DNA from: Chlorokybus atmophyticus
Lineage: Eukaryota; Plantae; Mesostigma and Chlorokybus algae
Assembly (NCBI GenBank): GCA_009103225.1
Contig: RHPI01001037.1
Span: 124,001-188,000 of the forward strand
Direction of reading: 5' to 3'
Length of the DNA: 64,000 nt
Under the pieces are notes generated by a model, which was not told the origin of the DNA, made no database searches, and saw only the letters and a list, made by a program, of their open reading frames with translations. The position numbers were made by a program, and so were the translations under genes. Below, piece after piece: positions 1 to 64,000 of this stretch (the first letter of the stretch is position 1; every line of letters begins with the position of its first letter).

Positions 1-267
1 ATTTTACAAGTGCAACTGAATCCCTCGTATTTATGGTGTCGGGCTGGGTGTCCTCGAGGGAAAAGTGGACTCGAGCAGGCTGTCCAGGGTGTAGGCTGTA
101 AGGTCGTTGTGACACCGATGGTGCTTAAGGGTGACAATATCTGCAAGTCGAGGGCGAAAGTAGACCTGCCCTACTGTGAAACATAAAGCCAGAGCACCAT
201 GGAGTGCTGCATGCGGTAGTGTGAGGTAGCTATGTGCCCGTAACTAGTGTACATGCCCATATGCCCA

Positions 268-864
268 AGTTAACAAGCCACTACTAGAGGTAGTGCTGTA
301 TCTCACAGACTTTACCTGAGCGGATGGATATTCTAACGGATAAGTGAGGTGAACGAACACGCAATCACGTGGATGCTATGCTCTGATTAAGGCTGTAAAC
401 ACATTGCGGCAAGGCATGAAGTATCTCACAAGCGATGCAAGGCGATGTGCACACGAACATGCACACTTTCTCACATGATCAGGGTTTTTTGACAACCGGG
501 GCGGCAAGTCCACAGCTCAGTCGTCACTCTCTGTATCTCTATTCTAGAGTTTTCACTCACAGTGTCACCAAGTCATCAGTAAAGCAAACTGCTACTTACA
601 CAAGGCTATTGAGTCAAGGCACATCTATCCAGCAATAGTTCCAACAATGGTAACGGCTATTGACATGACATGGACAAAGCAATATGTCAAGTCTCAATTT
701 AGCCGAATTGACTTTTAACTGGTCATCGATTGTGAGTTACCTACAAGTGGTGTACTATGGAGCAGTGCCATTGGGTACCTACGAGTCATAGCTACAGCAT
801 ACGCCAGTAGCCAGGGCAGCGCGTCGGCTGTAGTCATACACGAAGGAGTGGAGCAGTCGTGACA
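268..864 (-). repeat. ~595-bp LTR-like repeat, copy 1 (probable solo LTR inserted in the RT coding region)
   Basis: Clearly alignable by eye to 16722-17316 along its length. Both copies begin TGTCA on the minus strand and end ...cttgttaact. It interrupts the RT frame right after KKALAE. No clean TSD found. Confidence 0.7.
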
Positions 865-1352
865 TTCAGCAAGAGCTTTTTTGTTGACATTGATGACATG
901 CTGACTTCTCCATGAGTCTTGCCTCCACAAGTCTTTGCAGCGCTGGTCCATCAAGTCTTCCTCCCAGCTTGGAAGGCTTGTACCGGCGCCGAAACACGGG
1001 CTCATCGTCAACCAGCTCAATGTCCATCTAGTACACCGAGCACTTGCCCAGTTCCTTGAGGTAAAAACTGAATTGTTGTCTCCACTTGTTCGGCAGAGTC
1101 TCTACCTTCTCCTTGATGTCTCCTGTAGCCAGCGGTCCCATGGCGTGGTCGCAAGATGTTGCTGTAGCTGTGACAGGCAACTTCTTGGAGAAGATAGTCT
1201 TCCAGCGTAACTGCCGCCTGTTCCTCCATGAAGGCTGTCTTCATGGCAGTGTAGGCTTGAACGGTGTTCTGTGGGCGATCAGCATACCCTTCAGACATGT
1301 GCTTCAAATCCGCGAAGGTCACATGTCTGTCCAAGGTCAATAAATGCATCTC

Positions 1353-2310
1353 CAGAAGCCACACCATGCTGTTTTGGTCTATGGCCAAGCCCAGCAAGAC
1401 ACGTTGTTGTCGCTTTGTGAGTGCGCAACCGGTTATGCTACCTGCGTGGAAGCCCATGGCACGCTCGCGTTCCGGAGCATTGGGTTCATCCAATCTGCCA
1501 ATGATGCTGTCGAAGACCATGCCGTCGCCGTTATCGCGGAAGGCATAGGAAGCAGGTTAAGAAACCAGGATCAGTACTGCGCGACGAGGCTGGTCAGATT
1601 AATTGCAGGGTAGAAGTGCTTGTGGTCAGGCTTGATGATCGGTTCAAATGTGCGACCGGGGTCGAGGATGTTATCGACCAACAAGTTGTTGGGTCGTGTG
1701 GCCGAACAGTGGGCCGCCAGACTGAGTTCTTCCATGGTGGCCAGATTGGTCCACATTGGCTCGAACGCAATGGGCGCGTGAGCCATGGCGTGCGGTGTTT
1801 ACCCTTATGGGTGGCCCAAGATGGAACAGACTATACGGAAGTCTTGCTTCTCATTGCCTCGCCTATCGTCGCCAAAGTGCACATTCTCCACGACGTGGAC
1901 TAGAGGCCTGCAAATTTGGTGGTGCTGCAGCAGGTGTATGACTCGCATGAATTCCCAAATTAGACTGGAGCGGGGGTTCTGTAAGCCGCGTTCGGTACCA
2001 GCGCGCGAGTGTCCTTGGCACTCCCAGCCTGTAATGAGGAGGTCCACGTTACCCAGGGCCAGCAGATGGTCTTTTAACATCAGCCAAATGTCTTGCGGCA
2101 GAGCCTTCAGACTGCCGTGCAGAGCTAAATAAGGAAGCTGCTGTGGGTAGCGCTCATGCAACTGTCGTAAGCGATGGCGCACACACAACGGTTTGCGTGA
2201 CATGGTCAGGGTCACAGTAGTAGAAATGTTTGACCTCAACACCGGTGTACAGCACAGCTGCTAAACGGCTGCCGACTCCTCTGAAAAGCTCAACGAGTGT
2301 GATGCCTTGT
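1353..2310 (-). pseudogene. Retrotransposon-borne C5 cytosine methyltransferase (DNA_methylase fold), frameshifted
   Basis: Motif I LVELFRGVG, motif IV DLLITGWECQGHSRAG (catalytic Cys kept), motif VI HVVENV, degenerate motif VIII ..WTNL, motif IX ERERAMGF, motif X LLGLAIDQNSMVWLL. These are spread over ORFs 2154-2444, 1805-2242, 1571-1786 and 1017-1520. Confidence 0.85.
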
Positions 2311-3354
2311 TGCCGGCGAAAGGTGTGAAACTCCATCGCGCCGGTAACCACAGCGAAATACTCAAGAATTGCGTCGGGTGCCACGATAGGTGGTGCTCGC
2401 GAGGGTGCGTGGTGTTGTTGGAGCATCTGATACGCTGTGACCAATGCATTGTTACATCGCTATGTTGGATCACGCAAGGCCACCTTTAAGGTGGCTTCGG
2501 CGTCAGCTCATCATAGGACACGCGACCGGTGCCGGTGAGACCCACTGCGGCCATGCGTCGCTGCGGCCATGAGGTGAGCACAAAGTCAACAGGCAAGTCG
2601 CCTTTAACGTTGCCCGCGCCGCTGCACTAATGCGGCCAAAAACAGTCTTCCTCCGTTCACCTGTTAGCGCCAATGCCGACAATGAAACTGAAGTCCTGCC
2701 CAAAGATGAGGTGGTAGTCACGGGAGTCAGTGATCACTGTTGAGGATATTCCTACATCTAGGTCAATAGGTCAGTCGGTGAGCTTGCCCACCATATAGGA
2801 GTAGCCGCCAGAAGGTTCAAGGCAAAGACTTGAGAAGGTCCAGGCGCGGCTAGAAGAATGATGACAACTTAGTGGCTACTTTACTATATGGCACGTATAG
2901 CGACTGGTTGAAAAGCTCCGGAAGCTAGCTACGTGGCGCAACTTGGAGCGCAGGTTATGGTTGAGTGTGCTAAATGCAGTAGCTTCTAGAGTAAACGCAA
3001 GTGTAGCTGGCGGGTATAAAATCCGTGGATATGACGGCAAAAGATGTTCTTGTACGGTCTCCTGACGCTAGCATGTGGCGTGCACTTGTGCATGTGTATG
3101 ACTCTCATTGTCTATCTCAACAACCACCACACGCTGCGCGTACTCCGTGGTGTGAACGCGGCAAGGCTGACCAGCGTGATGGCGTTGCAAAATGTTTCCC
3201 CTGTCGGCCAATTAAATATTGGCAACGGCCGTGCACCTGAAGAAACCCATTTACACTGTCGTGGCTCAGTCCACATGCAATCTTAATACAGGGACCTAAG
3301 GATAACTTCCATTACTATCAGGCCCTACTCGTTACAATTCACTCTCTAACAGTT

Positions 3355-3562
3355 GGGTATGCCTAATAAACAGGCACCTGTCATGTACTTATCAGACCTT
3401 AACAGGTGACTATACCTAATTAACGGGCACATATAAGTTACCCATCAAGCCTTAACATGTGACTATACCTAAATAACATGCATCTACAAGTTACACATTA
3501 GTCTAACTCAGGTGACTCAGCTATAAAACAGGCACATGTAGGTTACACACCAATCCAGCACA
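3355..3562. repeat. Degenerate tandem repeat, ~52-53-bp unit, about 4 copies
   Basis: Units such as ggtgactatacctaattaacgggcacatataagttacccatcaagccttaaca (3405-3457), tgtgactatacctaaataacatgcatctacaagttacacattagtctaactca (3458-3510) and ggtgactcagctataaaacaggcacatgtaggttacacacc (from 3511). Confidence 0.75.
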
Positions 3563-3955
3563 GGCGACTGAGCCCAAGTAACAAGCACCAACTAGGTAAT
3601 TGTCGTCAAGATAAGGCATTCTTCAAGCAACTGAAGGTGACTGATGCCTAACTATCGTTATATGTATTTGCATAGCATGACTACACGCGACTGTCACTGA
3701 CTACTAGCATCGTTATGTGCATATGCTGTGTACAGGTACCTGAGGTGTGTACAGTGTCTCTCAGTCACTTGCCAAGGCTTGTAGTTTGATTATGTGACTT
3801 GCGTTGCCTGCAGTTCTGCTGTATGTTATAGGGATGCAAGTTGTTACATACATGAGCATAATGACAATTGACGGAGCTGGTTTGAGATGCACAACATTAA
3901 GTCATAAGAGCCTTGCGGTTGTATACACTACCAGCTACACGGACTACCAACTGCG

Positions 3956-5255
3956 CTACAGCTCCTCTCCATCATCGCCTTGCACGTCATCATGAAACAA
4001 AGCACCACGCGCTGGTGAACGTAGAGAAGACACCAGAGCTTGCTCTTCCTCCTCCTCAAACAGTTGCGCCAGCCAATCAAATGCCGCTTCTGCCTCAGCA
4101 AGCGGTTCACGAGCTGCTGTCTCTTGCGGCCGGCGCCAATTGGGATCTTTTAGGTGTTCGACACAAGATGCAGTGCGGCGTTTCACAAGGGTGAATGGCT
4201 GGAAGGCTGCGTACCGTTGCCTCATCTCCCGCTTCATTGACATAATCATGGTGTTGATGTTGCTGAGGTACTCTTCATGTGTGTCGATGCTGGCAGATGA
4301 GAGAGGGCCATCCTTGCCCTTAAGGATGCGCTCCACCTGCGTAGTTTACAAGCATGTCTTTGTGGCATTAAAAGCCACTATTTACTGCAGAGCGTCTGCA
4401 AGCCTGTAGTTTGGGGCTACAACATTTCTGAAATGCTAGTGATTCAGTTTTGAGTGCTCACCGTAAGAAATATGTATGCGAGGTAGTACTGTCAATTGCC
4501 GGCCACCAGGTGTAGTGACCGCATAAGACCAGCATTGCATGATCATTTGCCCATTATGGGATTGCCCCGTTTATGGATGTATCTCTTCCGCTCCGGGTCT
4601 GCATTGCCGGTTACCTCAAATTTCCGCCATGACTTGCCTGCGAGAGTCCTACCAACAAGGCATTAATCACAATATAGATAGTTCAAGTTGAGCCTGCACT
4701 AGGCTAGAATAGTGCCTGTGACTTACATTGGAGCACGTTGCCTGTCTGGGCTTTTTGGGTCTCAAGGTTCATTGGGGCGTCAATGTGCCTAATTGAATCG
4801 GTTACAATAGATGAGATGCGTACGTTTGTATGGAGGTTGAGTAAAAAAGCAGTGTTGCATAGCATGGTGGTGAGGGTCGCAACTCACTTGTGCTTGTTGA
4901 TGTTAAACAGTGTCCATTTGTACTCCTTCTCAAAAATATACTTAATCTTAGTGGCAGACCGGACATGCGTAGCTCTCTTCAAGCGATACTTCAGTGGAAG
5001 GGGCACTCCTTCGGCGTCCAGCACACCTCATAAAATTTGGCCGCATCGGCCTCGTCGTCATGGTCGAAGCCAACTACGTGTCACGGGCAGGTTGGTCAAT
5101 GTCACGGTGCAATGACGTCATAGAGCATTTACAGCACTTGACACATGACGTTACGAATAGCGTCCTCCTTGGGGAAAAAGTGGCTCTCTATTTAGTGGCC
5201 GTTTATGATTTCAACGACGGCATCTCGCACATGCTGTCCATAGAAGAACAATCCG
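3956..5255 (-). pseudogene. Degraded coding remnant of unknown family (possibly a transposase)
   Basis: Protein-like ORF 3956-4336 (EYLSNINTMIMSMKREMRQRYAAFQPF..) plus a stop-interrupted upstream frame (GLFFYGQHVRDAVVEIING..; LKYRLKRATHVRSATKIKYIFEKEYKW). No diagnostic motif recognised. Confidence 0.35.
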
Positions 5256-5267
5256 TTACACACGGTG

Positions 5268-5346
5268 TGTAACGGGAAGGTACATTATATAACCACAAAT
5301 CAACCATAAAAGCACTAAGTCTTTTGTGGTGGAGTGCGCTGTGACA
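5268..5346 (+). repeat. Extra 79-bp LTR of TRIM family 1
   Basis: TGTAACGGG...GTGACA, followed by a PBS-like ttggtattggag and then the next LTR at 5368. Confidence 0.85.
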
Positions 5347-5367
5347 TTGGTATTGGAGAGTAACCAA

Positions 5368-5898
5368 TGTAATGGGAAGGTACATTATATAACCACAAAT
5401 CGACTATAAAAGCACCAAGTCTTTTATGGTCGAGTGGGCTGTGACATTGGTCAACGGATTTTGAGACCCGGGTTCAATTCCTGCCTTGCACACGAATTCC
5501 GCGGTCGTTGTTTCTCGATCCAATAACATAACATCGTAAATGGTCAATTTATAAGTGCCATCATTGATAGGTCGCGACTTGCTTAATGGCAATCACGTCG
5601 GACTGACCAGTTCAGTCGGCGCGGCAGGACGCGACCTGCCCGTAGCGATGCGACCTGTGGGGCCGGCAGCGGTGCGCTTTTTGCGCGTTTACCGGTACGG
5701 GCCTAAAATAGCCGGTCCTTGGTCGTGGGGCTAGTGACCGACCCTAACAAACCCCTGGGATAATTCCCCAACTGAGCGTGGCAGCTGCCGAGGACGTCAG
5801 CATTTTTAGTGGGGGGGAATGTAACGGGAAGGTACATTATATAACCACAAATCGACCATAAAAGCACCAAGTATTTTATGGTCGAGTGGGTTGTGACA
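5368..5898 (+). mobile_element. TRIM family 1 (miniature LTR retrotransposon), complete copy
   Basis: 79-bp LTRs at 5368-5446 and 5820-5898 with TG..CA ends. PBS-like ttggtcaacgga at 5447. Polypurine tract gtgggggggaa immediately before the 3' LTR. 373-bp non-coding internal region. A partial internal region follows at 5899-6104. Confidence 0.9.
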
Positions 5899-6104
5899 TT
5901 GGTCATCGGAGCTTGAGAACCGGGTTTGAAGCCGGCCTTGCACACGAATTCCGCGGTCGTTGTTTCTCGATCCAATAACATCGTAAATGGTCAATTTATA
6001 AGTGCCATCATCGATGGGTCGTGACTTGCCTAATAACAGTCGCGTCAGACTAACCAGTTCATTCGGCGCGGCAGGACGCGACCTGCCTGTAGCGATGCGA
6101 CAAT

Positions 6105-6638
6105 TGTCACAGCCCACTCGACCACAAAAGACTTGGTGCTTTTATGGTCGATATGTGGTAATTCAATGTACCTTCCCATTACATTCCCCCCCCCCCACTT
6201 AAGAACGCTAACGTCCTCAGCTGGCTCCCATTAATTGGGGAATCATCCCAGGGGTTTTTGCTAGGGTCGGTCGCCGGCCCCACGGGCAAGGACCGGCTAA
6301 ATTAGGCCCATACCGATCAACGCGCGCACATCGCGCCGCTGCCGGCCCCACAGATCGCGTCGCCGCAATAGGCAGGTCGCGCCCTGCCGAGCCAACTCAA
6401 CTGGTCAGTTCGGCGCGATTGCCATTAAGCAAGTTGCGACCCATCAATGATGGCACTTATGAAGTGACCATTTACGATGTTATTGGATTGAGAAATAATG
6501 ACCACGGAATTTGTGTGCCAGGCAGGCTTCGAACCCGGGTCTCAAGCTCCGATGACCAATGTCACAGCCCACTCAACCATAAAAGACTTGGTGCTTTTAT
6601 GGTCGATTTGTGGTTATATAATGTGCCTTCCCATTACA
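6105..6638 (-). mobile_element. TRIM family 1, complete inverted copy
   Basis: 79-bp LTRs at 6560-6638 and 6105-6183. On the minus strand: PBS ttggtcatcggagc, G11 polypurine tract, 376-bp internal region. Confidence 0.9.
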
Positions 6639-9600
6639 CGATGTCACAATGTCACACAGTGCTTACCTTGTTGCCAATCTTCCACTTGCTTGGGGAAGGG
6701 TTGCCAACGGTCGAGGTTGCTACGTCACGGCCAAATGCGTTTGGGTTGGGGGTTCCAATCGACTCTCTGCAAGCACAACCACGTGAGTCATGCTGCTAGC
6801 CATAAAAGATGCAACCCTCACAGTTGAGCGAGAAGCAACGTGCACAGTGCATCTAAAACGCATGCAATAAGTCACTGTGCCAGTCACGAAAGAAGCAAGC
6901 ATAAAAGTTTGAAGTTGAGCAAAAAGCAACGTGCACAGGGCATTAAGAACGCATGCATTCCAGCTTGCCCTTGCGACTGAAGTGTCAGGTGGAGTTGTTG
7001 TGATGGGCTGGGCATTAGCGCGGGGTCTTGCTGCGATTGGTTGCCAAGAGTGGTTGCTGCTGGTTGGCAACGGTCGCCTGGTTGAACATTAGGGGCAATG
7101 TGAACTTGGGGCGCCGACCTCCACAACGAGGTGCACCTACAGATGGACCACGAGGCATCTCTCTAACTCATAGTCGAGTGCCGCCTGCTTAGCTAATGGA
7201 GTCGCTGCCGCCTCCAACGCTGCCGCCGCCAGTTGGCCCGCACAAATATACGAGGCGCAAAATCGAAAATGAGGCGGTTTTTAACGTCTAGTGCCCCACA
7301 CTAAAGTCGCACTTATAGTGCGTCCTTATCTCCTATGGTTGATGGTACGACCTATGCATTCGTACCATCCATGCTTCGTACAACCATCGGTAACAATGTC
7401 TGTGACGTAACAATTATGGTACGACAGAGGCATCTCTCGTCCAACCCCAGCCATTCGCGTACAATGGCTCGGTCGTACCATCTGTGATACATTAGAGGCA
7501 TTGCTCGACCAGCGCTAATGGGAGTTAGTGTGCACTCACTTAAACAGCTTCATTGATGGCCTAATGATGGCACGCATGGGCATAAGGTCAATGACGGGGC
7601 GAATGTCAGGCATGGTGGACCTAAGTTTGACTACGAGGCGGAGGACCGAGAGGAGTAGGAGGCGGCGGCGGCGGCGGTGTGGCACATCTTGCGAGAAGTT
7701 GTGGTCAAGAGCTCAAGGAGCGAAGCCAGCAAATACCGAGCGCCACGTCATAAATCATAGCAGGCGTCAGCAATGGGGCTGTCCAACATGCATCACCAAC
7801 ATTGGACAAACCAGCAGGCAAGCCATCAGTGACCATCGTCACACAGAGAGCTGCTTGGTGGCTCGCTTTCTGCAATAAAGAGTGAATTAGGAGCTGCAGT
7901 CTTGAGAGTCCCTTGCCAGAACCATGCGGGACCAATTGCGATTGCGGGAACAAGCACAAAGGAAGGCAGAGTTACGCTCAACAGTCACATGCATCTCCTT
8001 GCAAGAGCAGTTTGCTTTTTGACGCAGTCCATGTGATACATATAGTGTGGCTGCAGGCCTCCACTATTCACCCATACCCACCCCACAGTCAAGCCGACAT
8101 TGCGGAAGCCAGAGCAGATAGACAGCTGGGCGGCGGTATGTTGTTGCCAATCTCGCTGTGCATGTTGACTGCATGCACCTCTTTTGCATGCTAGGATGTG
8201 CGCGAGCGTGCGAAGTCGCGCGCTCGTGCCGAATGAAGTAGGCTGGGTTTGAGCATAGGAGCGCGTGGCCATTCAACCGGCATTCAACTAGTAGTGCATC
8301 ATCAGCAATCACGCAGTCCATGCAATCATTCGTGCATTAACCAGCAATGACGCAGGTAACTGTTCGAAGCAATCAACTGACGACTGTGTGACGCAGTTGA
8401 CTATTGCAATTGCATTGTCGCAAGCATGTAGCTAACCCATATATGATTGGTTGACAACACCACAGTGCATGAGGTCCTGTTGGAGCTTCTATGCAAGCCC
8501 TGATTCAATCCCATCAACTGGTCCTACAATCCCACTTGGTAATGGGCGCTGCGGCAATGCGGCATTTAACATGCATATTGGCCTGTTAAATCCCGACACG
8601 TCCATTGGGGCAGTGGCGCATCCTGTGCCCATGGCTCACGAGCTCCGTGACGCAACTGCGATTGAGGGTGGCGGGGAGAGTGCACCCAATACCACCTTGT
8701 CAGCCCCCATGGCTTCCCCTGCTCCATGCAGCCCACGGGCCATTGAGGTAAGTTGCTGTCTTTTATAATTGGGCCTTGGTAACAATGCGTCAGGCACATG
8801 CATATGCTTATATTCGTCCTTTGCAACATTGTGAGCCATCATATCCTGGGTCCTACATACAGCCCCCCTTGCTGAATGCACAAGTAGTCTCACCTGCCGC
8901 ACCTGCTCCCCTCGCAGCAAGAGGGCATTCACCTTCCGCGGCACTAAGCCTTCACGTGCACTGCGGTCTCCTCCACGAGCAGCATCGGTGACTGCGGGGC
9001 AGCAATTCTTCTTGCCGCAACCGGCGAGACCACAGCATGATGCAACAACCGATGTGGCTTCTGCACCTACCTTACCCCACCCGCTGCAAGTTGAAGCCGG
9101 CAGTCGGCCCCAAGCTCAGGTACTATATTAGTCACTGTGACTCTTGCCGTAAACAGTTGGACACACCATTTGAGTGATGTGTGCGCATGCAGCAGGGGTC
9201 ACCACCTGCCAGCGAGTCATATAAGGAGCAGGCCGCAACCTGTGTACAGCTTACAGATTGGCTGCGTGACCGTGTCTAGCGCGAGCATAGGGAGTGGGTG
9301 CCACGGCCCGGCAGCGCAGTTTGGGTTGGAAATAAAAAGCCCCCAACTCAATCCTGGTGGTGGGCAACACCGCTCCTGATGAGCTAGAAGCACACTTTTT
9401 GCTCCTCAAGCCTAAAAGCACCGAACAATGGTCGTGGCCTATGCATGAATTGCCACCGGAGGTTACAGACCTGATTGGAGAGTTGCGGAATGGCGTTGCC
9501 AATCCCCCACTACCACTAGCTGCTTCCCACGGTGCTGTGCCAACGCCTCAAGCCTTCGTGTGCTAGGCAAGAAGTAGCGAATTGTTTTGCTCATCTTGCC

Positions 9601-10129
9601 TCCCCTCAACCACATCCACATGCTCGCAATAACAATTTAGCACCCTCCCTTCCTGCCGCGGAGACTTACTTGCCACCGCACTCTGACCATCCGGAGGCAT
9701 CTTTATTACGAAGCAGCAGTAGCTTGCCATCTCCCTCTAAGCTTGCCACATTAATCCTAGCCTATTTTGTTGGTAAAGAGATTGATCGAGGTATCCTGAA
9801 ACTGGCGCCAAGAATAAAAGCTGCATGCTCGACCTTATGGCGCAACATGAGATCATGGAGGATCGGGAGGCAATCAACAAGCGCAAGGCTGTGGAGCAAG
9901 AAGATAACGCCTGACCTCCTCTGAGTGACAGTGCCGGAGAGCGCCTGCTAGGATGTGTAGGCCGACCACAAACAAAAGAAGAAGGTTGTTGGAACAAGGC
10001 ACGCTGATAGGACCCAAAAAGCAGAGGTGAGACATCGTCATGATGTAGTTAAAAGAAGCACATCGCCTTGAAGCCTCACTTGGACTGATTGTGTGTCCTG
10101 AGTAGGCACATGCGAGTTTACAGCGTCAT

Positions 10130-11060
10130 GTGGCTGCTCAGCATCGTCTAGAGAGACAGCCGGTGCGGCATGAGATGCCCAAGCTCAAACCACCGACGCG
10201 CAGACGCTTTGAGGGGCTGACTAGTAGTGCAAAGGAGTTAATCGCCCTCCAATACGCTCAAGATGCGCATCACCGCATGCGGCATGCCTTAAGGTGGGTA
10301 ACGAAAGTATGCAATGAGTGGGAGCAAACGCGGAGAGTGCGGTTTAAACAGACCTCTGGGGATTGGCCATGGTTGGAACCAAAACACGACATGACCATCC
10401 GTAGTACGCTATTGCCCTTCGCCAACCTTGATATAATGGTGTTGTTGCTGCCGCAGCAATCCGGCAATGTGCAAAAGCTATCCGCGGAGCAGAATGTCGA
10501 CCTGCTGCAACAGATGTACCTGTTGATGTCGACTAATGCGGATCGAGATTTGTGCCACTATTTGAGCAAAGATACCGGGTGGCAACTAAAACCATTCGAG
10601 ATGTACTTGGCATGCTTTGGCTGGCAGTGGCTGTGTGTCATACGGCACGTTGAGCTGATTGTGTGAAAGCTCGACGAAGATGATAATGCGGGCGAGTACA
10701 CGAGTTGACGGCAGCCATGTCGAGGGCTTGGATGAACGCATGCTGAACGAGACCATCAAGACTAGCAAATGGTGTATGGATGAACGCATGCTGAACGAGA
10801 CCATCAAGACTAGCATATGGTGGCGGCAGATGGGCGTCAGATGATTGAGCAGGCAGTAGAGCGTTATGTTGCACCATTGAGATGGGAGTCGCTGCGCCTG
10901 CAACGCGATAACAGAGTTTGGTGGCAGAAGCAGCTTGCACACCCGCGTGCACCATGTGTGCTGAATTGTCGCATTGAAGAGCTATTGATGGCTCCGCCAA
11001 GCTATGCCCTTACATGGCGGTGATGGTGAGGGTATGTGGCGTTTGGTGGATCGTTGGCGG
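10130..11060 (+). pseudogene. Degraded hAT-like transposase C-terminus
   Basis: Protein-like ORF 10130-10666 continues through stops and frameshifts to VWWQKQLAHPRAPCVLNCRIEELLMAPPSYA (from ~10916). This resembles the hAT dimerisation motif WW..P.L..A..LL..P.S. Coding-like decayed sequence extends from ~7540 to 11945. Confidence 0.45.
10731..10826 (+). repeat. 48-bp tandem duplication
   Basis: gatgaacgcatgctgaacgagaccatcaagactagca(a/t)atggtg occurs at 10731 and 10779. The duplication is in frame (DERMLNETIKTS x2). Confidence 0.95.
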
Positions 11061-12499
11061 CGCCGCCAGAGGCGTTGCGGGCGTTGTGGTCGAGGTCCGT
11101 GATGAAGCCACGTTCGCACATGGCTGGCAAGGTGCCGGTGGGGTGTCCTTGGTGGCAAACCCCACCATGCCTACTAAGGGCACAGCCAATGACAACAGTG
11201 ACTTGGGCGATATCTTACAGGGCTCCCCCTCCAAGTCGGAAAAGGCACACCACAATACTGCCTCTAAAATTATCCGACCCACCAGCAGCTGCGACCACGG
11301 CGATATGATTGAAGGGACCAAACAAGACTAGCATAACCAAGGTGGGTTACGATGCACTGTCAATGCCACATGCTAGGGTTTGATCTTGCACATGCACAGG
11401 CTCAAGTAGCTTGCACACGATATACACTGTTAATACCACATGCACAGCCTCCAGTGTCATGCACATGAACAGCATGACCATTCTTGCATATGCACAGCCT
11501 AGTTCTACTTGCGGGAGCTTACAAGTCGCAAAAGAGAAGCTGCGGAGTACCACGAACAAGTAATCCGTGACCTACTTTAATGCTTGTAGCGGCAGTATGC
11601 TTGCAGATTGCCATGTTGGTCAGACACAACGAAGAGCAGCGCGGCAGACTAACTATCTGCCTGGCGGAGTGCGACAAAGCGGAAGTCAAGGCAAGCATGC
11701 GTATGCTGATGGGCTAGTCCTCTGGCAGCATGCCACTCATATAGCATTACCAGATGCAGGTGGTCACTCTTAAAGCAACCATCAAGCGCATGCGCGTGCA
11801 CGGCGAGGTGCCGACATTTAAGCTGAAGCACGAGGTGGACGCTGTATTGTCAGCGAGCGAGGCCGCAGACGAAGGTGACTCCGATGTTGAAGCAGAAGAC
11901 TTGTTGGAGGAGAAACATGAGGAGGGGGTTGAGGAGGAGTTCTGAGGGAGGCACCACGGGTTGACAAGCTGCGCATGAGTGCGACAACTAGACTCAATGT
12001 CATAGGTAGTTTCTCGCAAGTCGACTGCTCAGTTGCAAGTGGACATACTTTCGCCACTGCTGGTATGTTGTATATATTGTTTGCTTATAGTTGCAAGACC
12101 AAACAATCGGTCCATGGTTTGTACAAGCTGCATGGCATGTTAGTGTTGGGTTACGGCAAGAATTGTCAACTCTTGACTTTCAAACGGTAAGGGTCATACA
12201 TCAACAGCAGTGTAACGGTAAAGGAACTTCAGGCTGTTGCTGTCAGCTGACCGTAACTACCGGCTAACGGCCGTTTGTGCATATTGACCAAAGGGTAACT
12301 GGTTTACAACTCTCGGCCGATCAGTGCCACTGACAACCACTTTCGGCCCGCGGCCGTCTGCGGCAATCCACATAAGCCAACGGCAAACCCAACAATCAAA
12401 AAGTGACATTTTACGCAACGGCAGGCAGGCTCGGGCAGGCTCAGACACCTATCAGTCACCCACAATCCCCGGTCAGTCACCGTGTAAAATTTGCGACGG

Positions 12500-15400
12500 G
12501 GGAACGCCGTCTTGGTGACACCCAGTGCGCCGTGTTCGTTGTCAACGACATGTATAGTGTCAGTTGAGAGAGAATGGCAGGGGTCTAGATTGGTGAGGTC
12601 AATGCCCAAGCTCCGAGCAGGATAGCTGCCCGCAAACTGGCTGAGCTCCGCCATCCGACAGGACACGTTTGGGCGCGCGTCCGTTGATCAGCACGTGCTT
12701 GCCAAGGTTTTCCACCATGATGACATTAGCATTGACCTGAGTATGGTTGTCAGGCTGGTAAGGAGTGCTGTCGTCAGGGGTTGAAGAATGCGGCAGCATT
12801 CTCAGCACGATCATGCCTCCTTTGTATAGAAAGCCCGGCGCGTCGAGGAAGATGGTGCAAGTGCCGATGATGCTGGGCCAGGGACGTATGGAGCATTCAC
12901 GCCTGGTGCGGGAGGAGGAGGAACTGTCTCATTTCAAGCCTGGTTGCCCCAAAGAGACATGCGCACGGCGTGGGCCACCTCTTAAACCATCATGCCTTCC
13001 CACGTGGCGGAGTTAACTCATAGAAGTGTCCTCGTACAACTCTATCTATGGCATTGGCAACAAATAGACAGTGTCGTTGGCGATGACGGTGGCTCCCAGC
13101 ATACTGTGGATGAACGCATCCCACTAACCATTGGTGAGGCCCACGTCGAGGATGGCCATTGCTCTGGCTCGCAGTGTGCCCTGCGTGTCGGTGAGCTCAT
13201 CGAATGTCGCGAGCGGCGTTCATGCTATCAATCAACCGTGCATACTCCGGCTTAGGCATGTGGGCAATGGCCTCAGCCACCCCTTTAACGCCCCAACGTT
13301 GGGTGCGTCTATATCGACCAGGGTGGCCACCTCATCGTACGCTTATGACGGACCGAGCGGGTGAAGGCACGGAGCCACTTCGGGCGAGAACGGAAGGCAG
13401 CCAAGGGTACAACGGCGTGGTGAGCGAACAACCAGGCGAGCAGCTGAGCACAATTGTCAGTGCTGCGGTTTATGTCTAGCAAGTTTCAAAAGTTAATGTC
13501 GGCTGGTGGGGGTTGTTGCAGCTGCTGTTTGCATCACCTGCCGGAGCAACTGAGCAACTCCTCGCTGCTGCTGTTCTTCAAAATTCCCAAGTCTCTAGCG
13601 GTGTGTTAACTATGTTGTGGTCCAAAAGTTCCCATCCCAAGGCATGCGGTTTTGAGCAGCGATGTGACTCAGCATGTTGGCAATGAGGTCTAAAAGGGAC
13701 ACCTGAAAGTAGCGTTCTAGCACGGGGGCATTGCGCTGTTTCAGCGCAGCTTGCTGTGCGGGCGTGACGACGATGACGTCTCCCACTCCTGCTTAAATTC
13801 TTCCACGGTTGAGTCTGGAGACTCACATCCCGTCCCCTCTTGCTGACGCTGCTTGTAGTCCATCCACGCTGCGTGACGGTCCTGCAAGACTGCCTGCTGT
13901 TGTGATGAACACCAGTAGTGAGCAGGGCATACAATTGTCGAACATGGTTCTCAAAGGATGTACGGCGCAGCGCCGCATCAATACTTAATGGTGTAGCTGC
14001 CAATACATGTATTGCAGCGCAACGTGCCTGCGTAAGGTCATCGCCGTGGGCCAGGTTGCACGGATTTCGTCGTTGCGAACGTAGTGGTGCCGTTTGCTAT
14101 GAAGCCCCACCCTCCCTCTGATTCCACACTGTAAAAAAACAGAATGAGCGCGTGGGTGGATAAATGTGGGTCTGAAAGTACAAACCCGCGCAAGTTGCGT
14201 TATAAAAGCGGCACCCCCGTTCCTGCCAACACCTCATCCTCTCGGATTTCGTATTCCAGGTTGGGTGTTGGTGCAGCCAAGAAATCGTGGGTGGAGTGTG
14301 CTCCTAGGTGTTGCACTGGCAAGGGCATCGTGGCGCCTAGGGTGGTGGTTTCAGCAGCAGTAGTAGCAGCGGTTGCGACAATGGTGCCTATGCCCACAGG
14401 CATGGGCACAACGACAGGAGATGCCATGGTTGTGGCCGAGAGCAAGAGTAAAGCCTCGCTCGATTGGTGATGAGGTGGGCTCAATTGCTTCAGCGAGCGC
14501 GCCGGCGAGGACCGCTTCTCCGCTGGCCGAAGGAGCTTGCAGCGCGGTGCCTGCCCCTGATGCTGGTGTGGTTGCAGCAACGGGCTGACCTGCTGTAGAC
14601 GGGCAAGCGCCAGATGCTGCTGCGCAGGCACTCTGAGTGGTTGCAGCAGCTGCGGCGAGAGCGTCCCGATTTGCTTGTGCTTTGTCTTTGCGCTCTTTGA
14701 GTCTGAAGCTGCGGTGTCGTTGACTAGACATCGCCTAGCGAGCAGAGTAGCAAGCCTGAAAGTCACCATCCCGGGCCTGGAGCTGCGCTTTCAACTCTTG
14801 AATGCGTGCTGTCATGGTATTTGCGGCTTCTGAAGCCTTGACCGCTAGCAAACGTAGTGCTGCAGCAGCGGCGCTGGGGCGAGCGTTGTCAGCCTGATGC
14901 TGTGGAGGCCGGTTGTTACCTTAATAGCCGTTGCCTTGGCGGGCTCCCGCATTGTCGTGTTTAGCGTTGTTGTTGTTGTTGTACCCGTTGTTTGGCCTGA
15001 ACTCTGGAAACTAGGCATAGCGCACTGTCTCCAAGTGACCAGTCTTGTGGCAATGTTCACATACCAGCGCAGCGTATTCCTCTGTACATTCCTTGTTATA
15101 GTGACCGTGCCGTCCACAGCGATGGCACATGACTGGAGCAACTAGAGTGGCGTGAGCTGCATGAGGTGGTCCTTTTAATAGGTGGTCCCTTTGGTGGCGG
15201 CCTCGTAGGCAGCTGATCTTGTGCACGCTCTTAGCGGCTTGGCTCAGGTGCTGTTGAGGCTGAGAGCCGTGAGACAGTGCAAGTGCCATCCAACACTGCC
15301 TTCTCCCAGACTTGTCGGTCACAAATTAACAGTGCGGCTGCTGATGGTTGCTGCAGCGTGTATCCGCATGGATGAGCGCCGTTCAGCGTTATGCGAACAT

Positions 15401-16525
15401 TGTTGCGGAGCTTTGGCTCGAGCTCAGCTACTTACACCACCGCTGCTTGCTCTTCCATTAGCACACGAAAGCCTGTATCTTATCCGACAGCAAGCCTTCC
15501 ATATGGGCATACTCTAGAACACGTCCTCGTTGGCCTTGCGCCTAAAGTGGCGCAACTCTTCAACCTTGTAGATGGTTGAAGGGTGAAAGGTACGCCGCAA
15601 AGCTGCGTACAAGTCCGCAAGGGGAGACGCAGCACGGACCACATCGATGGCAACGGTGGCAAGACGCAGAGTAACATATGCGACAAACATTGTGCTACCC
15701 GACGTTGCAGCAGGGCCAGGGGTTGGTGGCAGACTTGCAGCTGTGTCTTCCGCTGTGAGTTGATGTGTCTGCAACAGGATGGCCATGCGCTCGCGGTCTT
15801 GCCAAGTGGAGATTAGAGCGGCAATCTCCTCAGCTATTTGTCTGTGGTGTTCACTGATGGTTCCAGCGTCAGCTTGCCGGCTAACGATGCGCATCACAGC
15901 AGCAGATGGAGGACCAGGAACCGTGACACGAGCAGGTAGTAAATGAGTGGTTGGGGTGGTGACCGCAGTTGCCGTGCGTGGACTAATGGCAACGATCAGA
16001 TGCAAAGCAGCAACTGACCTGCACACAGAATGGGCCTCAAGGTCCAAATACTGCTCGGAAATCTTGAATAACAGAATCTCTGTCCAGGCATTGCTGCTCT
16101 TGTGGGCGAAGAAAGCCATCTAGGTCTTAACTTTGATGGTGAACTCGTCAAGTGCCGGAGTGCCAGGACTGTTAGAGAAGCGCAGGGCTCAGGAAGACCC
16201 GGAGGACTTCATCTCGTTGTCGTCCAAATCGTTGTCATTACCTGGGATGACCAAGGTGTACTGCCGGTGATGAGTAAGGTGGCGAGCTGCTTGCAAAGGA
16301 CGAGCCAAAAACGTGACTGCTTTTTAAGAACAAACTCGAATTGCAATGGCTGGCGTAATCTTCTTCGGTGTCAAAACTACTGCGCTTGTAGGTGAAGTCG
16401 GAGCTCAGGTTCCAGCTGTCGAGGTCGCGCGAACCTTCCTCGTCAATGGTTTCGCCAGCAGGTCCTTCGTGAATGTGTTCTCCCTCACCAAATCCCCTAC
16501 TCCTAAAAGTGATGTCAGAGATCAT
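12500..16525 (-). mobile_element. Degenerate Ty3/Gypsy gag-protease region
   Basis: Gag-like helical region 15514-16119. Two CCHC-type knuckles, CHRCGRHGHYNKEC and CEHCHKTGHLETV (second one degenerate), at ~15127-15020. Long low-complexity linker. Protease active-site region INGRAPKRVLSDGGAQPV with D at ~12655. Many stops and frameshifts. Confidence 0.8.
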
Positions 16526-16721
16526 AGTAACTGCAGCCTAGCGTGTGTATGCTCTTGCCGCTATGGCAACGACACTGTTCACTTCGCCCGCTAGTGACTG
16601 TGCAGCCCACTATATGGTGACAATGACAGTTAATGCCTTGAGGTGTAACAAAAATTGCAAGCTGCAATGTATTAATGCCGAATGCAAAACCACTCACTTG
16701 TTGCAAAGGGGTGAAACTATG

Positions 16722-17316
16722 AGTTAACAAGCTACTACCAGAGGAAGTGCTGTATCACACAGACTTTGCATGAGCAGATGGATATTTTACCAATTAAGTG
16801 AGTGAACGCGCAATCCAGTGAATGCTATGCTCCGACTGAGGATGTCAACACATTGCGGCAAGGCATCAAGTAACTCACAGGCAAGGCGATGTACACACGA
16901 ACATGCACACTTTCTTATGCGATGAGGGTTTCTTAACAACCGGGGCGGCGAGTCCACAGCTAAGTCGTTTCACAATCTCCATTCCAATGTTCACAACTTC
17001 ACCAGGTCATGCACTGAAGCAAACCGCTACTTATACAAGGCTGTCTAGTCAAGGCACGTCTGTCCAGCAATAGTTCGAACAATGCTAACGCCTACTAACA
17101 TGACATGGACAAAGCAATACGTCAAATCTTGATATAGCCGACCCGACTTCTAACTGGTCATCCATCGTGAGGTACCTACGAGTGGTGTACTCTGGAGCAG
17201 TGCTACTATTAGGTACCCACGAGTCATAGCTACAGTGCATATGTCAGCGGCAAGGGCAGCGCGTCGGCTGTAGTCATGAGCGATGGAGTGGAGCATCATG
17301 ATGGAGCGGCATGACA
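16722..17316 (-). repeat. ~595-bp LTR-like repeat, copy 2
   Basis: Homologous to 268-864. Lies ~200 bp upstream of the gag-like ORF start (16525). No convincing PBS or TSD. Confidence 0.7.
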
Positions 17317-17359
17317 ATGTGGGTAACAATAGCAACGGCAGTTCATTATCTCAGCCGTC

Positions 17360-20118
17360 CTATAGGAACGGTTGCCGTTCTCCGCGCCTTGCACTTCCCT
17401 TGCCACTACCGTCCAGGTCAATCTCATAATATGGTCCCTCAGCATGCGCTGTTTCACCCTCTGCAACTATGCCAGCATGGCCTGACCGTAGGGTCGGGGG
17501 CAGCTGCTGTTGCTGCATCTCCACTGCAACCACAGCACAACCACACAAGGTGTTCAAACACCAGACTGTCGCAATGCGGGTGCAACCACCAAACTTACAA
17601 TGCTAGCATGCTGGCAAAGTTATCATCGCATGCCAATATAAACCACTCGGTGCAGCAGAGACAAGCACACCTGTGTCGTGAAGTGCAGCATAGGACACAA
17701 CAGGTCGTGGAAGAAGCCTGACCGCCGCCCAAGCAGAAATGAAGCTGACCACCGCGCCAGCCACAAAAGCAGGCTCATTTGAGCCCCCGAACATGCTGTC
17801 CAGTGGACCTGATCCCAGCGCCACAACCACCTGTAGTGCGACGCAGTAATCAGCATTCTCACACTACTAACTGTCACAATTGCCGCGTACCTGAGGTACC
17901 ACAATAGCCAGATTCATGACTCCCATTGCAAGGCCTTGCCCTCCGCCCGAAGCAGTGGTGTACTGCGCGGTGAGTGCGTATGGCACGGACATGCTGATGG
18001 ACCATGCAATGCCAAGCAACGCGATAAGCGCAATTGCTGCGCCTTTGTCTGCTGTGTTGGGAGGCTGCGCGGCAGCGACAACCACTGTTGTTGCGGCAAG
18101 CAGGATTCCCCGCCAGGCATTACCAAATGCCCATGTGCGCGTTGCACCAAACCTTTCGCAAAGCGGCTTCACAAACGGGCTGACAACCGCCGATACTGCC
18201 TTGAACCTCACAGCAAGGAATGTTAGTAAGCTTTGCACTAACGCATGCACACCAAGGCTCACTCAGCGGGTGTGCTGTTGTCACGCACCAGCTCCAGGGA
18301 AACCACTCAGACAGTGAGTACATAATGATAGACTCACCGACTTCAACAACAAGCCAAAGCTTCCAGCACGGACGCCATTGTTGTAGGTGTCAAGCGTTGC
18401 TGATGGAGTCCCGTTCAGAGCCTGGGGCAAGCCTCCATAGACATCTGAAGCAACAATTGTGCAAACACCTTGACTAGGCATGTAGTCGGAAATTGTATTT
18501 TGTTTTACAGTAAACATGGTTGTCCGTCACACAGCAATATGTTCAGATGCATACTTACCTCGTGCCATCCAATCCGTATTGTAAAGGAAAAACGAAAACC
18601 ACCTGCCGAGTGTCAACTGTCAACCATTGTGCAACATGGACAGCGCATGGATGAGAGAATGGACGTGTGCAGACCCCAGCAATGCCAGTCTACGCACCCA
18701 AGCCAAGAGAGAGCCTGCACAACCATTAGCCTCCGCATGGACTCTGGCAGCTGCATGATGCCATCCACTGCTGCGATTGTGTCACTACAGCAGCGCCTCT
18801 TTGCAGCACCCTGACGCGCACGTCAATGGGACAAAATGAGCAGTGTACAACCATATGAGAAGTGTGCAACTTACTGTTGATGATAGCGCTGAAAAGCACA
18901 CCTCCTTGGACTGACACGATAGAGCGGTTGACTCCACATCCTCTGGTGAGTCGCCTGGCAGTGTTTCCTTTGCGACGATTAACGTTACTGCCGTGCAGAT
19001 CGCCAGGAAGAGAACCGCACAAAAGAAGGCACCCTGATTGGCACAAGCATTGCCTTAGCATGCAAGACCTGCAAGCAGCCTTTCAACGGCAGGATGCATG
19101 ACAAGGTGGGGGCGTCACCCTGCTGCTGCGTGTGCCTTACCTTGAGATCAGCACAAGCTCGCCCGCATGCTTCCGTTTGCAGGAATGGAAGCCACGCATG
19201 CCACTGACCGATCGCCCCTGCCCCATACCCAAGGAAGTTGCCAATTGACAACCACATCGCCGTGTACGCATTGGCCTCTTCTCGCTGTGTTGCACCTGCA
19301 TGACTTGGCTGTTAAACTGGTTGACAGTAACCAACCAATCCAAGAGGCAAAGTGTTGACTGGGTTCAGCTACCTGCGAGGTCAGCCACCAGTGCTCGACA
19401 AGGCCCGGCGATTGTGTTGTTGGCGATGTCTAGCAACCAGAACCCCAACACAAAGACAAGTATTGCTCGTGGGGTGCTCCCATCCAGACCGTCCCCAAGC
19501 AAGCGCCCTAGATCTGACGCGTTGCCGATCAATATGACGGCAACTGCCACCAGCACAGCACCTGCAAAATGCATGCATGCGAGCTAGGATACCAGCAGTG
19601 CATGTCACAAACGGCTGATGCATAACTGCAATCACCAAAAACGCACCAACTGCTACAAAAGGCCGCCGGCGGCCCCATTTGGTCCTGCACCGGTCAGACC
19701 AAGCTCCAACGTACGGCTGAACTAACAGGCCAGAGATTGGGCCGCAGAGCCATATGAATGACGACCAGAAGTGAGGTAGACCGAGTTCCTGAGCACAACA
19801 ATGTCTCAACTCCAGTGACTAAGCAACTTGGACAGGCGATATTCCGGTTGCGCACCTGAACGTATGGTGTGAGCAACGATAGCTGGAGAGCCCAGCCAAA
19901 CTGCACGCCTGCAAACACAACCGAGATTGCTATCAACTGCCAGCGAGGGCATGGCGCCCCACACCCTGTCGGGCCTGGTACCTGCTCACAGACAAAGACA
20001 GAGACGTATCACACGAGACGCCAGTGACGGCAGTAAAGTACACAGCGATGCTTCTTGAAACAAGGTCGAAGCACACCGCATTTGGGAAGTGGTGTACCTC
20101 TACAGTGTGCACGTCCAT
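17360..20118 (-). CDS. SUT: Sucrose/H+ symporter (SUT/SUC, GPH family MFS), multi-exon; 5' end uncertain
   Basis: Exons encode [121 protein letters not shown] and [20 protein letters not shown] introns. The last exon VEMQQQ..RQPFL* ends at 17360. Confidence 0.93.
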
Positions 20119-20924
20119 GCTGGCCTCATTTTATGAATGTGTTACATGTTGCCAGCGCCTGTCCTGCATGTTTGGACTGTGCTTTATTCGACGTTGTCGC
20201 TGGCATGCGGTGTACTGCAATGGAGGTGGTGAGCATGGCATGGTGCCTGAAATGCTAGCATCTGCTTTGAACATAGCACTGCCTCATCACACAGTGACTG
20301 CTGCATGACAAGTCATCATGAAAGTGCGAAGCCAGCAAGGTAAACATGCCCTTTGGCAGTGTGTGATAGCTCGTGCGTGCCGTTACAGCGACCGACAAAT
20401 GGCAACTAGTTGCGTGGGTGATAGGCAGTGCCGCAGTGCAAACCACCATGCTTTCAGTATGTAGTATGCAAGTACCGTGGATTACTATTGACATGCATGC
20501 CAAAAGCAAACTGAGGTGACGTCATACACCGCAAGACCAGGGCCAATGTTGACTGTGTCTCCAGCAGCCGCCTACCTGCTGGATTGCAACGCCGCCACCG
20601 CCGAGAACCACTTCCGTGGCTGTTATTCACAACGTAGCTTCAACGTCAGCACTAGAATGCTCACTCTGCCAACCGAGCCGCCACCGTACCTGCGCCAGCA
20701 ACGGCCTACGACACGGACGACGACCACCACGACCAGGCAAGCCACATGCTACATGCTGCCGGCAACGTGTGTTTTCGCCGACATGTCGACGTTTGTGTCC
20801 CAGTGAACAACGTCGGCTGTCGGTGTGTAGGTGGAGCGGAAACCCTAAACAAATTTTAACCCAGCCGCGGACGAGGCGGCGGCGGAGGAAGGAGCGGCGG
20901 AGGGAGGAGGGAGCATTGCCCAAC

Positions 20925-23900
20925 ATGCCGATGGACGAGGATATGGAGATGGAGCATGTACCTTCATCAGTTCCAACGGAGGAGGCGCCGTCCGCCGCTA
21001 CGCTGAAACATAAGGAGAGGCATTACAGGAAGAAGGACGGCGACAGGGAGGATGCTGATGGTGACGGTGCAGGCAGGGAGGAGACGGATGCTGAGAGGCA
21101 TGAGCGTCATCAGCGCCGACGTGAAGAGAAGGAGAAGAGACGAGAGGAGCGTCGTAAGCATAAGGATAAAGACAAGGACAACGATAAAGACCGGCACAAA
21201 GACAGGTGGGTGTTTGAGGCGCGTATTGAAATACTGTCATTTGCCGTGCATGTATGGTAATTACAAAAGCCGCTCTGTTGTTGGCTATGAATCTGCAGCT
21301 CTTCGGTGTGTGGCATTACCGTGTTTGTGCCTGCAAGTATGCTGATTAGAACATGAACAGGACGATGAGCTGCTTGCATAGCATGATCGCACTGGAGAGC
21401 TGATGTTAGGTACACCACGCGCGTTGTAGTTCTGTCGCTTTGCTTTGCATGTGTGTGGTGTTACTGACGCACACCCTAGGCACAGTCGGAAGGACAAGCA
21501 CAAGGACAAAGAGCATCGTCATAAACGCAAGGATGGCAGCACTGACGTTATTGCAGCGGATGGGCTGAAGCCCGATGCTGGTGTCCCAGAGTCTCCAGCT
21601 GTTTCGGCTGCTTGGACTGAAGCTGAGAACTTGGCGGTTGTCAATGGCAAACACGATGGCGAATCATTGGAAACACGTCGTGACCAAAGGCATGTTCAGG
21701 AAAGGAATGGTCCAACTCATGATGAGCACATAAATCGCGATCTCGGCAGGGAAGCAAGAGCAAACAGCCGCGATTGTGTCGAGCGCAGCAGGTCTGCTTC
21801 ACGTGATGTTGTGGATGAACCAGCCAGAGAAGTCCGAGCTAGAGAAACTTCTCGGGAGAGAGGTGAAAGGAAGCGCGATCGCAGTCGGGAACGCAGCCGC
21901 GAACGAAGCCGCGACCGGCAAGACAGGTCTGCGGATCCTGATAGGGACGGACGCAGGGAGGAACGTGGTAGGGGCAGACCGCGAGAACGAGATGATGAGC
22001 GCCTTGAACGAGACAAAAGCCAAGATCATGGTGACAAGCGCAGTGAGAGGAAAGCCAGAGACGACATCTCTCACAGAGACAAAAAGCGACGACCGGAAGC
22101 GCATGATGACAGCAGAAAGCATCAGCCTAGCAAGGAAGAAGTTGCTGTACCACAGGTCTGCTTGGCCATTTGCTGCATATCGTGTACTTATGCCGTGTAG
22201 GCAGCGCACTCATCAGTGTCAACTGCAGGAGACACCAAAAGACACTCTCAGTGCAGAAGAAGAACAGGCAAGGGTGGAAGCAGAGATCGAGAAGAGAAGA
22301 AAGCGAGCAGCGGAGTGGCAGGTGAGACAACATGTTGTTGTGTTGTGCTCATGACAGGATGACGTTGAGTAGGAAGCTGTGGGAAGGATGCGTGCCTGCT
22401 GTGCATCTTTACGTTGTTGTGCTATATATTAATCTTGCTTTTCCCCAGCGCATGAGACAGCAACAAGAGCAGGAGGCAGCCGCAGCACAGGCAACAGAGG
22501 AGCCCGAGGCAAACCGACAGCAGTGGTCCTTGGAGGGAGAGGATGAAGATGCTGAGGGTGAAGCCGCAGCTGCGGCCGCAGCTGATGAGACTGCTTTTGA
22601 TGATGCACGGTATGGATGTGCCATGTGACTTTGGTGGGAGGTGGTTGTGACACTTGGTCGTTGTAAGGGGTGATGTTTTTGCTAATTTGCTGGCTTCTAT
22701 CAGGAACTTTCCTAGTGTTGTCAAGCAAGAAGACGCCGGTGTCGCAGATGTCTTTATGACAGACGACAAGGCCACCTCACAATCAAAGGCAGCAGAAGCT
22801 GTCCCTGCTGCAGAGCCTGAGGATGATGTTGACCCACTCGACGCATTCATGGCTGCAGAGGTACTGCCAGAGGTTGCACGTCTGAAGGCAGCTGAAAAGC
22901 CAGCTGCACCAGCCGTTGCAAGCGTTAAGTCAGCGCCGCAAGCCCAGTCATCACGACGCGATTACTTTGTGGCTCCACCCAGCAATACTGCAGGTTCAAC
23001 GAAGGGTGCAGTTGTTTCTGAGGCGCAATCTGACGAAGACTATGCTACGTCTGAGAGCGAGCAGTCTGAGGGCGAGGATGAGATTCTGAAGAAGTTGACA
23101 AAGCAGAGCAAGATGGACAAGCTGGTTGCTGTTGATCATAGCACAGTGAGTACAGTGTGTGCACAGCCACTTACAGACACTGTGCACTTGTTCGCAGTCA
23201 CAGTTTACAATCAGATAGGCTTTTTGTGCATTCTTGCCGGTTCATCGGTGGTGATGTCCTGCAGATCAAGTATGAGGCGTTCAGGAAGGACTTTTATGTC
23301 GAGGCGCGAGACATACAGCGCATGACAACTGAAGAGGTCACCGAGTATCGTCAAGAGCTTGGTGGCATCAAGGTGCGCGGGAAGAACTGCCCAAAACCCA
23401 TAAAGACTTGGTCACAAGCGGGACTGCCGTCGCGTGTCTTGGACATTTTGAAGCGTAACAACTTTGACAAACCCATGCCTATCCAAGCACAGGCTATGCC
23501 TGTCATCATGAGTGGCCGCGATTGCATTGGCATCGCAAAGACTGGATCTGGCAAAACACTGGCCTTTGTTTTACCAATGCTGCGGCATATCATGGATCAG
23601 CCTCCGCTAATGCAAGGTGATGGCCCCATTGGCTTCATCATGGCCCCAACCCGCGAGCTTGTGCAGCAGATCTATTTTGACATCAGGCGCTTTGCCAAAG
23701 TGCTGAACCTGACTGCTGTATGCGTTTTTGGCGGCTCCGGCATAGCAAACCAGATTACAGATCTCAAGCGAGGCTGTGAGATTGTTGTCTGCACGCCTGG
23801 TCGCATCATTGACATTCTTTGCACCTCTGGAGGCAAGATAACCAACTTGCGAAGAGTTACATACGTGGTGCTTGACGAGGCTGACAGGATGTTTGACATG

Positions 23901-25568
23901 GGGTTTGAGCCTCAAATAACACGAATCCTGCAGAACATGCGACCAGGCAAGCAGACTGTCATGTTCTCCGCCACATTTCCACGTTCTGTTGAAGTCCTTG
24001 CCAGGAGGGCTTTGACCGCGCCTGTTGAGATTCAGATTGGAGGTCGTAGTGTTGTCAACAAGGACATCGAGCAGGTTGTGGAAGTACGCCCAGAGGATCA
24101 ACGGTTCCTTCGCGTGCTTGAACTCCTCGGCGAGTGGTATGAAAAGGGCAAGGTAAGCTGAGTCATGCTCAAGGTCATGCAATGCTCCAGCGTCAGTGGT
24201 GATCAATGGTTTTCTTGGGCATTGCATGATTGTCTGCACCGCAGGTGCTCATTTTTGTGCAAACACAAGAGAAGTGTGACACCTTGTTCCGGGAACTCCT
24301 GAAGCATGGATATGGATGCCTCAGTCTACACGGTGGCAAAGATCAGTCTGATCGCGAGTCTACCATACAGGATTTCAAGAGCAATGTGTGCAGTTTGCTG
24401 ATAGCAACAAGTGTGGCTGCACGTGGTCTGGATGTCAAGGAGCTGCGGTTGGTTTTGAATTACGATGTTCCAAACCATTACGAGGACTACGTGCATCGTG
24501 TTGGCCGCACCGGTCGCGCTGGCAACAAGGTATTAGCATTCACTGTGTTCACGATTCAGCACTTGCAGTTCCTACGCCTGAGAAGGTTTCATCAGCAGTT
24601 TGTGCTGCGCGCAGGGAACTTCAATTACATTTATTGCGCCAGACGAAGACAGATACGCACCAGATTTGGTGCAAGCCTTGGAGTTGTCAGGGGCATCCGT
24701 TCCAGAGGACCTTAAGAAGATTGCTGACGAGTTTGACAAGAAAAGGCAGGCGGGATTGGTACATGCCCATGGCAGCGGGTATGGTGGCAGTGGCTTCAAG
24801 TTTGATGAGCAAGAAGAGGAGGCACGCAAGCAGGATCGCAAGATTCTGGCGTTGGAGTATGGGGTTGCCTTGGGAACAAGAGATGATGAAGACAGCGATG
24901 AGGACGATGAGGTGTTTAAAGCTGGCACCTTGCAAGAGAAAGCTGAGAAAGAGCGCCTTGCTGCAGCCGCTAAAGCTCAGAGCGCGACTCCGGCGCCACC
25001 TCCTGACAGCATGGAAGCAAAGGTTGCTGCCGCGCGCGCAATGGCAGAGCGCATTGCTCAACAACATGCAGAAAGGGCCAAGACGAATGCAAATGCACCG
25101 AGAATCGCTCAGTTGCAGGCTCAGCAAGTAGCATTGCAGGGCATTCTAGATTCAGAGGGGCCGGTCACTCAGGCTGCCAAGGCTGCTGCTTTTGCGGCTA
25201 TGATTACTGTGAAAGCAGAGTTGGGTAAATTGCTTGAAGAGCCCGAAGGAGGGCATGAAGCAGAAGTTGAGGTCAACGACTTCCCACAACATGCTCGCTG
25301 GAAGGTCACACACAAGGACTCGTTATCTCAGATTACCGAATACACTGGGGCTGCTATTACCACTCGTGGGCAGTACTACCCCACCGGCAAAAACCCACCA
25401 CCTGGCGAACGCAAGCTGTACCTTCTTATTGAGGGTCCTACTGAGATCAGCGTCAAGCGTGCCAAGGCTGAGATCAAACGCATACTTGAGGAAGAGACAT
25501 CCAAAGTTGCTGGAGCTTTTCCCGGCCAGCCCCAGCTACCTGGACGCTACTCTCTTACAAATGGCTAA
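20925..25568 (+). CDS. PRP5: DEAD-box RNA helicase PRP5/DDX46 (RH42-like), multi-exon
   Basis: Arg/Glu/Asp-rich N-terminus. Helicase motifs [61 protein letters not shown]-terminal [31 protein letters not shown], typical of PRP5. Confidence 0.96.
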
Positions 25569-26599
25569 GAACTGCAGTTTAGTGGCGGTGTTGCCTCGAA
25601 TTGCTGGTCTGTTCAGGTATGCGGAGCATCTTCAATCTTTCACACTGCTGCCATCTGGTCGATCGGCTAACATAGTTGTGGGGGATATCAGGTGGTGTTC
25701 TGTCACCCTGGCAGTGGCGATACCCAGTCGATTGAAGTGGCGTGGACACTAATCACCGTTGATTACGGTAGCTCACACAGTGTGCGATTATAATACACAT
25801 TGTAGTTCTGTTGCTTAGCTATGCAGCGACTGCTGCTGAAAGTTTGCAGGCTAGTGTGTGGAGCAGGAGGTCTGCGTTGAGGTATGTGTGATACCAAGAT
25901 TGATGTGTTGTGCAGGTTACGGTTGCTGCGTGCCACCCCACCGGTTGCACGGACCGGTGATCCGTTTCGCCCTACACGACACCCGCCATGCTTACAGAGC
26001 GTGCATTGGCGCTGGTTGTCACGTTGTGGTGGCTAAGTAGGGCCTATGTCTGAAATGTGCCGCTTCAGCTCAATTGATCTACGATGGGGCACTACGGTGT
26101 TAGCTGCGAAGAAGGTCTGGTGTTTGCAAGGCCAGTACAGTAAGGAAACAGAGTGGCACTAATGTGCAGCAACTCGCTGCCAGCTGCGTCTCAACTAAAC
26201 CAGTATGAAAGCACAGGGCACGTGTAGTCATACAAACGATGAAGGGTGGTCTACCCTCTGCACAATCGCGTCCATGTCGCATCAACACATGGTATGCCAT
26301 TCAGCAGAGTGACCATGCATGTCTAACAGCATCGCGCATATCCTGTACACTGCATCAACGTATTGCAATGTGCATACATGTCACAGATTACATACTCGCC
26401 AGTGCCAAACTGTGAAAGCCTGCGCGTTGGAAGGCATTGATTGTTGAAATATGTCGACGAAATTGGGTGATAAATGTGCATCAAGCTGTTGCTCTCCAAA
26501 CCCCTCAATAGTGCGGTGCGCGCATTCCAATATCAACTTTGCAAAACTTTCAACGGCCACAGGATTTCACGTGGCGCATCACCCATGGTGAGAGCCCAT

Positions 26600-28245
26600 C
26601 ACAAATACACATCTATTGGCTACAAAACACCTTAAGACCACAACAACAACAAGCCCAACATGTCAGCAGCAAGTGCGCCACAACGCTTCCCTCACCTGTG
26701 CTAGACTGCCTGCCCATGCATAGGGTAGAGTAATGGGGCCATTGGTAGCATAGCAAGCAAGCAATGCTAAGTCATGCACTTCATGCAATCAATGTGTTGT
26801 GGTTGTTTGGGTTGAACGTGCAAAGCCTGCTACCATGCCTCAAGCTTCCATTGGTAATGGGTATAGAGTAGGACGCACTGCTGGCGGTTGCAGCCGTGTA
26901 GATTGGTTGCGTTCTAGGGTTGTATGCTGTGTGTTGTGCGGTATGCATGGAGTGTGATACGTAGCATGCACACACTATCAATGTATTAGTAATGAGAGGA
27001 TTGACAATGGATATACCATATGCTATGCATCTGCCACTCAAAAAAGCGTATGTAGCGCACAGGTCATCAAAGAGGCCCAGGAGTGCATTTCCGTTTGGTC
27101 TTTCTGTTTGCTCACACCAATACACAAATATGCACAGTGTTGTGTGTTTGTTGTGTACGGTTGGTTGGTGGCAATTGGGTGTGGTATGATATCACTTACA
27201 CCGGACGCTTGTGTGTCACTAACAATAGAGGTGTCGCAATATACACATATGCACATGGTTCCAATGCCACTCGCTCGCTACTGTCAATCAGACCTATTGT
27301 ACACATAACATGTCAGATTTGCTGTTTTGGCCGCTGTCTCCACACAACCTCTTGTACCTACGGTCTTGCACTTGCACTTCATTCACGTAGACTAGAGAAG
27401 AGTCCCTGTAGGCTACAGGTGGTCGTGTGCGAATAATGTGTTGTGCATTATGTTATTTGGTTGTGATTTTGAAGCTTGGCATCGTGTGTGGCATGATGTT
27501 TGTCTATAGCCTATGATGCGATCCCGATGACTACCTTCAATACATGCATGAGAGGCAACTGTGCACAGTGGAGGCAATTGCCGTGCCACTCGTCACGTGT
27601 TGCTTCTCTGGAACTGGCGCATGTTGCTAGCATGATTCTGGCTGCACCATAATATAGCTTGAGATTAATTATTCCCTTTGTGCACTTTATGCATGGGGTA
27701 CAAGTCATAGAGAAAAGCAGACAACCCAGAACCAATTACACAGCACCACAAGTAGCAAGCAGACCAGGAACGGAGACAGGCAAGAGCAGTTAAAATTATG
27801 GGCCATCATTGATGGCAGGGGCATTACAACTGAGTACGCTATGTGCACTATGTGCTCTAGGCGGGGCGGGGCATTAGGATGTAGTAATCAGCGGCAAGCG
27901 ATGCATGGAAGGCGCATGCAGCTTGCATGGTGCTGACCTGGGGCCGTCAACACAGTGAGCGAAAAGTGAGCCCTCGAACGTGGACGTGGACGTGGACGGC
28001 AAACGCAAACGATGACAACTCCTCCACGCTTGCTTCCATGTAGCACATTTGTAGCACATTAACTCCAGGCGTTTGGCGCGGTCATCTGGGCGGGGCGGCG
28101 GTGGCATCGTGGTCGTCACCCTCGACGACCTCAGCTTCGATGGCCGCAGTGTTTGCGACTGCCTCGCAGCACGCAGCAACAAACGCCCTGCTGCCGGAGG
28201 CGACGAGAGCGCCACACCGGCCGCTCCGCAGCAGCAGGCAACCAC
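26600..28245 (-). CDS. Possible multi-exon gene for an unknown protein with a transit-peptide-like N-terminus; exon structure unresolved
   Basis: ORF 27874-28245 has an Ala/Arg/Ser-rich start and ends at a GT donor (GGCCCCAG|gtcagc). Several short AG..GT-bounded coding-like segments follow (e.g. ALLGLFDDLCATYAFLSGRCIAY; QCVLLYTHYQWKLEA). Confidence 0.3.
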
Positions 28246-28479
28246 TCACTAGGAGGTCAGCAACTGATTGAATTCAGCTCAATCAACAAGCCTTGAAGAC
28301 TGTGATAGACATTTTTGTACCGCAACATGGACGCAGCAGTGTGTTTTACTACGCACACCTTGCTTAAATTTTTGCTTAACCTGCTCAACATGCAAGTGCA
28401 TGGCAGCATGCATGCATGTTCTGACTAGAATGATGGTTACACTAGTCGAGGTGGGGGTGGTGTTGCGAAGGTGAGGGCA

Positions 28480-29062
28480 ATGGTTGCGTTGCGGGTGGAG
28501 AAGTGGGACGAGGCGAAGCACGGCCAGCTGTCCGCCGACAGGATGGCGCGCCTGCTGGCTTCTGAGGGCTACTCCGTGCAGCGATACACCTTCCGCCCAG
28601 GCACAGTGTTTTCAGGCAAGAGTTTGGTGGTGGTTCACTCAGTCAGTATTGCAAACTTGCTGATGTGATGCATGCAAGCACGCATGCACGATCAGGGCGA
28701 TGATGAGTAACACTGCGCAGACCATTCGCATGGGTGCTCAAAGAAGGATTCTATTGTTGCTGGCCGCTTCTTGTTTCGAATGGGTGGTGAAGAGGTAGGG
28801 ACGGCGCATCAGGTGTGGTCATGCACGCATGCGATTCAAGGCGTGAATCACCCGTGTTTGTGTCTTGCAACTCACCTGTTGTGCGCAGACTTGTCAGTGG
28901 GTATGCATGCTCTTCTTGCACATGTGCGTGTCATGCCTTGAAGGCCCGCTTGCGCAGGTGGTGTTGGAGCCAGGAGACATGTTGGACGTGCCAGCTGGCG
29001 CCACACATTATGCGGAAGTTGTCGGCGACGAGCCTGTTGTATTCTTCGATGCCTCCAAATAA
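28480..29062 (+). CDS. Small cupin-domain protein (104 aa, 3 exons: 28480-28615, 28721-28794, 28958-29062)
   Basis: Spliced product MVALRVEKWDEAKHG..YTFRPGTVFSDHSHGCSKKDSIVAGRFLFRMGGEEVVLEPGDMLDVPAGATHYAEVVGDEPVVFFDASK. Contains the cupin HxH motif and the PGD..VPAG..H motif. Exon lengths sum to 315 nt. Confidence 0.88.
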
Positions 29063-29500
29063 TGGGATTGCTACCTTGAACAGCTCTTTACAGTAGAAGT
29101 TCTACTGTAGAGAGCTGTGCAAGGTACAGAAGAATAAAAACAAGGTCAAACATACTGTACGCCATCATTTGTTGACGCGTGTGTATATGGTAAATAGATT
29201 GCACAAACAGTGTATTACCCTGTGTATATAAACCACATGATCGCGAACGCGGGAGGCAACTGAGAACCTATTGGGCCTGTGTTATAACCTGCATGCCCCT
29301 TTGCCAATGCACCACCTTGTTATGCTGTCAAATGGCATTGGAGGCCATCAAATAATTGCATATCATTACAAATGCTTCTATTATTCAGTTGCGTAATTTC
29401 CGGCAACTATTGGCATTGCATCGGTGCTAGCAATGGCAGCTAGCACACAAGTAACTATCTATCTATGCTCGACAACATGTACCCGAGTGACACCCGCGTG

Positions 29501-31970
29501 TCAACCAGCAGGCGCAACTGTGGGTGCCGTTTGCGGTCTGTGCTGGTGGCCGGCCAGCAGCTGCGCCTGCGCTGAGAGAAGCTGCCACTCGACCTCTTCT
29601 TTCCGCTTCATGAGCCCGATGTTCAGCTGCTTCTGGTGCTCCCCTTCCCCGTGCAACTCCTCGACACGCGCCCACAAACCCTCTATCTCCGCGGCCTTCT
29701 TGCTGACCTCCTCCTCAAGCTCCTGCACTCGCCGCTCCATGGCGGCCACCGACACGCGCGCGGATATCAACTCTTCGCGCAATGAGGACACGTCGTGTGC
29801 CAACACTGACGCTTCTGCTCGGGAAGCCTGCAGCTCTGCAGCCGTCTTTTCTGCCGACTCTGCTGCCGCCGCCATTGAACCCTCCACAGCTTGCAACCTC
29901 TCCTGCTTCGTATAGCAGATCAGTGAACAGAACAGTCATAGACATATCTACAACTGTAGTCTGTCCTACACATAGTACAAGTTGCGTGTATGCTAGTGAA
30001 TGATATTGCCCTTGCATAATATTGCATAGTGCACCTCACAACATCCATGTTACCAGCTGTGTCCTTGTCGTAGATGCTTGGCACATGCACACATCACAAC
30101 AATACAGGTATTCACGAACAAACAAATGGAACAACAACAGGCAACAGCAACCTGTGCAGCGCGGAGCTCCTGTTGCGCATGTTGTGCTTCACCCCACACA
30201 GCACGCGCCTCCTCGGCAGCAGCAGCGGCTTCGCTGTGAGCGGCGGCAAGGGCAGCCGCTTGCTCTTTGTCCCGCTGCTGCTGAGCTCGCAAGGACTCCT
30301 CCACGGCAGAGCGCGCACGGTCCAACCATTGCGCCTGTGTATGATTACCTTAGCAACAATCTTCCTTACAACACAGACAGGTTAACCCATAAACCCCCAC
30401 ATTGCGTGGTTATTGATATGGAGGTGTCCCTTGCCTGCTGATGGCGCATCTGCTCTTCGTACTCTCTTCTTGAGCGCAGGGCAGCTGCGGCCTCCTCCTC
30501 ACTGCCCTTGACCCTCACCGTCAGCATCACATTGTCCGCTTTTAGCCTAGCGGCCGCCTGCTGCTGCCGTGCCGCAGTTGCCTCCGCTGCTGCAACCCTC
30601 TCCTCTGCGCTCCTGCAAGAAAAAAAGCAATTGAATCCTGCCCATATGAGACTGATGACAAATTGTCTTTGAACACTGTTGTGCTTACCTGACGGTGGTG
30701 TTGGCCGCTTCAGCCCTCCTCTCTGCTTCCAACCTGGCTGCTGTCGCTGCCTCCGCATCAGCACGAGCGCGCTTAGTTTCTTCCTGGCAACGCCGCTCGC
30801 GTTCAAGTGACTCCTGCGATTCTGCAGGCGTTAGCGCCTTGCTATGCTCAACTGCGTGCAATCACTAAAAGCAAAGTGTGCAATGTGCATTCCTACCGCA
30901 AGTTGCTGCTGAAGTTGAAGCTTCTCGTTCGTGACGCCCTTTACTGCTGCGGCCGACTCTGACGCACCCGCAGCGCGCTGCTCTCCAAGCAAGCGCTCTT
31001 GCTTTAGCAGGCGCTTCTGCAGCTCTTCAAGCTGGCGAAAACAACTACACATAAGCACGGCCTCACAACCGACGGCAAAAACACAATGTCAAGTGTCCAT
31101 GTAAAGGGCTAGCTTGCATGGGATTGCCACATATGTAATGACAGCTTAGCACAGCTGCGGCTACTCGACACATTCCGCATGTCAGTAAGAAACACGGCAT
31201 GATTTATCTGGGCTTGTAGAGCAATCCGTCAAAAGCAGAAAACGGAAGTGCACGCTTGCAAACAATGTCACCTTGTGGATGTGTGCAACGCATTCGTGGC
31301 TTGCCACACAGCTTGATCTGCAGATTCTAACACCCGAACTGTGTTATCGATGAATACACCATGTATGCTACCTCAAGAAAGCCATCGCATGCGTGCTGAC
31401 CGTACTGCATGACCTTATGGACTGTCAAACACAACTCATACCACAGCTGGGTGTGTTTGAGACAATAACCTGTGTCTGGGCTTGTCCCAGCGCCTCTAGC
31501 CGCGCCTGCTGGCGGGTGGCATCATCCCTGGCCCTGCCCAAGGCCTGCGTGAGGCGGGTGAGGGAAGAATGAGCGGCGGCGGCGGCACGCTCCGCCTGGC
31601 GCTGGGCGCGCCTGGAGCTTGCAGTAGGGTTTGAGTAACCGCCGCTGGTGGTGGCTGCAGAGGAGCCTTGCAGCAGCTTGTACAGCGCCTCGACAGCGTC
31701 GGCGACGGCCTCGGCGGCGGCTGCGGCCGCCTCCCAGGCTTCCTGCGCACGCTCCTGGCTGTCGTGCCTGGCCTGGGGGTTAGCCTGGCCTGGAGCCTCC
31801 TGAGGGCCAGGGGCGGAGTAGGTATGACCGGTTGCGGTGGAAGGGGCGGTGGTGGTGGAGGCGACCGGCGCCATCGACGACACGTGGCGCTCAGCACGGG
31901 CGTGTACTGTCCTGGCGTCCGGGGACACGGTGAGCGCCTCGCTCGCCGCCCCGCCCGCCCTTGCCGCCAT
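29501..31970 (-). CDS. Ala/Glu-rich coiled-coil protein of unknown function, multi-exon
   Basis: Series of heptad-rich minus-strand exons (31970-31470, ~31040-30900, 30800-30690, 30610-30430, 30325-30150, 29910-29501) bounded by GT/AG. Confidence 0.7.
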
Positions 31971-32619
31971 GGTTGGTGCCGCCAGACCACCGACCGTTGG
32001 ACCATTCAAATCACTGGTACGGGTAGTACCATTGGTAGGTTAAATAGAATTTCGAAAACTTTCAATCGCCTCATCATGTCAACTAGCCTAGTTGAACTAG
32101 GGTAAGATCGCCTTACTCCGGACACTTTTACGGGCAACGGTGCTGTCAGGTTTGTGATATGGTAAGATGTGTGATTTTTTGTGTTTGTATAAATGGGCAG
32201 TTGGGCTGTCTGATGTCGTTGATATAGCATTGTTTGGTGCAGTGCAGCGTCAGCTCTGCGCCCCCAAAGACCAGTGTGTACTGACAGGCGGGTAAGATTG
32301 GCTGCTCATAATTTTGGACGGCCTGTTTTGCGTGCAGTGTTGGTAAGGTGGTGATGTTGGTGGCGGTGGGGGTGGCGGGAGAGTGCATGGCGTGAGTTGT
32401 GGGTCATTTGCAAGCAAGGCGGGCCGGCGTGGCAGTGGTTAGCTAGTCTTAAGGGTAAGTGCTAGGCATGCATGCAAGCTGTGTGTGTGCATGGTTGTGT
32501 GTTGTGTGCATAGTTGCATTGCACTGTTGCACAGTGTACAAGGGTTGTTATGTACAAGGTCTGTTAGTCTAGACGGGTAGTTGGCTATTAAAGTTCTGCT
32601 CAGCTAGCCACTGGTAGTG

Positions 32620-35340
32620 ATTTTGTACACGCATAGCAGCCTCATGCGCAGCTTGTTGCCTTGCTGCCACCGCTGCCTTACGTGCTTGCTCCGGCCTTGC
32701 AGCCTTCAGTTTGGCCTCCTTGACGAGGCGCTTCCCCTCAGCAAGCGCTGCAATTTATCCTAAATCGTGACAGACCTCACTCATGGTAGCGTCTTTTGCT
32801 ACCATAGCCTAGTGGTTGGAGCCCACTTGCTACAATGGTAACGGAACTTGACGTCACAGGTTCAATTCATGCAGGGGACTGAGGCAGATTTAAACCTTAC
32901 CTTGAAGGCAAAAAACATTTAGGGCGGCTTTGTCACGAATTGGGAATAAATTGTGACAGACCTCGCTAATGGTAGTGTCTTTGAGTACCATAGCCTAGTG
33001 GTCGTGCCCCAATCGTTACAATGCTAACGGAGCTTGACGTCTCAGGTTCAATTCGCGTAGGGAACTGAGGCAGTTCCAAGGCAAAAACAAAAACATTTAA
33101 GGCGGCTTGCCCTAGGCTGGGCGCGGGATCACGACCTGCGCGGCGAGCCAGTTCAACCTAAGGCCGCGCGAGCGGTCGCGCTGCGATGGCAGGTCGCGCG
33201 GTGAGGATGGCTGTTCAGTCGGTCAGGACCGTTCATAGGCCAAATCCAACAGGCCGCGTGCACACCGATCGTGGTACGGCCGTGACCACGGCGACGTGGG
33301 CTAGTGCTCATTGTAGACCCCATGGGTTCAATTGGGGAGGAATGTCACATTTAGGATAAATCGTGACAGATCTCACTAACGGTAGCGTCTTTTGCTACCA
33401 TAGCCTAGTGGTCGGAGTCCACTTGTTACACTGCCTTGGCGGCGTTAGCGACCTTACGCAGAGCCGCCTTCTTCAGCCTTGCCGCCTCTTTGGTAAACTA
33501 CTGCTTCGCCAGCTCTTTCATCCTTGCAGCTGCTACTTCCTTGCGTTGTTGCTCAGCCTGCTCCTTGGCTAACTGTCTGTTTTTTTTGGCCTGCAGGTAG
33601 CGAATGAGCTCTGGCGAGATGAGAATGCAGGCGCCATCCAGCTTGTGGAACTCCTCTTCCTCCTCCTCCTCTTGAGCCTCGCCCCCCCCGTACTCCTCCT
33701 GCCATGTTGACTGGCCTGCATCCAGCAAAGCAGCAGTAAGGGCATCCCCTTGCAGAGGTGGCTGTGCTGCATGCTCTGTGATGTCAACTCTGAGCTGGTT
33801 GTCCAGTGCATGCCTGTTTCCTGGCCACAGCCCTGCACAGGTGTTAGTCTCGTGTGTGTATGCATTTGCTGTGCTTGCATGTGTGTGTATGCATTTGCTG
33901 CCTCTCACCACATGCTTTTAAGCCATTCGTTATGTTGGTATAGGACGTTGCCAGCATGAAAGGCTTTGCAGTCAACTTTACAAACTTACCCTTCGTCATG
34001 CGGTCTAGGTTGTTGTCTGCCTTATGCTTGTGGTGCTCTGCACGGTAACAAGCCTTGAAACTGGCAAAACACATTCAAGACTTGCATAAGTGGAGGTAAA
34101 GTTATACATAGTGACTTGGTTGGTGTGCATGCCTTTGTGTGAATTGAATTGTGTGTGAATTAAATTGCCTGCGTGTGATTTGCTAATCTGCATTGCGTGT
34201 GGCAGGTGGGGGGCAAGAGGATGATGTGTACACCGCGATCTCTGGCTCTGATGATAAGGTCTAGCTGCATTCTGCTGCTGTGGCCATTGATGACGAGGTT
34301 GCAAGGGTTGTCTATGCTGGCACCACCAGGTACCCACTTCATAAAGTGCTCAAAGCAGGCTGCAAAGATCTCATTCGTCATGTAAGCGTTCTCCTATTTC
34401 ACACAGCACAGGGTGAGCATTCAGAGCTCGCATGGCACAAGCACAGCACTGCATATGCGCCTGCATGCCAACCATGCTGCTTATGGGGGCATACCGTATG
34501 TAGTCCTTTGTCCTGCGTTGGCCCTTGAGTATGTATAAGGGGGGCATGCTTGTCTCAGCAGCAGACATATATGCCATAATGGGGATGTGCTGATGGTTCC
34601 CCATCTTCATATGAGAAGGGTGATTGTACCCTCTGGGTGCAATCACTTTTACAGTGCCTACATATGTGTGCATTGTCAGTCTTACACTACACGGGTGCAT
34701 GAATGCCATTGCTAACATGTGCTATGCTAACCTAGGTTGTCTGGCTCCAGACCTGTCTCATCTGCATTGAAGATCCTCCATGCAGGGATGTCTAACTCCG
34801 GCAGCGGAAGGTATAGGTCAAAGAACTTGTCAGCGTTGCTACGTGTGGCAGCCCTGTGGTGACCTTTGTCCAGCCCCTCAGCTACTCTTCGGGTCAAGTT
34901 TTACTTCTTGAAGTAGAGACGGCACCACTTTGGTCCAAGCAGCAGCAGTTTGCCAAACCTTTGCAGTCTCTCTTCATCCCCCCTCAGCAATTGCAACACC
35001 TAGTAGGTAAGCAATGAAGTTAGGTGAATTGCTTGCTTTGCACAACAAACTTGCATTAGGCATAACACACTTGCTTGTCGTTGCAGAGCGAACACTGTGG
35101 GATCATGATCAATGTGTCACACATCTTGTGCACCCACTCACATAACTCGCGCTGCTCAGCTATGGTCAGGATGGCAGCCTTGCCAGGGCTGCAAGGACGT
35201 GTGAGCTTGTCTGGGTCGTACAAGTAGACAGACAGGGTGCTACGTGGCACCCCAATGCTAATGACTGCCTTCAAGGCAAGTTGCACGAGCAGCGATACCA
35301 CTCCTGCCTAGATCTGCTTAATGGCCTGAGCAATTTGAGC
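32620..35340 (-). pseudogene. Intron-containing pogo-type DDE transposase pseudogene
   Basis: HTH GVPRSTL..EQRELCEWV, RIFNADETG (first catalytic D), SMPPLYILKG, LVINGHSSR (second D to N), ILLPPTCHT..QVLNV..FASFK (third D apparently N), and a basic coiled-coil tail. Contains stops and a TRIM insertion. Confidence 0.85.
32752..33430 (+). mobile_element. TRIM family 2, tandem/nested structure: LTRa(5'-damaged) - partial internal - LTRb - internal - LTRc
   Basis: LTRa ends at 32834. LTRb 32931-33020 and LTRc 33343-33430 have TGTCAC..GTTACA ends. PBS-like atggtaacggaac / atgctaacggagc. PPT ggggaggaa. CTGC duplication at 32748-32751 and 33431-33434; removing the insert restores the transposase frame AAKAALAEGKR. 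Confidence 0.9.
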
Positions 35341-35411
35341 AAGGGATTCTTCTTTTGCTGCCCATGAGATATGTATGCCTGATTCGGGGGGGGGGGCTTA
35401 AATTTTTGCTT

Positions 35412-35614
35412 NNNNNNNNNNNNNNNNNNNNNNNNNNNNNNNNNNNNNNNNNNNNNNNNNNNNNNNNNNNNNNNNNNNNNNNNNNNNNNNNNNNNNNNNN
35501 NNNNNNNNNNNNNNNNNNNNNNNNNNNNNNNNNNNNNNNNNNNNNNNNNNNNNNNNNNNNNNNNNNNNNNNNNNNNNNNNNNNNNNNNNNNNNNNNNNNN
35601 NNNNNNNNNNNNNN
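35412..35614. other. Assembly gap (N run)
   Basis: Run of n. Confidence 1.
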
Positions 35615-36459
35615 GGGAATTGGTCTCTTGCTCTTCTGCTTCTTTGGTGCAATTGGAGTGTGTAGGCGCCATTGCTTTTGGGGGGTTCTATCAGATGGTG
35701 CCTGCACACACACATACCCGATGATGAGCTTCAACTCTGAGGGTATAGTAGTGCGTGGCAATAGGGAGTAGCAATGTGTAGTGGTAGCAGAACTTATATT
35801 GCAATGCAACTTACACTTGGGTTTGTCGTTTGCTGACTGCTGCTTTGGCTCCCGCGTGTATACATGTTATCACACTCTCACCCCCCCATGAAAGTACCCT
35901 CAAGCCCACGCACACCTCCACACTAAGCTAGCACGCTCTCCAATGCCAAAGCAATGCTAACTTACTCGTCTACAGCACCAACACACCTACCACAATGCAA
36001 CTCCCATGCCAAACACTCACACATGCACGAAGTTAGAATTTATGTGTAGCGCATGCGTGACATTGAGTTTTGGTCAAATCCTCATAACTCAAGCAAATCA
36101 ATGTCGAAGTTAACAAAATTGTTTCATTAAATTTTCGATCTCGAGCTCCAAGTGCTCATAAAAATGGATTGCCATTGGCCAATCCAATCACTATTCCGGC
36201 CAGGTCAAAGACATTTAAATTGTTTGAATTTGGCGCCCTTAATCGCAAACAACGGGGCTGATTCTTGGTGGGTAGGCTCGAGAAGATGCAACAAAGGCCC
36301 CCATTAAATTTCAATCCATTTGGACATGTATCTAGGAAGTTAGCCTTGCCACATATGAATATGTCCGGAATTGGGAATTGTCCGGAGTTAGGACAACTTA
36401 CCCTACAGCAATTCGTGTGAGCAAACATGATGCATTTTTTCAACAACTCCTCCCCCCCC

Positions 36460-37053
36460 NNNNNNNNNNNNNNNNNNNNNNNNNNNNNNNNNNNNNNNNN
36501 NNNNNNNNNNNNNNNNNNNNNNNNNNNNNNNNNNNNNNNNNNNNNNNNNNNNNNNNNNNNNNNNNNNNNNNNNNNNNNNNNNNNNNNNNNNNNNNNNNNN
36601 NNNNNNNNNNNNNNNNNNNNNNNNNNNNNNNNNNNNNNNNNNNNNNNNNNNNNNNNNNNNNNNNNNNNNNNNNNNNNNNNNNNNNNNNNNNNNNNNNNNN
36701 NNNNNNNNNNNNNNNNNNNNNNNNNNNNNNNNNNNNNNNNNNNNNNNNNNNNNNNNNNNNNNNNNNNNNNNNNNNNNNNNNNNNNNNNNNNNNNNNNNNN
36801 NNNNNNNNNNNNNNNNNNNNNNNNNNNNNNNNNNNNNNNNNNNNNNNNNNNNNNNNNNNNNNNNNNNNNNNNNNNNNNNNNNNNNNNNNNNNNNNNNNNN
36901 NNNNNNNNNNNNNNNNNNNNNNNNNNNNNNNNNNNNNNNNNNNNNNNNNNNNNNNNNNNNNNNNNNNNNNNNNNNNNNNNNNNNNNNNNNNNNNNNNNNN
37001 NNNNNNNNNNNNNNNNNNNNNNNNNNNNNNNNNNNNNNNNNNNNNNNNNNNNN
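36460..37053. other. Assembly gap (N run) flanked by poly-C and poly-G
   Basis: Run of n with a C-tract on the left and a ~37-nt G-tract on the right. Confidence 1.
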
Positions 37054-37091
<38 letters not shown>

Positions 37092-38758
37092 GGGGCTTAG
37101 TTTGCAAACGGGGGGTTGCATGCAACGAGATACAGTAACATTGACATCATATATGCGACATGCGACATGTGTGTATTGCTTATCGTGATATCTTGCAATT
37201 GGCATGCAAAAACATGAAGGTCAAAGTGGCAGCTGGTGGACACATAACTTTCCCTGCATCATGCAAGTTTTCCAGGCAATTTTAGTGGGGAATGAGGGAA
37301 AACACGCGGGGCGGCTAGATAGGCATGGTAGTGGTATATTTGAAAATTAATTGTAGTTTGCATACCATCATCCAACTTTTCACCACGCCGTTTGTCATGC
37401 CCCAACCTGCACTTTTTCACTCTGCCCGGAATCTTGCATGTCCCCACACTGGCTTTTAGTCTTCATGTGATGTGTCGCATCAAGTGATATGTATTATAAG
37501 AATAAAAGCAATGCATGTTTGCTTACTGACGCATTGTGCGGTAACCATAGCATGTGAGTAAATCCGTGACAGTATAGAGTTTCATGTGCCCAATATGGGC
37601 TATAAACAGACTTAACTACTAACGTTTATCCATATGAGCCATGGAGCAGCTGTTAACGTCGCGACATTCTATGCGCGCAAAGCTTAGTCTTTAGCACCCG
37701 TTAAGCTTTTCGTAGTATGGATAAAGCGTTACGACTTTTTAGCCACTTAGGCTTCGCGCTTGATACTATAATAAAGAAGATCGCCAACAACTGCCGCTCA
37801 TGCTACTGCTTGGTGTTGATGCCCAATTCTTGAAGATATCTTCTTCATATGTAAGAGAATATGGGGTGTTGGGGCGCCATCGTAGCTGCCCTTATTAATA
37901 TAGCCGTCCTCGCTACAATTGCTCGCACTTGAAATTAAGCATCGCCATTTGTCCACACATCGCAGCACCGATGGTGAGTTCGCTGAGGGAACAAGCTGTA
38001 GAGGCTTCGCGCAATAAGCAGAGGCTGGCAAACATGCTGGCAAAAACGCTTGTGCAGTAACAAACACAGAAAGACCCTACTCTTTGGCAATGCAAGCTTC
38101 CAACCATTAGTGTCGGCACTTACATCAACGGGAAAAGCAGTGGCACCACAACATTAACAACAACCACGACGACAACAATAGCAACAACAAAGGCAATAAC
38201 TGCAGCACCAAGGACAGCTCTTACCTATAATCAACGGCAGCGTACAGTTTGAGGTTGTCAGCTAGAGGCACTTCATTCGCCAGCTGGTTCAGGTATACGT
38301 AATGCTCTGCACACGCCTTCTGCTTTTCATAGGCGGCGGTTGCAACATAAGGTTTCTCCATCCCATTCAGGGTCAATAGCCCTCACAAACGTCGGCAGCT
38401 GGGCCACCGCAAAGTCTCTGGCCAGCTTGTTGATAATATTGCGGCAGCCTTGGCCATGTCGCTGAGCACACACCGACAAACACACACGATGGTGCAAGGT
38501 AAGCGCAAGCACACATATTCGCGCAAGCAACGCCCTCTCTCGCACACAATGTCGCCGCCGCCCGCACTAAAGCTCCTCGTTCACATATATCACATAATAT
38601 GAATGATTTGGTGCGTCACTTTGCTTCTCATAGTTGCTTGTGTTACAGTTGCTGTATACGAAAACTGCAATGCGGTGCGTGGTGTGCAGTATAGCATATT
38701 CATAAATGTATCATTAACACACCACAATTACAAGTTTTACATGTGATGACCACCGCGC

Positions 38759-38788
38759 TATATATATGTACATATATATAAACATAAA

Positions 38789-38822
<34 letters not shown>

Positions 38823-38828
38823 TATATA
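38759..38828. repeat. Imperfect (TA)n microsatellite
   Basis: Direct reading. Confidence 0.9.
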
Positions 38829-41301
38829 CTTATTTCTTTATATATCTAAATTGGCGTGTGCTCTATGGCAACAGTGGTCAGGGTAGCAATAGTATAATGT
38901 TTATATAATTGAGAGTGTTACTATAGTGACAAGTCCTTTCTGTGTTATTCTCTGTTTTAACAAAAAGTAATCATTTAACTTATTTCAAAGTTTTGAACTG
39001 GTTGGAGAGGTGTCGGTAATTCATTCCGTTTCCTTTGTTATGGCGCGCTGCGTTTCACTTCAAAACTTTTCGAGCTTTTCAGATGGGTTAAATATCGCGT
39101 TAATCTTTGGCGAATTTGATAGCTGAATCAATGCACTCTGATTCCAAAGCGTGCTGCATGCACGGCTCTAACCAGATTGTCTATGAAATCAGATGCAAAT
39201 TATACGTCTTGTCAACGATGAAGTCCAACGATGTATTGCCTACGCTTTTTGTTACCTATTTTTAACACGTACAATCTTTGTCACAATGTTAACATTATTG
39301 CAATTGTGTGCCACACAATGCAGTGCATGCATACGCTGGTTGCGCTCAGCTCCTCGGCACATGTGGCATTCATGTTGCGTACACCAGCGGCATTGACACC
39401 AATAAATGCCACACATATCATGTACAATTATATTGCTTTTATTGGTACCGGTAACACTGGTCCAATGTGCCTCCGAATATGCAACACCATTTTAATATAC
39501 ACAATGTCGTTGTAATTTGATATATGACACTCCATTGATTCAATTGGATATGCTGCAATTGGCTCCTAACTTAGCAGCTTGGCATGCTTTAAGTCATGGT
39601 GCACTGGCAGTGCAAGTGTGGCAACGCGTTATTGAGCTTTGGGCTACTCTTTGCATGCTAAAGGCCGACACGCAAGACGTGGCGCCTTCCCCGAGGCCGA
39701 GCATATCACCCATTCACAACCACTACCCTGCTCTTACTCGCCACTGACCGCGGCACGAGTTTGAGTTTTACCACATTGTTGTTCTAATGTCACTTTGCCC
39801 GCCACAGCTTGCGTTATGTAACATTGGGCGTTATATAAAGCCCAATGTTACATGGTGGTGTCCTGTTCTTGCGCCCCCCGCCCCCCGGGTTGTCTATGCT
39901 GGCACCACCAGGTACCCACTTCATAAAGTGCTCAAAGCAGGCTGCAAAGATCTCATTCGTCATGTAAGGCGCCNTTAAGAATTAAAGTTGGCGGCAATGA
40001 CGGTGCGCACAAACGCGCCGTTGTGGCAACCACAACCGCACGGTTGGTGTAACCACAACCGCACCATCTGGGTGACCGGAAGACAAGCTAAAGACAACAT
40101 ATGGTGAAAGCGGTTGCATGCATATGTCAAGCCTGTGTGCTTATGCTTTGGCGGGATGTACATATGCATGCACAACAGTCTTTCATGCCCACCGGTTTCA
40201 CTCGTTTAGCGTGGTAAACAACACACCCTAAGATTGTCCACTTGAGTACAACCGGAAAAGCAAGGCCACTTGGGTGCAATATGTATTGTGCACACCTGTC
40301 GAGTCTACACTTAAACGTTTAAGGATAAGGTCAGCAATGTAAATAAACCTTTCAAAGAACTTGATAGCGAACAATGTCGCCAGAATGTAATACTGCATTG
40401 CATGCTACATGTTACCGGTACTTGTTGCATCAACCTGCATTTGCAGCTAATATATGGATGTATAATAACGCACACAATATCGTATGTTTGCGAAACGCTG
40501 ACTTGCACAGCTTACCTCACGATCGTGATGCTTCCTGAAGCATCCTCACAAGCATTGTACAATGACAACACACACACGGTGGTGATAATGCCCCCCCCCC
40601 CCCCCCCCCCCCCCCNGGAGGGGGATCCAAAGCGATGCTTCGGTGTTATTGCATATAAATGCATGACATTATATCCCATTGAGTGCGATGTGTACATGTT
40701 ACCTTGTCTCTTTACATAATGTTAACTGGTAATGACTCTCATGTATTACTGCGCTACACGAGTTTGGTATATGCTTATTCTGATCATGTACATTATAATC
40801 TCTCAAACACAACATGGAAAATCGTGTATCTGATTACACATACATTCAATCCATGATGCAACAGTTGCAATGCACAATGCCATTGCGTAAAAAGGGCCGC
40901 GGTTGTCCACTAATTATTGATGCAATACATATCACCTCAACACTCTAATGTATTGTGACTGCCCACTTGCGCAACCACACATTGACCCACTAGACTAGTC
41001 GCATTCCCGAACAGACTTGCGGTCAGCGTGTATGTTGTTGACTATCACATGACTCGTTTCATCAAGGCAATATGGTTCAACTAGCCACTCAAGGCAATGC
41101 GGAACACTCGTCAGCGCATAAGAATGATTATGTACATGAACCATACACAGACGCCAACACATAGTCTTGGAGATTTATGTACACTAACTACGCTGTACAA
41201 ATGTCAACCGCTGCCAAACAAGGCGCATAAAACCGTAGACCAGGTAGCGAGCTACTTATGCAGACAAGACTTGAGCTACTTTCACAAGACGACTAAGTAA
41301 T

Positions 41302-43137
41302 TCACGCAACCACTTGCATCTGGTACCAAAGTGACTGGCGATGGCAATCACACCTGCCACCGCAGTGGTTGAAACTCGCGATGCCTCTTGTGTGCAGGGA
41401 AGAACCACCAATGCGCCGCTGGAATTCCCTGAGGCGCCTTCTGCAGAAGAGCATCACTATTGCTGAATCGCATATGCATGGCATAAGATAAAAGCACTTG
41501 CAGTACTTGCAAAGATTGAGGGTGGGCGCGTCAAACAGGCAAGGTCAGTTGGAAGGCATACCGTGACAACGTCTTGCAGATCTGGAGCTGCACTCAGAAG
41601 CCCGGCATCAAGTCGAGATACCGCAACAAGTAAGCTGTTATGTAGGGAAGCATCGGGCTCAGACCCGCAGGCTTCCAGAAAAAACTGGATGGCGGACCTG
41701 TGGCCAACAGGCATAAGTGATGGAATGTGCACATGGTAATGGAATGTGCACATGCAACCAGCCTGGTTGTGTTCTGCGTCGTAATACACAGAAGTGCTAT
41801 TGAGTTGTTCATGTGGAGACTGACTTACAGCGTCTGTTATGGCCGCATGCCTGCATACCGTTATGCTCATGTCGATGCCATACCTGCGCCAAGGCACGCA
41901 AGGCCAGTGCACAAAGCCTCCCCTCCAGAGGTCGTAATGCGCCAACAGACCTCCAGTGGCACCGATGAATCGCGCAATCCCCTGATACCCTGCACGCCAC
42001 CACCAGAGGCAGTCCGCCTGGGCGCCTCGACTGTACGAGTTCGTGTGCTGGAGGCTGGGCTGCCTGTGAAGTAAGGTGATCATGTGATGTTAGCCACGCA
42101 ACCCTGCAGGCAAGAGGACTGGGTGCGAGTGTGCTTGAAACTGCTTGTAGTGTTGCTGATCACGCTGACGCCCAGTGCTGTTACTGTACCTGTTTATAAA
42201 CAAGCCAATATTGAACAGCGTCATCATCATGGCTTCAACAATCTCCTTGGAACCGTAAAGCCCTGCCTGTGTTGCCTCGGAGTCTGGAGCAATACCATCA
42301 AAGTATCCCAAAGGAACTTCAGGAGCCACTGCATACATAACTGGTACCTCAGCGGCCCTCTTAGAAATGCAGCTCATCTCAGCCAGACACTTGCTATGAT
42401 AACTTCTATAAGTGCAGCTGGGCAAATGGTGTAAGACATGATGCTACTATACGTACTCCATCTGTCACCTGTTGTATCCAGGTGCTCTGCAGCAGCGCAG
42501 CGCAGCGAGTGCAACCTTGCGAGCATCATGTCGAAAGTCAGTGGCACTGAAGCCCGCTCCTTGTAAAGCTCCTGGTAGCTCCCATCGAACAACTGTCACT
42601 CATTGTCAAAGTCAAGTTGGTGCATGGGCCATGTCTCATCAAATGCATTATATTGGTTGATACACATTTATTGCATGTATCTGGTGCGATCGCAATGCCA
42701 TGCTGTATTGTTGAACGTCAAATGTGTGACTGCTTAGTGCAGCACAGCAGCGTGCTTCTCTTGAGTGGGAGTTGGGCTGTCAATCAACACTTACTTCGAC
42801 GCGGCACACCTTCCAGCGATCCAGCGCAAGTGCTTGCCAAAGCGGTTCGTCCGCTGCAACGCTGCACAAGCGGCGACAAGAAGCTGCGCAAGCCGCCACG
42901 CTTCGACCATCTGATTTCCGCAGTATCTGGGAAGCATTTAGCCCGATTGTAAGCAATTGCGCAAAGACCATTTCGTCAAGATCGTGTTTCACAATGGCCT
43001 TGGCAACCTCAGAGCTGCCTTGCATGCCACAAACTGCAACAGCATAAGGAGAGTTACAGTGAACTCTCTCTACTTACCTGCCAGATTAGCTCATCGGGGA
43101 GATCAAGCAGAGGACACTCGCTCTCTGGGGCTGCCAT
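41302..43137 (-). CDS. F-box protein, multi-exon; 3' end uncertain
   Basis: Exon 1 MAAPESECPLLDLPDELIWQ splices to ILRKSDGRSVAACAASCRRLCSVAADEPLWQALALDRW, a canonical F-box. Further coding exons run down to ~41300. Confidence 0.75.
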
Positions 43138-43937
43138 GGCTTATGTGAACAGTACGCAAACTGCATCCAGAAGAGTACACCGCCAGTTTGCAGTCAGCGC
43201 AATTCAAGCCCTCAGATCAAGGTAAACCTCAGCAGACTGACTTGCGTAAGGCTACGATTGTGAGCATGCCGTGTTCTGCTGGGAGCCATGCACGGAAGGC
43301 GCAGACTAGTTGTGAAGCACAGGGGAAGATATTTGCTCAATTGACTTGTTGGTGTACTGCGCTGATTGGAGACTGGGCGGGAAACACGTGCATATGCCAA
43401 TGCACCGAACATGGCGACAAGGCCAAAGATTGCAAATTCAGCAACCATGCCACGCTGGTGCGACGCAAAATTCACGTACCAGCACTGCACCAAGCAGGCT
43501 GTCCAATTCACCTGAAGTCAACAAGGCCGTCATCAGCTAACAGCCCCCTGCTAGAGTACAAGACCAGGTCGCCTGCGCCGCCTGCGCCTGCGCCTACACC
43601 GGCAACACTGCGTGTTTCGCAGGCCACGCCAGCACCGTCCACGGCCCAGCGGATATCAGAACTTCAAACGCACTCGCGCCCTCGGATATCAGCTCGCTTT
43701 CGAGGATGTCGCCCCGCGTCACGCATTGAAGCATGCGAGAATCTCGACGGGTGGATGGCTCCGGCCTTCCGTGGCGTCCAGTGAATCAATAGCGCGGCCT
43801 CGATTCGACAAACCATGCATTGCTGACTGAGGACCTGGCGGGTCTAGAGTCTAGGGCTATTCGACTCTCAAGAGCCCTGTCCTACTTGTATGCAAGTAGG
43901 CCAAGTAGCCTAATTGCATCGGCTGCAGCTTACGAGG

Positions 43938-44246
<309 letters not shown>

Positions 44247-44476
44247 NTTGTGGAAAATACCAATCTGAGAGAGTTCATGCAAATGTCATGACATCATAGT
44301 GGCATGCTGGTGATTACGTCCAACCTTGTTGAAAGCGATATCGCGAGTAAGGAACAAGTAACCAGTGCGGCGCTCATTGCGACTACATTCAGCACTCATT
44401 ATGAGCACAAGCTGGCTGCATAGCATTGCACAAGCAGTGCATGCGCAGGCAAGTGTTGCACCATGAGGATAGAACA

Positions 44477-46605
44477 CTAGGCTGGTCGGTCCAATTCTTT
44501 GCGCGCATTGAGGTTGGTGCACAGTAGCGTCCACCTACCAATAATCATCTCATACACAGTCAAGGTGATGGCAGCTGCTGGTGCTGCCTTTATGAGACTA
44601 GGAACAGCTCCTTTATACAAACCCCCAAGCCCTTCCTTTGCGTATATTGTTGTTATGCAGTCCAAAACGTTCCTGTACATGTCCCTCTCCACAACCGCAC
44701 CATACCGTGCGCTGCGAGCTAGGCCTGCGACCTGCACCCACATGGAAACGGTATAAGCCATCATGCCACCGACTCTGGGAGTTGTTCAAAAGGCAAAGCT
44801 GCAACACTGGGCCATGCATAGTTTGACTGAGCTGCATACTCTGAGCAAGCAGCTCTTCTTCTTTGGTGTTTACCTGAAAGCGTTTCTTGGCAACATCTAG
44901 TGGATGCACTGCCAGCTTGGCCAGCGTTCCCGAAACAAGAGCGCAACAAAATAGTTCAAACTGGGACAGCTGCACCTGGTCATCTTTCCGTAGCAGAGTG
45001 GAGCTGACAGCCCTTTTTGTTTTCTGTTAATTGCAACAGACAACAATGTTAGAACCCATCAACCTCTTGCCATGCACCGCTTGCTTAACAAATACGCAGC
45101 ATGCAAGCATGTCCCCGACCTAACTCGTAGTATGTGCACACCATCCACAGGGCGCTGAGTCAACGGACCTGCAGAAGCCTCTGACAGGTGTCATAGACAC
45201 CGAATTGCAAGCCGGCATAAGGGATGATCTCAATGAGTGTCGGCGTAATGCCTGAGTACAGACCCGATACCCCTCTCTGCTTCAATATGCCTTTGGCAGC
45301 ATCACGCATGGTAGGATACACCTGATACACCAGGATGAATCATGGACGTCTCAGACATGCCAGCAGCAATGGCATTAAGCAGCAGTTGACAGTTCCCTTG
45401 CCTTAGGTTCTCCTTGCGCAGCCATGGTGGTGCGCAGCAGATCAAACGGATAAGACGCCAAAGTGGCTGCAACACCTGCGATGCTGCCGCCGGCATATGA
45501 AACCAGGGGCTTTATTCGCGGGTTTTTTCCAAGCTGTGTGGTCTCTGAGAACCGCTTGAACTGCTGTAGTACAATAAACTGCACTGCAGTGTAGGGAACA
45601 ACAAGCAGTTGCGCTGCAAGAGTGCCTCGCCATAGACCCTGGTTGGCCATACAATGTCAGGTTCCTTGACGTCCGTTGTAATTCAATATGCATGTGCCTG
45701 CCAAGCAATACACAAGTAGCAATTGCTGAAACACTCGTGTAGTCAACTACAACAAACATAGCGCGTCATACAACGTGAACATAAAGCACGCTGTAGTGCA
45801 TGCCAGTGTGCACAATCAGCTTGCGATCCCGCATGCTACTTACAATCACGCCCTCCTCTTGCACAATGCTGCGAGCGGCCTGCAGCACGTTTGTATACTT
45901 GGCTCCCTGCTTTGCGGTTTCCAGTTGAACCTGCAACACAGGTTGTATTATAGTCACAGGCAATGTACACAGCCATAAAGACATGCGTGGCAGATGCGTG
46001 CTGAGCCCCTAACAACAGTGTCCTTCCCTTCTTCTTCCTCTCAAGCTTGTTTACACAGTTTCGCAAAGCATGTGGGCGAAAGCAGTCGTGCAAACTGGGG
46101 GTGCTGTTCGAATACAAAAAGCAGTAGGCCCAGGGAGAGAAGGGGAACTTATCCCTTCATGCACATATGTTTGCCGAGACGGAGCGGTCTTTCAGATAGC
46201 CAACATATTGGCAGCCATTGTACGCCCAGAACCCCAGCTCGTGTTGAACGTGAGTATGCGAATGCCAGCAATGCAGTTGAGCAAGTGCTGTGTGTAACCG
46301 TCTCAATTCACGTTTACGGTGCCGGAGAGACGGAAACAATCAAACACTGCGTAGAGTATACTGCAGCACATACAGCACTGCACAGGCTTCATATGTGTTG
46401 AAATTGTGAATGGCAATTGATAGTGAGTCTCTACTGTTAGAAAACAGGGAATGCAGGTGAGGTTGTTGATAGACAATTAGACTACCTGAAAGCGGATTTT
46501 GAGCAGATCCAGCGGTCCCACGGCGAACCTGGCGACCGCCCCAGCCGTTGCCCCGGCAACAGCATCCACCACCGGTCTGGGTAGCCCACAGACGACTCCA
46601 TCCAT
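44477..46605 (-). CDS. TPC1: Mitochondrial carrier, thiamine pyrophosphate carrier type (SLC25A19/TPC)
   Basis: Three carrier signatures: [46 protein letters not shown]. Also [21 protein letters not shown] and [20 protein letters not shown]. The start could be further upstream (in-frame ORF to 46812). Confidence 0.9.
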
Positions 46606-47004
46606 GCCCCTTACCTCCCTTCCAGCACCGCCACCACCAAGACGCCGCTTACTCGCCACCCCAACAACCCCACATTTTTTTCCCGCCACTGAACATCTTT
46701 GGAGCTTTGGAGATCTCAAAGACACCGCAAAGCGTTCAGGCAAGCATTCGTCGCAGATTGCGTTGCCGAGACTCGTGAAAAGTGGATGAACATGGGCATG
46801 TTCATCCAACATTGAATACCAGTAATTAGGGATCCGCGAGATCCATCAAAAGTTTTCCAGGTCGTGCGTGGGCATGCTTTGGCCACTGGTGCGAGCCAAG
46901 TTGCCTGCTGAGATGTTGCTGTAGTGGTGGGCGGGGAGAAGGCCGACGGGTGGTGGCCGAGGGGCGGCGGGGGCGGGGGCAGCCTGCCTGGCTTGGGAGG
47001 GGCT

Positions 47005-49869
47005 ATGGCAGTGAGGGCTAGGAGCGGCGGACTGGTCGCCTTGCTCGCCTTGGGGAGAGCTACTGCCGGGAACTGCGCACCGCAGAGAGCAGCTGCGGTA
47101 CATATTGCTTAGTGTTGTCTGTGTTGGTGAAGTTGTTTCTGGGTTTGTTTCTTTGTTTGTTTGTTTATGGTCATCGTAAGATAGGCAGCTTGTGCTGGCA
47201 GCTGTGTCGCCAAGGCGACAGCACGTGCACATGCATGTCGATGCAACTGTGCATGCAAGGATTTAGTGTTGATGAATACTGTACACGCTCCAGCATGGAG
47301 GCCGTAAGCGGGCCTGAGAACGGCGAGCTCTTAACGACAAACAACATACACAAACTTGTAGCTAAGCGCATAAAAGCACGTAGTGCAACGACCAACGTGC
47401 CTCCCATTGACGGAAGCAGCTTCTCGTGCCACACAGTTCACCACTCAGAACTGTCGACAGCGTGCTAGAAGCTACGTCACGATGAAGACTCTCGCGAAGA
47501 TCATGCTGAGTAACGCATGGTGTTTTGGCAGGCTTCTGCAGACGTATATCTGTCGACTCCCCTGTTTCAACAACACTTCGCCGCCTTGTAAGTGTTGCAG
47601 GTGAAAGCTGTCCTTGTGCGAATGATGCAAATTGTACTTTTGACAAGTACTGGCATGTTGTCGTATAAAAAGGCTGTCTCAACAAGCTGACTTGCAACGT
47701 AATTGCATTCACTACCTGGTCGTGGTAGAAATCCATCACTTGTCTACGTGCACAACTCAGTGTGTGCTCAGTGTGTCACGTTGGGACAAGTCACTTAGGC
47801 AGCATGCTGAGAGGCGTTGCATGGATGTCGTTGTGTTAGCATATGTTGCGCAACTTTACACTCAAGCATGTCCGCCTTGTGCTTCAGCTCATCAGCGACA
47901 GGCTTGAAGTTGGAGACTAATAGCAGACACACTGCATTCAAAGTGACTGGGGACTCGAGGGATGCAAATAAGCAGGGTGCAGATACTGCGGGGTCAAGCT
48001 TGAAGATGGAAACCAGCAGCAGTCACACAGGATTTAATGTGCGGGGGGAGACAACTGGCGATAAGCAGAGCGCCGATAAGGTCAGTACTGTTACTACTGT
48101 CAGGTGGCACAGTCACTATTGTGAACTCCATGGTTGCCGTAGGGTAGTCAGTAAGGGCTTATTGCCCTACAATATGCTATGTAATATTGTTGTGCGTCAA
48201 CCCAGAATTCATATGAAAAACTGGAATGGCCAATATAGAAGGCCACATTTTGTGATATGCATACCTCAGCACTCTTCTAGTTTGTCAAGCTCTAAATTGA
48301 GCCAAGTATGTATGGTCCAGTGACATTCCATGAGTGTATTGCTATTTCTGCCTTGCATGCAGCCATTTAGCTATCATCTGTAAGCCACGTTGTGCAGATT
48401 GTGGTGATTGGTGGCAATGGCTTTGTGGGCAGCCATGTATGCAAAGAGGCGATGGCACGCGGCATTGATGTGACCAGTATCAACAGGTAGGCGAATGAGG
48501 TTATTGCTTGCCTTTGGTTACAATCGCTGTTCCCTGTGCCCATCTGTCATCTGCAGCACAGATATCAAACAAATTGTCTTACTGTTGTTGTTTGTTGCGG
48601 GTGGTGTACAGCAACCATCTAGTAACGCTTGTTGTGTAGCTCAGCATGTACCCATGTGCATAGGTCGGGACCTCCGAAGGAGCATGCAGCCTGGGTTCAC
48701 AAAGTGAATTGGGTTCAGAGTAAGTGGCATTGGCCAGCGTCTATCCTGGCAGCGCTCGCACAACAGCATGCATTGATTTGCAAAGATACAGCGTATGCTG
48801 GCAGGTGATGTGTTTGATACGGAGAGCTGGAAACCAGAGTTGCAAGGCGCGAAAGCAGTGGTACGGAGAGCGTCCAGATTATACCACGTTGTCATCATAC
48901 TCGTAGCAGCTGCTGTGGTGCATGCAGTTCCGAGTGCACATCAATAGCTTATTGGTTTTGTCCGCCTGCAGGTGTCATGTTTGGGAGCTTTTGGCTCCAA
49001 CGACTTTATGGAGAGAATAAACGGAGATGCGAATGTCTCCGCCGTAGAAACAGCTGCATCAGCAGGTGCCTTTGGATTGCGCAGGCTGCCGAGCAGCTTT
49101 AGGCGTGCAGTTTGCTCACACATGCTGATGACAGGTGTGCCCCGTTTTGTATATGTATCCGCTCATAATTTTCAGATTCCGGGACCACTTCTGCGGGGTT
49201 ATTTTGAGGGCAAGGTAAGCACTGACACCTCAACAGCAGGCAGGGATAGTTTCTAGTCCGCATTCGCATGTCACACATTCGGCTTGTTACTGATTGCCTA
49301 TTGTTTGTCTTCAGCGCAAAGCAGAAGCTGCTATCCTGACATTCTATCCCGAAACAGGTTCAGTAGCTTGCTCTGTATGTTGTTCAGAATTGGGTGTGTA
49401 TTAGCTTTGCGGTTCGTAATTGCTGTTCTGACTGCCCTGCCTGTGCATGATGCTGAACAGGCGTAATCCTAAGGCCTGGCATGATTTATGGCCCGCGGAA
49501 TGTAGGCCCCGTCACCATCCCTCTTCAACTCATAGGAGCTCCCTTGGAAGTGGTAAGTTTGCAAACTGCCTAGCGCACACCCCCTTGTCATATAAACTAC
49601 TTGAGTCAGTGCATGTGTGAGGATCTTGGCTGTCAATGTGAAGCATGCTCGCTGCATGTCTGCGTTAAGCACCGCATGCTTTTCAGGCAATGAGTTTGGG
49701 TCCAATCAAAGCTATGCACGAGAGGGTGCCATTTGTTGGGCAATTGCTAGTTCCTCCAATTGATGTGAAGGCAGTGGTCAAAGCCTGCGTAAGGGGCGCC
49801 ACTGATGACACCGTGCCTGGTGGAATCTTAGATGTCGAGCAAATCAAGGAGGTTGCTGAGGGCTTCTAG
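47005..49869 (+). CDS. NAD(P)-binding Rossmann-fold atypical SDR (At1g32220/At5g15910/COQ11-like); N-terminal exons uncertain
   Basis: IVVIGGNGFVGSHVCK, VSCLGAFGSNDFMERINGDAN, GVPRFVYVSA, GYFEGKRKAE (YxxxK), ILRPGMIYG, LLVPPIDVKAV. Stop at 49867-49869. Confidence 0.85.
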
Positions 49870-50550
49870 ACTTGCAGATTGCGGACGCTTATCCTGTACA
49901 GTGCAATCTGGAATAGAAATGAGCAGCTATTATTGTTCCGTTAAGCACCTGCAGGACAAGGAGGTAGTATCACCATTCAAAGCCATACACAGGGCGTGCG
50001 TGATGCATTCTTGCTTGCTAACTGCTGACATAGTACTTCGCTGAAGACTGACAAATTGCATGCAGTCATCGAACAAGTAGTGTACAAAAGCCATGTCGTG
50101 CTGTATCGCCATGTACTGTGCATTTCAACTGACCATACTGCAGATTGGTTCACATGACTGGCTCAAAATGCCAACCACCGGTACATGGCCAACTTGGTCA
50201 GATTTTTCCAAGCTTACCAACACCGAGATTGGAGTTGTAAGGTGCAGGCGGTAGCAGCACCCAGGAGAACTGAACCAGGGTCAACAGGTGAAACCAATCA
50301 GGCCAAAATCACGTTGCGGCAGTAGCCATGGTAGCACGCATGCCGGTCACTGTCACTCAGTAACTCTGCATGGGCGCACTGCAATCTGTACCCGGGATGC
50401 TGCGCTTGAAACTGACTACCGCTGTCTGACCAATGGATGAATGCCTACCAATGCGTTCTAAAAACAGTTTCTAACAGCAACGACACTGATCACTCAAGTG
50501 CATCAGTGAATGTGCTCCTCCAATGTGGTTCTTGCGTTGTTAGCAACTGC

Positions 50551-51586
50551 TTATTGTCTCAACTGAGCTTGAATAACAGGATGCCCCCGTTCGAGCAAGT
50601 CCGCTACAGAAGCTGTCATGAGCGTCCCCATGCCACCCCAAACGAGCATATCCGGGATGTCGCGCAAGCGCCCGCCCTCAACCACCCTGTCAACACTGAA
50701 CCCTAACCTGCGGTAAAACCTTACCAAACGCGCGTGAATCTCTTCGCTGTCATCAATAGCCAGCAGCTCCGCCTTATTGCAACCGCGCTCATACCCGAAC
50801 ACGCACAATGCTAGGCCTAACAGAATGCCAGGTCCAAGGAATGACCTGCTGGCTTTGGGCAGGGAGTTGCGGTCCAGCTTCAAGTAGTCTATGTGTAGAG
50901 CCCCAAATGGCGCAACCCAAGCGGCAGCCTGTTTAAGGAAACACAGAGCAGCAGTGAGTGCCGCAGGGGATGCACCACAGCATTGCCGGAGCACAGTTGC
51001 ATTAGGCCAGAACTCAACAGCAGTGAACTTTTTGTCACAAGTGGTGGTAGTTGTTCAAGACACACAGTCAAACGCAAAAGGCTAGCCATCGCCTAAAGCA
51101 GCTGCATCAGTCAGTGCCCATTGCGCTGCGCAACGTCTACTTCCAAGCAATGGCCGAGTCATCTCATGCAGGTATATGGCAAGCAGGCACTTTTTGCTAA
51201 TCACGATCGAGTTGGGACTGTTGCGAAGTTATCAACCCCAACGAGCATGCATGTACGAAACGGGCTACAACCTTGCGCCACACACAGGTCCGCACCTTGC
51301 CGACCGGTTTGCTGTCTGGTAGGCACAGCCTGGCCTCAAAGTACGGGCCGAAAGAGGAGCACTCCAGCTTCAAAGTCCTCCTCGCCGCCGCCCTCTGCAG
51401 CTCGCTCAGGGTGACAAGCTCCGAGGCGGTGGCTGCCGCACGATCGCTTGTGCTTGCTCCAGAGCTGCCCCTTTCGCTGCAACAGCACACTTGCTGAGGC
51501 GTTCGTCGCTGTGTACGCCTACTGCGACCTCTCAGCAACGGCTCACTCGCCACAACCACCGCCGCCGCTTGCCACGTGGCCGCCAT
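50551..51586 (-). CDS. Conserved plant/cyanobacterial-type protein with a GNAT-like C-terminus and predicted plastid transit peptide
   Basis: Ala/Arg/Ser-rich N-terminus. AELLAIDDSEEIHARLVRFYRRLGF..DMLVWGGMGTLM includes the GNAT-like FYxxxGF motif. Confidence 0.7.
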
Positions 51587-51717
51587 GGACTCTCTGCGCC
51601 AACAGCTTACTCCGAGCCCTGGCCCATGAATTGAACTCCGCACAAGAACTGCACAAGAAACTTGTGCGGCAAGTGCGGGACTAACTTCCAGTTTTGGAGA
51701 CGTCGGGCGTCGCTGTA

Positions 51718-51762
51718 GCCTGGCCTGGCCTGGCCTGGCCTGGCCTGAACTGGCCTGGCCTG
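51718..51762. repeat. (TGGCC)n pentanucleotide repeat between two divergent genes
   Basis: About 8 units with two TGAAC/TGAAG variants. Confidence 0.9.
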
Positions 51763-52360
51763 AAGCTTGGGGGTGAGGTGACTATGGTCTGGCGATTGTG
51801 TTATGACAAGGGAATCCTGTCACTGCTCGTGAAACCAATAACAAGGCAGTGACTTGCAAGGTACAGCGTAGGCGGTGCTTACTGACATGGGTTGGGGCGT
51901 TGCTTGCCTCACCTACCACAATGCACCAGACCAGTTGCAACCGTGTGACAACATCGGGTTAATTGACTTTCAGTCAGTCTCAACAGCGCAACAGCTTGTT
52001 GTGCTTGGTGTGTGGGGGAACGCCGTCACACCTGTTGTCGTATCACACTGGCACTAAGCGGGTTCCAAAGTAGTCAATCAAGATCAGCAATCTACCTATT
52101 GCTTGCATTGCTATGTAAGTGGTACCTTAAAACAGCAGATAGCCAGCTTGCGCTGACAGCTGTGCAAGCAATCATCACTTTCACATGCAGTCCAAAGCTG
52201 CTTAGCTCATCAGCACTCACATCTCACCCATCTCCCTCTAACATTGCGTGCAGGCGAACGCATCAAGAAGCTGGGTTCGTGTCAAGCCCACCACAAGTCA
52301 TGTCCCTTGCCAGTTGACAAGCCATGCGTCAGCATTTGTAGTTAAGGTGTAGCAGAGCAG

Positions 52361-55300
52361 ATGAGCCTGATGGCGGTGATGGCGCCTTATGAGGATGCCT
52401 CAGGGGTGTTTCGAGCGCCTCCAATAAGACTGTCAGCGCTGAGCGGTTCCCTGAGTCACAACAGTAGTAGCATTACTAACAGTATGGTCTTAAGCACCAG
52501 TGGCAGCAGTGAACAGCTTCAGCGCACAGTTTCCGCCCTAACGCCCATAGATGAGAGTTCGGTTGATGAAGCCGTTGCCGAGGACGATGATGAGGGCACA
52601 GTTGGTGTCAGCCAGCACAACCGTCAAGCAGATACTGGACGATATGAGCCTGCTGAAGAAAACTTCAAGGTGCGTTGCGTGCATGCGTGCTGACGTGCGA
52701 GTGCGTGTGCTACATTGTATGCATGCACTTGTACACATGCGTGCATGTGCATTCGTGAATGGGTGCACGCGTGTATGTGTGTGCACATGCGCGTATGTGC
52801 GTGCTCTTGTGTGTGAGAATCTTGATGCACTTGCGTGAAAAGGTGGTGGTGAGGATTCGGCCACCATTGAAGCGTGAGCTGGAGTCGCTCTCCCGTCCCT
52901 TCCGCAGTGCACTGCAGGTGGATGCGCAATGCCGAACCATCACAATTACGGACCACTTGGACTTCCCGTCCCCCAGTGGCAACTACGAGGACGCTGTGGC
53001 CATCACTGACATCGCCTCCGAAGGGCTGATATACTCTAGGCACACGTTCAAGTAAGTGCATGAGCACAGCATGCCGAGTTTCAGTTGTGCAACTGGATGC
53101 ATGCACACACAAGTCTGTCCAACAGCTTTGACTATGCCTACGACCAGCACGTGGAAAACACCACAGTCTACAACCGCTCTGCCCGAAGCGCAGTTCTATC
53201 CACTCTACAGGTAAGCCTGTGGTCATTTCAACGGTGGTACATAGCTCTCTCAGCTTAGCTGGATGACATGACAACTGCCTTTGCAGGGTTACAATGCGAC
53301 AATACTTGCTTATGGGCAAACAGGCACGGGCAAGACTTACACAATGGAGGGCGGGTGCGCGAGTGGGGAGCCAGCGGGCATCATCCCGAGGGCATGCGAG
53401 GACATCTTCGAGTACATCCGCCGCGACTCGGAGCCCAACAGCAAGTGGCTCGTGCGTGCGGCCCATCTGCAGATATACAACGAGGTTGGTTACAGTTGAA
53501 CATTTGTCTCTGGCATCATGAGATGGTAGTTACTGATGACGGGATGGTCATCGTTGGTGTGCAGGTGATATCGGACTTGCTGAAGCCCGAGCGCACAAAC
53601 CTCCAAATACGCGAGGACAAAAAACGTGGCGTGTTTGTCGAGGGCCTCTCTGAATGGGTGGTACGTCCGACTCTTGTGACATGCACAATGACGTCAAGCA
53701 ACCCCTCAGATGCCTTGCATTTATAACACAGGTGCGCTCTCCAGAGGAGATTGCGGGCTTAATGGAGAGGGGAGCTGCGCAGAGGGCCACAGCCACAACT
53801 CGTTTGAACGAGATGTCTAGCCGTAGGTGAGCAGAAGCAGCACGCAACAACAACACAAGCAACATGCTATTGCTGCATTATTGACTCAACTTCAATGCTC
53901 TGCAGCCACGCCATCTTCATTATCATTGTGGAGAACTCCACTGTGCATGGTGACGAAAGCGCCGGCTCGCGCCAAAGCTTCAGAGTAAGGCACTGTAGTG
54001 TTCATGGTAGTGGGACGTATGGATACCAACTTTGTTTTGGTGCGTGACTGTACACAGGTAGGAAAGCTCAACCTTGTTGACCTGGCGGGTTCCGAGCGCG
54101 TGCGGCTCAGCGGCGCATCTGGCCGCAGGCTGGAAGAGAGCAAGAAGGTAGGCTACTGTGCTGCCATGCTAGCAATTGCTGTGAAATGGTTGCTGGTATG
54201 CTAGCCAGTCAGCTACATTCATGAAACAATGCTGCCAACCAGGACCCTCACAACGGCAATGCTTTTTGCACGTGTCCAAGCAACAAGTCCATGTTGTCGC
54301 CTGTGCCTGTGCCTGTGCCTGTGTGTCATGCGCGAGTGTCAGCTCTCATAGATTGTTGAGCACACCGCTTCTTTCTGTGTAGTTGGACAAGCGGTTGGTT
54401 AGCAGCCTGCTAAAACAGGAGTTCGTCACTCTGCACTCCCTACCAACTGACCACAAATGTTGTCACGCAGATCAACCAGTCCTTGTCGGCGCTTGGTAAT
54501 GTGATTGCCGCGCTTACGGAGGGTAGGGCAGGAGTAGGGGGCAAAGGCCCGCATGTGCCCTATCGCGACTCCAAACTCACCCGCATTTTAGAAGACTCGC
54601 TTGGCGGCAACTGCAGGTATGCATCATATGCTGCAGTTGTAGGTGCGGTGCAATGTGACACACTACGCTTGGTGTGACAATAGCAAAACACGCAAGTACG
54701 CATCCTGTGATACACTCAGCACAGTGTGTAACAAGGCACTGACCTACCCACTGTCCACAGGACGACGATGGTGGCAACCATTGCGCCGGGTTCTGATTGT
54801 CTTCTGGAATCTTTGTCAACGCTCAAGTTTGCAGCGCGCGCAAAGCGTGTCCGCAACGCCGCCCACATCAACGAGGACGTAGACCAGAAGACTCTCCTCA
54901 GGAAGTACGAGCGCGAGCTCAAGCGCCTTCGCGCCGAACTTGAACAGGTATCCAGGGTCATAAACACGGGCTTGCTGCTGTATTGGAAGGTGATGCAGCA
55001 TCATGGTTGCTGATGTGTGTGGATTGCAGAAAAGCCGCAATGTCGTGGACAAGCGCCGCTTGCTTGAGCTTGAAGAACAACGCAGGCGTGCAGAGGCTGA
55101 TAAACTAGCTGCCATCACTGCACTTGAAGCTCGCAGCAGGTGAAGTACTGTGTTCCAATGCTACAATGCCAGCCTTGTTGATGTTGTTTCGCGGCTCGTG
55201 CTGCGTGTTGGCAATGCTCATCACACAACTCCTTCGCGATACATGCTTGCAGGGAGTTCATGCGCGAGAAGGCCGAGAAGCGCAAGCTTGAAGAGCGCAT

Positions 55301-57449
55301 TGTCTCTATGCAAGTAAGCGTCATCGCCATGCAGTTGCCAGTACTGGCTAAGCCTGCAATGCTGATGCGGATAGACTGCGTGGTGTTCTGGTTGCTGAAG
55401 AAATGCCCAGTAGTCTGTTGATGCATATCTGCCGTCGCTTTGCTCAGAGCCAACTGCTTGTGGGCGGAGAACCTGCCTCCTTGAAGATGCGGAGGGAGTA
55501 TGAGGCTCGGCTTGCAGAACTTGAAAGAGAACGCCAAGCAGTGGACCAGGACAAAGCGCAGGTAATTGCAACCTTCCTTTGTCATCAACCATTGCAGTAT
55601 ACACTCCAGTGGTATCGGTTGCATGGTCATTTTGGCTGGTGTTGTTTACACGACACCGCATTGGAGTGCAGGTAGATCGATATAAGCAACTGCTGCTCAA
55701 GCAGCGCGACATCATGATGCAGCTGACGGAACGGCTCAACGAAAGGGACGAGCAAATCATCGTGCTACAGGTGCTGAAGTGTACCAACAACTGTTTGCAG
55801 CACAAGGTCTTGGTAGTGCAATCTGTTGCTGACACGGCATCTCCAGGAGGAGATGGAGGCTTCAGAGCGCCACAGGCGCAAGCTGGAAGATCGCCTGGAC
55901 ATGAAGACCGCCGAGCTCATCGCTGCGCGCAAAGCTCTCGCCGCCACCACCACCCACAATAACGACCCCAACAGCAGCACTGACCCTGCCACCACGAGTG
56001 ACACACCCAAATCCGGGTATGAAACTGTGCTTGCACAGCAGTCTTTTGTTGACGTGTACGTGATACCATTGTAGTCACTCTGATGGTAAGCTCACCCTGG
56101 GATTGCATGGCTGACAGTACTGATTCGCCTTTTTCGGACGGCCGTGAATATGCTCACGGCAATGCATCAACAAGTGATGGGCCGATGTTCAGCAGCACAG
56201 CCTGGCTGCGTAGGTACAACAACAAGACTTGTCATAGTCAAACGTGTGGATGCGTGGGTTGCAACTCGGTTTATTGCATCATCAACACCATTGTGTCATC
56301 AATGTCATCGCAGGTATCAAGTCGGGGAGAACGGGTCCCCGCGATCGGTGTCAGGGGACTCTCTTGACGGCAACACTGGTGACGTGCGGGAGGCAGAGGT
56401 GTCGCTTCTGCAGAGCCGCGTACGGCAGCTGAAGATGCAGCTGAGGGAACTGGTGGAGTCCTCCACTTCAAGGCAAAAAGAGGTGAGTAACAATGCTGCC
56501 AGACTCATCGGGCATGATGACTCGCTTGGCATGATGTGTTATCTTGCATTGCATTGCATTGCAGGCTGATGATGGTGAAGATGCGCCCGTGGCTAGCACG
56601 AGTAGCACCGGTGTTGGTGATCAGATGGGAGAGTTGCAAGTGACAAAGGCACTCGAAGACAGGGTTCACCAATTGCTTGACGAGGTAACAACAACTGTTT
56701 GACCTGCTGCTGATTAGGTGGCCACTTGTATATATACTGGAGCAGTTTTTACAAAGACACTGACTGTTCTTGTGCACTTACCAGCATGAAACATTCAAAA
56801 GGCGCGTAGCGGATGAGCTGGCAGAAAAGAACCGGTTGTTGGAAGCGTTGGAGGTGGAGAATAAGCAGCTGGCGGCTGCTAAACCGGTATTGGTGGTGTT
56901 CTTGCCTGCCGCATTGTGTGACATCCTGTGTTGCACTGCTAGTACTATACTTACTTGGACTCCATTCGCAGCACGAGTTGGATGCGCTTAAGCAACAGGT
57001 CGTCAACCATTCAAAGGTACGTGTTATAGAACAAAGTCTTGGTGCGTGTGTGATTATGTGCTATTGTTAATATGTGTATCTTGTTTTTGTGCAGGAGCGA
57101 GCAGCATTGCGCACCATCCTTGAGGTTAAAGTGAAGTCGCTCGTGGATAGTATTGGCCAGTCCCTAGAGGGAGTGTCCCCAAGCGCACGCCACAATCCCC
57201 GACTAGCTAAAGAGGTGAGCTAGTTGCAAGTGTATGCATCATAAGTTCACATTGTGTGCCTGGACGCGCGTTTGTTGCCCAGGACTAGATGCGGTATGTG
57301 TAATGTGCCAAGCATGCAAACAAAATAAAGTAGTCATTCTGTGTTTTCAGGTCAAGTCGCTGGATCGGCTTGTTGCAGCTACCGTCAATGCGATGCGAGC
57401 ATCTGATGAAAGCGTGGCAGACGGTATTGACGCTGGGACGCACAGCTAG
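52361..57449 (+). CDS. N-terminal-motor kinesin with coiled-coil tail, many exons
   Basis: [30 protein letters not shown] (P-loop), LQIYNE, NEMSSRSH (switch I), LVDLAGSER (switch II), [20 protein letters not shown]. Neck [17 protein letters not shown]. Confidence 0.96.
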
Positions 57450-58487
57450 CTATGGTCACATTCACCAGTTGTTTGCTTTTATCATCCCTTACAAGTCCCG
57501 CTAGCCTAGTCATGGACATTATATTGGAAGTGTGGAAGTATGAAATTATACAAGCAGCTGTGTCTCTCGTCCTCGCTTATATTAGCGTTGCCCCTTATGA
57601 TACTACAAGTATGCATTCAGGTTGAGTAGGGCAGGTTGCCATGAACCCTGGCATCTGCCATCATCGCGCTACCCTAGAGTAGCAAGTGATATGAGCAGGG
57701 TGGGTGTCATGCAGTTGGGAGACTGGACTGTATGCCTTGCTGTTGCTCACCTATGACTGGCTCGTGGACTGCTCTGACCTATAATAATCTTGTGATGTAT
57801 CAGTCGATGTTACTAGTGTAGTTACCCCCCAGTTACCCAGCACTCACAATGTTCTGTGTTATTCCGTACAACACATAACAGTGACTCGACAATTGTTGGC
57901 TTTTGTACCAACCACTAGTAGGATATCAAGTGTTGTTGCGAAGTGTGTTCGCATGAGACACTTGCCGTTAATGAGCTGTCGTGCTATGCAAAAACAACAC
58001 TTCAGCTATTGCAACAATCTCTATTCCCCCACCCCGCCTTCTTTGGTTGCCAAAATATTGTCCGGTGGCTTGATGCGCCCAATTTCGAATAAGAAAGTTT
58101 TCTTCAAATTGAAGTTTGATGTAACATAGTGTCGTTACATGAGCGCACATCAATATCAAGACAGACAGACAGACGCATTGTTACAAATATTGTTGTGTTC
58201 CATGTCACCGCAATGATATGATGAAGGCTTCATAACATGATTTTAGCAAATCACCATCTTCAAGTACACACAACCATGAGTAATATTGATAAATAATACT
58301 ACCCATTATGCTCGACATATGACCACCATCACTTGCACAAGTAGTACTTGTGTGCACAATATGTCAAGACCTTTGAATCGTTCTCATGTGCAAGCTATTA
58401 TCGCTGAGTAGTTTCTTTAACGCATGCGTTTACTGTATCAGTATAATGTCACTTGTGTACAAGCCAAACCCATATGAAAGCCCCCAG

Positions 58488-58489
<2 letters not shown>

Positions 58490-58531
<42 letters not shown>
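58490..58531. repeat. (CT)n microsatellite
   Basis: Direct reading. Confidence 0.95.
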
Positions 58532-58533
<2 letters not shown>

Positions 58534-59305
58534 TATATATTTGCCTATGTATATTGCCTTATGAGCATACACATATCAATCGCAATGTCAAGAAAAGCCG
58601 CGCGGTAATTTAGTTAACTTTGTCTTCCATGCCAAATTCGTAGATGATGTTTTGTTATGCGCGTTTTATCCAAGTGCATATTAAATCAAAAGTCGCTTAT
58701 CTCAATGTACATTTGTGCATTATGACTGTGTCTGCGTGACAATTGTTTACATATGCACATCCATGGCACTACAATACCACTTTTTGTTTTTCGTGGCTGT
58801 ACGGTAGTTGATCAAGCATGGCACAATATACCACGTGTAGTCGTGACAACATTGCACCTTTCTCAATAGCACACGTTTTACAAACAATGCGAAACGGAAA
58901 TGTGTGCCTTGAATTTTTTCCCCATTAGCAAAAGCTCGTGCGCTTGCGCCACGACGCAGCACGTGACCCCCGATTGCCGCTTGGACCTACCGCGGCGAGC
59001 GCCACGTGGCCGCGGTGCAACAGACAGCCAGACGGCGGCGGCGGCGGCAGAGGCTTGACACGCCAACCTTAAAACGTGTGGCGGCTGCATACTGCTACAA
59101 ACGCCATGAAGAAGTGCGCGTCTGTGTGCGAATGGGTGTGCGTGTGTACGAAGAATGCAATGTGCGTGTGCACGTGCGTGCATTGGTGCCTGTATCAAAT
59201 CGGAAAGTATGATGACATTTGTTGCGCTGATGTATCTTATAGCGTGTGTTAACAAGTCAGCAGCATTAATCAGCACCAATCCCCGCTAGGTCGCTGGCAT
59301 CAGCA

Positions 59306-60961
59306 ATGTCATCTTCTCCAGCAATGACGTCCTCGGCGTATGCGCTAGCGTCGGACGCGGCCAGCATGGAGTTTCGGCTTCTGAAGCTGCGGGAGGCCAT
59401 GGAGGAGGAACGACGCAAACGCAACGAACTGCTCATGTGCGTGCCCGTTATCGCATACTCACACAACACAGCACACGTGCATACGCACACGCACGCATGC
59501 CTATACAGCGCAACAGCAGTGTCTGTTGAAACACTTTATAAGTATTTCTGTTAGTTGCACAAACCATCTTTAACAGAGAATTTTGGAAATTGTGTACAGT
59601 GATAAGGGCTGGCAGTTGTGTGTGACATTGTCCTTGTCGGTCCTTGTCAGGTCCAAAGGCTCTATCTGGCAGAGTAGTCAGGTACGCAAAGAGGAGGACT
59701 CATATCTGCATGACAGCCCCTGCGAGTGTGCTCACACAACACACCGACTTCAGCACAAACAGGAATGAAAACATGCAGAGCGCCATTCCTTGCAGCATCA
59801 CTTCATGCACTTGCTTACATGCAGAGCGGCCTCTCAAGCAGCAGACGCGGTGCTGGCATCAGCAGCAGCAAATCGAGCACAATCAACCAACGCAGGGACA
59901 ACACCTCTTCATCAAAAACAATAGGCAAGCAACAACAGGCAGTTGCTGAGCTGACAACATGCCACATTCACAACAGCCGTCATCACGCACATTGGTTAAC
60001 CTACTCTTGCAATACCTTGACTCTGTGATTGTGCACAGCGGGAAGCAATGGCGCGGTTGTGGACATGCACTTTAGGCCGCCTGCAACTAAGTCTCCAAAC
60101 ATACAGCTAGAGCAGCGGAAGACAAATGCTGTCAACAGCAACGCCGATGCCAGTGCGGACGTGCATGGCAATGGCAAAGCGCATGCTAACGGGATCGTTG
60201 AGGGCAATTTTGATGAGGATGCGAGCCACAACTCTTTCCTCGCCGCCCTGATGGAGTGGAGGGGGGGAGGAGGCTCTGCGGGGCCCTCACTCTCCGCAGA
60301 GCCCATTTCTGGTAATAGTGGTAATGCACGTATACCATGTGCACAGAGACTGTACTGGCGTTGTGGTTGTGGCAGGAAGCCAAAGCAGGAGGACAAGTGG
60401 GGCTGCTGCTACTGAACAGAACAACTTTGTGAACAACAGCTGCAACGAGGTGCAGACCGAACGGCTCGAGATGCAGAGGACGCCCGTCGAAGAGTTGTTC
60501 CCTACAACAACAAAGCGACGACTGTCCTACTTTGACAAGGTGCGGCTGTTGGAGCTGAAGCGTTGGGCAGAGACAGAGGAACAGACACCTGCGTTGCTTG
60601 TTTGCCTTTTCGCGCTTATGTCTTGCCTCCCCCGCAGCTGTTAAGCAGGCGTCCGCCAAGAGAAAGCAGCCATATGGGGGACATATCTGACCACGCTGTT
60701 CAGAACGATGAGCAAGATGAGCAAGTTGAGCTACGTGGCAATGAGGGCGGGCCAGCACATAGCACTCCGGAAAAGACGGCAGCCGCTTTGAGTGCAATGA
60801 CAGCCAGTTTAGATGCCCCGTTGCACAATGATGCGAGGGCTTCTGAGGCTCTGAGTGCTAAGCAGAGCCTGATTCCCATGGTAATCGCGCCCAAGCCCAA
60901 TTATGTCAGGAGCGAAAATTTGCCCTTAGCAGAGGTCCTGTCCTCACAGATCTTGCGGTGA
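59306..60961 (+). CDS. ZBBX-like (cilia-associated) protein, multi-exon; ends uncertain
   Basis: N-terminal coiled coil MEFRLLKLREAMEEERRKR. Motif FDEDASHNSFLAALMEWR resembles, from memory, the conserved ZBBX F.EEES..SF..AL..WR block. Also LSYFDK. No B-box cysteines seen. Confidence 0.55.
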
Positions 60962-61719
60962 TTTTCAGCTGGCACTTACCAGATTAACGAGGCTTTCTTG
61001 GGTTCTGCCTTGTACCTGCCAATGTTGTATGCGCTTTTGCAGACCATGCTATTGGTTGAATGATTGTCGTGAAAACATGCCTCAATTAGGCATGCAATGC
61101 ATAGCCATGCCCAATCACCGCATGCACGAAATCCCCACTGCTCTATATTACACACAACCTTGCTTCTTTGAGACACTGCGCCACTGCTGTTGTGTCTGCC
61201 AACCCCTGCCACACTATTTCAACCAAATGCTGCCACTCGCTCCAACAAAGTACGACAAAAACACAAGTGTTTTCAAACACACATGAGGCGAGTATGTCAC
61301 AGACGGAGACTCCTATGAACAGACAACAACCAAGCTCTGGCGACACATAACCGAAGTCAGCATGCAAAGTGCATGACAACCACACTGCTATGAAGCGCAG
61401 TAAATGAACATGAGGAGAACGCGGGACCCAAAGCATCGCTGCACATGTAGTGGTCAGAATAAGGACGGGTTCTGTCCAGCAAGGGCGCCACCATCACAGA
61501 GCGGCATGCCAAGCTGCTGGATACTGCTGATTATCATCATTCCACTAACAACGCAGGTGACACATCTAGAAGCACGTCTTATTTCAACGCACATATACAC
61601 ACTAATGCACAACCGCAACAGACCACACTGCGGCCTGTGGCACGCTGTCACTACGTTGCTGTACACGCTGGCTTTGCACCACAATGAGATTAATGTCTAC
61701 TACCTACCGCTGCACCCAC

Positions 61720-62991
61720 CTATGCTGAAACTTTCCTGCGCCCCTTCATTCTGCGTCGCAGTATAACACGCCGACCACCTACAGTTGTTGACCTGACAAA
61801 CAGAACTGTTGTTACCAACAGCCATCAAGCAGCGCAAAGCCTGCCAGCCTGCGGTAATCCTGGCACACAATGTAATTATACCTGGCACGAAAGCCATGCC
61901 GTCTCTTCCTCACGAGTGTGCTCGGTTGATATGTGCGTTTGATGGCATAGATTGCCCTGCAAGCTCTGAACTTCAGCGCAGGCGAAGCAAACATGCAACT
62001 GTGATATCAGCAGGATAGGGTCGACATTACCTTGGTAGGTGTGCATACGGTATGTCAATCTCCATGGACACATTGCTAGAGTCTGATACTGCAGTTCAAG
62101 ATTGGATGTCAGCACCGCAAACACAGCACGAACTCAATCCAAGACTTCATGAAGACTTGGTTGCAGCGCACGCAACTGCGATCAACAGTGGCCACACCCC
62201 CGACTCAACAATGTGGCCTTGTATAGTCAGGAACAGAAAACAAAGCATAACGAAGAGAGAAAAGCCATGTGACGTGGCACGACTGGCAAAGACCAACACT
62301 TACTAATCTGCCAGAAGTTGTTAGGGTCGGGCAAATTGACAGCCATGTGGCTGACGACAGTCAGCGCATCGTCTTCACCAGTCACCCTCCCAGAATCCTA
62401 CCAACACACTTTGATCGTATCCTGGCATCCCATTTGCGCCCAAACAACGGTTTGTTGTTGCTCGTTGGCTTGTATTTGAGCTTGGGTTCTTACCTGTGGC
62501 GGCCTCGGTGGAAATGGGTCCTGAAACGCGTTTACAATCGGCGAATACAGCACGCCTTGCGAGTGCAACACGGACTCTGTCAGGAAAGTGGCGTCATAAT
62601 TGCTGAAGGAGCTGCCGGCTTCCTGCTTCGGAAACCAAGCGTTCGTATCACAGCCTCGGTACCCAGCTAAACTCAACGACACAGCTGTTAACCGAGCAAC
62701 ACGTGCAGCAACACCCAGCTCACAGACAAGATCACACAGCAAAAGCCCACTCCATCGCAACTGTTCACAGCTCTAGCACAAGAAAGCAGCGCAATGCACG
62801 CAGCCACAAGCATGTACCGGGACACCACTGGAAGACTCTGTGGCCAGCCCGCAGCATCCAGCAAATTGGCTGCCCGGTGCTGAAGCACCAACACCTCCTC
62901 TGTAGCCACGCGCTGCTGTGGAAGCAGGCAAGCGGCCGGCGAAGCGTCCAGCGACACGACCCGCCAACGCCGCCGCCGCCGCTCGCAGCAT
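61720..62991 (-). CDS. MRPL34: Mitochondrial ribosomal protein bL34m, multi-exon
   Basis: Spliced C-terminus KRTYQPSTLVRKRRHGFRAR|STTVGGRRVILRRRMKGRRKVSA*. Arg/Ala-rich presequence MLRAAAAALAGRVAGRFAGRLP at 62991. Confidence 0.9.
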
Positions 62992-64000
62992 CTTCACCAC
63001 GTGGCACAAACCACCATGCCCACCATTCAGAAGCTCAAAGGTTAGGGTTTTGGCCCAGTCATACGCCGACAACGTCTGCGCACAGCGTCGGCTCCCAGGG
63101 TGTGCGCATGCGTTGGATTGGTATGTGACTGCGTCGACTGCCCCGCAGACGGTGACGGCTGACCCTGGCGCCAAGTTCTCACTCAGAGCTCAACTGCGCC
63201 TACACCACAGCAGTCAGCGGTGGCGGTGGTGGTGGCGGCGGAGAAGGTGGCGGAGAAGGGCGACAACGACGACGGCGACGCAAACAAGACGCGCGAAGCT
63301 AGGTTGGCGCTGAGACTGGAGGAGAAGTCGTGCTGAGTGGACCGCAGCGCTGAGGTAAGCTTGGTTGTGGTATGTGCTCCCGACGACAGCATGGTGACCG
63401 ATGCGGCATATACTGTCCAGCCCTCTTGTGTAGCGGGCGGTAGCCCACTGCTCCAGCTCGAAGAGGCTGGAGCAGTGGGCTACCGCCCGCTACACTTGTG
63501 TGTCAAGTTCACGACTGCATTGATTGCTGTTATGGTCACAGCGTGGGTGTAGCGCGCTTGCCTGCGTTGTCAGTCGGTATGAAGTCTGACTGGAACCCCT
63601 GTCTTGTGAATCGAACGCAAGTGATACGACTTTTGGATGAGGAAGTTGGTGACTTTTCATTGTTTTGCTGACTGAGGTGGCGTGCTTGACGAGGGGCCGC
63701 TGGCCTGACAGGGGCTCAAGCGTTGCTTGTTCTGTTCATCTGATTGCGGGTGCACATGACCAATAGCAGGTGGCGTTGAAGATGGAGTACGGCTTCCTGG
63801 GTGTCTGAAGCAGAGCGTTTTCCATCAAAGACGCTCGCGTGTCATGGACAGCGTACGCACCAGCTGCTCTTCTGCGACATGTCATCAACATGGGTTGCAT
63901 AAGCATGTGCTCAGCCATACTCACAACAAGGCAACCTCAAAGCAGAATGCTGATCTCTGTAGACTTAGTTGGGATTCTCCACAAGGAGCTCTTTCAGCAA

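Follow-up and report, generated by a model that had tools for sequence, protein, structure and literature searches.

Two families of short LTR elements

The window, by which we mean the whole 64-kb stretch of Chlorokybus atmophyticus DNA that was analysed, contains two families of short elements with long terminal repeats (LTRs). Family 1 forms a cluster (5268–6638) with five LTR copies of 79 bp each, three on the + strand and two on the − strand, that are 87–93% identical to one another. The cluster is organised as follows:

5263–5267 (CGGTG) and 6639–6643 (CGATG), imperfect 5-bp repeat flanking the whole cluster
5268–5346, + strand, first LTR, 79 bp, A box decayed
5347–5367, internal remnant of 21 nt behind the first LTR
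5368–5446, + strand, second LTR, 79 bp
5386–5392, + strand, TATATAA in the second LTR
5400–5433, + strand, hairpin in the second LTR
5422–5425, + strand, run of four Ts (T4) in the second LTR
5427–5437, + strand, A box in the second LTR, TGGTCGAGTGG
5447–5819, + strand, non-coding internal region
5448–5464, + strand, primer-binding-like site, starting with TGG two nt past the LTR end
5464–5490, + strand, sense copy of the 3' half of a tRNA-Gly-type gene, containing the B box
5471–5481, + strand, B box behind the second LTR, GGTTCGATTCC in the majority of related contigs
5808–5819, + strand, purine tract abutting the 3' LTR, AGTGGGGGGGAA
5820–5898, + strand, third LTR, shared by two units as the 3' LTR of the preceding one and the 5' LTR of the truncated one that follows
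5879–5889 and 5923–5933, + strand, A box and B box at the junction of the third LTR
5899–6104, + strand, truncated unit behind the third LTR
6105–6638, − strand, complete inverted unit with T4 runs in its LTRs only
6560–6638 and 6105–6183, − strand, 5' LTR and 3' LTR of the inverted unit
6569–6579, 6542–6558 and 6525–6535, − strand, A box, primer site and B box of the inverted unit

Family 2 has three LTRs of 86–90 bp, starting at 32749, 32931 and 33343:

32748–32751 and 33431–33434, 4-bp target duplication (CTGC)
32749–32834, + strand, first LTR, with a hairpin around its T4
32794–32797, + strand, T4 of the first LTR
32805–32815, + strand, A box of the first LTR, TAGCCTAGTGG
32835–32930, + strand, short, deleted internal region behind the first LTR
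32836–32851 and 32859–32869, + strand, primer site and B box of the short internal region
32931–33020, + strand, second LTR, T run decayed to T3, A box at 32991–33001
33021–33342, + strand, internal region without T4
33022–33037 and 33045–33055, + strand, primer site and B box of this internal region
33334–33342, + strand, purine tract abutting the 3' LTR, GGGGAGGAA
33343–33430, + strand, third LTR, T4 at 33390–33393, A box at 33401–33411

Both families are TRIM-type non-autonomous LTR retrotransposons, in agreement with the initial annotation, and have no coding capacity. The LTRs are direct repeats that end in TG..CA, the units measure 531, 534 and 500 bp (each below 1 kb), TGG lies 1–2 nt past the LTR end in both families, and purine tracts adjoin the 3' LTRs. 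No ORF of at least 70 aa was found in family 2, and neither the chance ORFs overlying the elements nor the ORFs flanking family 1 had a Pfam match. The 64-kb window holds no additional LTR copies of either family and no helper element with a matching primer site. A search of metagenome contigs with a degenerate junction pattern gave four matches, all in unrelated sequence and chance-like.

The borders of family 1 LTRs were confirmed independently by contigs from other public runs, which diverge exactly at 5368, 5820, 5446, 6105 and 6639. Contigs of two runs connect 5263 to 6642, with the cluster absent, and thus represent an empty site. At the empty site of family 2, the host reading frame on the − strand runs through uninterrupted. 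Together, the target duplications, the empty sites and the loose ends at LTR borders show that the elements have been mobile.

A and B boxes at the junction of LTR and leader

The elements of both families follow the order described in the initial annotation: an LTR hairpin, a T4 in or beside the hairpin, an A box, the LTR end, TGG, a stretch with GGA(G/A)CTTGA, and a B box. In family 1, four of the five LTRs have a hairpin z-score of about −4. The A box lies within the last 20–30 nt of the LTR (U5), and the B box begins 24 nt beyond the LTR end at all five junctions of the two families. The boxes are 44 nt apart in family 1, a canonical tRNA spacing; in family 2 the distance is 54 nt. Each family also has a TATA-like element 34–36 nt upstream of T4 (TATATAA in family 1, ATAAAT in family 2). 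To place these motifs against background, both strands of the whole 64-kb window were scanned for pairs of A and B boxes with no more than one mismatch per box and a spacing of 30–60 nt. Five pairs were found, all at LTR/leader junctions, compared with 0.16 expected from Markov simulations; the boxes at the junctions are not due to chance.

Since the B box lies outside the LTR, both boxes occur only where a leader follows the LTR. This was the case for five of the eight LTRs, as expected from the earlier claim that a B box lies downstream of the 5' LTR only. A 3'-terminal or solo LTR would therefore be promoter-dead; the third LTR of family 2, for example, has no B box behind it because host DNA comes next. 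In related contigs from three public runs, the B box has the canonical form GGTTCGATTCC where the window copies deviate from it, and the majority form of the family 1 primer-binding-like site in related contigs is TGGTCATCGGAGCTTGA.

Rice tRNA-Gly, in its 3' half, aligns to the family 1 leader with a score of 20, against 6.7 ± 1.4 for shuffled sequences (z of about 9), and the alignment includes an exact run of 18 nt. On sequence grounds, this leader genuinely represents the 3' half of a tRNA-Gly-type gene. The remainder of the tRNA has decayed, indicating that decay was uneven and spared the B box. ARAGORN with default settings reported 0 tRNA genes in the window, the Rfam tRNA model had no match there at E-values up to 10, and RNAalifold predicted no cloverleaf from the five junctions. 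The junctions were called by ARAGORN only once its thresholds were lowered to 80%, a setting that lacks specificity, with 44 calls per 64 kb. We also considered that the B box might be an antisense copy of the T arm of the primer tRNA, and rejected this reading: counted from the first base of TGG, the box occupies +22 to +32, the T-loop complement would fall at +17 to +23, and the flanking bases lack self-complementarity in the T-arm register.

Between the two families, above-chance alignment is limited to the segment that runs from the primer site to the B box. Alignments of the LTRs and of the internal regions did not exceed those of shuffled sequences (z of −0.1 and −0.2, respectively), and the internal motifs previously taken as shared are not a sign of homology, the two 8-mers in common being the number expected by chance. 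This comparison involves two independent families, whose copies are mostly decayed. The description of the primer site as "iMet-like" was likewise not supported, with TGGTC in family 1 and TGGTA in family 2. TGGTC would presumably suit a tRNA with C1-G72, such as Tyr, and TGGTA an initiator with A1-U72; the block downstream of the primer site, common to both families, argues against two different primers.

Predicted transcript and competing explanations

A T4 is present in seven of the eight LTRs. In the best-kept units, T4 runs are confined to the LTRs, consistent with the T4-free internal regions of the initial annotation, although statistical support for the lack of internal T4 is weak (P of about 0.3 per family, and of about 0.1 for both jointly). 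Internal T runs that are private to window copies are absent from related contigs of three public runs. T4 lies within the region where transcription is expected to start. By the usual geometry of tRNA genes, the first nucleotide would be a few nt ahead of this run, and Pol III would then need to pass a T4 within its first ~12 nt. In family 1, a start after T4 would place the A box at +2. The R region would be at most about 7–12 nt. A further proposal, that the RNA ends pair as a panhandle, holds for model T4-to-T4 RNAs with identical LTRs, for which end pairing is predicted with P of about 1; it is not predicted for the window copies. In the model RNA of family 2, end pairing leaves a pre-tRNA-like 3' trailer, GUCUUUU.

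The layout fits a Pol III unit that would be completed only at a 5' LTR, an interpretation that is partly supported. We see an even chance that the template RNA is made by Pol III from a tRNA-derived type 2 promoter cut in two by the LTR border. TFIIIC would bind the A box in U5 and the B box in the leader, with the primer-binding site occupying the place of the anticodon arm between them, and TFIIIB would occupy the TATA-like element, which lies about 35 bp ahead of T4. Transcription would start at or just around the T4 of the LTR, continue for about 400 nt across a body devoid of T4 and stop at the equivalent T4 of the 3' LTR, yielding an RNA of about 410–460 nt with a very short terminal repeat. 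The ends of this RNA may pair in vivo through the split LTR hairpin, and the reverse transcriptase of a presumed Ty3/Gypsy helper would copy the RNA using the primer site and the purine tract, rebuilding the LTRs.

A Pol III origin of the RNA has to be weighed against three other explanations. That these are ordinary Pol II TRIMs is unlikely, but a serious possibility. The TATA-like element in U3 would then drive Pol II, and the tRNA segment would be the relic of a captured tRNA-Gly gene or tRNA-derived SINE with no present role as a promoter. TATATAA and ATAAAT, about 30 nt upstream of the T4 region, could serve Pol II, and the T4 is awkwardly near any Pol III start. Moreover, the cloverleaf has decayed, no tRNA is seen by ARAGORN or Rfam, and Cassandra-like TRIMs without a 5S promoter have TATA boxes (PMC10853983). 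A relic would, however, be expected to decay evenly, yet the B-box block still matches a tRNA exactly over 18 nt and has the canonical form in the majority of related contigs. A second, unalignable family has kept both boxes and the same offset, and there is no clear polyadenylation signal downstream of the presumed start in the 79–90-bp LTRs.

The leader block could instead be a signal for reverse transcription or packaging, consisting of primer-site hairpins in common with the helper element rather than a promoter; we regard this as improbable. The leader block is the sole part conserved between the families, and in both of them the 3' half of the primer site offers a pairing partner for the B-box sequence GGUUC, so that conservation of the B box could be explained without a promoter. 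RNAalifold on the five junctions gave this hairpin as well as one between the LTR end and the start of the primer site. One pair of the latter stem is compensatory, being G-C in family 1 and U-A in family 2; the GGUUC stem has wobble-compatible changes only. The consensus structure is nevertheless weak (−7.6 kcal/mol) and draws on two independent lineages only, and such a signal would leave unexplained the 3' half of the B box, the exact 44-nt spacing between the boxes, the A box itself and the tRNA-Gly identity of the block. Finally, the promoter-like motifs are short and degenerate, and tRNA-like calls are common at relaxed thresholds, as would be the case for chance resemblances in short repeats. 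Such an origin is very unlikely given that five pairs were found against 0.16 expected per 64 kb, that they occupy the same structural position in two families, and that the tRNA-Gly match is about nine standard deviations above shuffles.

Comparison with known Pol III-transcribed elements and TRIMs

The initial annotation knew of no described TRIM with a split tRNA-type promoter. TRIMs with a tRNA promoter (Helenus) were described in 2024 (PMC10886601), and only the split layout is new. Helenus, Cassandra and Ajax make up the "TRIMp3" group, in which the promoter lies wholly within the LTR (Kojima 2024, PMC10886601). The A and B boxes of Helenus were judged functional from their conservation, and one plant member is described, from Selaginella (PMC10886601); in Cassandra, a Pol III promoter drives transcription and the terminal duplication measures 18 nt (PMC10886601). 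[quoted passage not shown]

We tentatively suggest, with a little less confidence than we have in Pol III transcription itself, that the elements are SINE/LTR hybrids. A Pol III transcript of tRNA-Gly type would have acquired a primer site at the position of the anticodon arm and a purine tract near its end, and Gypsy-type reverse transcription would build LTRs of 79–90 bp out of both RNA ends. The ends would be closed in the manner of an acceptor stem, and the RNA would have an oligo-U trailer resembling that of a pre-tRNA. An LTR at the 3' end or standing alone would be silent, and no earlier report of a Pol III TRIM would exist for an alga. A working split promoter would represent a third route by which LTR-type parasites borrow Pol III, after the 5S LTRs of Cassandra and the tRNA LTRs of Helenus. 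The two-LTR problem would be solved without an extra signal, because firing would be restricted to the upstream LTR and a solo LTR would be inert. Such a promoter would also point to a way in which a SINE-like RNA gives birth to an LTR element, and would test the minimal R length and the closeness of a terminator that reverse transcription and Pol III tolerate. In practical terms, such elements swell the number of tRNA-like and promoter-like matches in algal genome annotation.

Helenus, one of the closest known systems, shares with the two families a short, non-coding LTR structure, a primer site, a purine tract, target duplications of 4–5 bp, and tRNA-derived A and B boxes without a functional tRNA, from which a Pol III promoter is presumed. 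Whereas Helenus has the whole tRNA-like sequence within the LTR, so that both LTRs and solo LTRs hold the full promoter, in the families described here the B box begins 24 nt outside the LTR, and the tRNA-like unit is divided at the LTR border and primer site. The LTRs are also shorter (79–90 bp, compared with 120 bp for Selaginella Helenus and 323 bp for the longest Helenus LTRs), and the host, unlike those of Helenus, is a streptophyte alga. Cassandra is a Pol III TRIM of land plants whose RNA runs from the 5' LTR into the 3' LTR and has a short terminal duplication, as we propose here; tandem arrays, also present here, are common in Cassandra. By contrast, the promoter of Cassandra is of type 1 (5S) and lies, with the terminator, wholly within LTRs that are longer than those described here. 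Rfam gave no 5S match at the gathering threshold or at E-values up to 10, which sets the two families apart from Cassandra and Ajax. With tRNA-derived SINEs (SINE2), the families have in common a head that derives from a tRNA and contains A and B boxes, a unit of a size suited to Pol III and the need for an autonomous retroelement. SINEs, however, are copied by LINEs through target-primed reverse transcription and lack LTRs, a primer site and a purine tract, all three of which are present here. Canonical Pol II TRIMs ("TRIMp2" of Kojima) resemble both families in size, in the succession of LTR, primer site and purine tract, in the lack of ORFs, and in forming tandem LTR-internal-LTR-internal-LTR arrays, but unlike them have no promoter boxes from a small-RNA gene.

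Anatomy and insertion of the two families

Both short non-coding families of TRIM retrotransposons have the anatomy described in the initial annotation, which is confirmed here together with boxes resembling the A and B boxes of a tRNA-type (type 2) Pol III promoter at their LTR/leader junctions, the leader being the sequence that follows the LTR end.

TRIM features in the window
5268-6638: whole family 1 cluster
5268-5346: family 1 LTR a, the first LTR copy, followed by a 21-nt internal remnant
5368-5446, 5447-5819 and 5820-5898: LTR b, internal region and LTR c of a complete 531-bp family 1 unit
Ending at 6104: further family 1 internal region, after LTR c, truncated
6105-6638, minus strand: complete inverted family 1 unit
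32749-33430: family 2 locus, in the order LTR, short internal region, LTR, full internal region, LTR

The five family 1 LTRs are each 79 bp long and 87-93% alike, and those of family 2 measure 86-90 bp. All LTRs of both families have TG..CA termini, a TGG begins 1-2 nt past the LTR end, and the purine tracts AGTGGGGGGGAA and GGGGAGGAA directly adjoin the 3' LTRs. A Pfam search of open reading frames over the elements of both families gave no match. Tandem LTR-internal arrays are well known in TRIMs and Cassandra (PMC13570524).

Contigs of three public sequencing runs switch to unrelated sequence exactly at positions 5368, 5820, 5446, 6105 and 6639, so that independent insertions pin down the LTR borders and place the B box outside the LTR. 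The family 1 cluster is bordered by CGGTG on one side and CGATG on the other. In contigs from two runs the cluster is absent and 5263 connects to 6642 through 10 other letters; the depth of these contigs is high, and they therefore probably represent a paralogous copy of a repeat that received the cluster. Contig depth at the cluster flanks (5200-5263, 6642-6700) is ~110-150 in two runs. Immediately to the right of the cluster lies a 45-nt direct repeat, 87% identical (6822-6866 and 6913-6957).

Family 2 is bracketed by a CTGC/CTGC repeat, and removal of the element with one CTGC leaves a minus-strand Lys/Ala/Glu-rich frame uninterrupted. This frame (32389-32751 and 33431-33911) has no Pfam match. 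Between the two TRIM loci is a plus-strand host gene (23157-25568) that encodes a KH domain alongside a DEAD-box helicase domain (E 1.5e-49). A minus-strand frame at 1805-2242 matches the Pfam C-5 cytosine DNA methylase domain (E 1.9e-08), and we found no connection between this frame and the TRIMs. Assembly gaps occupy 35411-35614 and 36459-37053.

Promoter-like boxes and the tRNA-like leader

We scanned both strands of the whole window for TRGCNNAGTGG and GGTTCRANNCC lying 30-60 nt apart, each with no more than one mismatch. All five pairs found are LTR/leader junctions of the two families, against a chance expectation of 0.16 pairs per window in Markov simulations. The promoter-like layout of both families is not due to chance. 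The A box matches the consensus exactly in family 2 and with one mismatch in family 1; A-to-B spacing is 54 nt in family 2 and 44 nt in family 1, the latter as in a tRNA. In both, the B box starts 24 nt from the LTR end.

The two families align from the primer site to the B box (z 5.0); their LTRs (z -0.1) and internal regions (z -0.2) do not align. The proposed homology of internal motifs is not supported, 8-mers in common being at chance level. One motif pair, CGTGG(G)GCTAGTG and ACCCC(A)TGGG separated by 14-16 nt, lies upstream of the purine tract in both families (5715-5775; 33296-33342); its alignment is not significant, yet order and spacing are identical, and it may be a common cis signal.

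Positions 5464-5490 of the family 1 leader resemble the 3' half of rice tRNA-Gly (printed in bioRxiv 10.1101/046417), with a local score of 20 versus 6.7 +/- 1.4 for shuffles and an 18-nt exact run covering the variable loop and T arm. Of the tRNA 5' half, family 1 retains the A box alone, and the primer site, for which an "iMet-like" character was not supported, occupies the anticodon-arm position. The tRNA-like remainder of family 2 is GGTTCAATTC only, and no cloverleaf survives at the junctions of either family.

Related copies were compared in contigs of three runs at 80% likeness, using changes from 40 of 100 variant rows, which are indicative and do not constitute a conservation test. 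Among the variants listed, deviant letters of the window revert to a shared form: a perfect B box, GGTTCGATTCC, results from 5476 A>G, 5927 T>C and 5930-31 AG>TT; the primer site becomes TGGTCATCGGAGCTTGA through 5454 A>T and 5459-60 TT>GC; a change at 5679-82 abolishes an internal T5; and 5873 A>C restores CTTTT. In a run with another organism code, no contig reaches 99% likeness. One of these contigs, 340 nt long, contains an internal end, a whole LTR, a leader and internal sequence (window 5782-5978, 6336-6477), indicating that family 1, including tandem or read-through forms, is present in a diverged relative.

Putative terminator, hairpins and the Pol III reading

Seven of the eight LTRs carry TTTT (T4). 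In the two best-kept units sense-strand T4 is confined to the LTRs, and internal runs of at least four A occur one to two times. This confinement is weak support for a terminator, because a unit would be expected to hold roughly one T4 (P about 0.1 for T4-free interiors, both families together). Every LTR forms a hairpin centred on T4, with a 13-14 bp stem in family 1 (z about -4 in four of five LTRs). The suggested panhandle is implied by geometry, and only for intact copies: in modelled T4-to-T4 RNAs with identical LTRs, the 5' end pairs with the 3' region (P about 1), and the family 2 model combines GCUACC/GGUAGC pairing with a GUCUUUU trailer, resembling a pre-tRNA acceptor stem. The decayed window copies are not predicted to pair their ends in this manner.

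Use of Pol III by both families is a plausible prediction from sequence, to which we would give an even chance. With the usual tRNA-gene geometry (start 10-15 nt before the A box), transcription would begin just upstream of T4 in both families, so that Pol III would need to pass T4 within the first ~12 nt. T4 is a leaky terminator, and the sgRNA scaffold contains one; such leakiness would ease the Pol III reading. A start after T4 fits family 2, where it would fall on a G and place the A box at +8; in family 1 the A box would be at +2. A TATA-like element 34-36 nt upstream of T4 could be used by either polymerase. Part of the conservation could have a non-promoter reason in pairing with the primer site: GGUUC is able to pair with its 3' half, and the LTR end pairs with its start, the latter stem differing between the families by a single compensatory change.

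Comparison with known systems

A full-text literature search found neither a split layout of this kind nor Chlorokybus TRIMs described in any paper. Cassandra is the sole validated TRIM with a Pol III promoter (PMC10886601); its R region is 18 nt, versus a predicted 7-12 nt at most here. Kojima (2024) described Helenus, with a tRNA-like sequence in its LTRs, and Ajax, and suggested that TRIMs with Pol III promoters be called "TRIMp3" (PMC10886601). The two Chlorokybus families differ from Helenus as defined, because their box B lies outside the LTR; as predicted from their sequences, they would work like members of the TRIMp3 class.

Follow-up and report, generated by a model that had tools for sequence, protein, structure and literature searches.

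A damaged composite element, very probably a TRIM, in Chlorokybus atmophyticus with a predicted tRNA-type promoter layout divided between LTR and leader

Does a short stretch of repeats in the green alga Chlorokybus atmophyticus represent a retroelement, and can the tRNA-type promoter boxes recognised in it be part of a Pol III transcription unit that crosses the border of an LTR? The locus lies at positions 32752–33430 on the plus strand of the window, by which we mean the whole stretch of 64,000 nucleotides that was analysed (contig RHPI01001037.1, positions 124,001 to 188,000). We conclude that it is very probably a dead, old and damaged copy of a non-coding TRIM, for which the enzymes would be supplied by an autonomous LTR retrotransposon. 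The best explanation overall, favoured by the sequence features described below although with less assurance than the assignment to TRIMs, is that the element has a type 2 Pol III layout split over the LTR and the leader. We accordingly read it as a candidate TRIMp3, i.e., a TRIM of the Pol III-promoter kind (Kojima 2024). We refer to it as family 2, since the same window also contains a family 1. Its parts and the surrounding sequence, in coordinates of the window, are as follows.

32748–32751, plus strand: left copy of the target-site duplication, CTGC in direct reading
32752–32834, plus strand: LTRa, the 5' LTR, without its first 5 nt; the loop of hairpin 1 reads TCC instead of GGA
32783–32805, plus strand: hairpin 2 of LTRa, with 8-bp arms and the loop GTCTTTT that includes T4 (32794–32797)
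32805–32815, plus strand: A box of unit a, matching TRGCNNAGTGG at 11 of 11 positions
32835–32930, plus strand: leader I1 (PBS, B box and tail), 90% identical to I1'
32836–32847, plus strand: putative PBS of unit a, with TGG 1 nt past the LTR end; homologous to the family 1 PBS
32859–32868, plus strand: B box of unit a, downstream of the PBS (23 nt from its TGG) and of the A box (43 nt)
32931–33020, plus strand: LTRb, the internal, older LTR copy; A box intact, T4 changed to TTTG, the region after it altered
33021–33108, plus strand: leader I1', with a degraded PBS (TGC for TGG) and the second B box at 33045–33054
33109–33342, plus strand: I2, the unique internal region, GC-rich, ending in a B-box-like motif and the purine tract
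33334–33342, plus strand: polypurine tract of 9 nt, directly before LTRc
33343–33430, plus strand: LTRc, the complete 3' LTR (TGT..ACA), with hairpins 1 and 2, T4 and A box
33349–33361, plus strand: hairpin 1 of LTRc, with an AT-rich loop
33431–33434, plus strand: right copy of the target-site duplication
33435–34897, minus strand: decayed DDE_1 (pogo-like) transposase, identified by Pfam, Atlas and reading frame, with a K/A/E-rich tail that continues at 32560–32751

The framework of the 679-nt element is formed by three direct repeats of about 88 nt each with TG..CA ends, and the order LTR, leader, LTR, leader, internal region, LTR makes it a composite. TGT opens and ACA closes both LTRb and LTRc, and LTRa has kept the ACA end. 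A polypurine tract precedes LTRc; none is found before the internal LTRb, which leader I1 directly abuts. The longest ORF, of 57 aa, is a spurious one in the internal region, and a word search returned no protein relatives of it.

LTRa and LTRc are 89% identical over 82 nt, and on this ground the copy is called old. The identity of LTRb is lower, 77% to LTRa and 79% to LTRc. Judged from these values, LTRb is the outgroup of the LTRa/LTRc pair and older than the outer LTRs, which makes it probable that the divergence of LTRb came first and that the composite was then copied as one unit. Family 2 is known here from one locus: no other family 2 copy was found in the window, where an nhmmer profile built on five units detected no further unit, and pattern scans of metagenomes gave no further copies.

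The initial annotation described a clean target duplication inside a transposase. The duplication is present as the direct repeat CTGC on both flanks, but it is not quite clean, because LTRa lacks its first nucleotides and a repeat of only 4 bp may also have arisen by chance. The insertion into a transposase remnant is supported. The Pfam DDE_1 match for 34160–34381 is weak (E 0.069), the nearest Atlas clusters are DDE_1 in 30 of 30 cases (score 0.95), and excision of 32752–33434 yields one continuous K/A/E-rich reading frame on the minus strand; a search for relatives of the flank ORF found none. The insertion struck the tail of a remnant pogo-like transposon, and the element has since decayed.

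The promoter boxes were found exactly where they had been placed, with the 11-nt A box at 32805–32815 and 32991–33001 and the 10-nt B box, GGTTCAATTC, located 43 nt past the A box in each unit. A third A box occupies 33401–33411 in LTRc, and no B box follows it. The B box sits 25 nt past the LTR end, beyond the PBS. Both units and family 1 have retained the boxes, and the A box is perfect in all three LTRs despite the 21–23% divergence of LTRb. It falls within a block of 17 nt (32800–32816), the longest that units a and b share without a difference, and this block is unchanged in LTRc as well.

A loose pattern of an A box and a B box separated by 25–65 nt has four matches in the window, compared with 0.04 in Markov-1 random sequences, and all four fall within TRIM units. 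With relaxed settings, ARAGORN made a tRNA-like call for three of five units, as against 6 of 500 shuffles (1.2%). At default settings, it reported no tRNA in family 2 or family 1 and no tRNA gene in the window, and Rfam gave no match to either family at gathering thresholds or up to E 10. It should be noted that, as no tRNA model matches, the term tRNA-like depends on the boxes and on relaxed scoring. Pol III transcription of the element is plausible; whether active relatives would be transcribed by Pol III we regard as evenly balanced.

Some further readings of B-box motifs were rejected. The A box lies downstream of the B-box-like motif at 33325–33333, which is not significantly similar to the leader (p 0.07–0.11), so this motif was not accepted as a functional box. 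An origin of the B box as a copy of the primer tRNA made when plus-strand synthesis reads through does not fit, because the motif has the sense orientation and its register is off by 7 nt.

Family 1, at positions 5268–6640 of the window, includes complete two-LTR elements of 540 nt, and the claim that it has the same layout, with the A box in the LTR and the B box behind the PBS, was supported. The region of the LTR end, PBS and B box is similar in the two families (z 3.6–4.6), and the spacing from TGG to the B box is 23 nt in both. They also have in common the TGT..ACA inverted ends, the TGG 1 nt after the repeat and the 12-nt PBS site, and the GTCTTTT heptamer and the AGTGG core of the A box are likewise kept in family 1 LTRs. 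I2 is distantly similar to the internal region of family 1 (local alignment z 4.9 versus shuffles), and there is no detectable similarity in U3 (z 0.1). Since the module and the 23-nt spacing are common to both, the layout is inherited and not convergent. To treat the two families as independent support, as the initial annotation did, is therefore an overstatement: the module is homologous in both, and the related families count as one origin.

On the plus strand between 32700 and 33500, T runs of at least four occur only at 32794–32797 and 33390–33393. These are the T4 runs of LTRa and LTRc, and they do lie directly before GCTACCA. The internal region is free of T4, as had been noted, yet this absence has a chance expectation of about 20% over 592 nt and is not significant. 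At the equivalent position, LTRb reads TTTG, a loss of T4 that drift alone would be expected to cause in roughly 6 of 10 cases at such divergence. In family 1, one copy contains three internal T runs, including T5 runs that would stop Pol III.

Of the two LTR hairpins, hairpin 2 is intact in LTRa; the LTRc copy contains one mismatch, and the LTRb copy is degraded. Hairpin 1 (TGTCAC..GTGACA) is complete in LTRb and LTRc, and LTRa retains just the 3' arm of it. The predicted folding of the three LTRs is moderately better than that of shuffles (z −2.7, −2.6 and −2.0). The loop inversion seen in LTRa is real, but its core is just 3 nt, GGA versus TCC, between 5-bp inverted repeats. It was not accepted as a flip of the entire terminal hairpin, since the bulged C remains on the 3' side.

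The proposed transcription start directly after T4, at GCTACCA, is problematic. If T4 is the terminator, the base that follows it is the R/U5 border, and a transcript starting there would have no R with which to make the first strand transfer. Were the start a few nt further upstream, a micro-R would result. Pol III would then have to pass over a T4 among the first 10 nt, for which we know of no support.

The same start site underlies the suggestion of Tf1-like self-priming, in which the first 8 nt of the RNA fold onto the PBS and replace a tRNA as primer. The underlying match is correct for units a and c, where the 8 nt following T4 can form 7 of 8 Watson–Crick pairs with the octamer that directly follows the LTR. 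It is also a point in favour that, to our knowledge, the PBS fits no tRNA 3' end that can be named. A match of 7/8 is reached by 3–6% of shuffled LTRs. The complementarity is nevertheless not conserved, and the initial annotation had itself named such a lack of conservation as contradicting the idea. In unit b, 5 of 8 positions pair, and in the same register of family 1 only 4–5 of 8 do; the best 8-mer anywhere in the family 1 LTR gives 5–6/8, which is at chance level, being reached by 37–94% of shuffles. In the minimum-free-energy fold predicted for the 5' region, the 5' end and the PBS are not paired. Moreover, self-priming needs a start exactly after T4 and would thus leave no R. The duplex is short and mismatched, whereas that of Tf1 consists of 11 perfect pairs, and the likeness to the Tf1/sushi group amounts to a partial complementarity in one copy here that is kept neither in the other unit nor in family 1; Tf1 elements are, in addition, autonomous and transcribed by Pol II. 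Such complementarity was not found in Helenus by Kojima (PMC10886601). We therefore consider self-priming highly improbable.

Two other explanations concern the element as a whole. The locus might be no retroelement but a tRNA-derived (SINE-like) unit of 186 nt that was duplicated locally in tandem, accompanied by an unrelated third partial copy and by CTGC repeats due to chance. Two 186-nt units do stand head to tail, the canonical TG end is missing in LTRa, a single locus is seen, and the 4-bp repeat alone is weak evidence for integration. A duplication of this kind hardly accounts for a third repeat that lies 410 nt further on, has a purine tract immediately before it and stops precisely at the flanking repeat, nor for the TGT..ACA ends and TGG that recur in the complete two-LTR elements of family 1, nor for the restoration of the host frame by excision; its probability appears very small. 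Of more weight, although we still think it rather unlikely, is an ordinary TRIM transcribed by Pol II or by read-through from a neighbouring gene, in which the boxes are an inherited relic of a tRNA- or SINE-derived piece or serve TFIIIC binding, e.g. for chromatin or integration targeting, without driving production of the genomic RNA. This would agree with the misfit to every tRNA model, with the internal T5 runs of the family 1 copy, which would halt Pol III, with the non-significant absence of T4 from the element, and with the position of T4 at or before the start site, which is awkward for Pol III. The presence of LTR hairpins points the same way, as hairpins are also typical for the R regions of Pol II-transcribed retroelements. 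On the other hand, an LTR of 88 nt leaves about 40 nt for a Pol II promoter, and the boxes, their spacing and GTCTTTT have been kept across two families without U3 similarity, as has the A box across LTRs as diverged as LTRb.

With a Pol III layout, active copies could work in the following way. The 5' LTR and the leader would together hold the parts of a type 2 Pol III gene: a TATA-like, AT-rich loop about 30 nt upstream and, downstream of the loop, a short leader with T4, the A box in U5, the LTR end, the PBS, and the B box at a tRNA-like distance. The A and B boxes would be bound by TFIIIC; as this binding needs an LTR followed by a leader, the 3' LTR and solo LTRs would not act as promoters. 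Pol III would start a few nt upstream of GTCTTTT or within it, transcription would pass through U5, the PBS, the internal region and the purine tract, and termination would occur at the T4 of the 3' LTR. The resulting RNA would carry a very short terminal repeat, the micro-R, for use in the first strand transfer. The PBS would be primed by a host tRNA, and integration would generate the 4-bp duplication.

A broader idea, which we advance tentatively and think possible but not probable, is that placing the LTR/PBS border inside a tRNA-type gene could make a Pol III retroelement self-regulating. There would be a promoter only where the leader follows the LTR; one and the same T4 would be ignored at the start, in the 5' leader with a micro-R of less than 10 nt, and would serve as the terminator in the 3' LTR; and composites would be mobile only after the internal LTR had lost its T4. 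If this is true, the R would be the shortest known among LTR elements, and there would be a new answer to how one LTR sequence can be a promoter at one end and a terminator at the other.

Among known systems, the element can be compared with Helenus, a TRIM with a tRNA-like LTR (PMC10886601). They agree in being short LTR elements that are non-coding, in having a PBS, a PPT and a target duplication of 4–5 bp, and in forming tandem arrays; the tRNA-type A and B boxes of both are presumed to recruit Pol III, and neither codes for a functional tRNA. In Helenus, the whole tRNA-like sequence with both boxes is inside each LTR (120–323 bp), whereas the 88-nt LTR here has the A box only, the LTR end and the PBS are located between the boxes, and the B box belongs to the leader, so that only the 5' LTR with its leader would form a full promoter. 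Among plants, Helenus is known from Selaginella only.

Cassandra is likewise a TRIM with a Pol III promoter, a terminator in the LTR and tandem LTR–internal–LTR arrays (PMC10886601, PMC7215508). Its transcription has been shown, and its promoter is of type 1 (5S rRNA-derived) and lies wholly in the LTR; the boxes predicted here are of type 2 (tRNA), and the LTR border runs between them. Cassandra RNA begins and ends within the LTR and has a terminal duplication of 18 bp (PMC10886601); the terminal repeat of the present element would also be very short, with an R of less than 10 nt.

Resemblances to other small elements are more limited. The tRNA-derived SINEs (SINE2) resemble it in their internal A and B boxes with the spacing of a tRNA, in being short and non-coding and in borrowing their enzymes, but they have no LTRs, PBS or PPT, they are copied by LINE machinery, their target duplications vary, and an A- or T-rich tail usually terminates them. 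Retrozymes, the non-autonomous LTR elements of plants that carry hammerhead ribozymes, share with it the small size, the lack of coding sequence, the PBS, the PPT and the 4-bp target duplication; unlike them, the element has much shorter LTRs and no match to the hammerhead or any other Rfam family.

As a class, TRIMs with Pol III promoters received a name only in 2024, and transcription has been shown for Cassandra only. If the proposed layout is true, this early-branching green alga would show a second way to build such an element, with the promoter interrupted by the LTR end and the PBS, and the layout would explain the silence of solo LTRs and 3' LTRs. It would also allow a direct test of the minimum terminal repeat length for strand transfer. 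Elements of this kind mimic tRNA promoter boxes, escape tRNA finders and nest in transposons, which matters for the annotation of repeats and small RNAs in this genome.

In the window, no intact LTR retrotransposon with matching ends or a matching PBS was found that could be the autonomous partner. PBS-like motifs at 644 and 17079 were set aside, as they lie within an unrelated 600-nt repeat and not next to an LTR border. The window also contains a DDX46/PRP5-like ORF, whose best relatives are green-lineage and plant proteins with 72–73% identity.

The family 2 element (679 nt, + strand) has the anatomy of a TRIM, and it is a composite with three direct repeats (32761-32887, 32947-33073 and 33357-33483). 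Its parts are as follows:

32752-32834, + strand, LTRa
32835-32930, + strand, leader I1
32931-33020, + strand, LTRb
33021-33108, + strand, leader I1'
33109-33342, + strand, internal region I2
33343-33430, + strand, LTRc

Both LTRb and LTRc start with TGT and end with ACA, nine purines stand immediately ahead of LTRc, and CTGC flanks the whole element on both sides. The end of LTRa is followed after 1 nt by TGG, the corresponding site behind LTRb being TGC. The longest ORF of the element has 57 aa and no relatives. Both LTR hairpins proposed in the initial annotation were recovered in the predicted folds (z-scores −2.0 to −2.7), and a third predicted hairpin includes the A box's 3' half. In the loop of hairpin 1, described there as inverted in LTRa, 3 nt are flipped (GGA to TCC) between inverted repeats of 5 bp, but the hairpin as a whole is not inverted.

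LTRa and LTRc are 89% identical and LTRb is only 77–79% identical to either, which makes LTRb the outgroup to the other two; the leaders I1 and I1' are 90% identical. The simplest reading would be that the RNA copied last already held LTRb and I1' internally and that reverse transcription made the outer pair. The absence of a purine tract ahead of LTRb is consistent with this. Tandem arrays are known in Cassandra (PMC7215508) and Helenus (PMC10886601). The outer LTRs differ by 11%, which marks this as an old insertion and a dead copy.

The target duplication had been called clean and placed inside a transposase. The 4-bp CTGC flanks are indeed present, but LTRa is incomplete at its 5' end: its first positions mismatch the TGTCA found in LTRb and LTRc, and the element bounded by the repeat therefore begins 5 nt inside the LTR. 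Deletion of 32752-33434 nevertheless fuses the flanks into a single K/A/E-rich minus-strand reading frame, downstream of decayed DDE_1 transposase pieces, one of which matches Pfam DDE_1 with E 0.069; 30 of the 30 nearest Atlas clusters are DDE_1. On the basis of these matches and the rejoined frame, the location can be accepted if 'transposase' is taken to mean a pogo-like transposon remnant.

The A and B boxes of tRNA genes bind TFIIIC. All positions proposed for such boxes in the family 2 element hold: the 11-nt A box lies at 32805 and 32991, with an additional one at 33401, and the 10-nt B box lies at 32859 and 33045, with 43 nt between it and the A box in both cases. No B box follows LTRc. 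Since the A box belongs to U5 and the B box comes after the putative primer-binding site (PBS), a full promoter would exist only where a leader follows the LTR. A loose A box–gap–B box pattern occurs 4 times in the 64 kb, compared with 0.04 in random sequence, and all four lie in TRIM units. The 64-kb window contains no tRNA gene, and standard tRNA tools found no match in the units of either family; at 80% thresholds, ARAGORN gave tRNA-like calls in 3 of 5 units versus 6 of 500 shuffles.

Weak A-box-like GGCTAGTG and B-box-like GGTTCAATT motifs, about 20 nt apart and not significant, lie at 33298-33333 just ahead of the purine tract. A similar block occupies the same place in family 1, the related TRIMs at 5268-6640. 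The motifs may be what is left of another promoter unit. In both families, 7–8 bp can also form between the 3' portion of the PBS and the 5' portion of the B box (32842-32866, 33028-33052 and, in family 1, 6540-6520 on the minus strand); between the families the changes are one-sided only, and a conserved leader hairpin is possible.

GCTACCA directly follows the runs of four T (T4) at 32794-32797 and 33390-33393, and the element has no other + strand T run of at least four. LTRb has TTTG at this place, a loss that drift alone would be expected to cause about 6 times in 10. The reported lack of internal T4 is borne out over 592 nt, but chance would give it with a probability of 0.2, and in one copy of family 1 there are three internal T runs. 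For these reasons the T-run evidence, although in the right direction for a Pol III model, is not significant.

If T4 of the 3' LTR were the Pol III stop, the R/U5 border would be the base after T4. The initial annotation put +1 at this base; it does lie directly after T4, but as a start, with T4 as stop, it gives no terminal repeat (R) and the first strand transfer becomes impossible. A start a few nucleotides upstream, as in tRNA genes with 5' leaders, would give an R of about 4–9 nt including GTCTTTT, the loop heptamer of hairpin 2. A precedent is Cassandra, where Pol III both starts and stops within the LTR and thereby makes an 18-bp terminal duplication (PMC10886601). The weak point is an unsupported assumption, namely that Pol III would have to pass T4 within the first ten nucleotides. 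An internal LTRb with TTTG in place of T4 is what the Pol III model would require of the composite. CAA triplets at −10 to −3 enhance transcription of tRNA genes in land plants and in yeast (PMC13578239). By direct reading, family 1 has CAA directly before GTCTTTT and TATATAA about 31 nt upstream of that CAA; family 2 has an AT-rich hairpin loop 26–38 nt upstream of the heptamer.

Tf1-like self-priming had been suggested from a 7/8 complementarity between the presumed RNA 5' end and the PBS start. This match is real in units a and c (those of LTRa and LTRc) and arises in 3–6% of shuffled LTR trials. It falls to 5/8 in unit b and to 4–5/8 in the same register of family 1, where nothing elsewhere in the LTR exceeds chance. 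For the first 88 nt, the predicted fold omits the pairing, and its stability does not exceed that of shuffles (z −0.7 and −0.4). As the complementarity is not conserved, self-priming counts as refuted within the limits of the window; it also demands a start that leaves no R. The PBS differs at 3 of 12 positions from what we take to be the usual plant initiator-Met PBS.

The U3 regions of families 1 and 2 have no similarity (z 0.1), and clear similarity (z 3.6–4.6) runs from the end of the LTR across the PBS as far as the B box. Both families share TGTMAC..GTKACA ends, the heptamer, the A box AGTGG core and a 23-nt TGG-to-GGTTC spacing, and their internal regions are distantly similar (z 4.9). 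These similarities indicate that the families are diverged relatives with an inherited layout, a single maintained origin rather than two separate inventions. Family 1 (LTRs 79 nt, complete elements 540 nt) is the more tRNA-like: its A and B boxes start 44 nt apart, as in tRNA, and its D-arm and T-arm are able to pair. By direct reading, its LTR end falls on the D stem's 3' side, and the PBS stands where a tRNA has its anticodon arm. In family 2 the distance is 54 nt, with a U5 longer by 10 nt.

On the + strand, the family 1 nest runs LTR, 19 nt, full element, further LTR and partial internal region, interrupted at 6098 by a complete 540-nt minus-strand copy (6638-6099). Such insertion of one TRIM into another may reflect an attraction of the partner's integrase to Pol III-type promoters. 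The 64-kb window holds no autonomous partner for the family 2 element.

Helenus, Ajax and Cassandra carry a small-RNA promoter entirely inside the LTR and were grouped by Kojima as TRIMp3 (PMC10886601). The B box of Helenus is inside the LTR, whereas that of the family 2 element is outside, so it lacks the defining Helenus feature; it does fit the wider TRIMp3 idea. We found no description in the literature of a promoter split by LTR end and PBS.

Elsewhere in the window, an unclassified 600-nt repeat has two copies about 85% identical and 16.4 kb apart (about 270-865 and 16720-17315), each with a motif resembling the end of the family 2 LTR plus PBS (644, 17079) in mid-repeat, not at a border. 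An 82-nt stretch at 34305-34386 and 39887-39968, 100% identical with sharp ends and near N runs (about 35.4 kb and 36.4–37.1 kb), could reflect either a second copy of a transposon or an artefact of the assembly. An ORF at 1805-2242 (minus strand) matches C-5 cytosine DNA methylase (Pfam E 1.9e-08). The host gene at 23157-25568 (+ strand) encodes a DEAD-box helicase of the DDX46/PRP5-like type, and its downstream ORF (24600-25568) matches the KH_12 domain (PF23469); the helicase's best database relatives are plant and green-algal proteins (72–73% identity).
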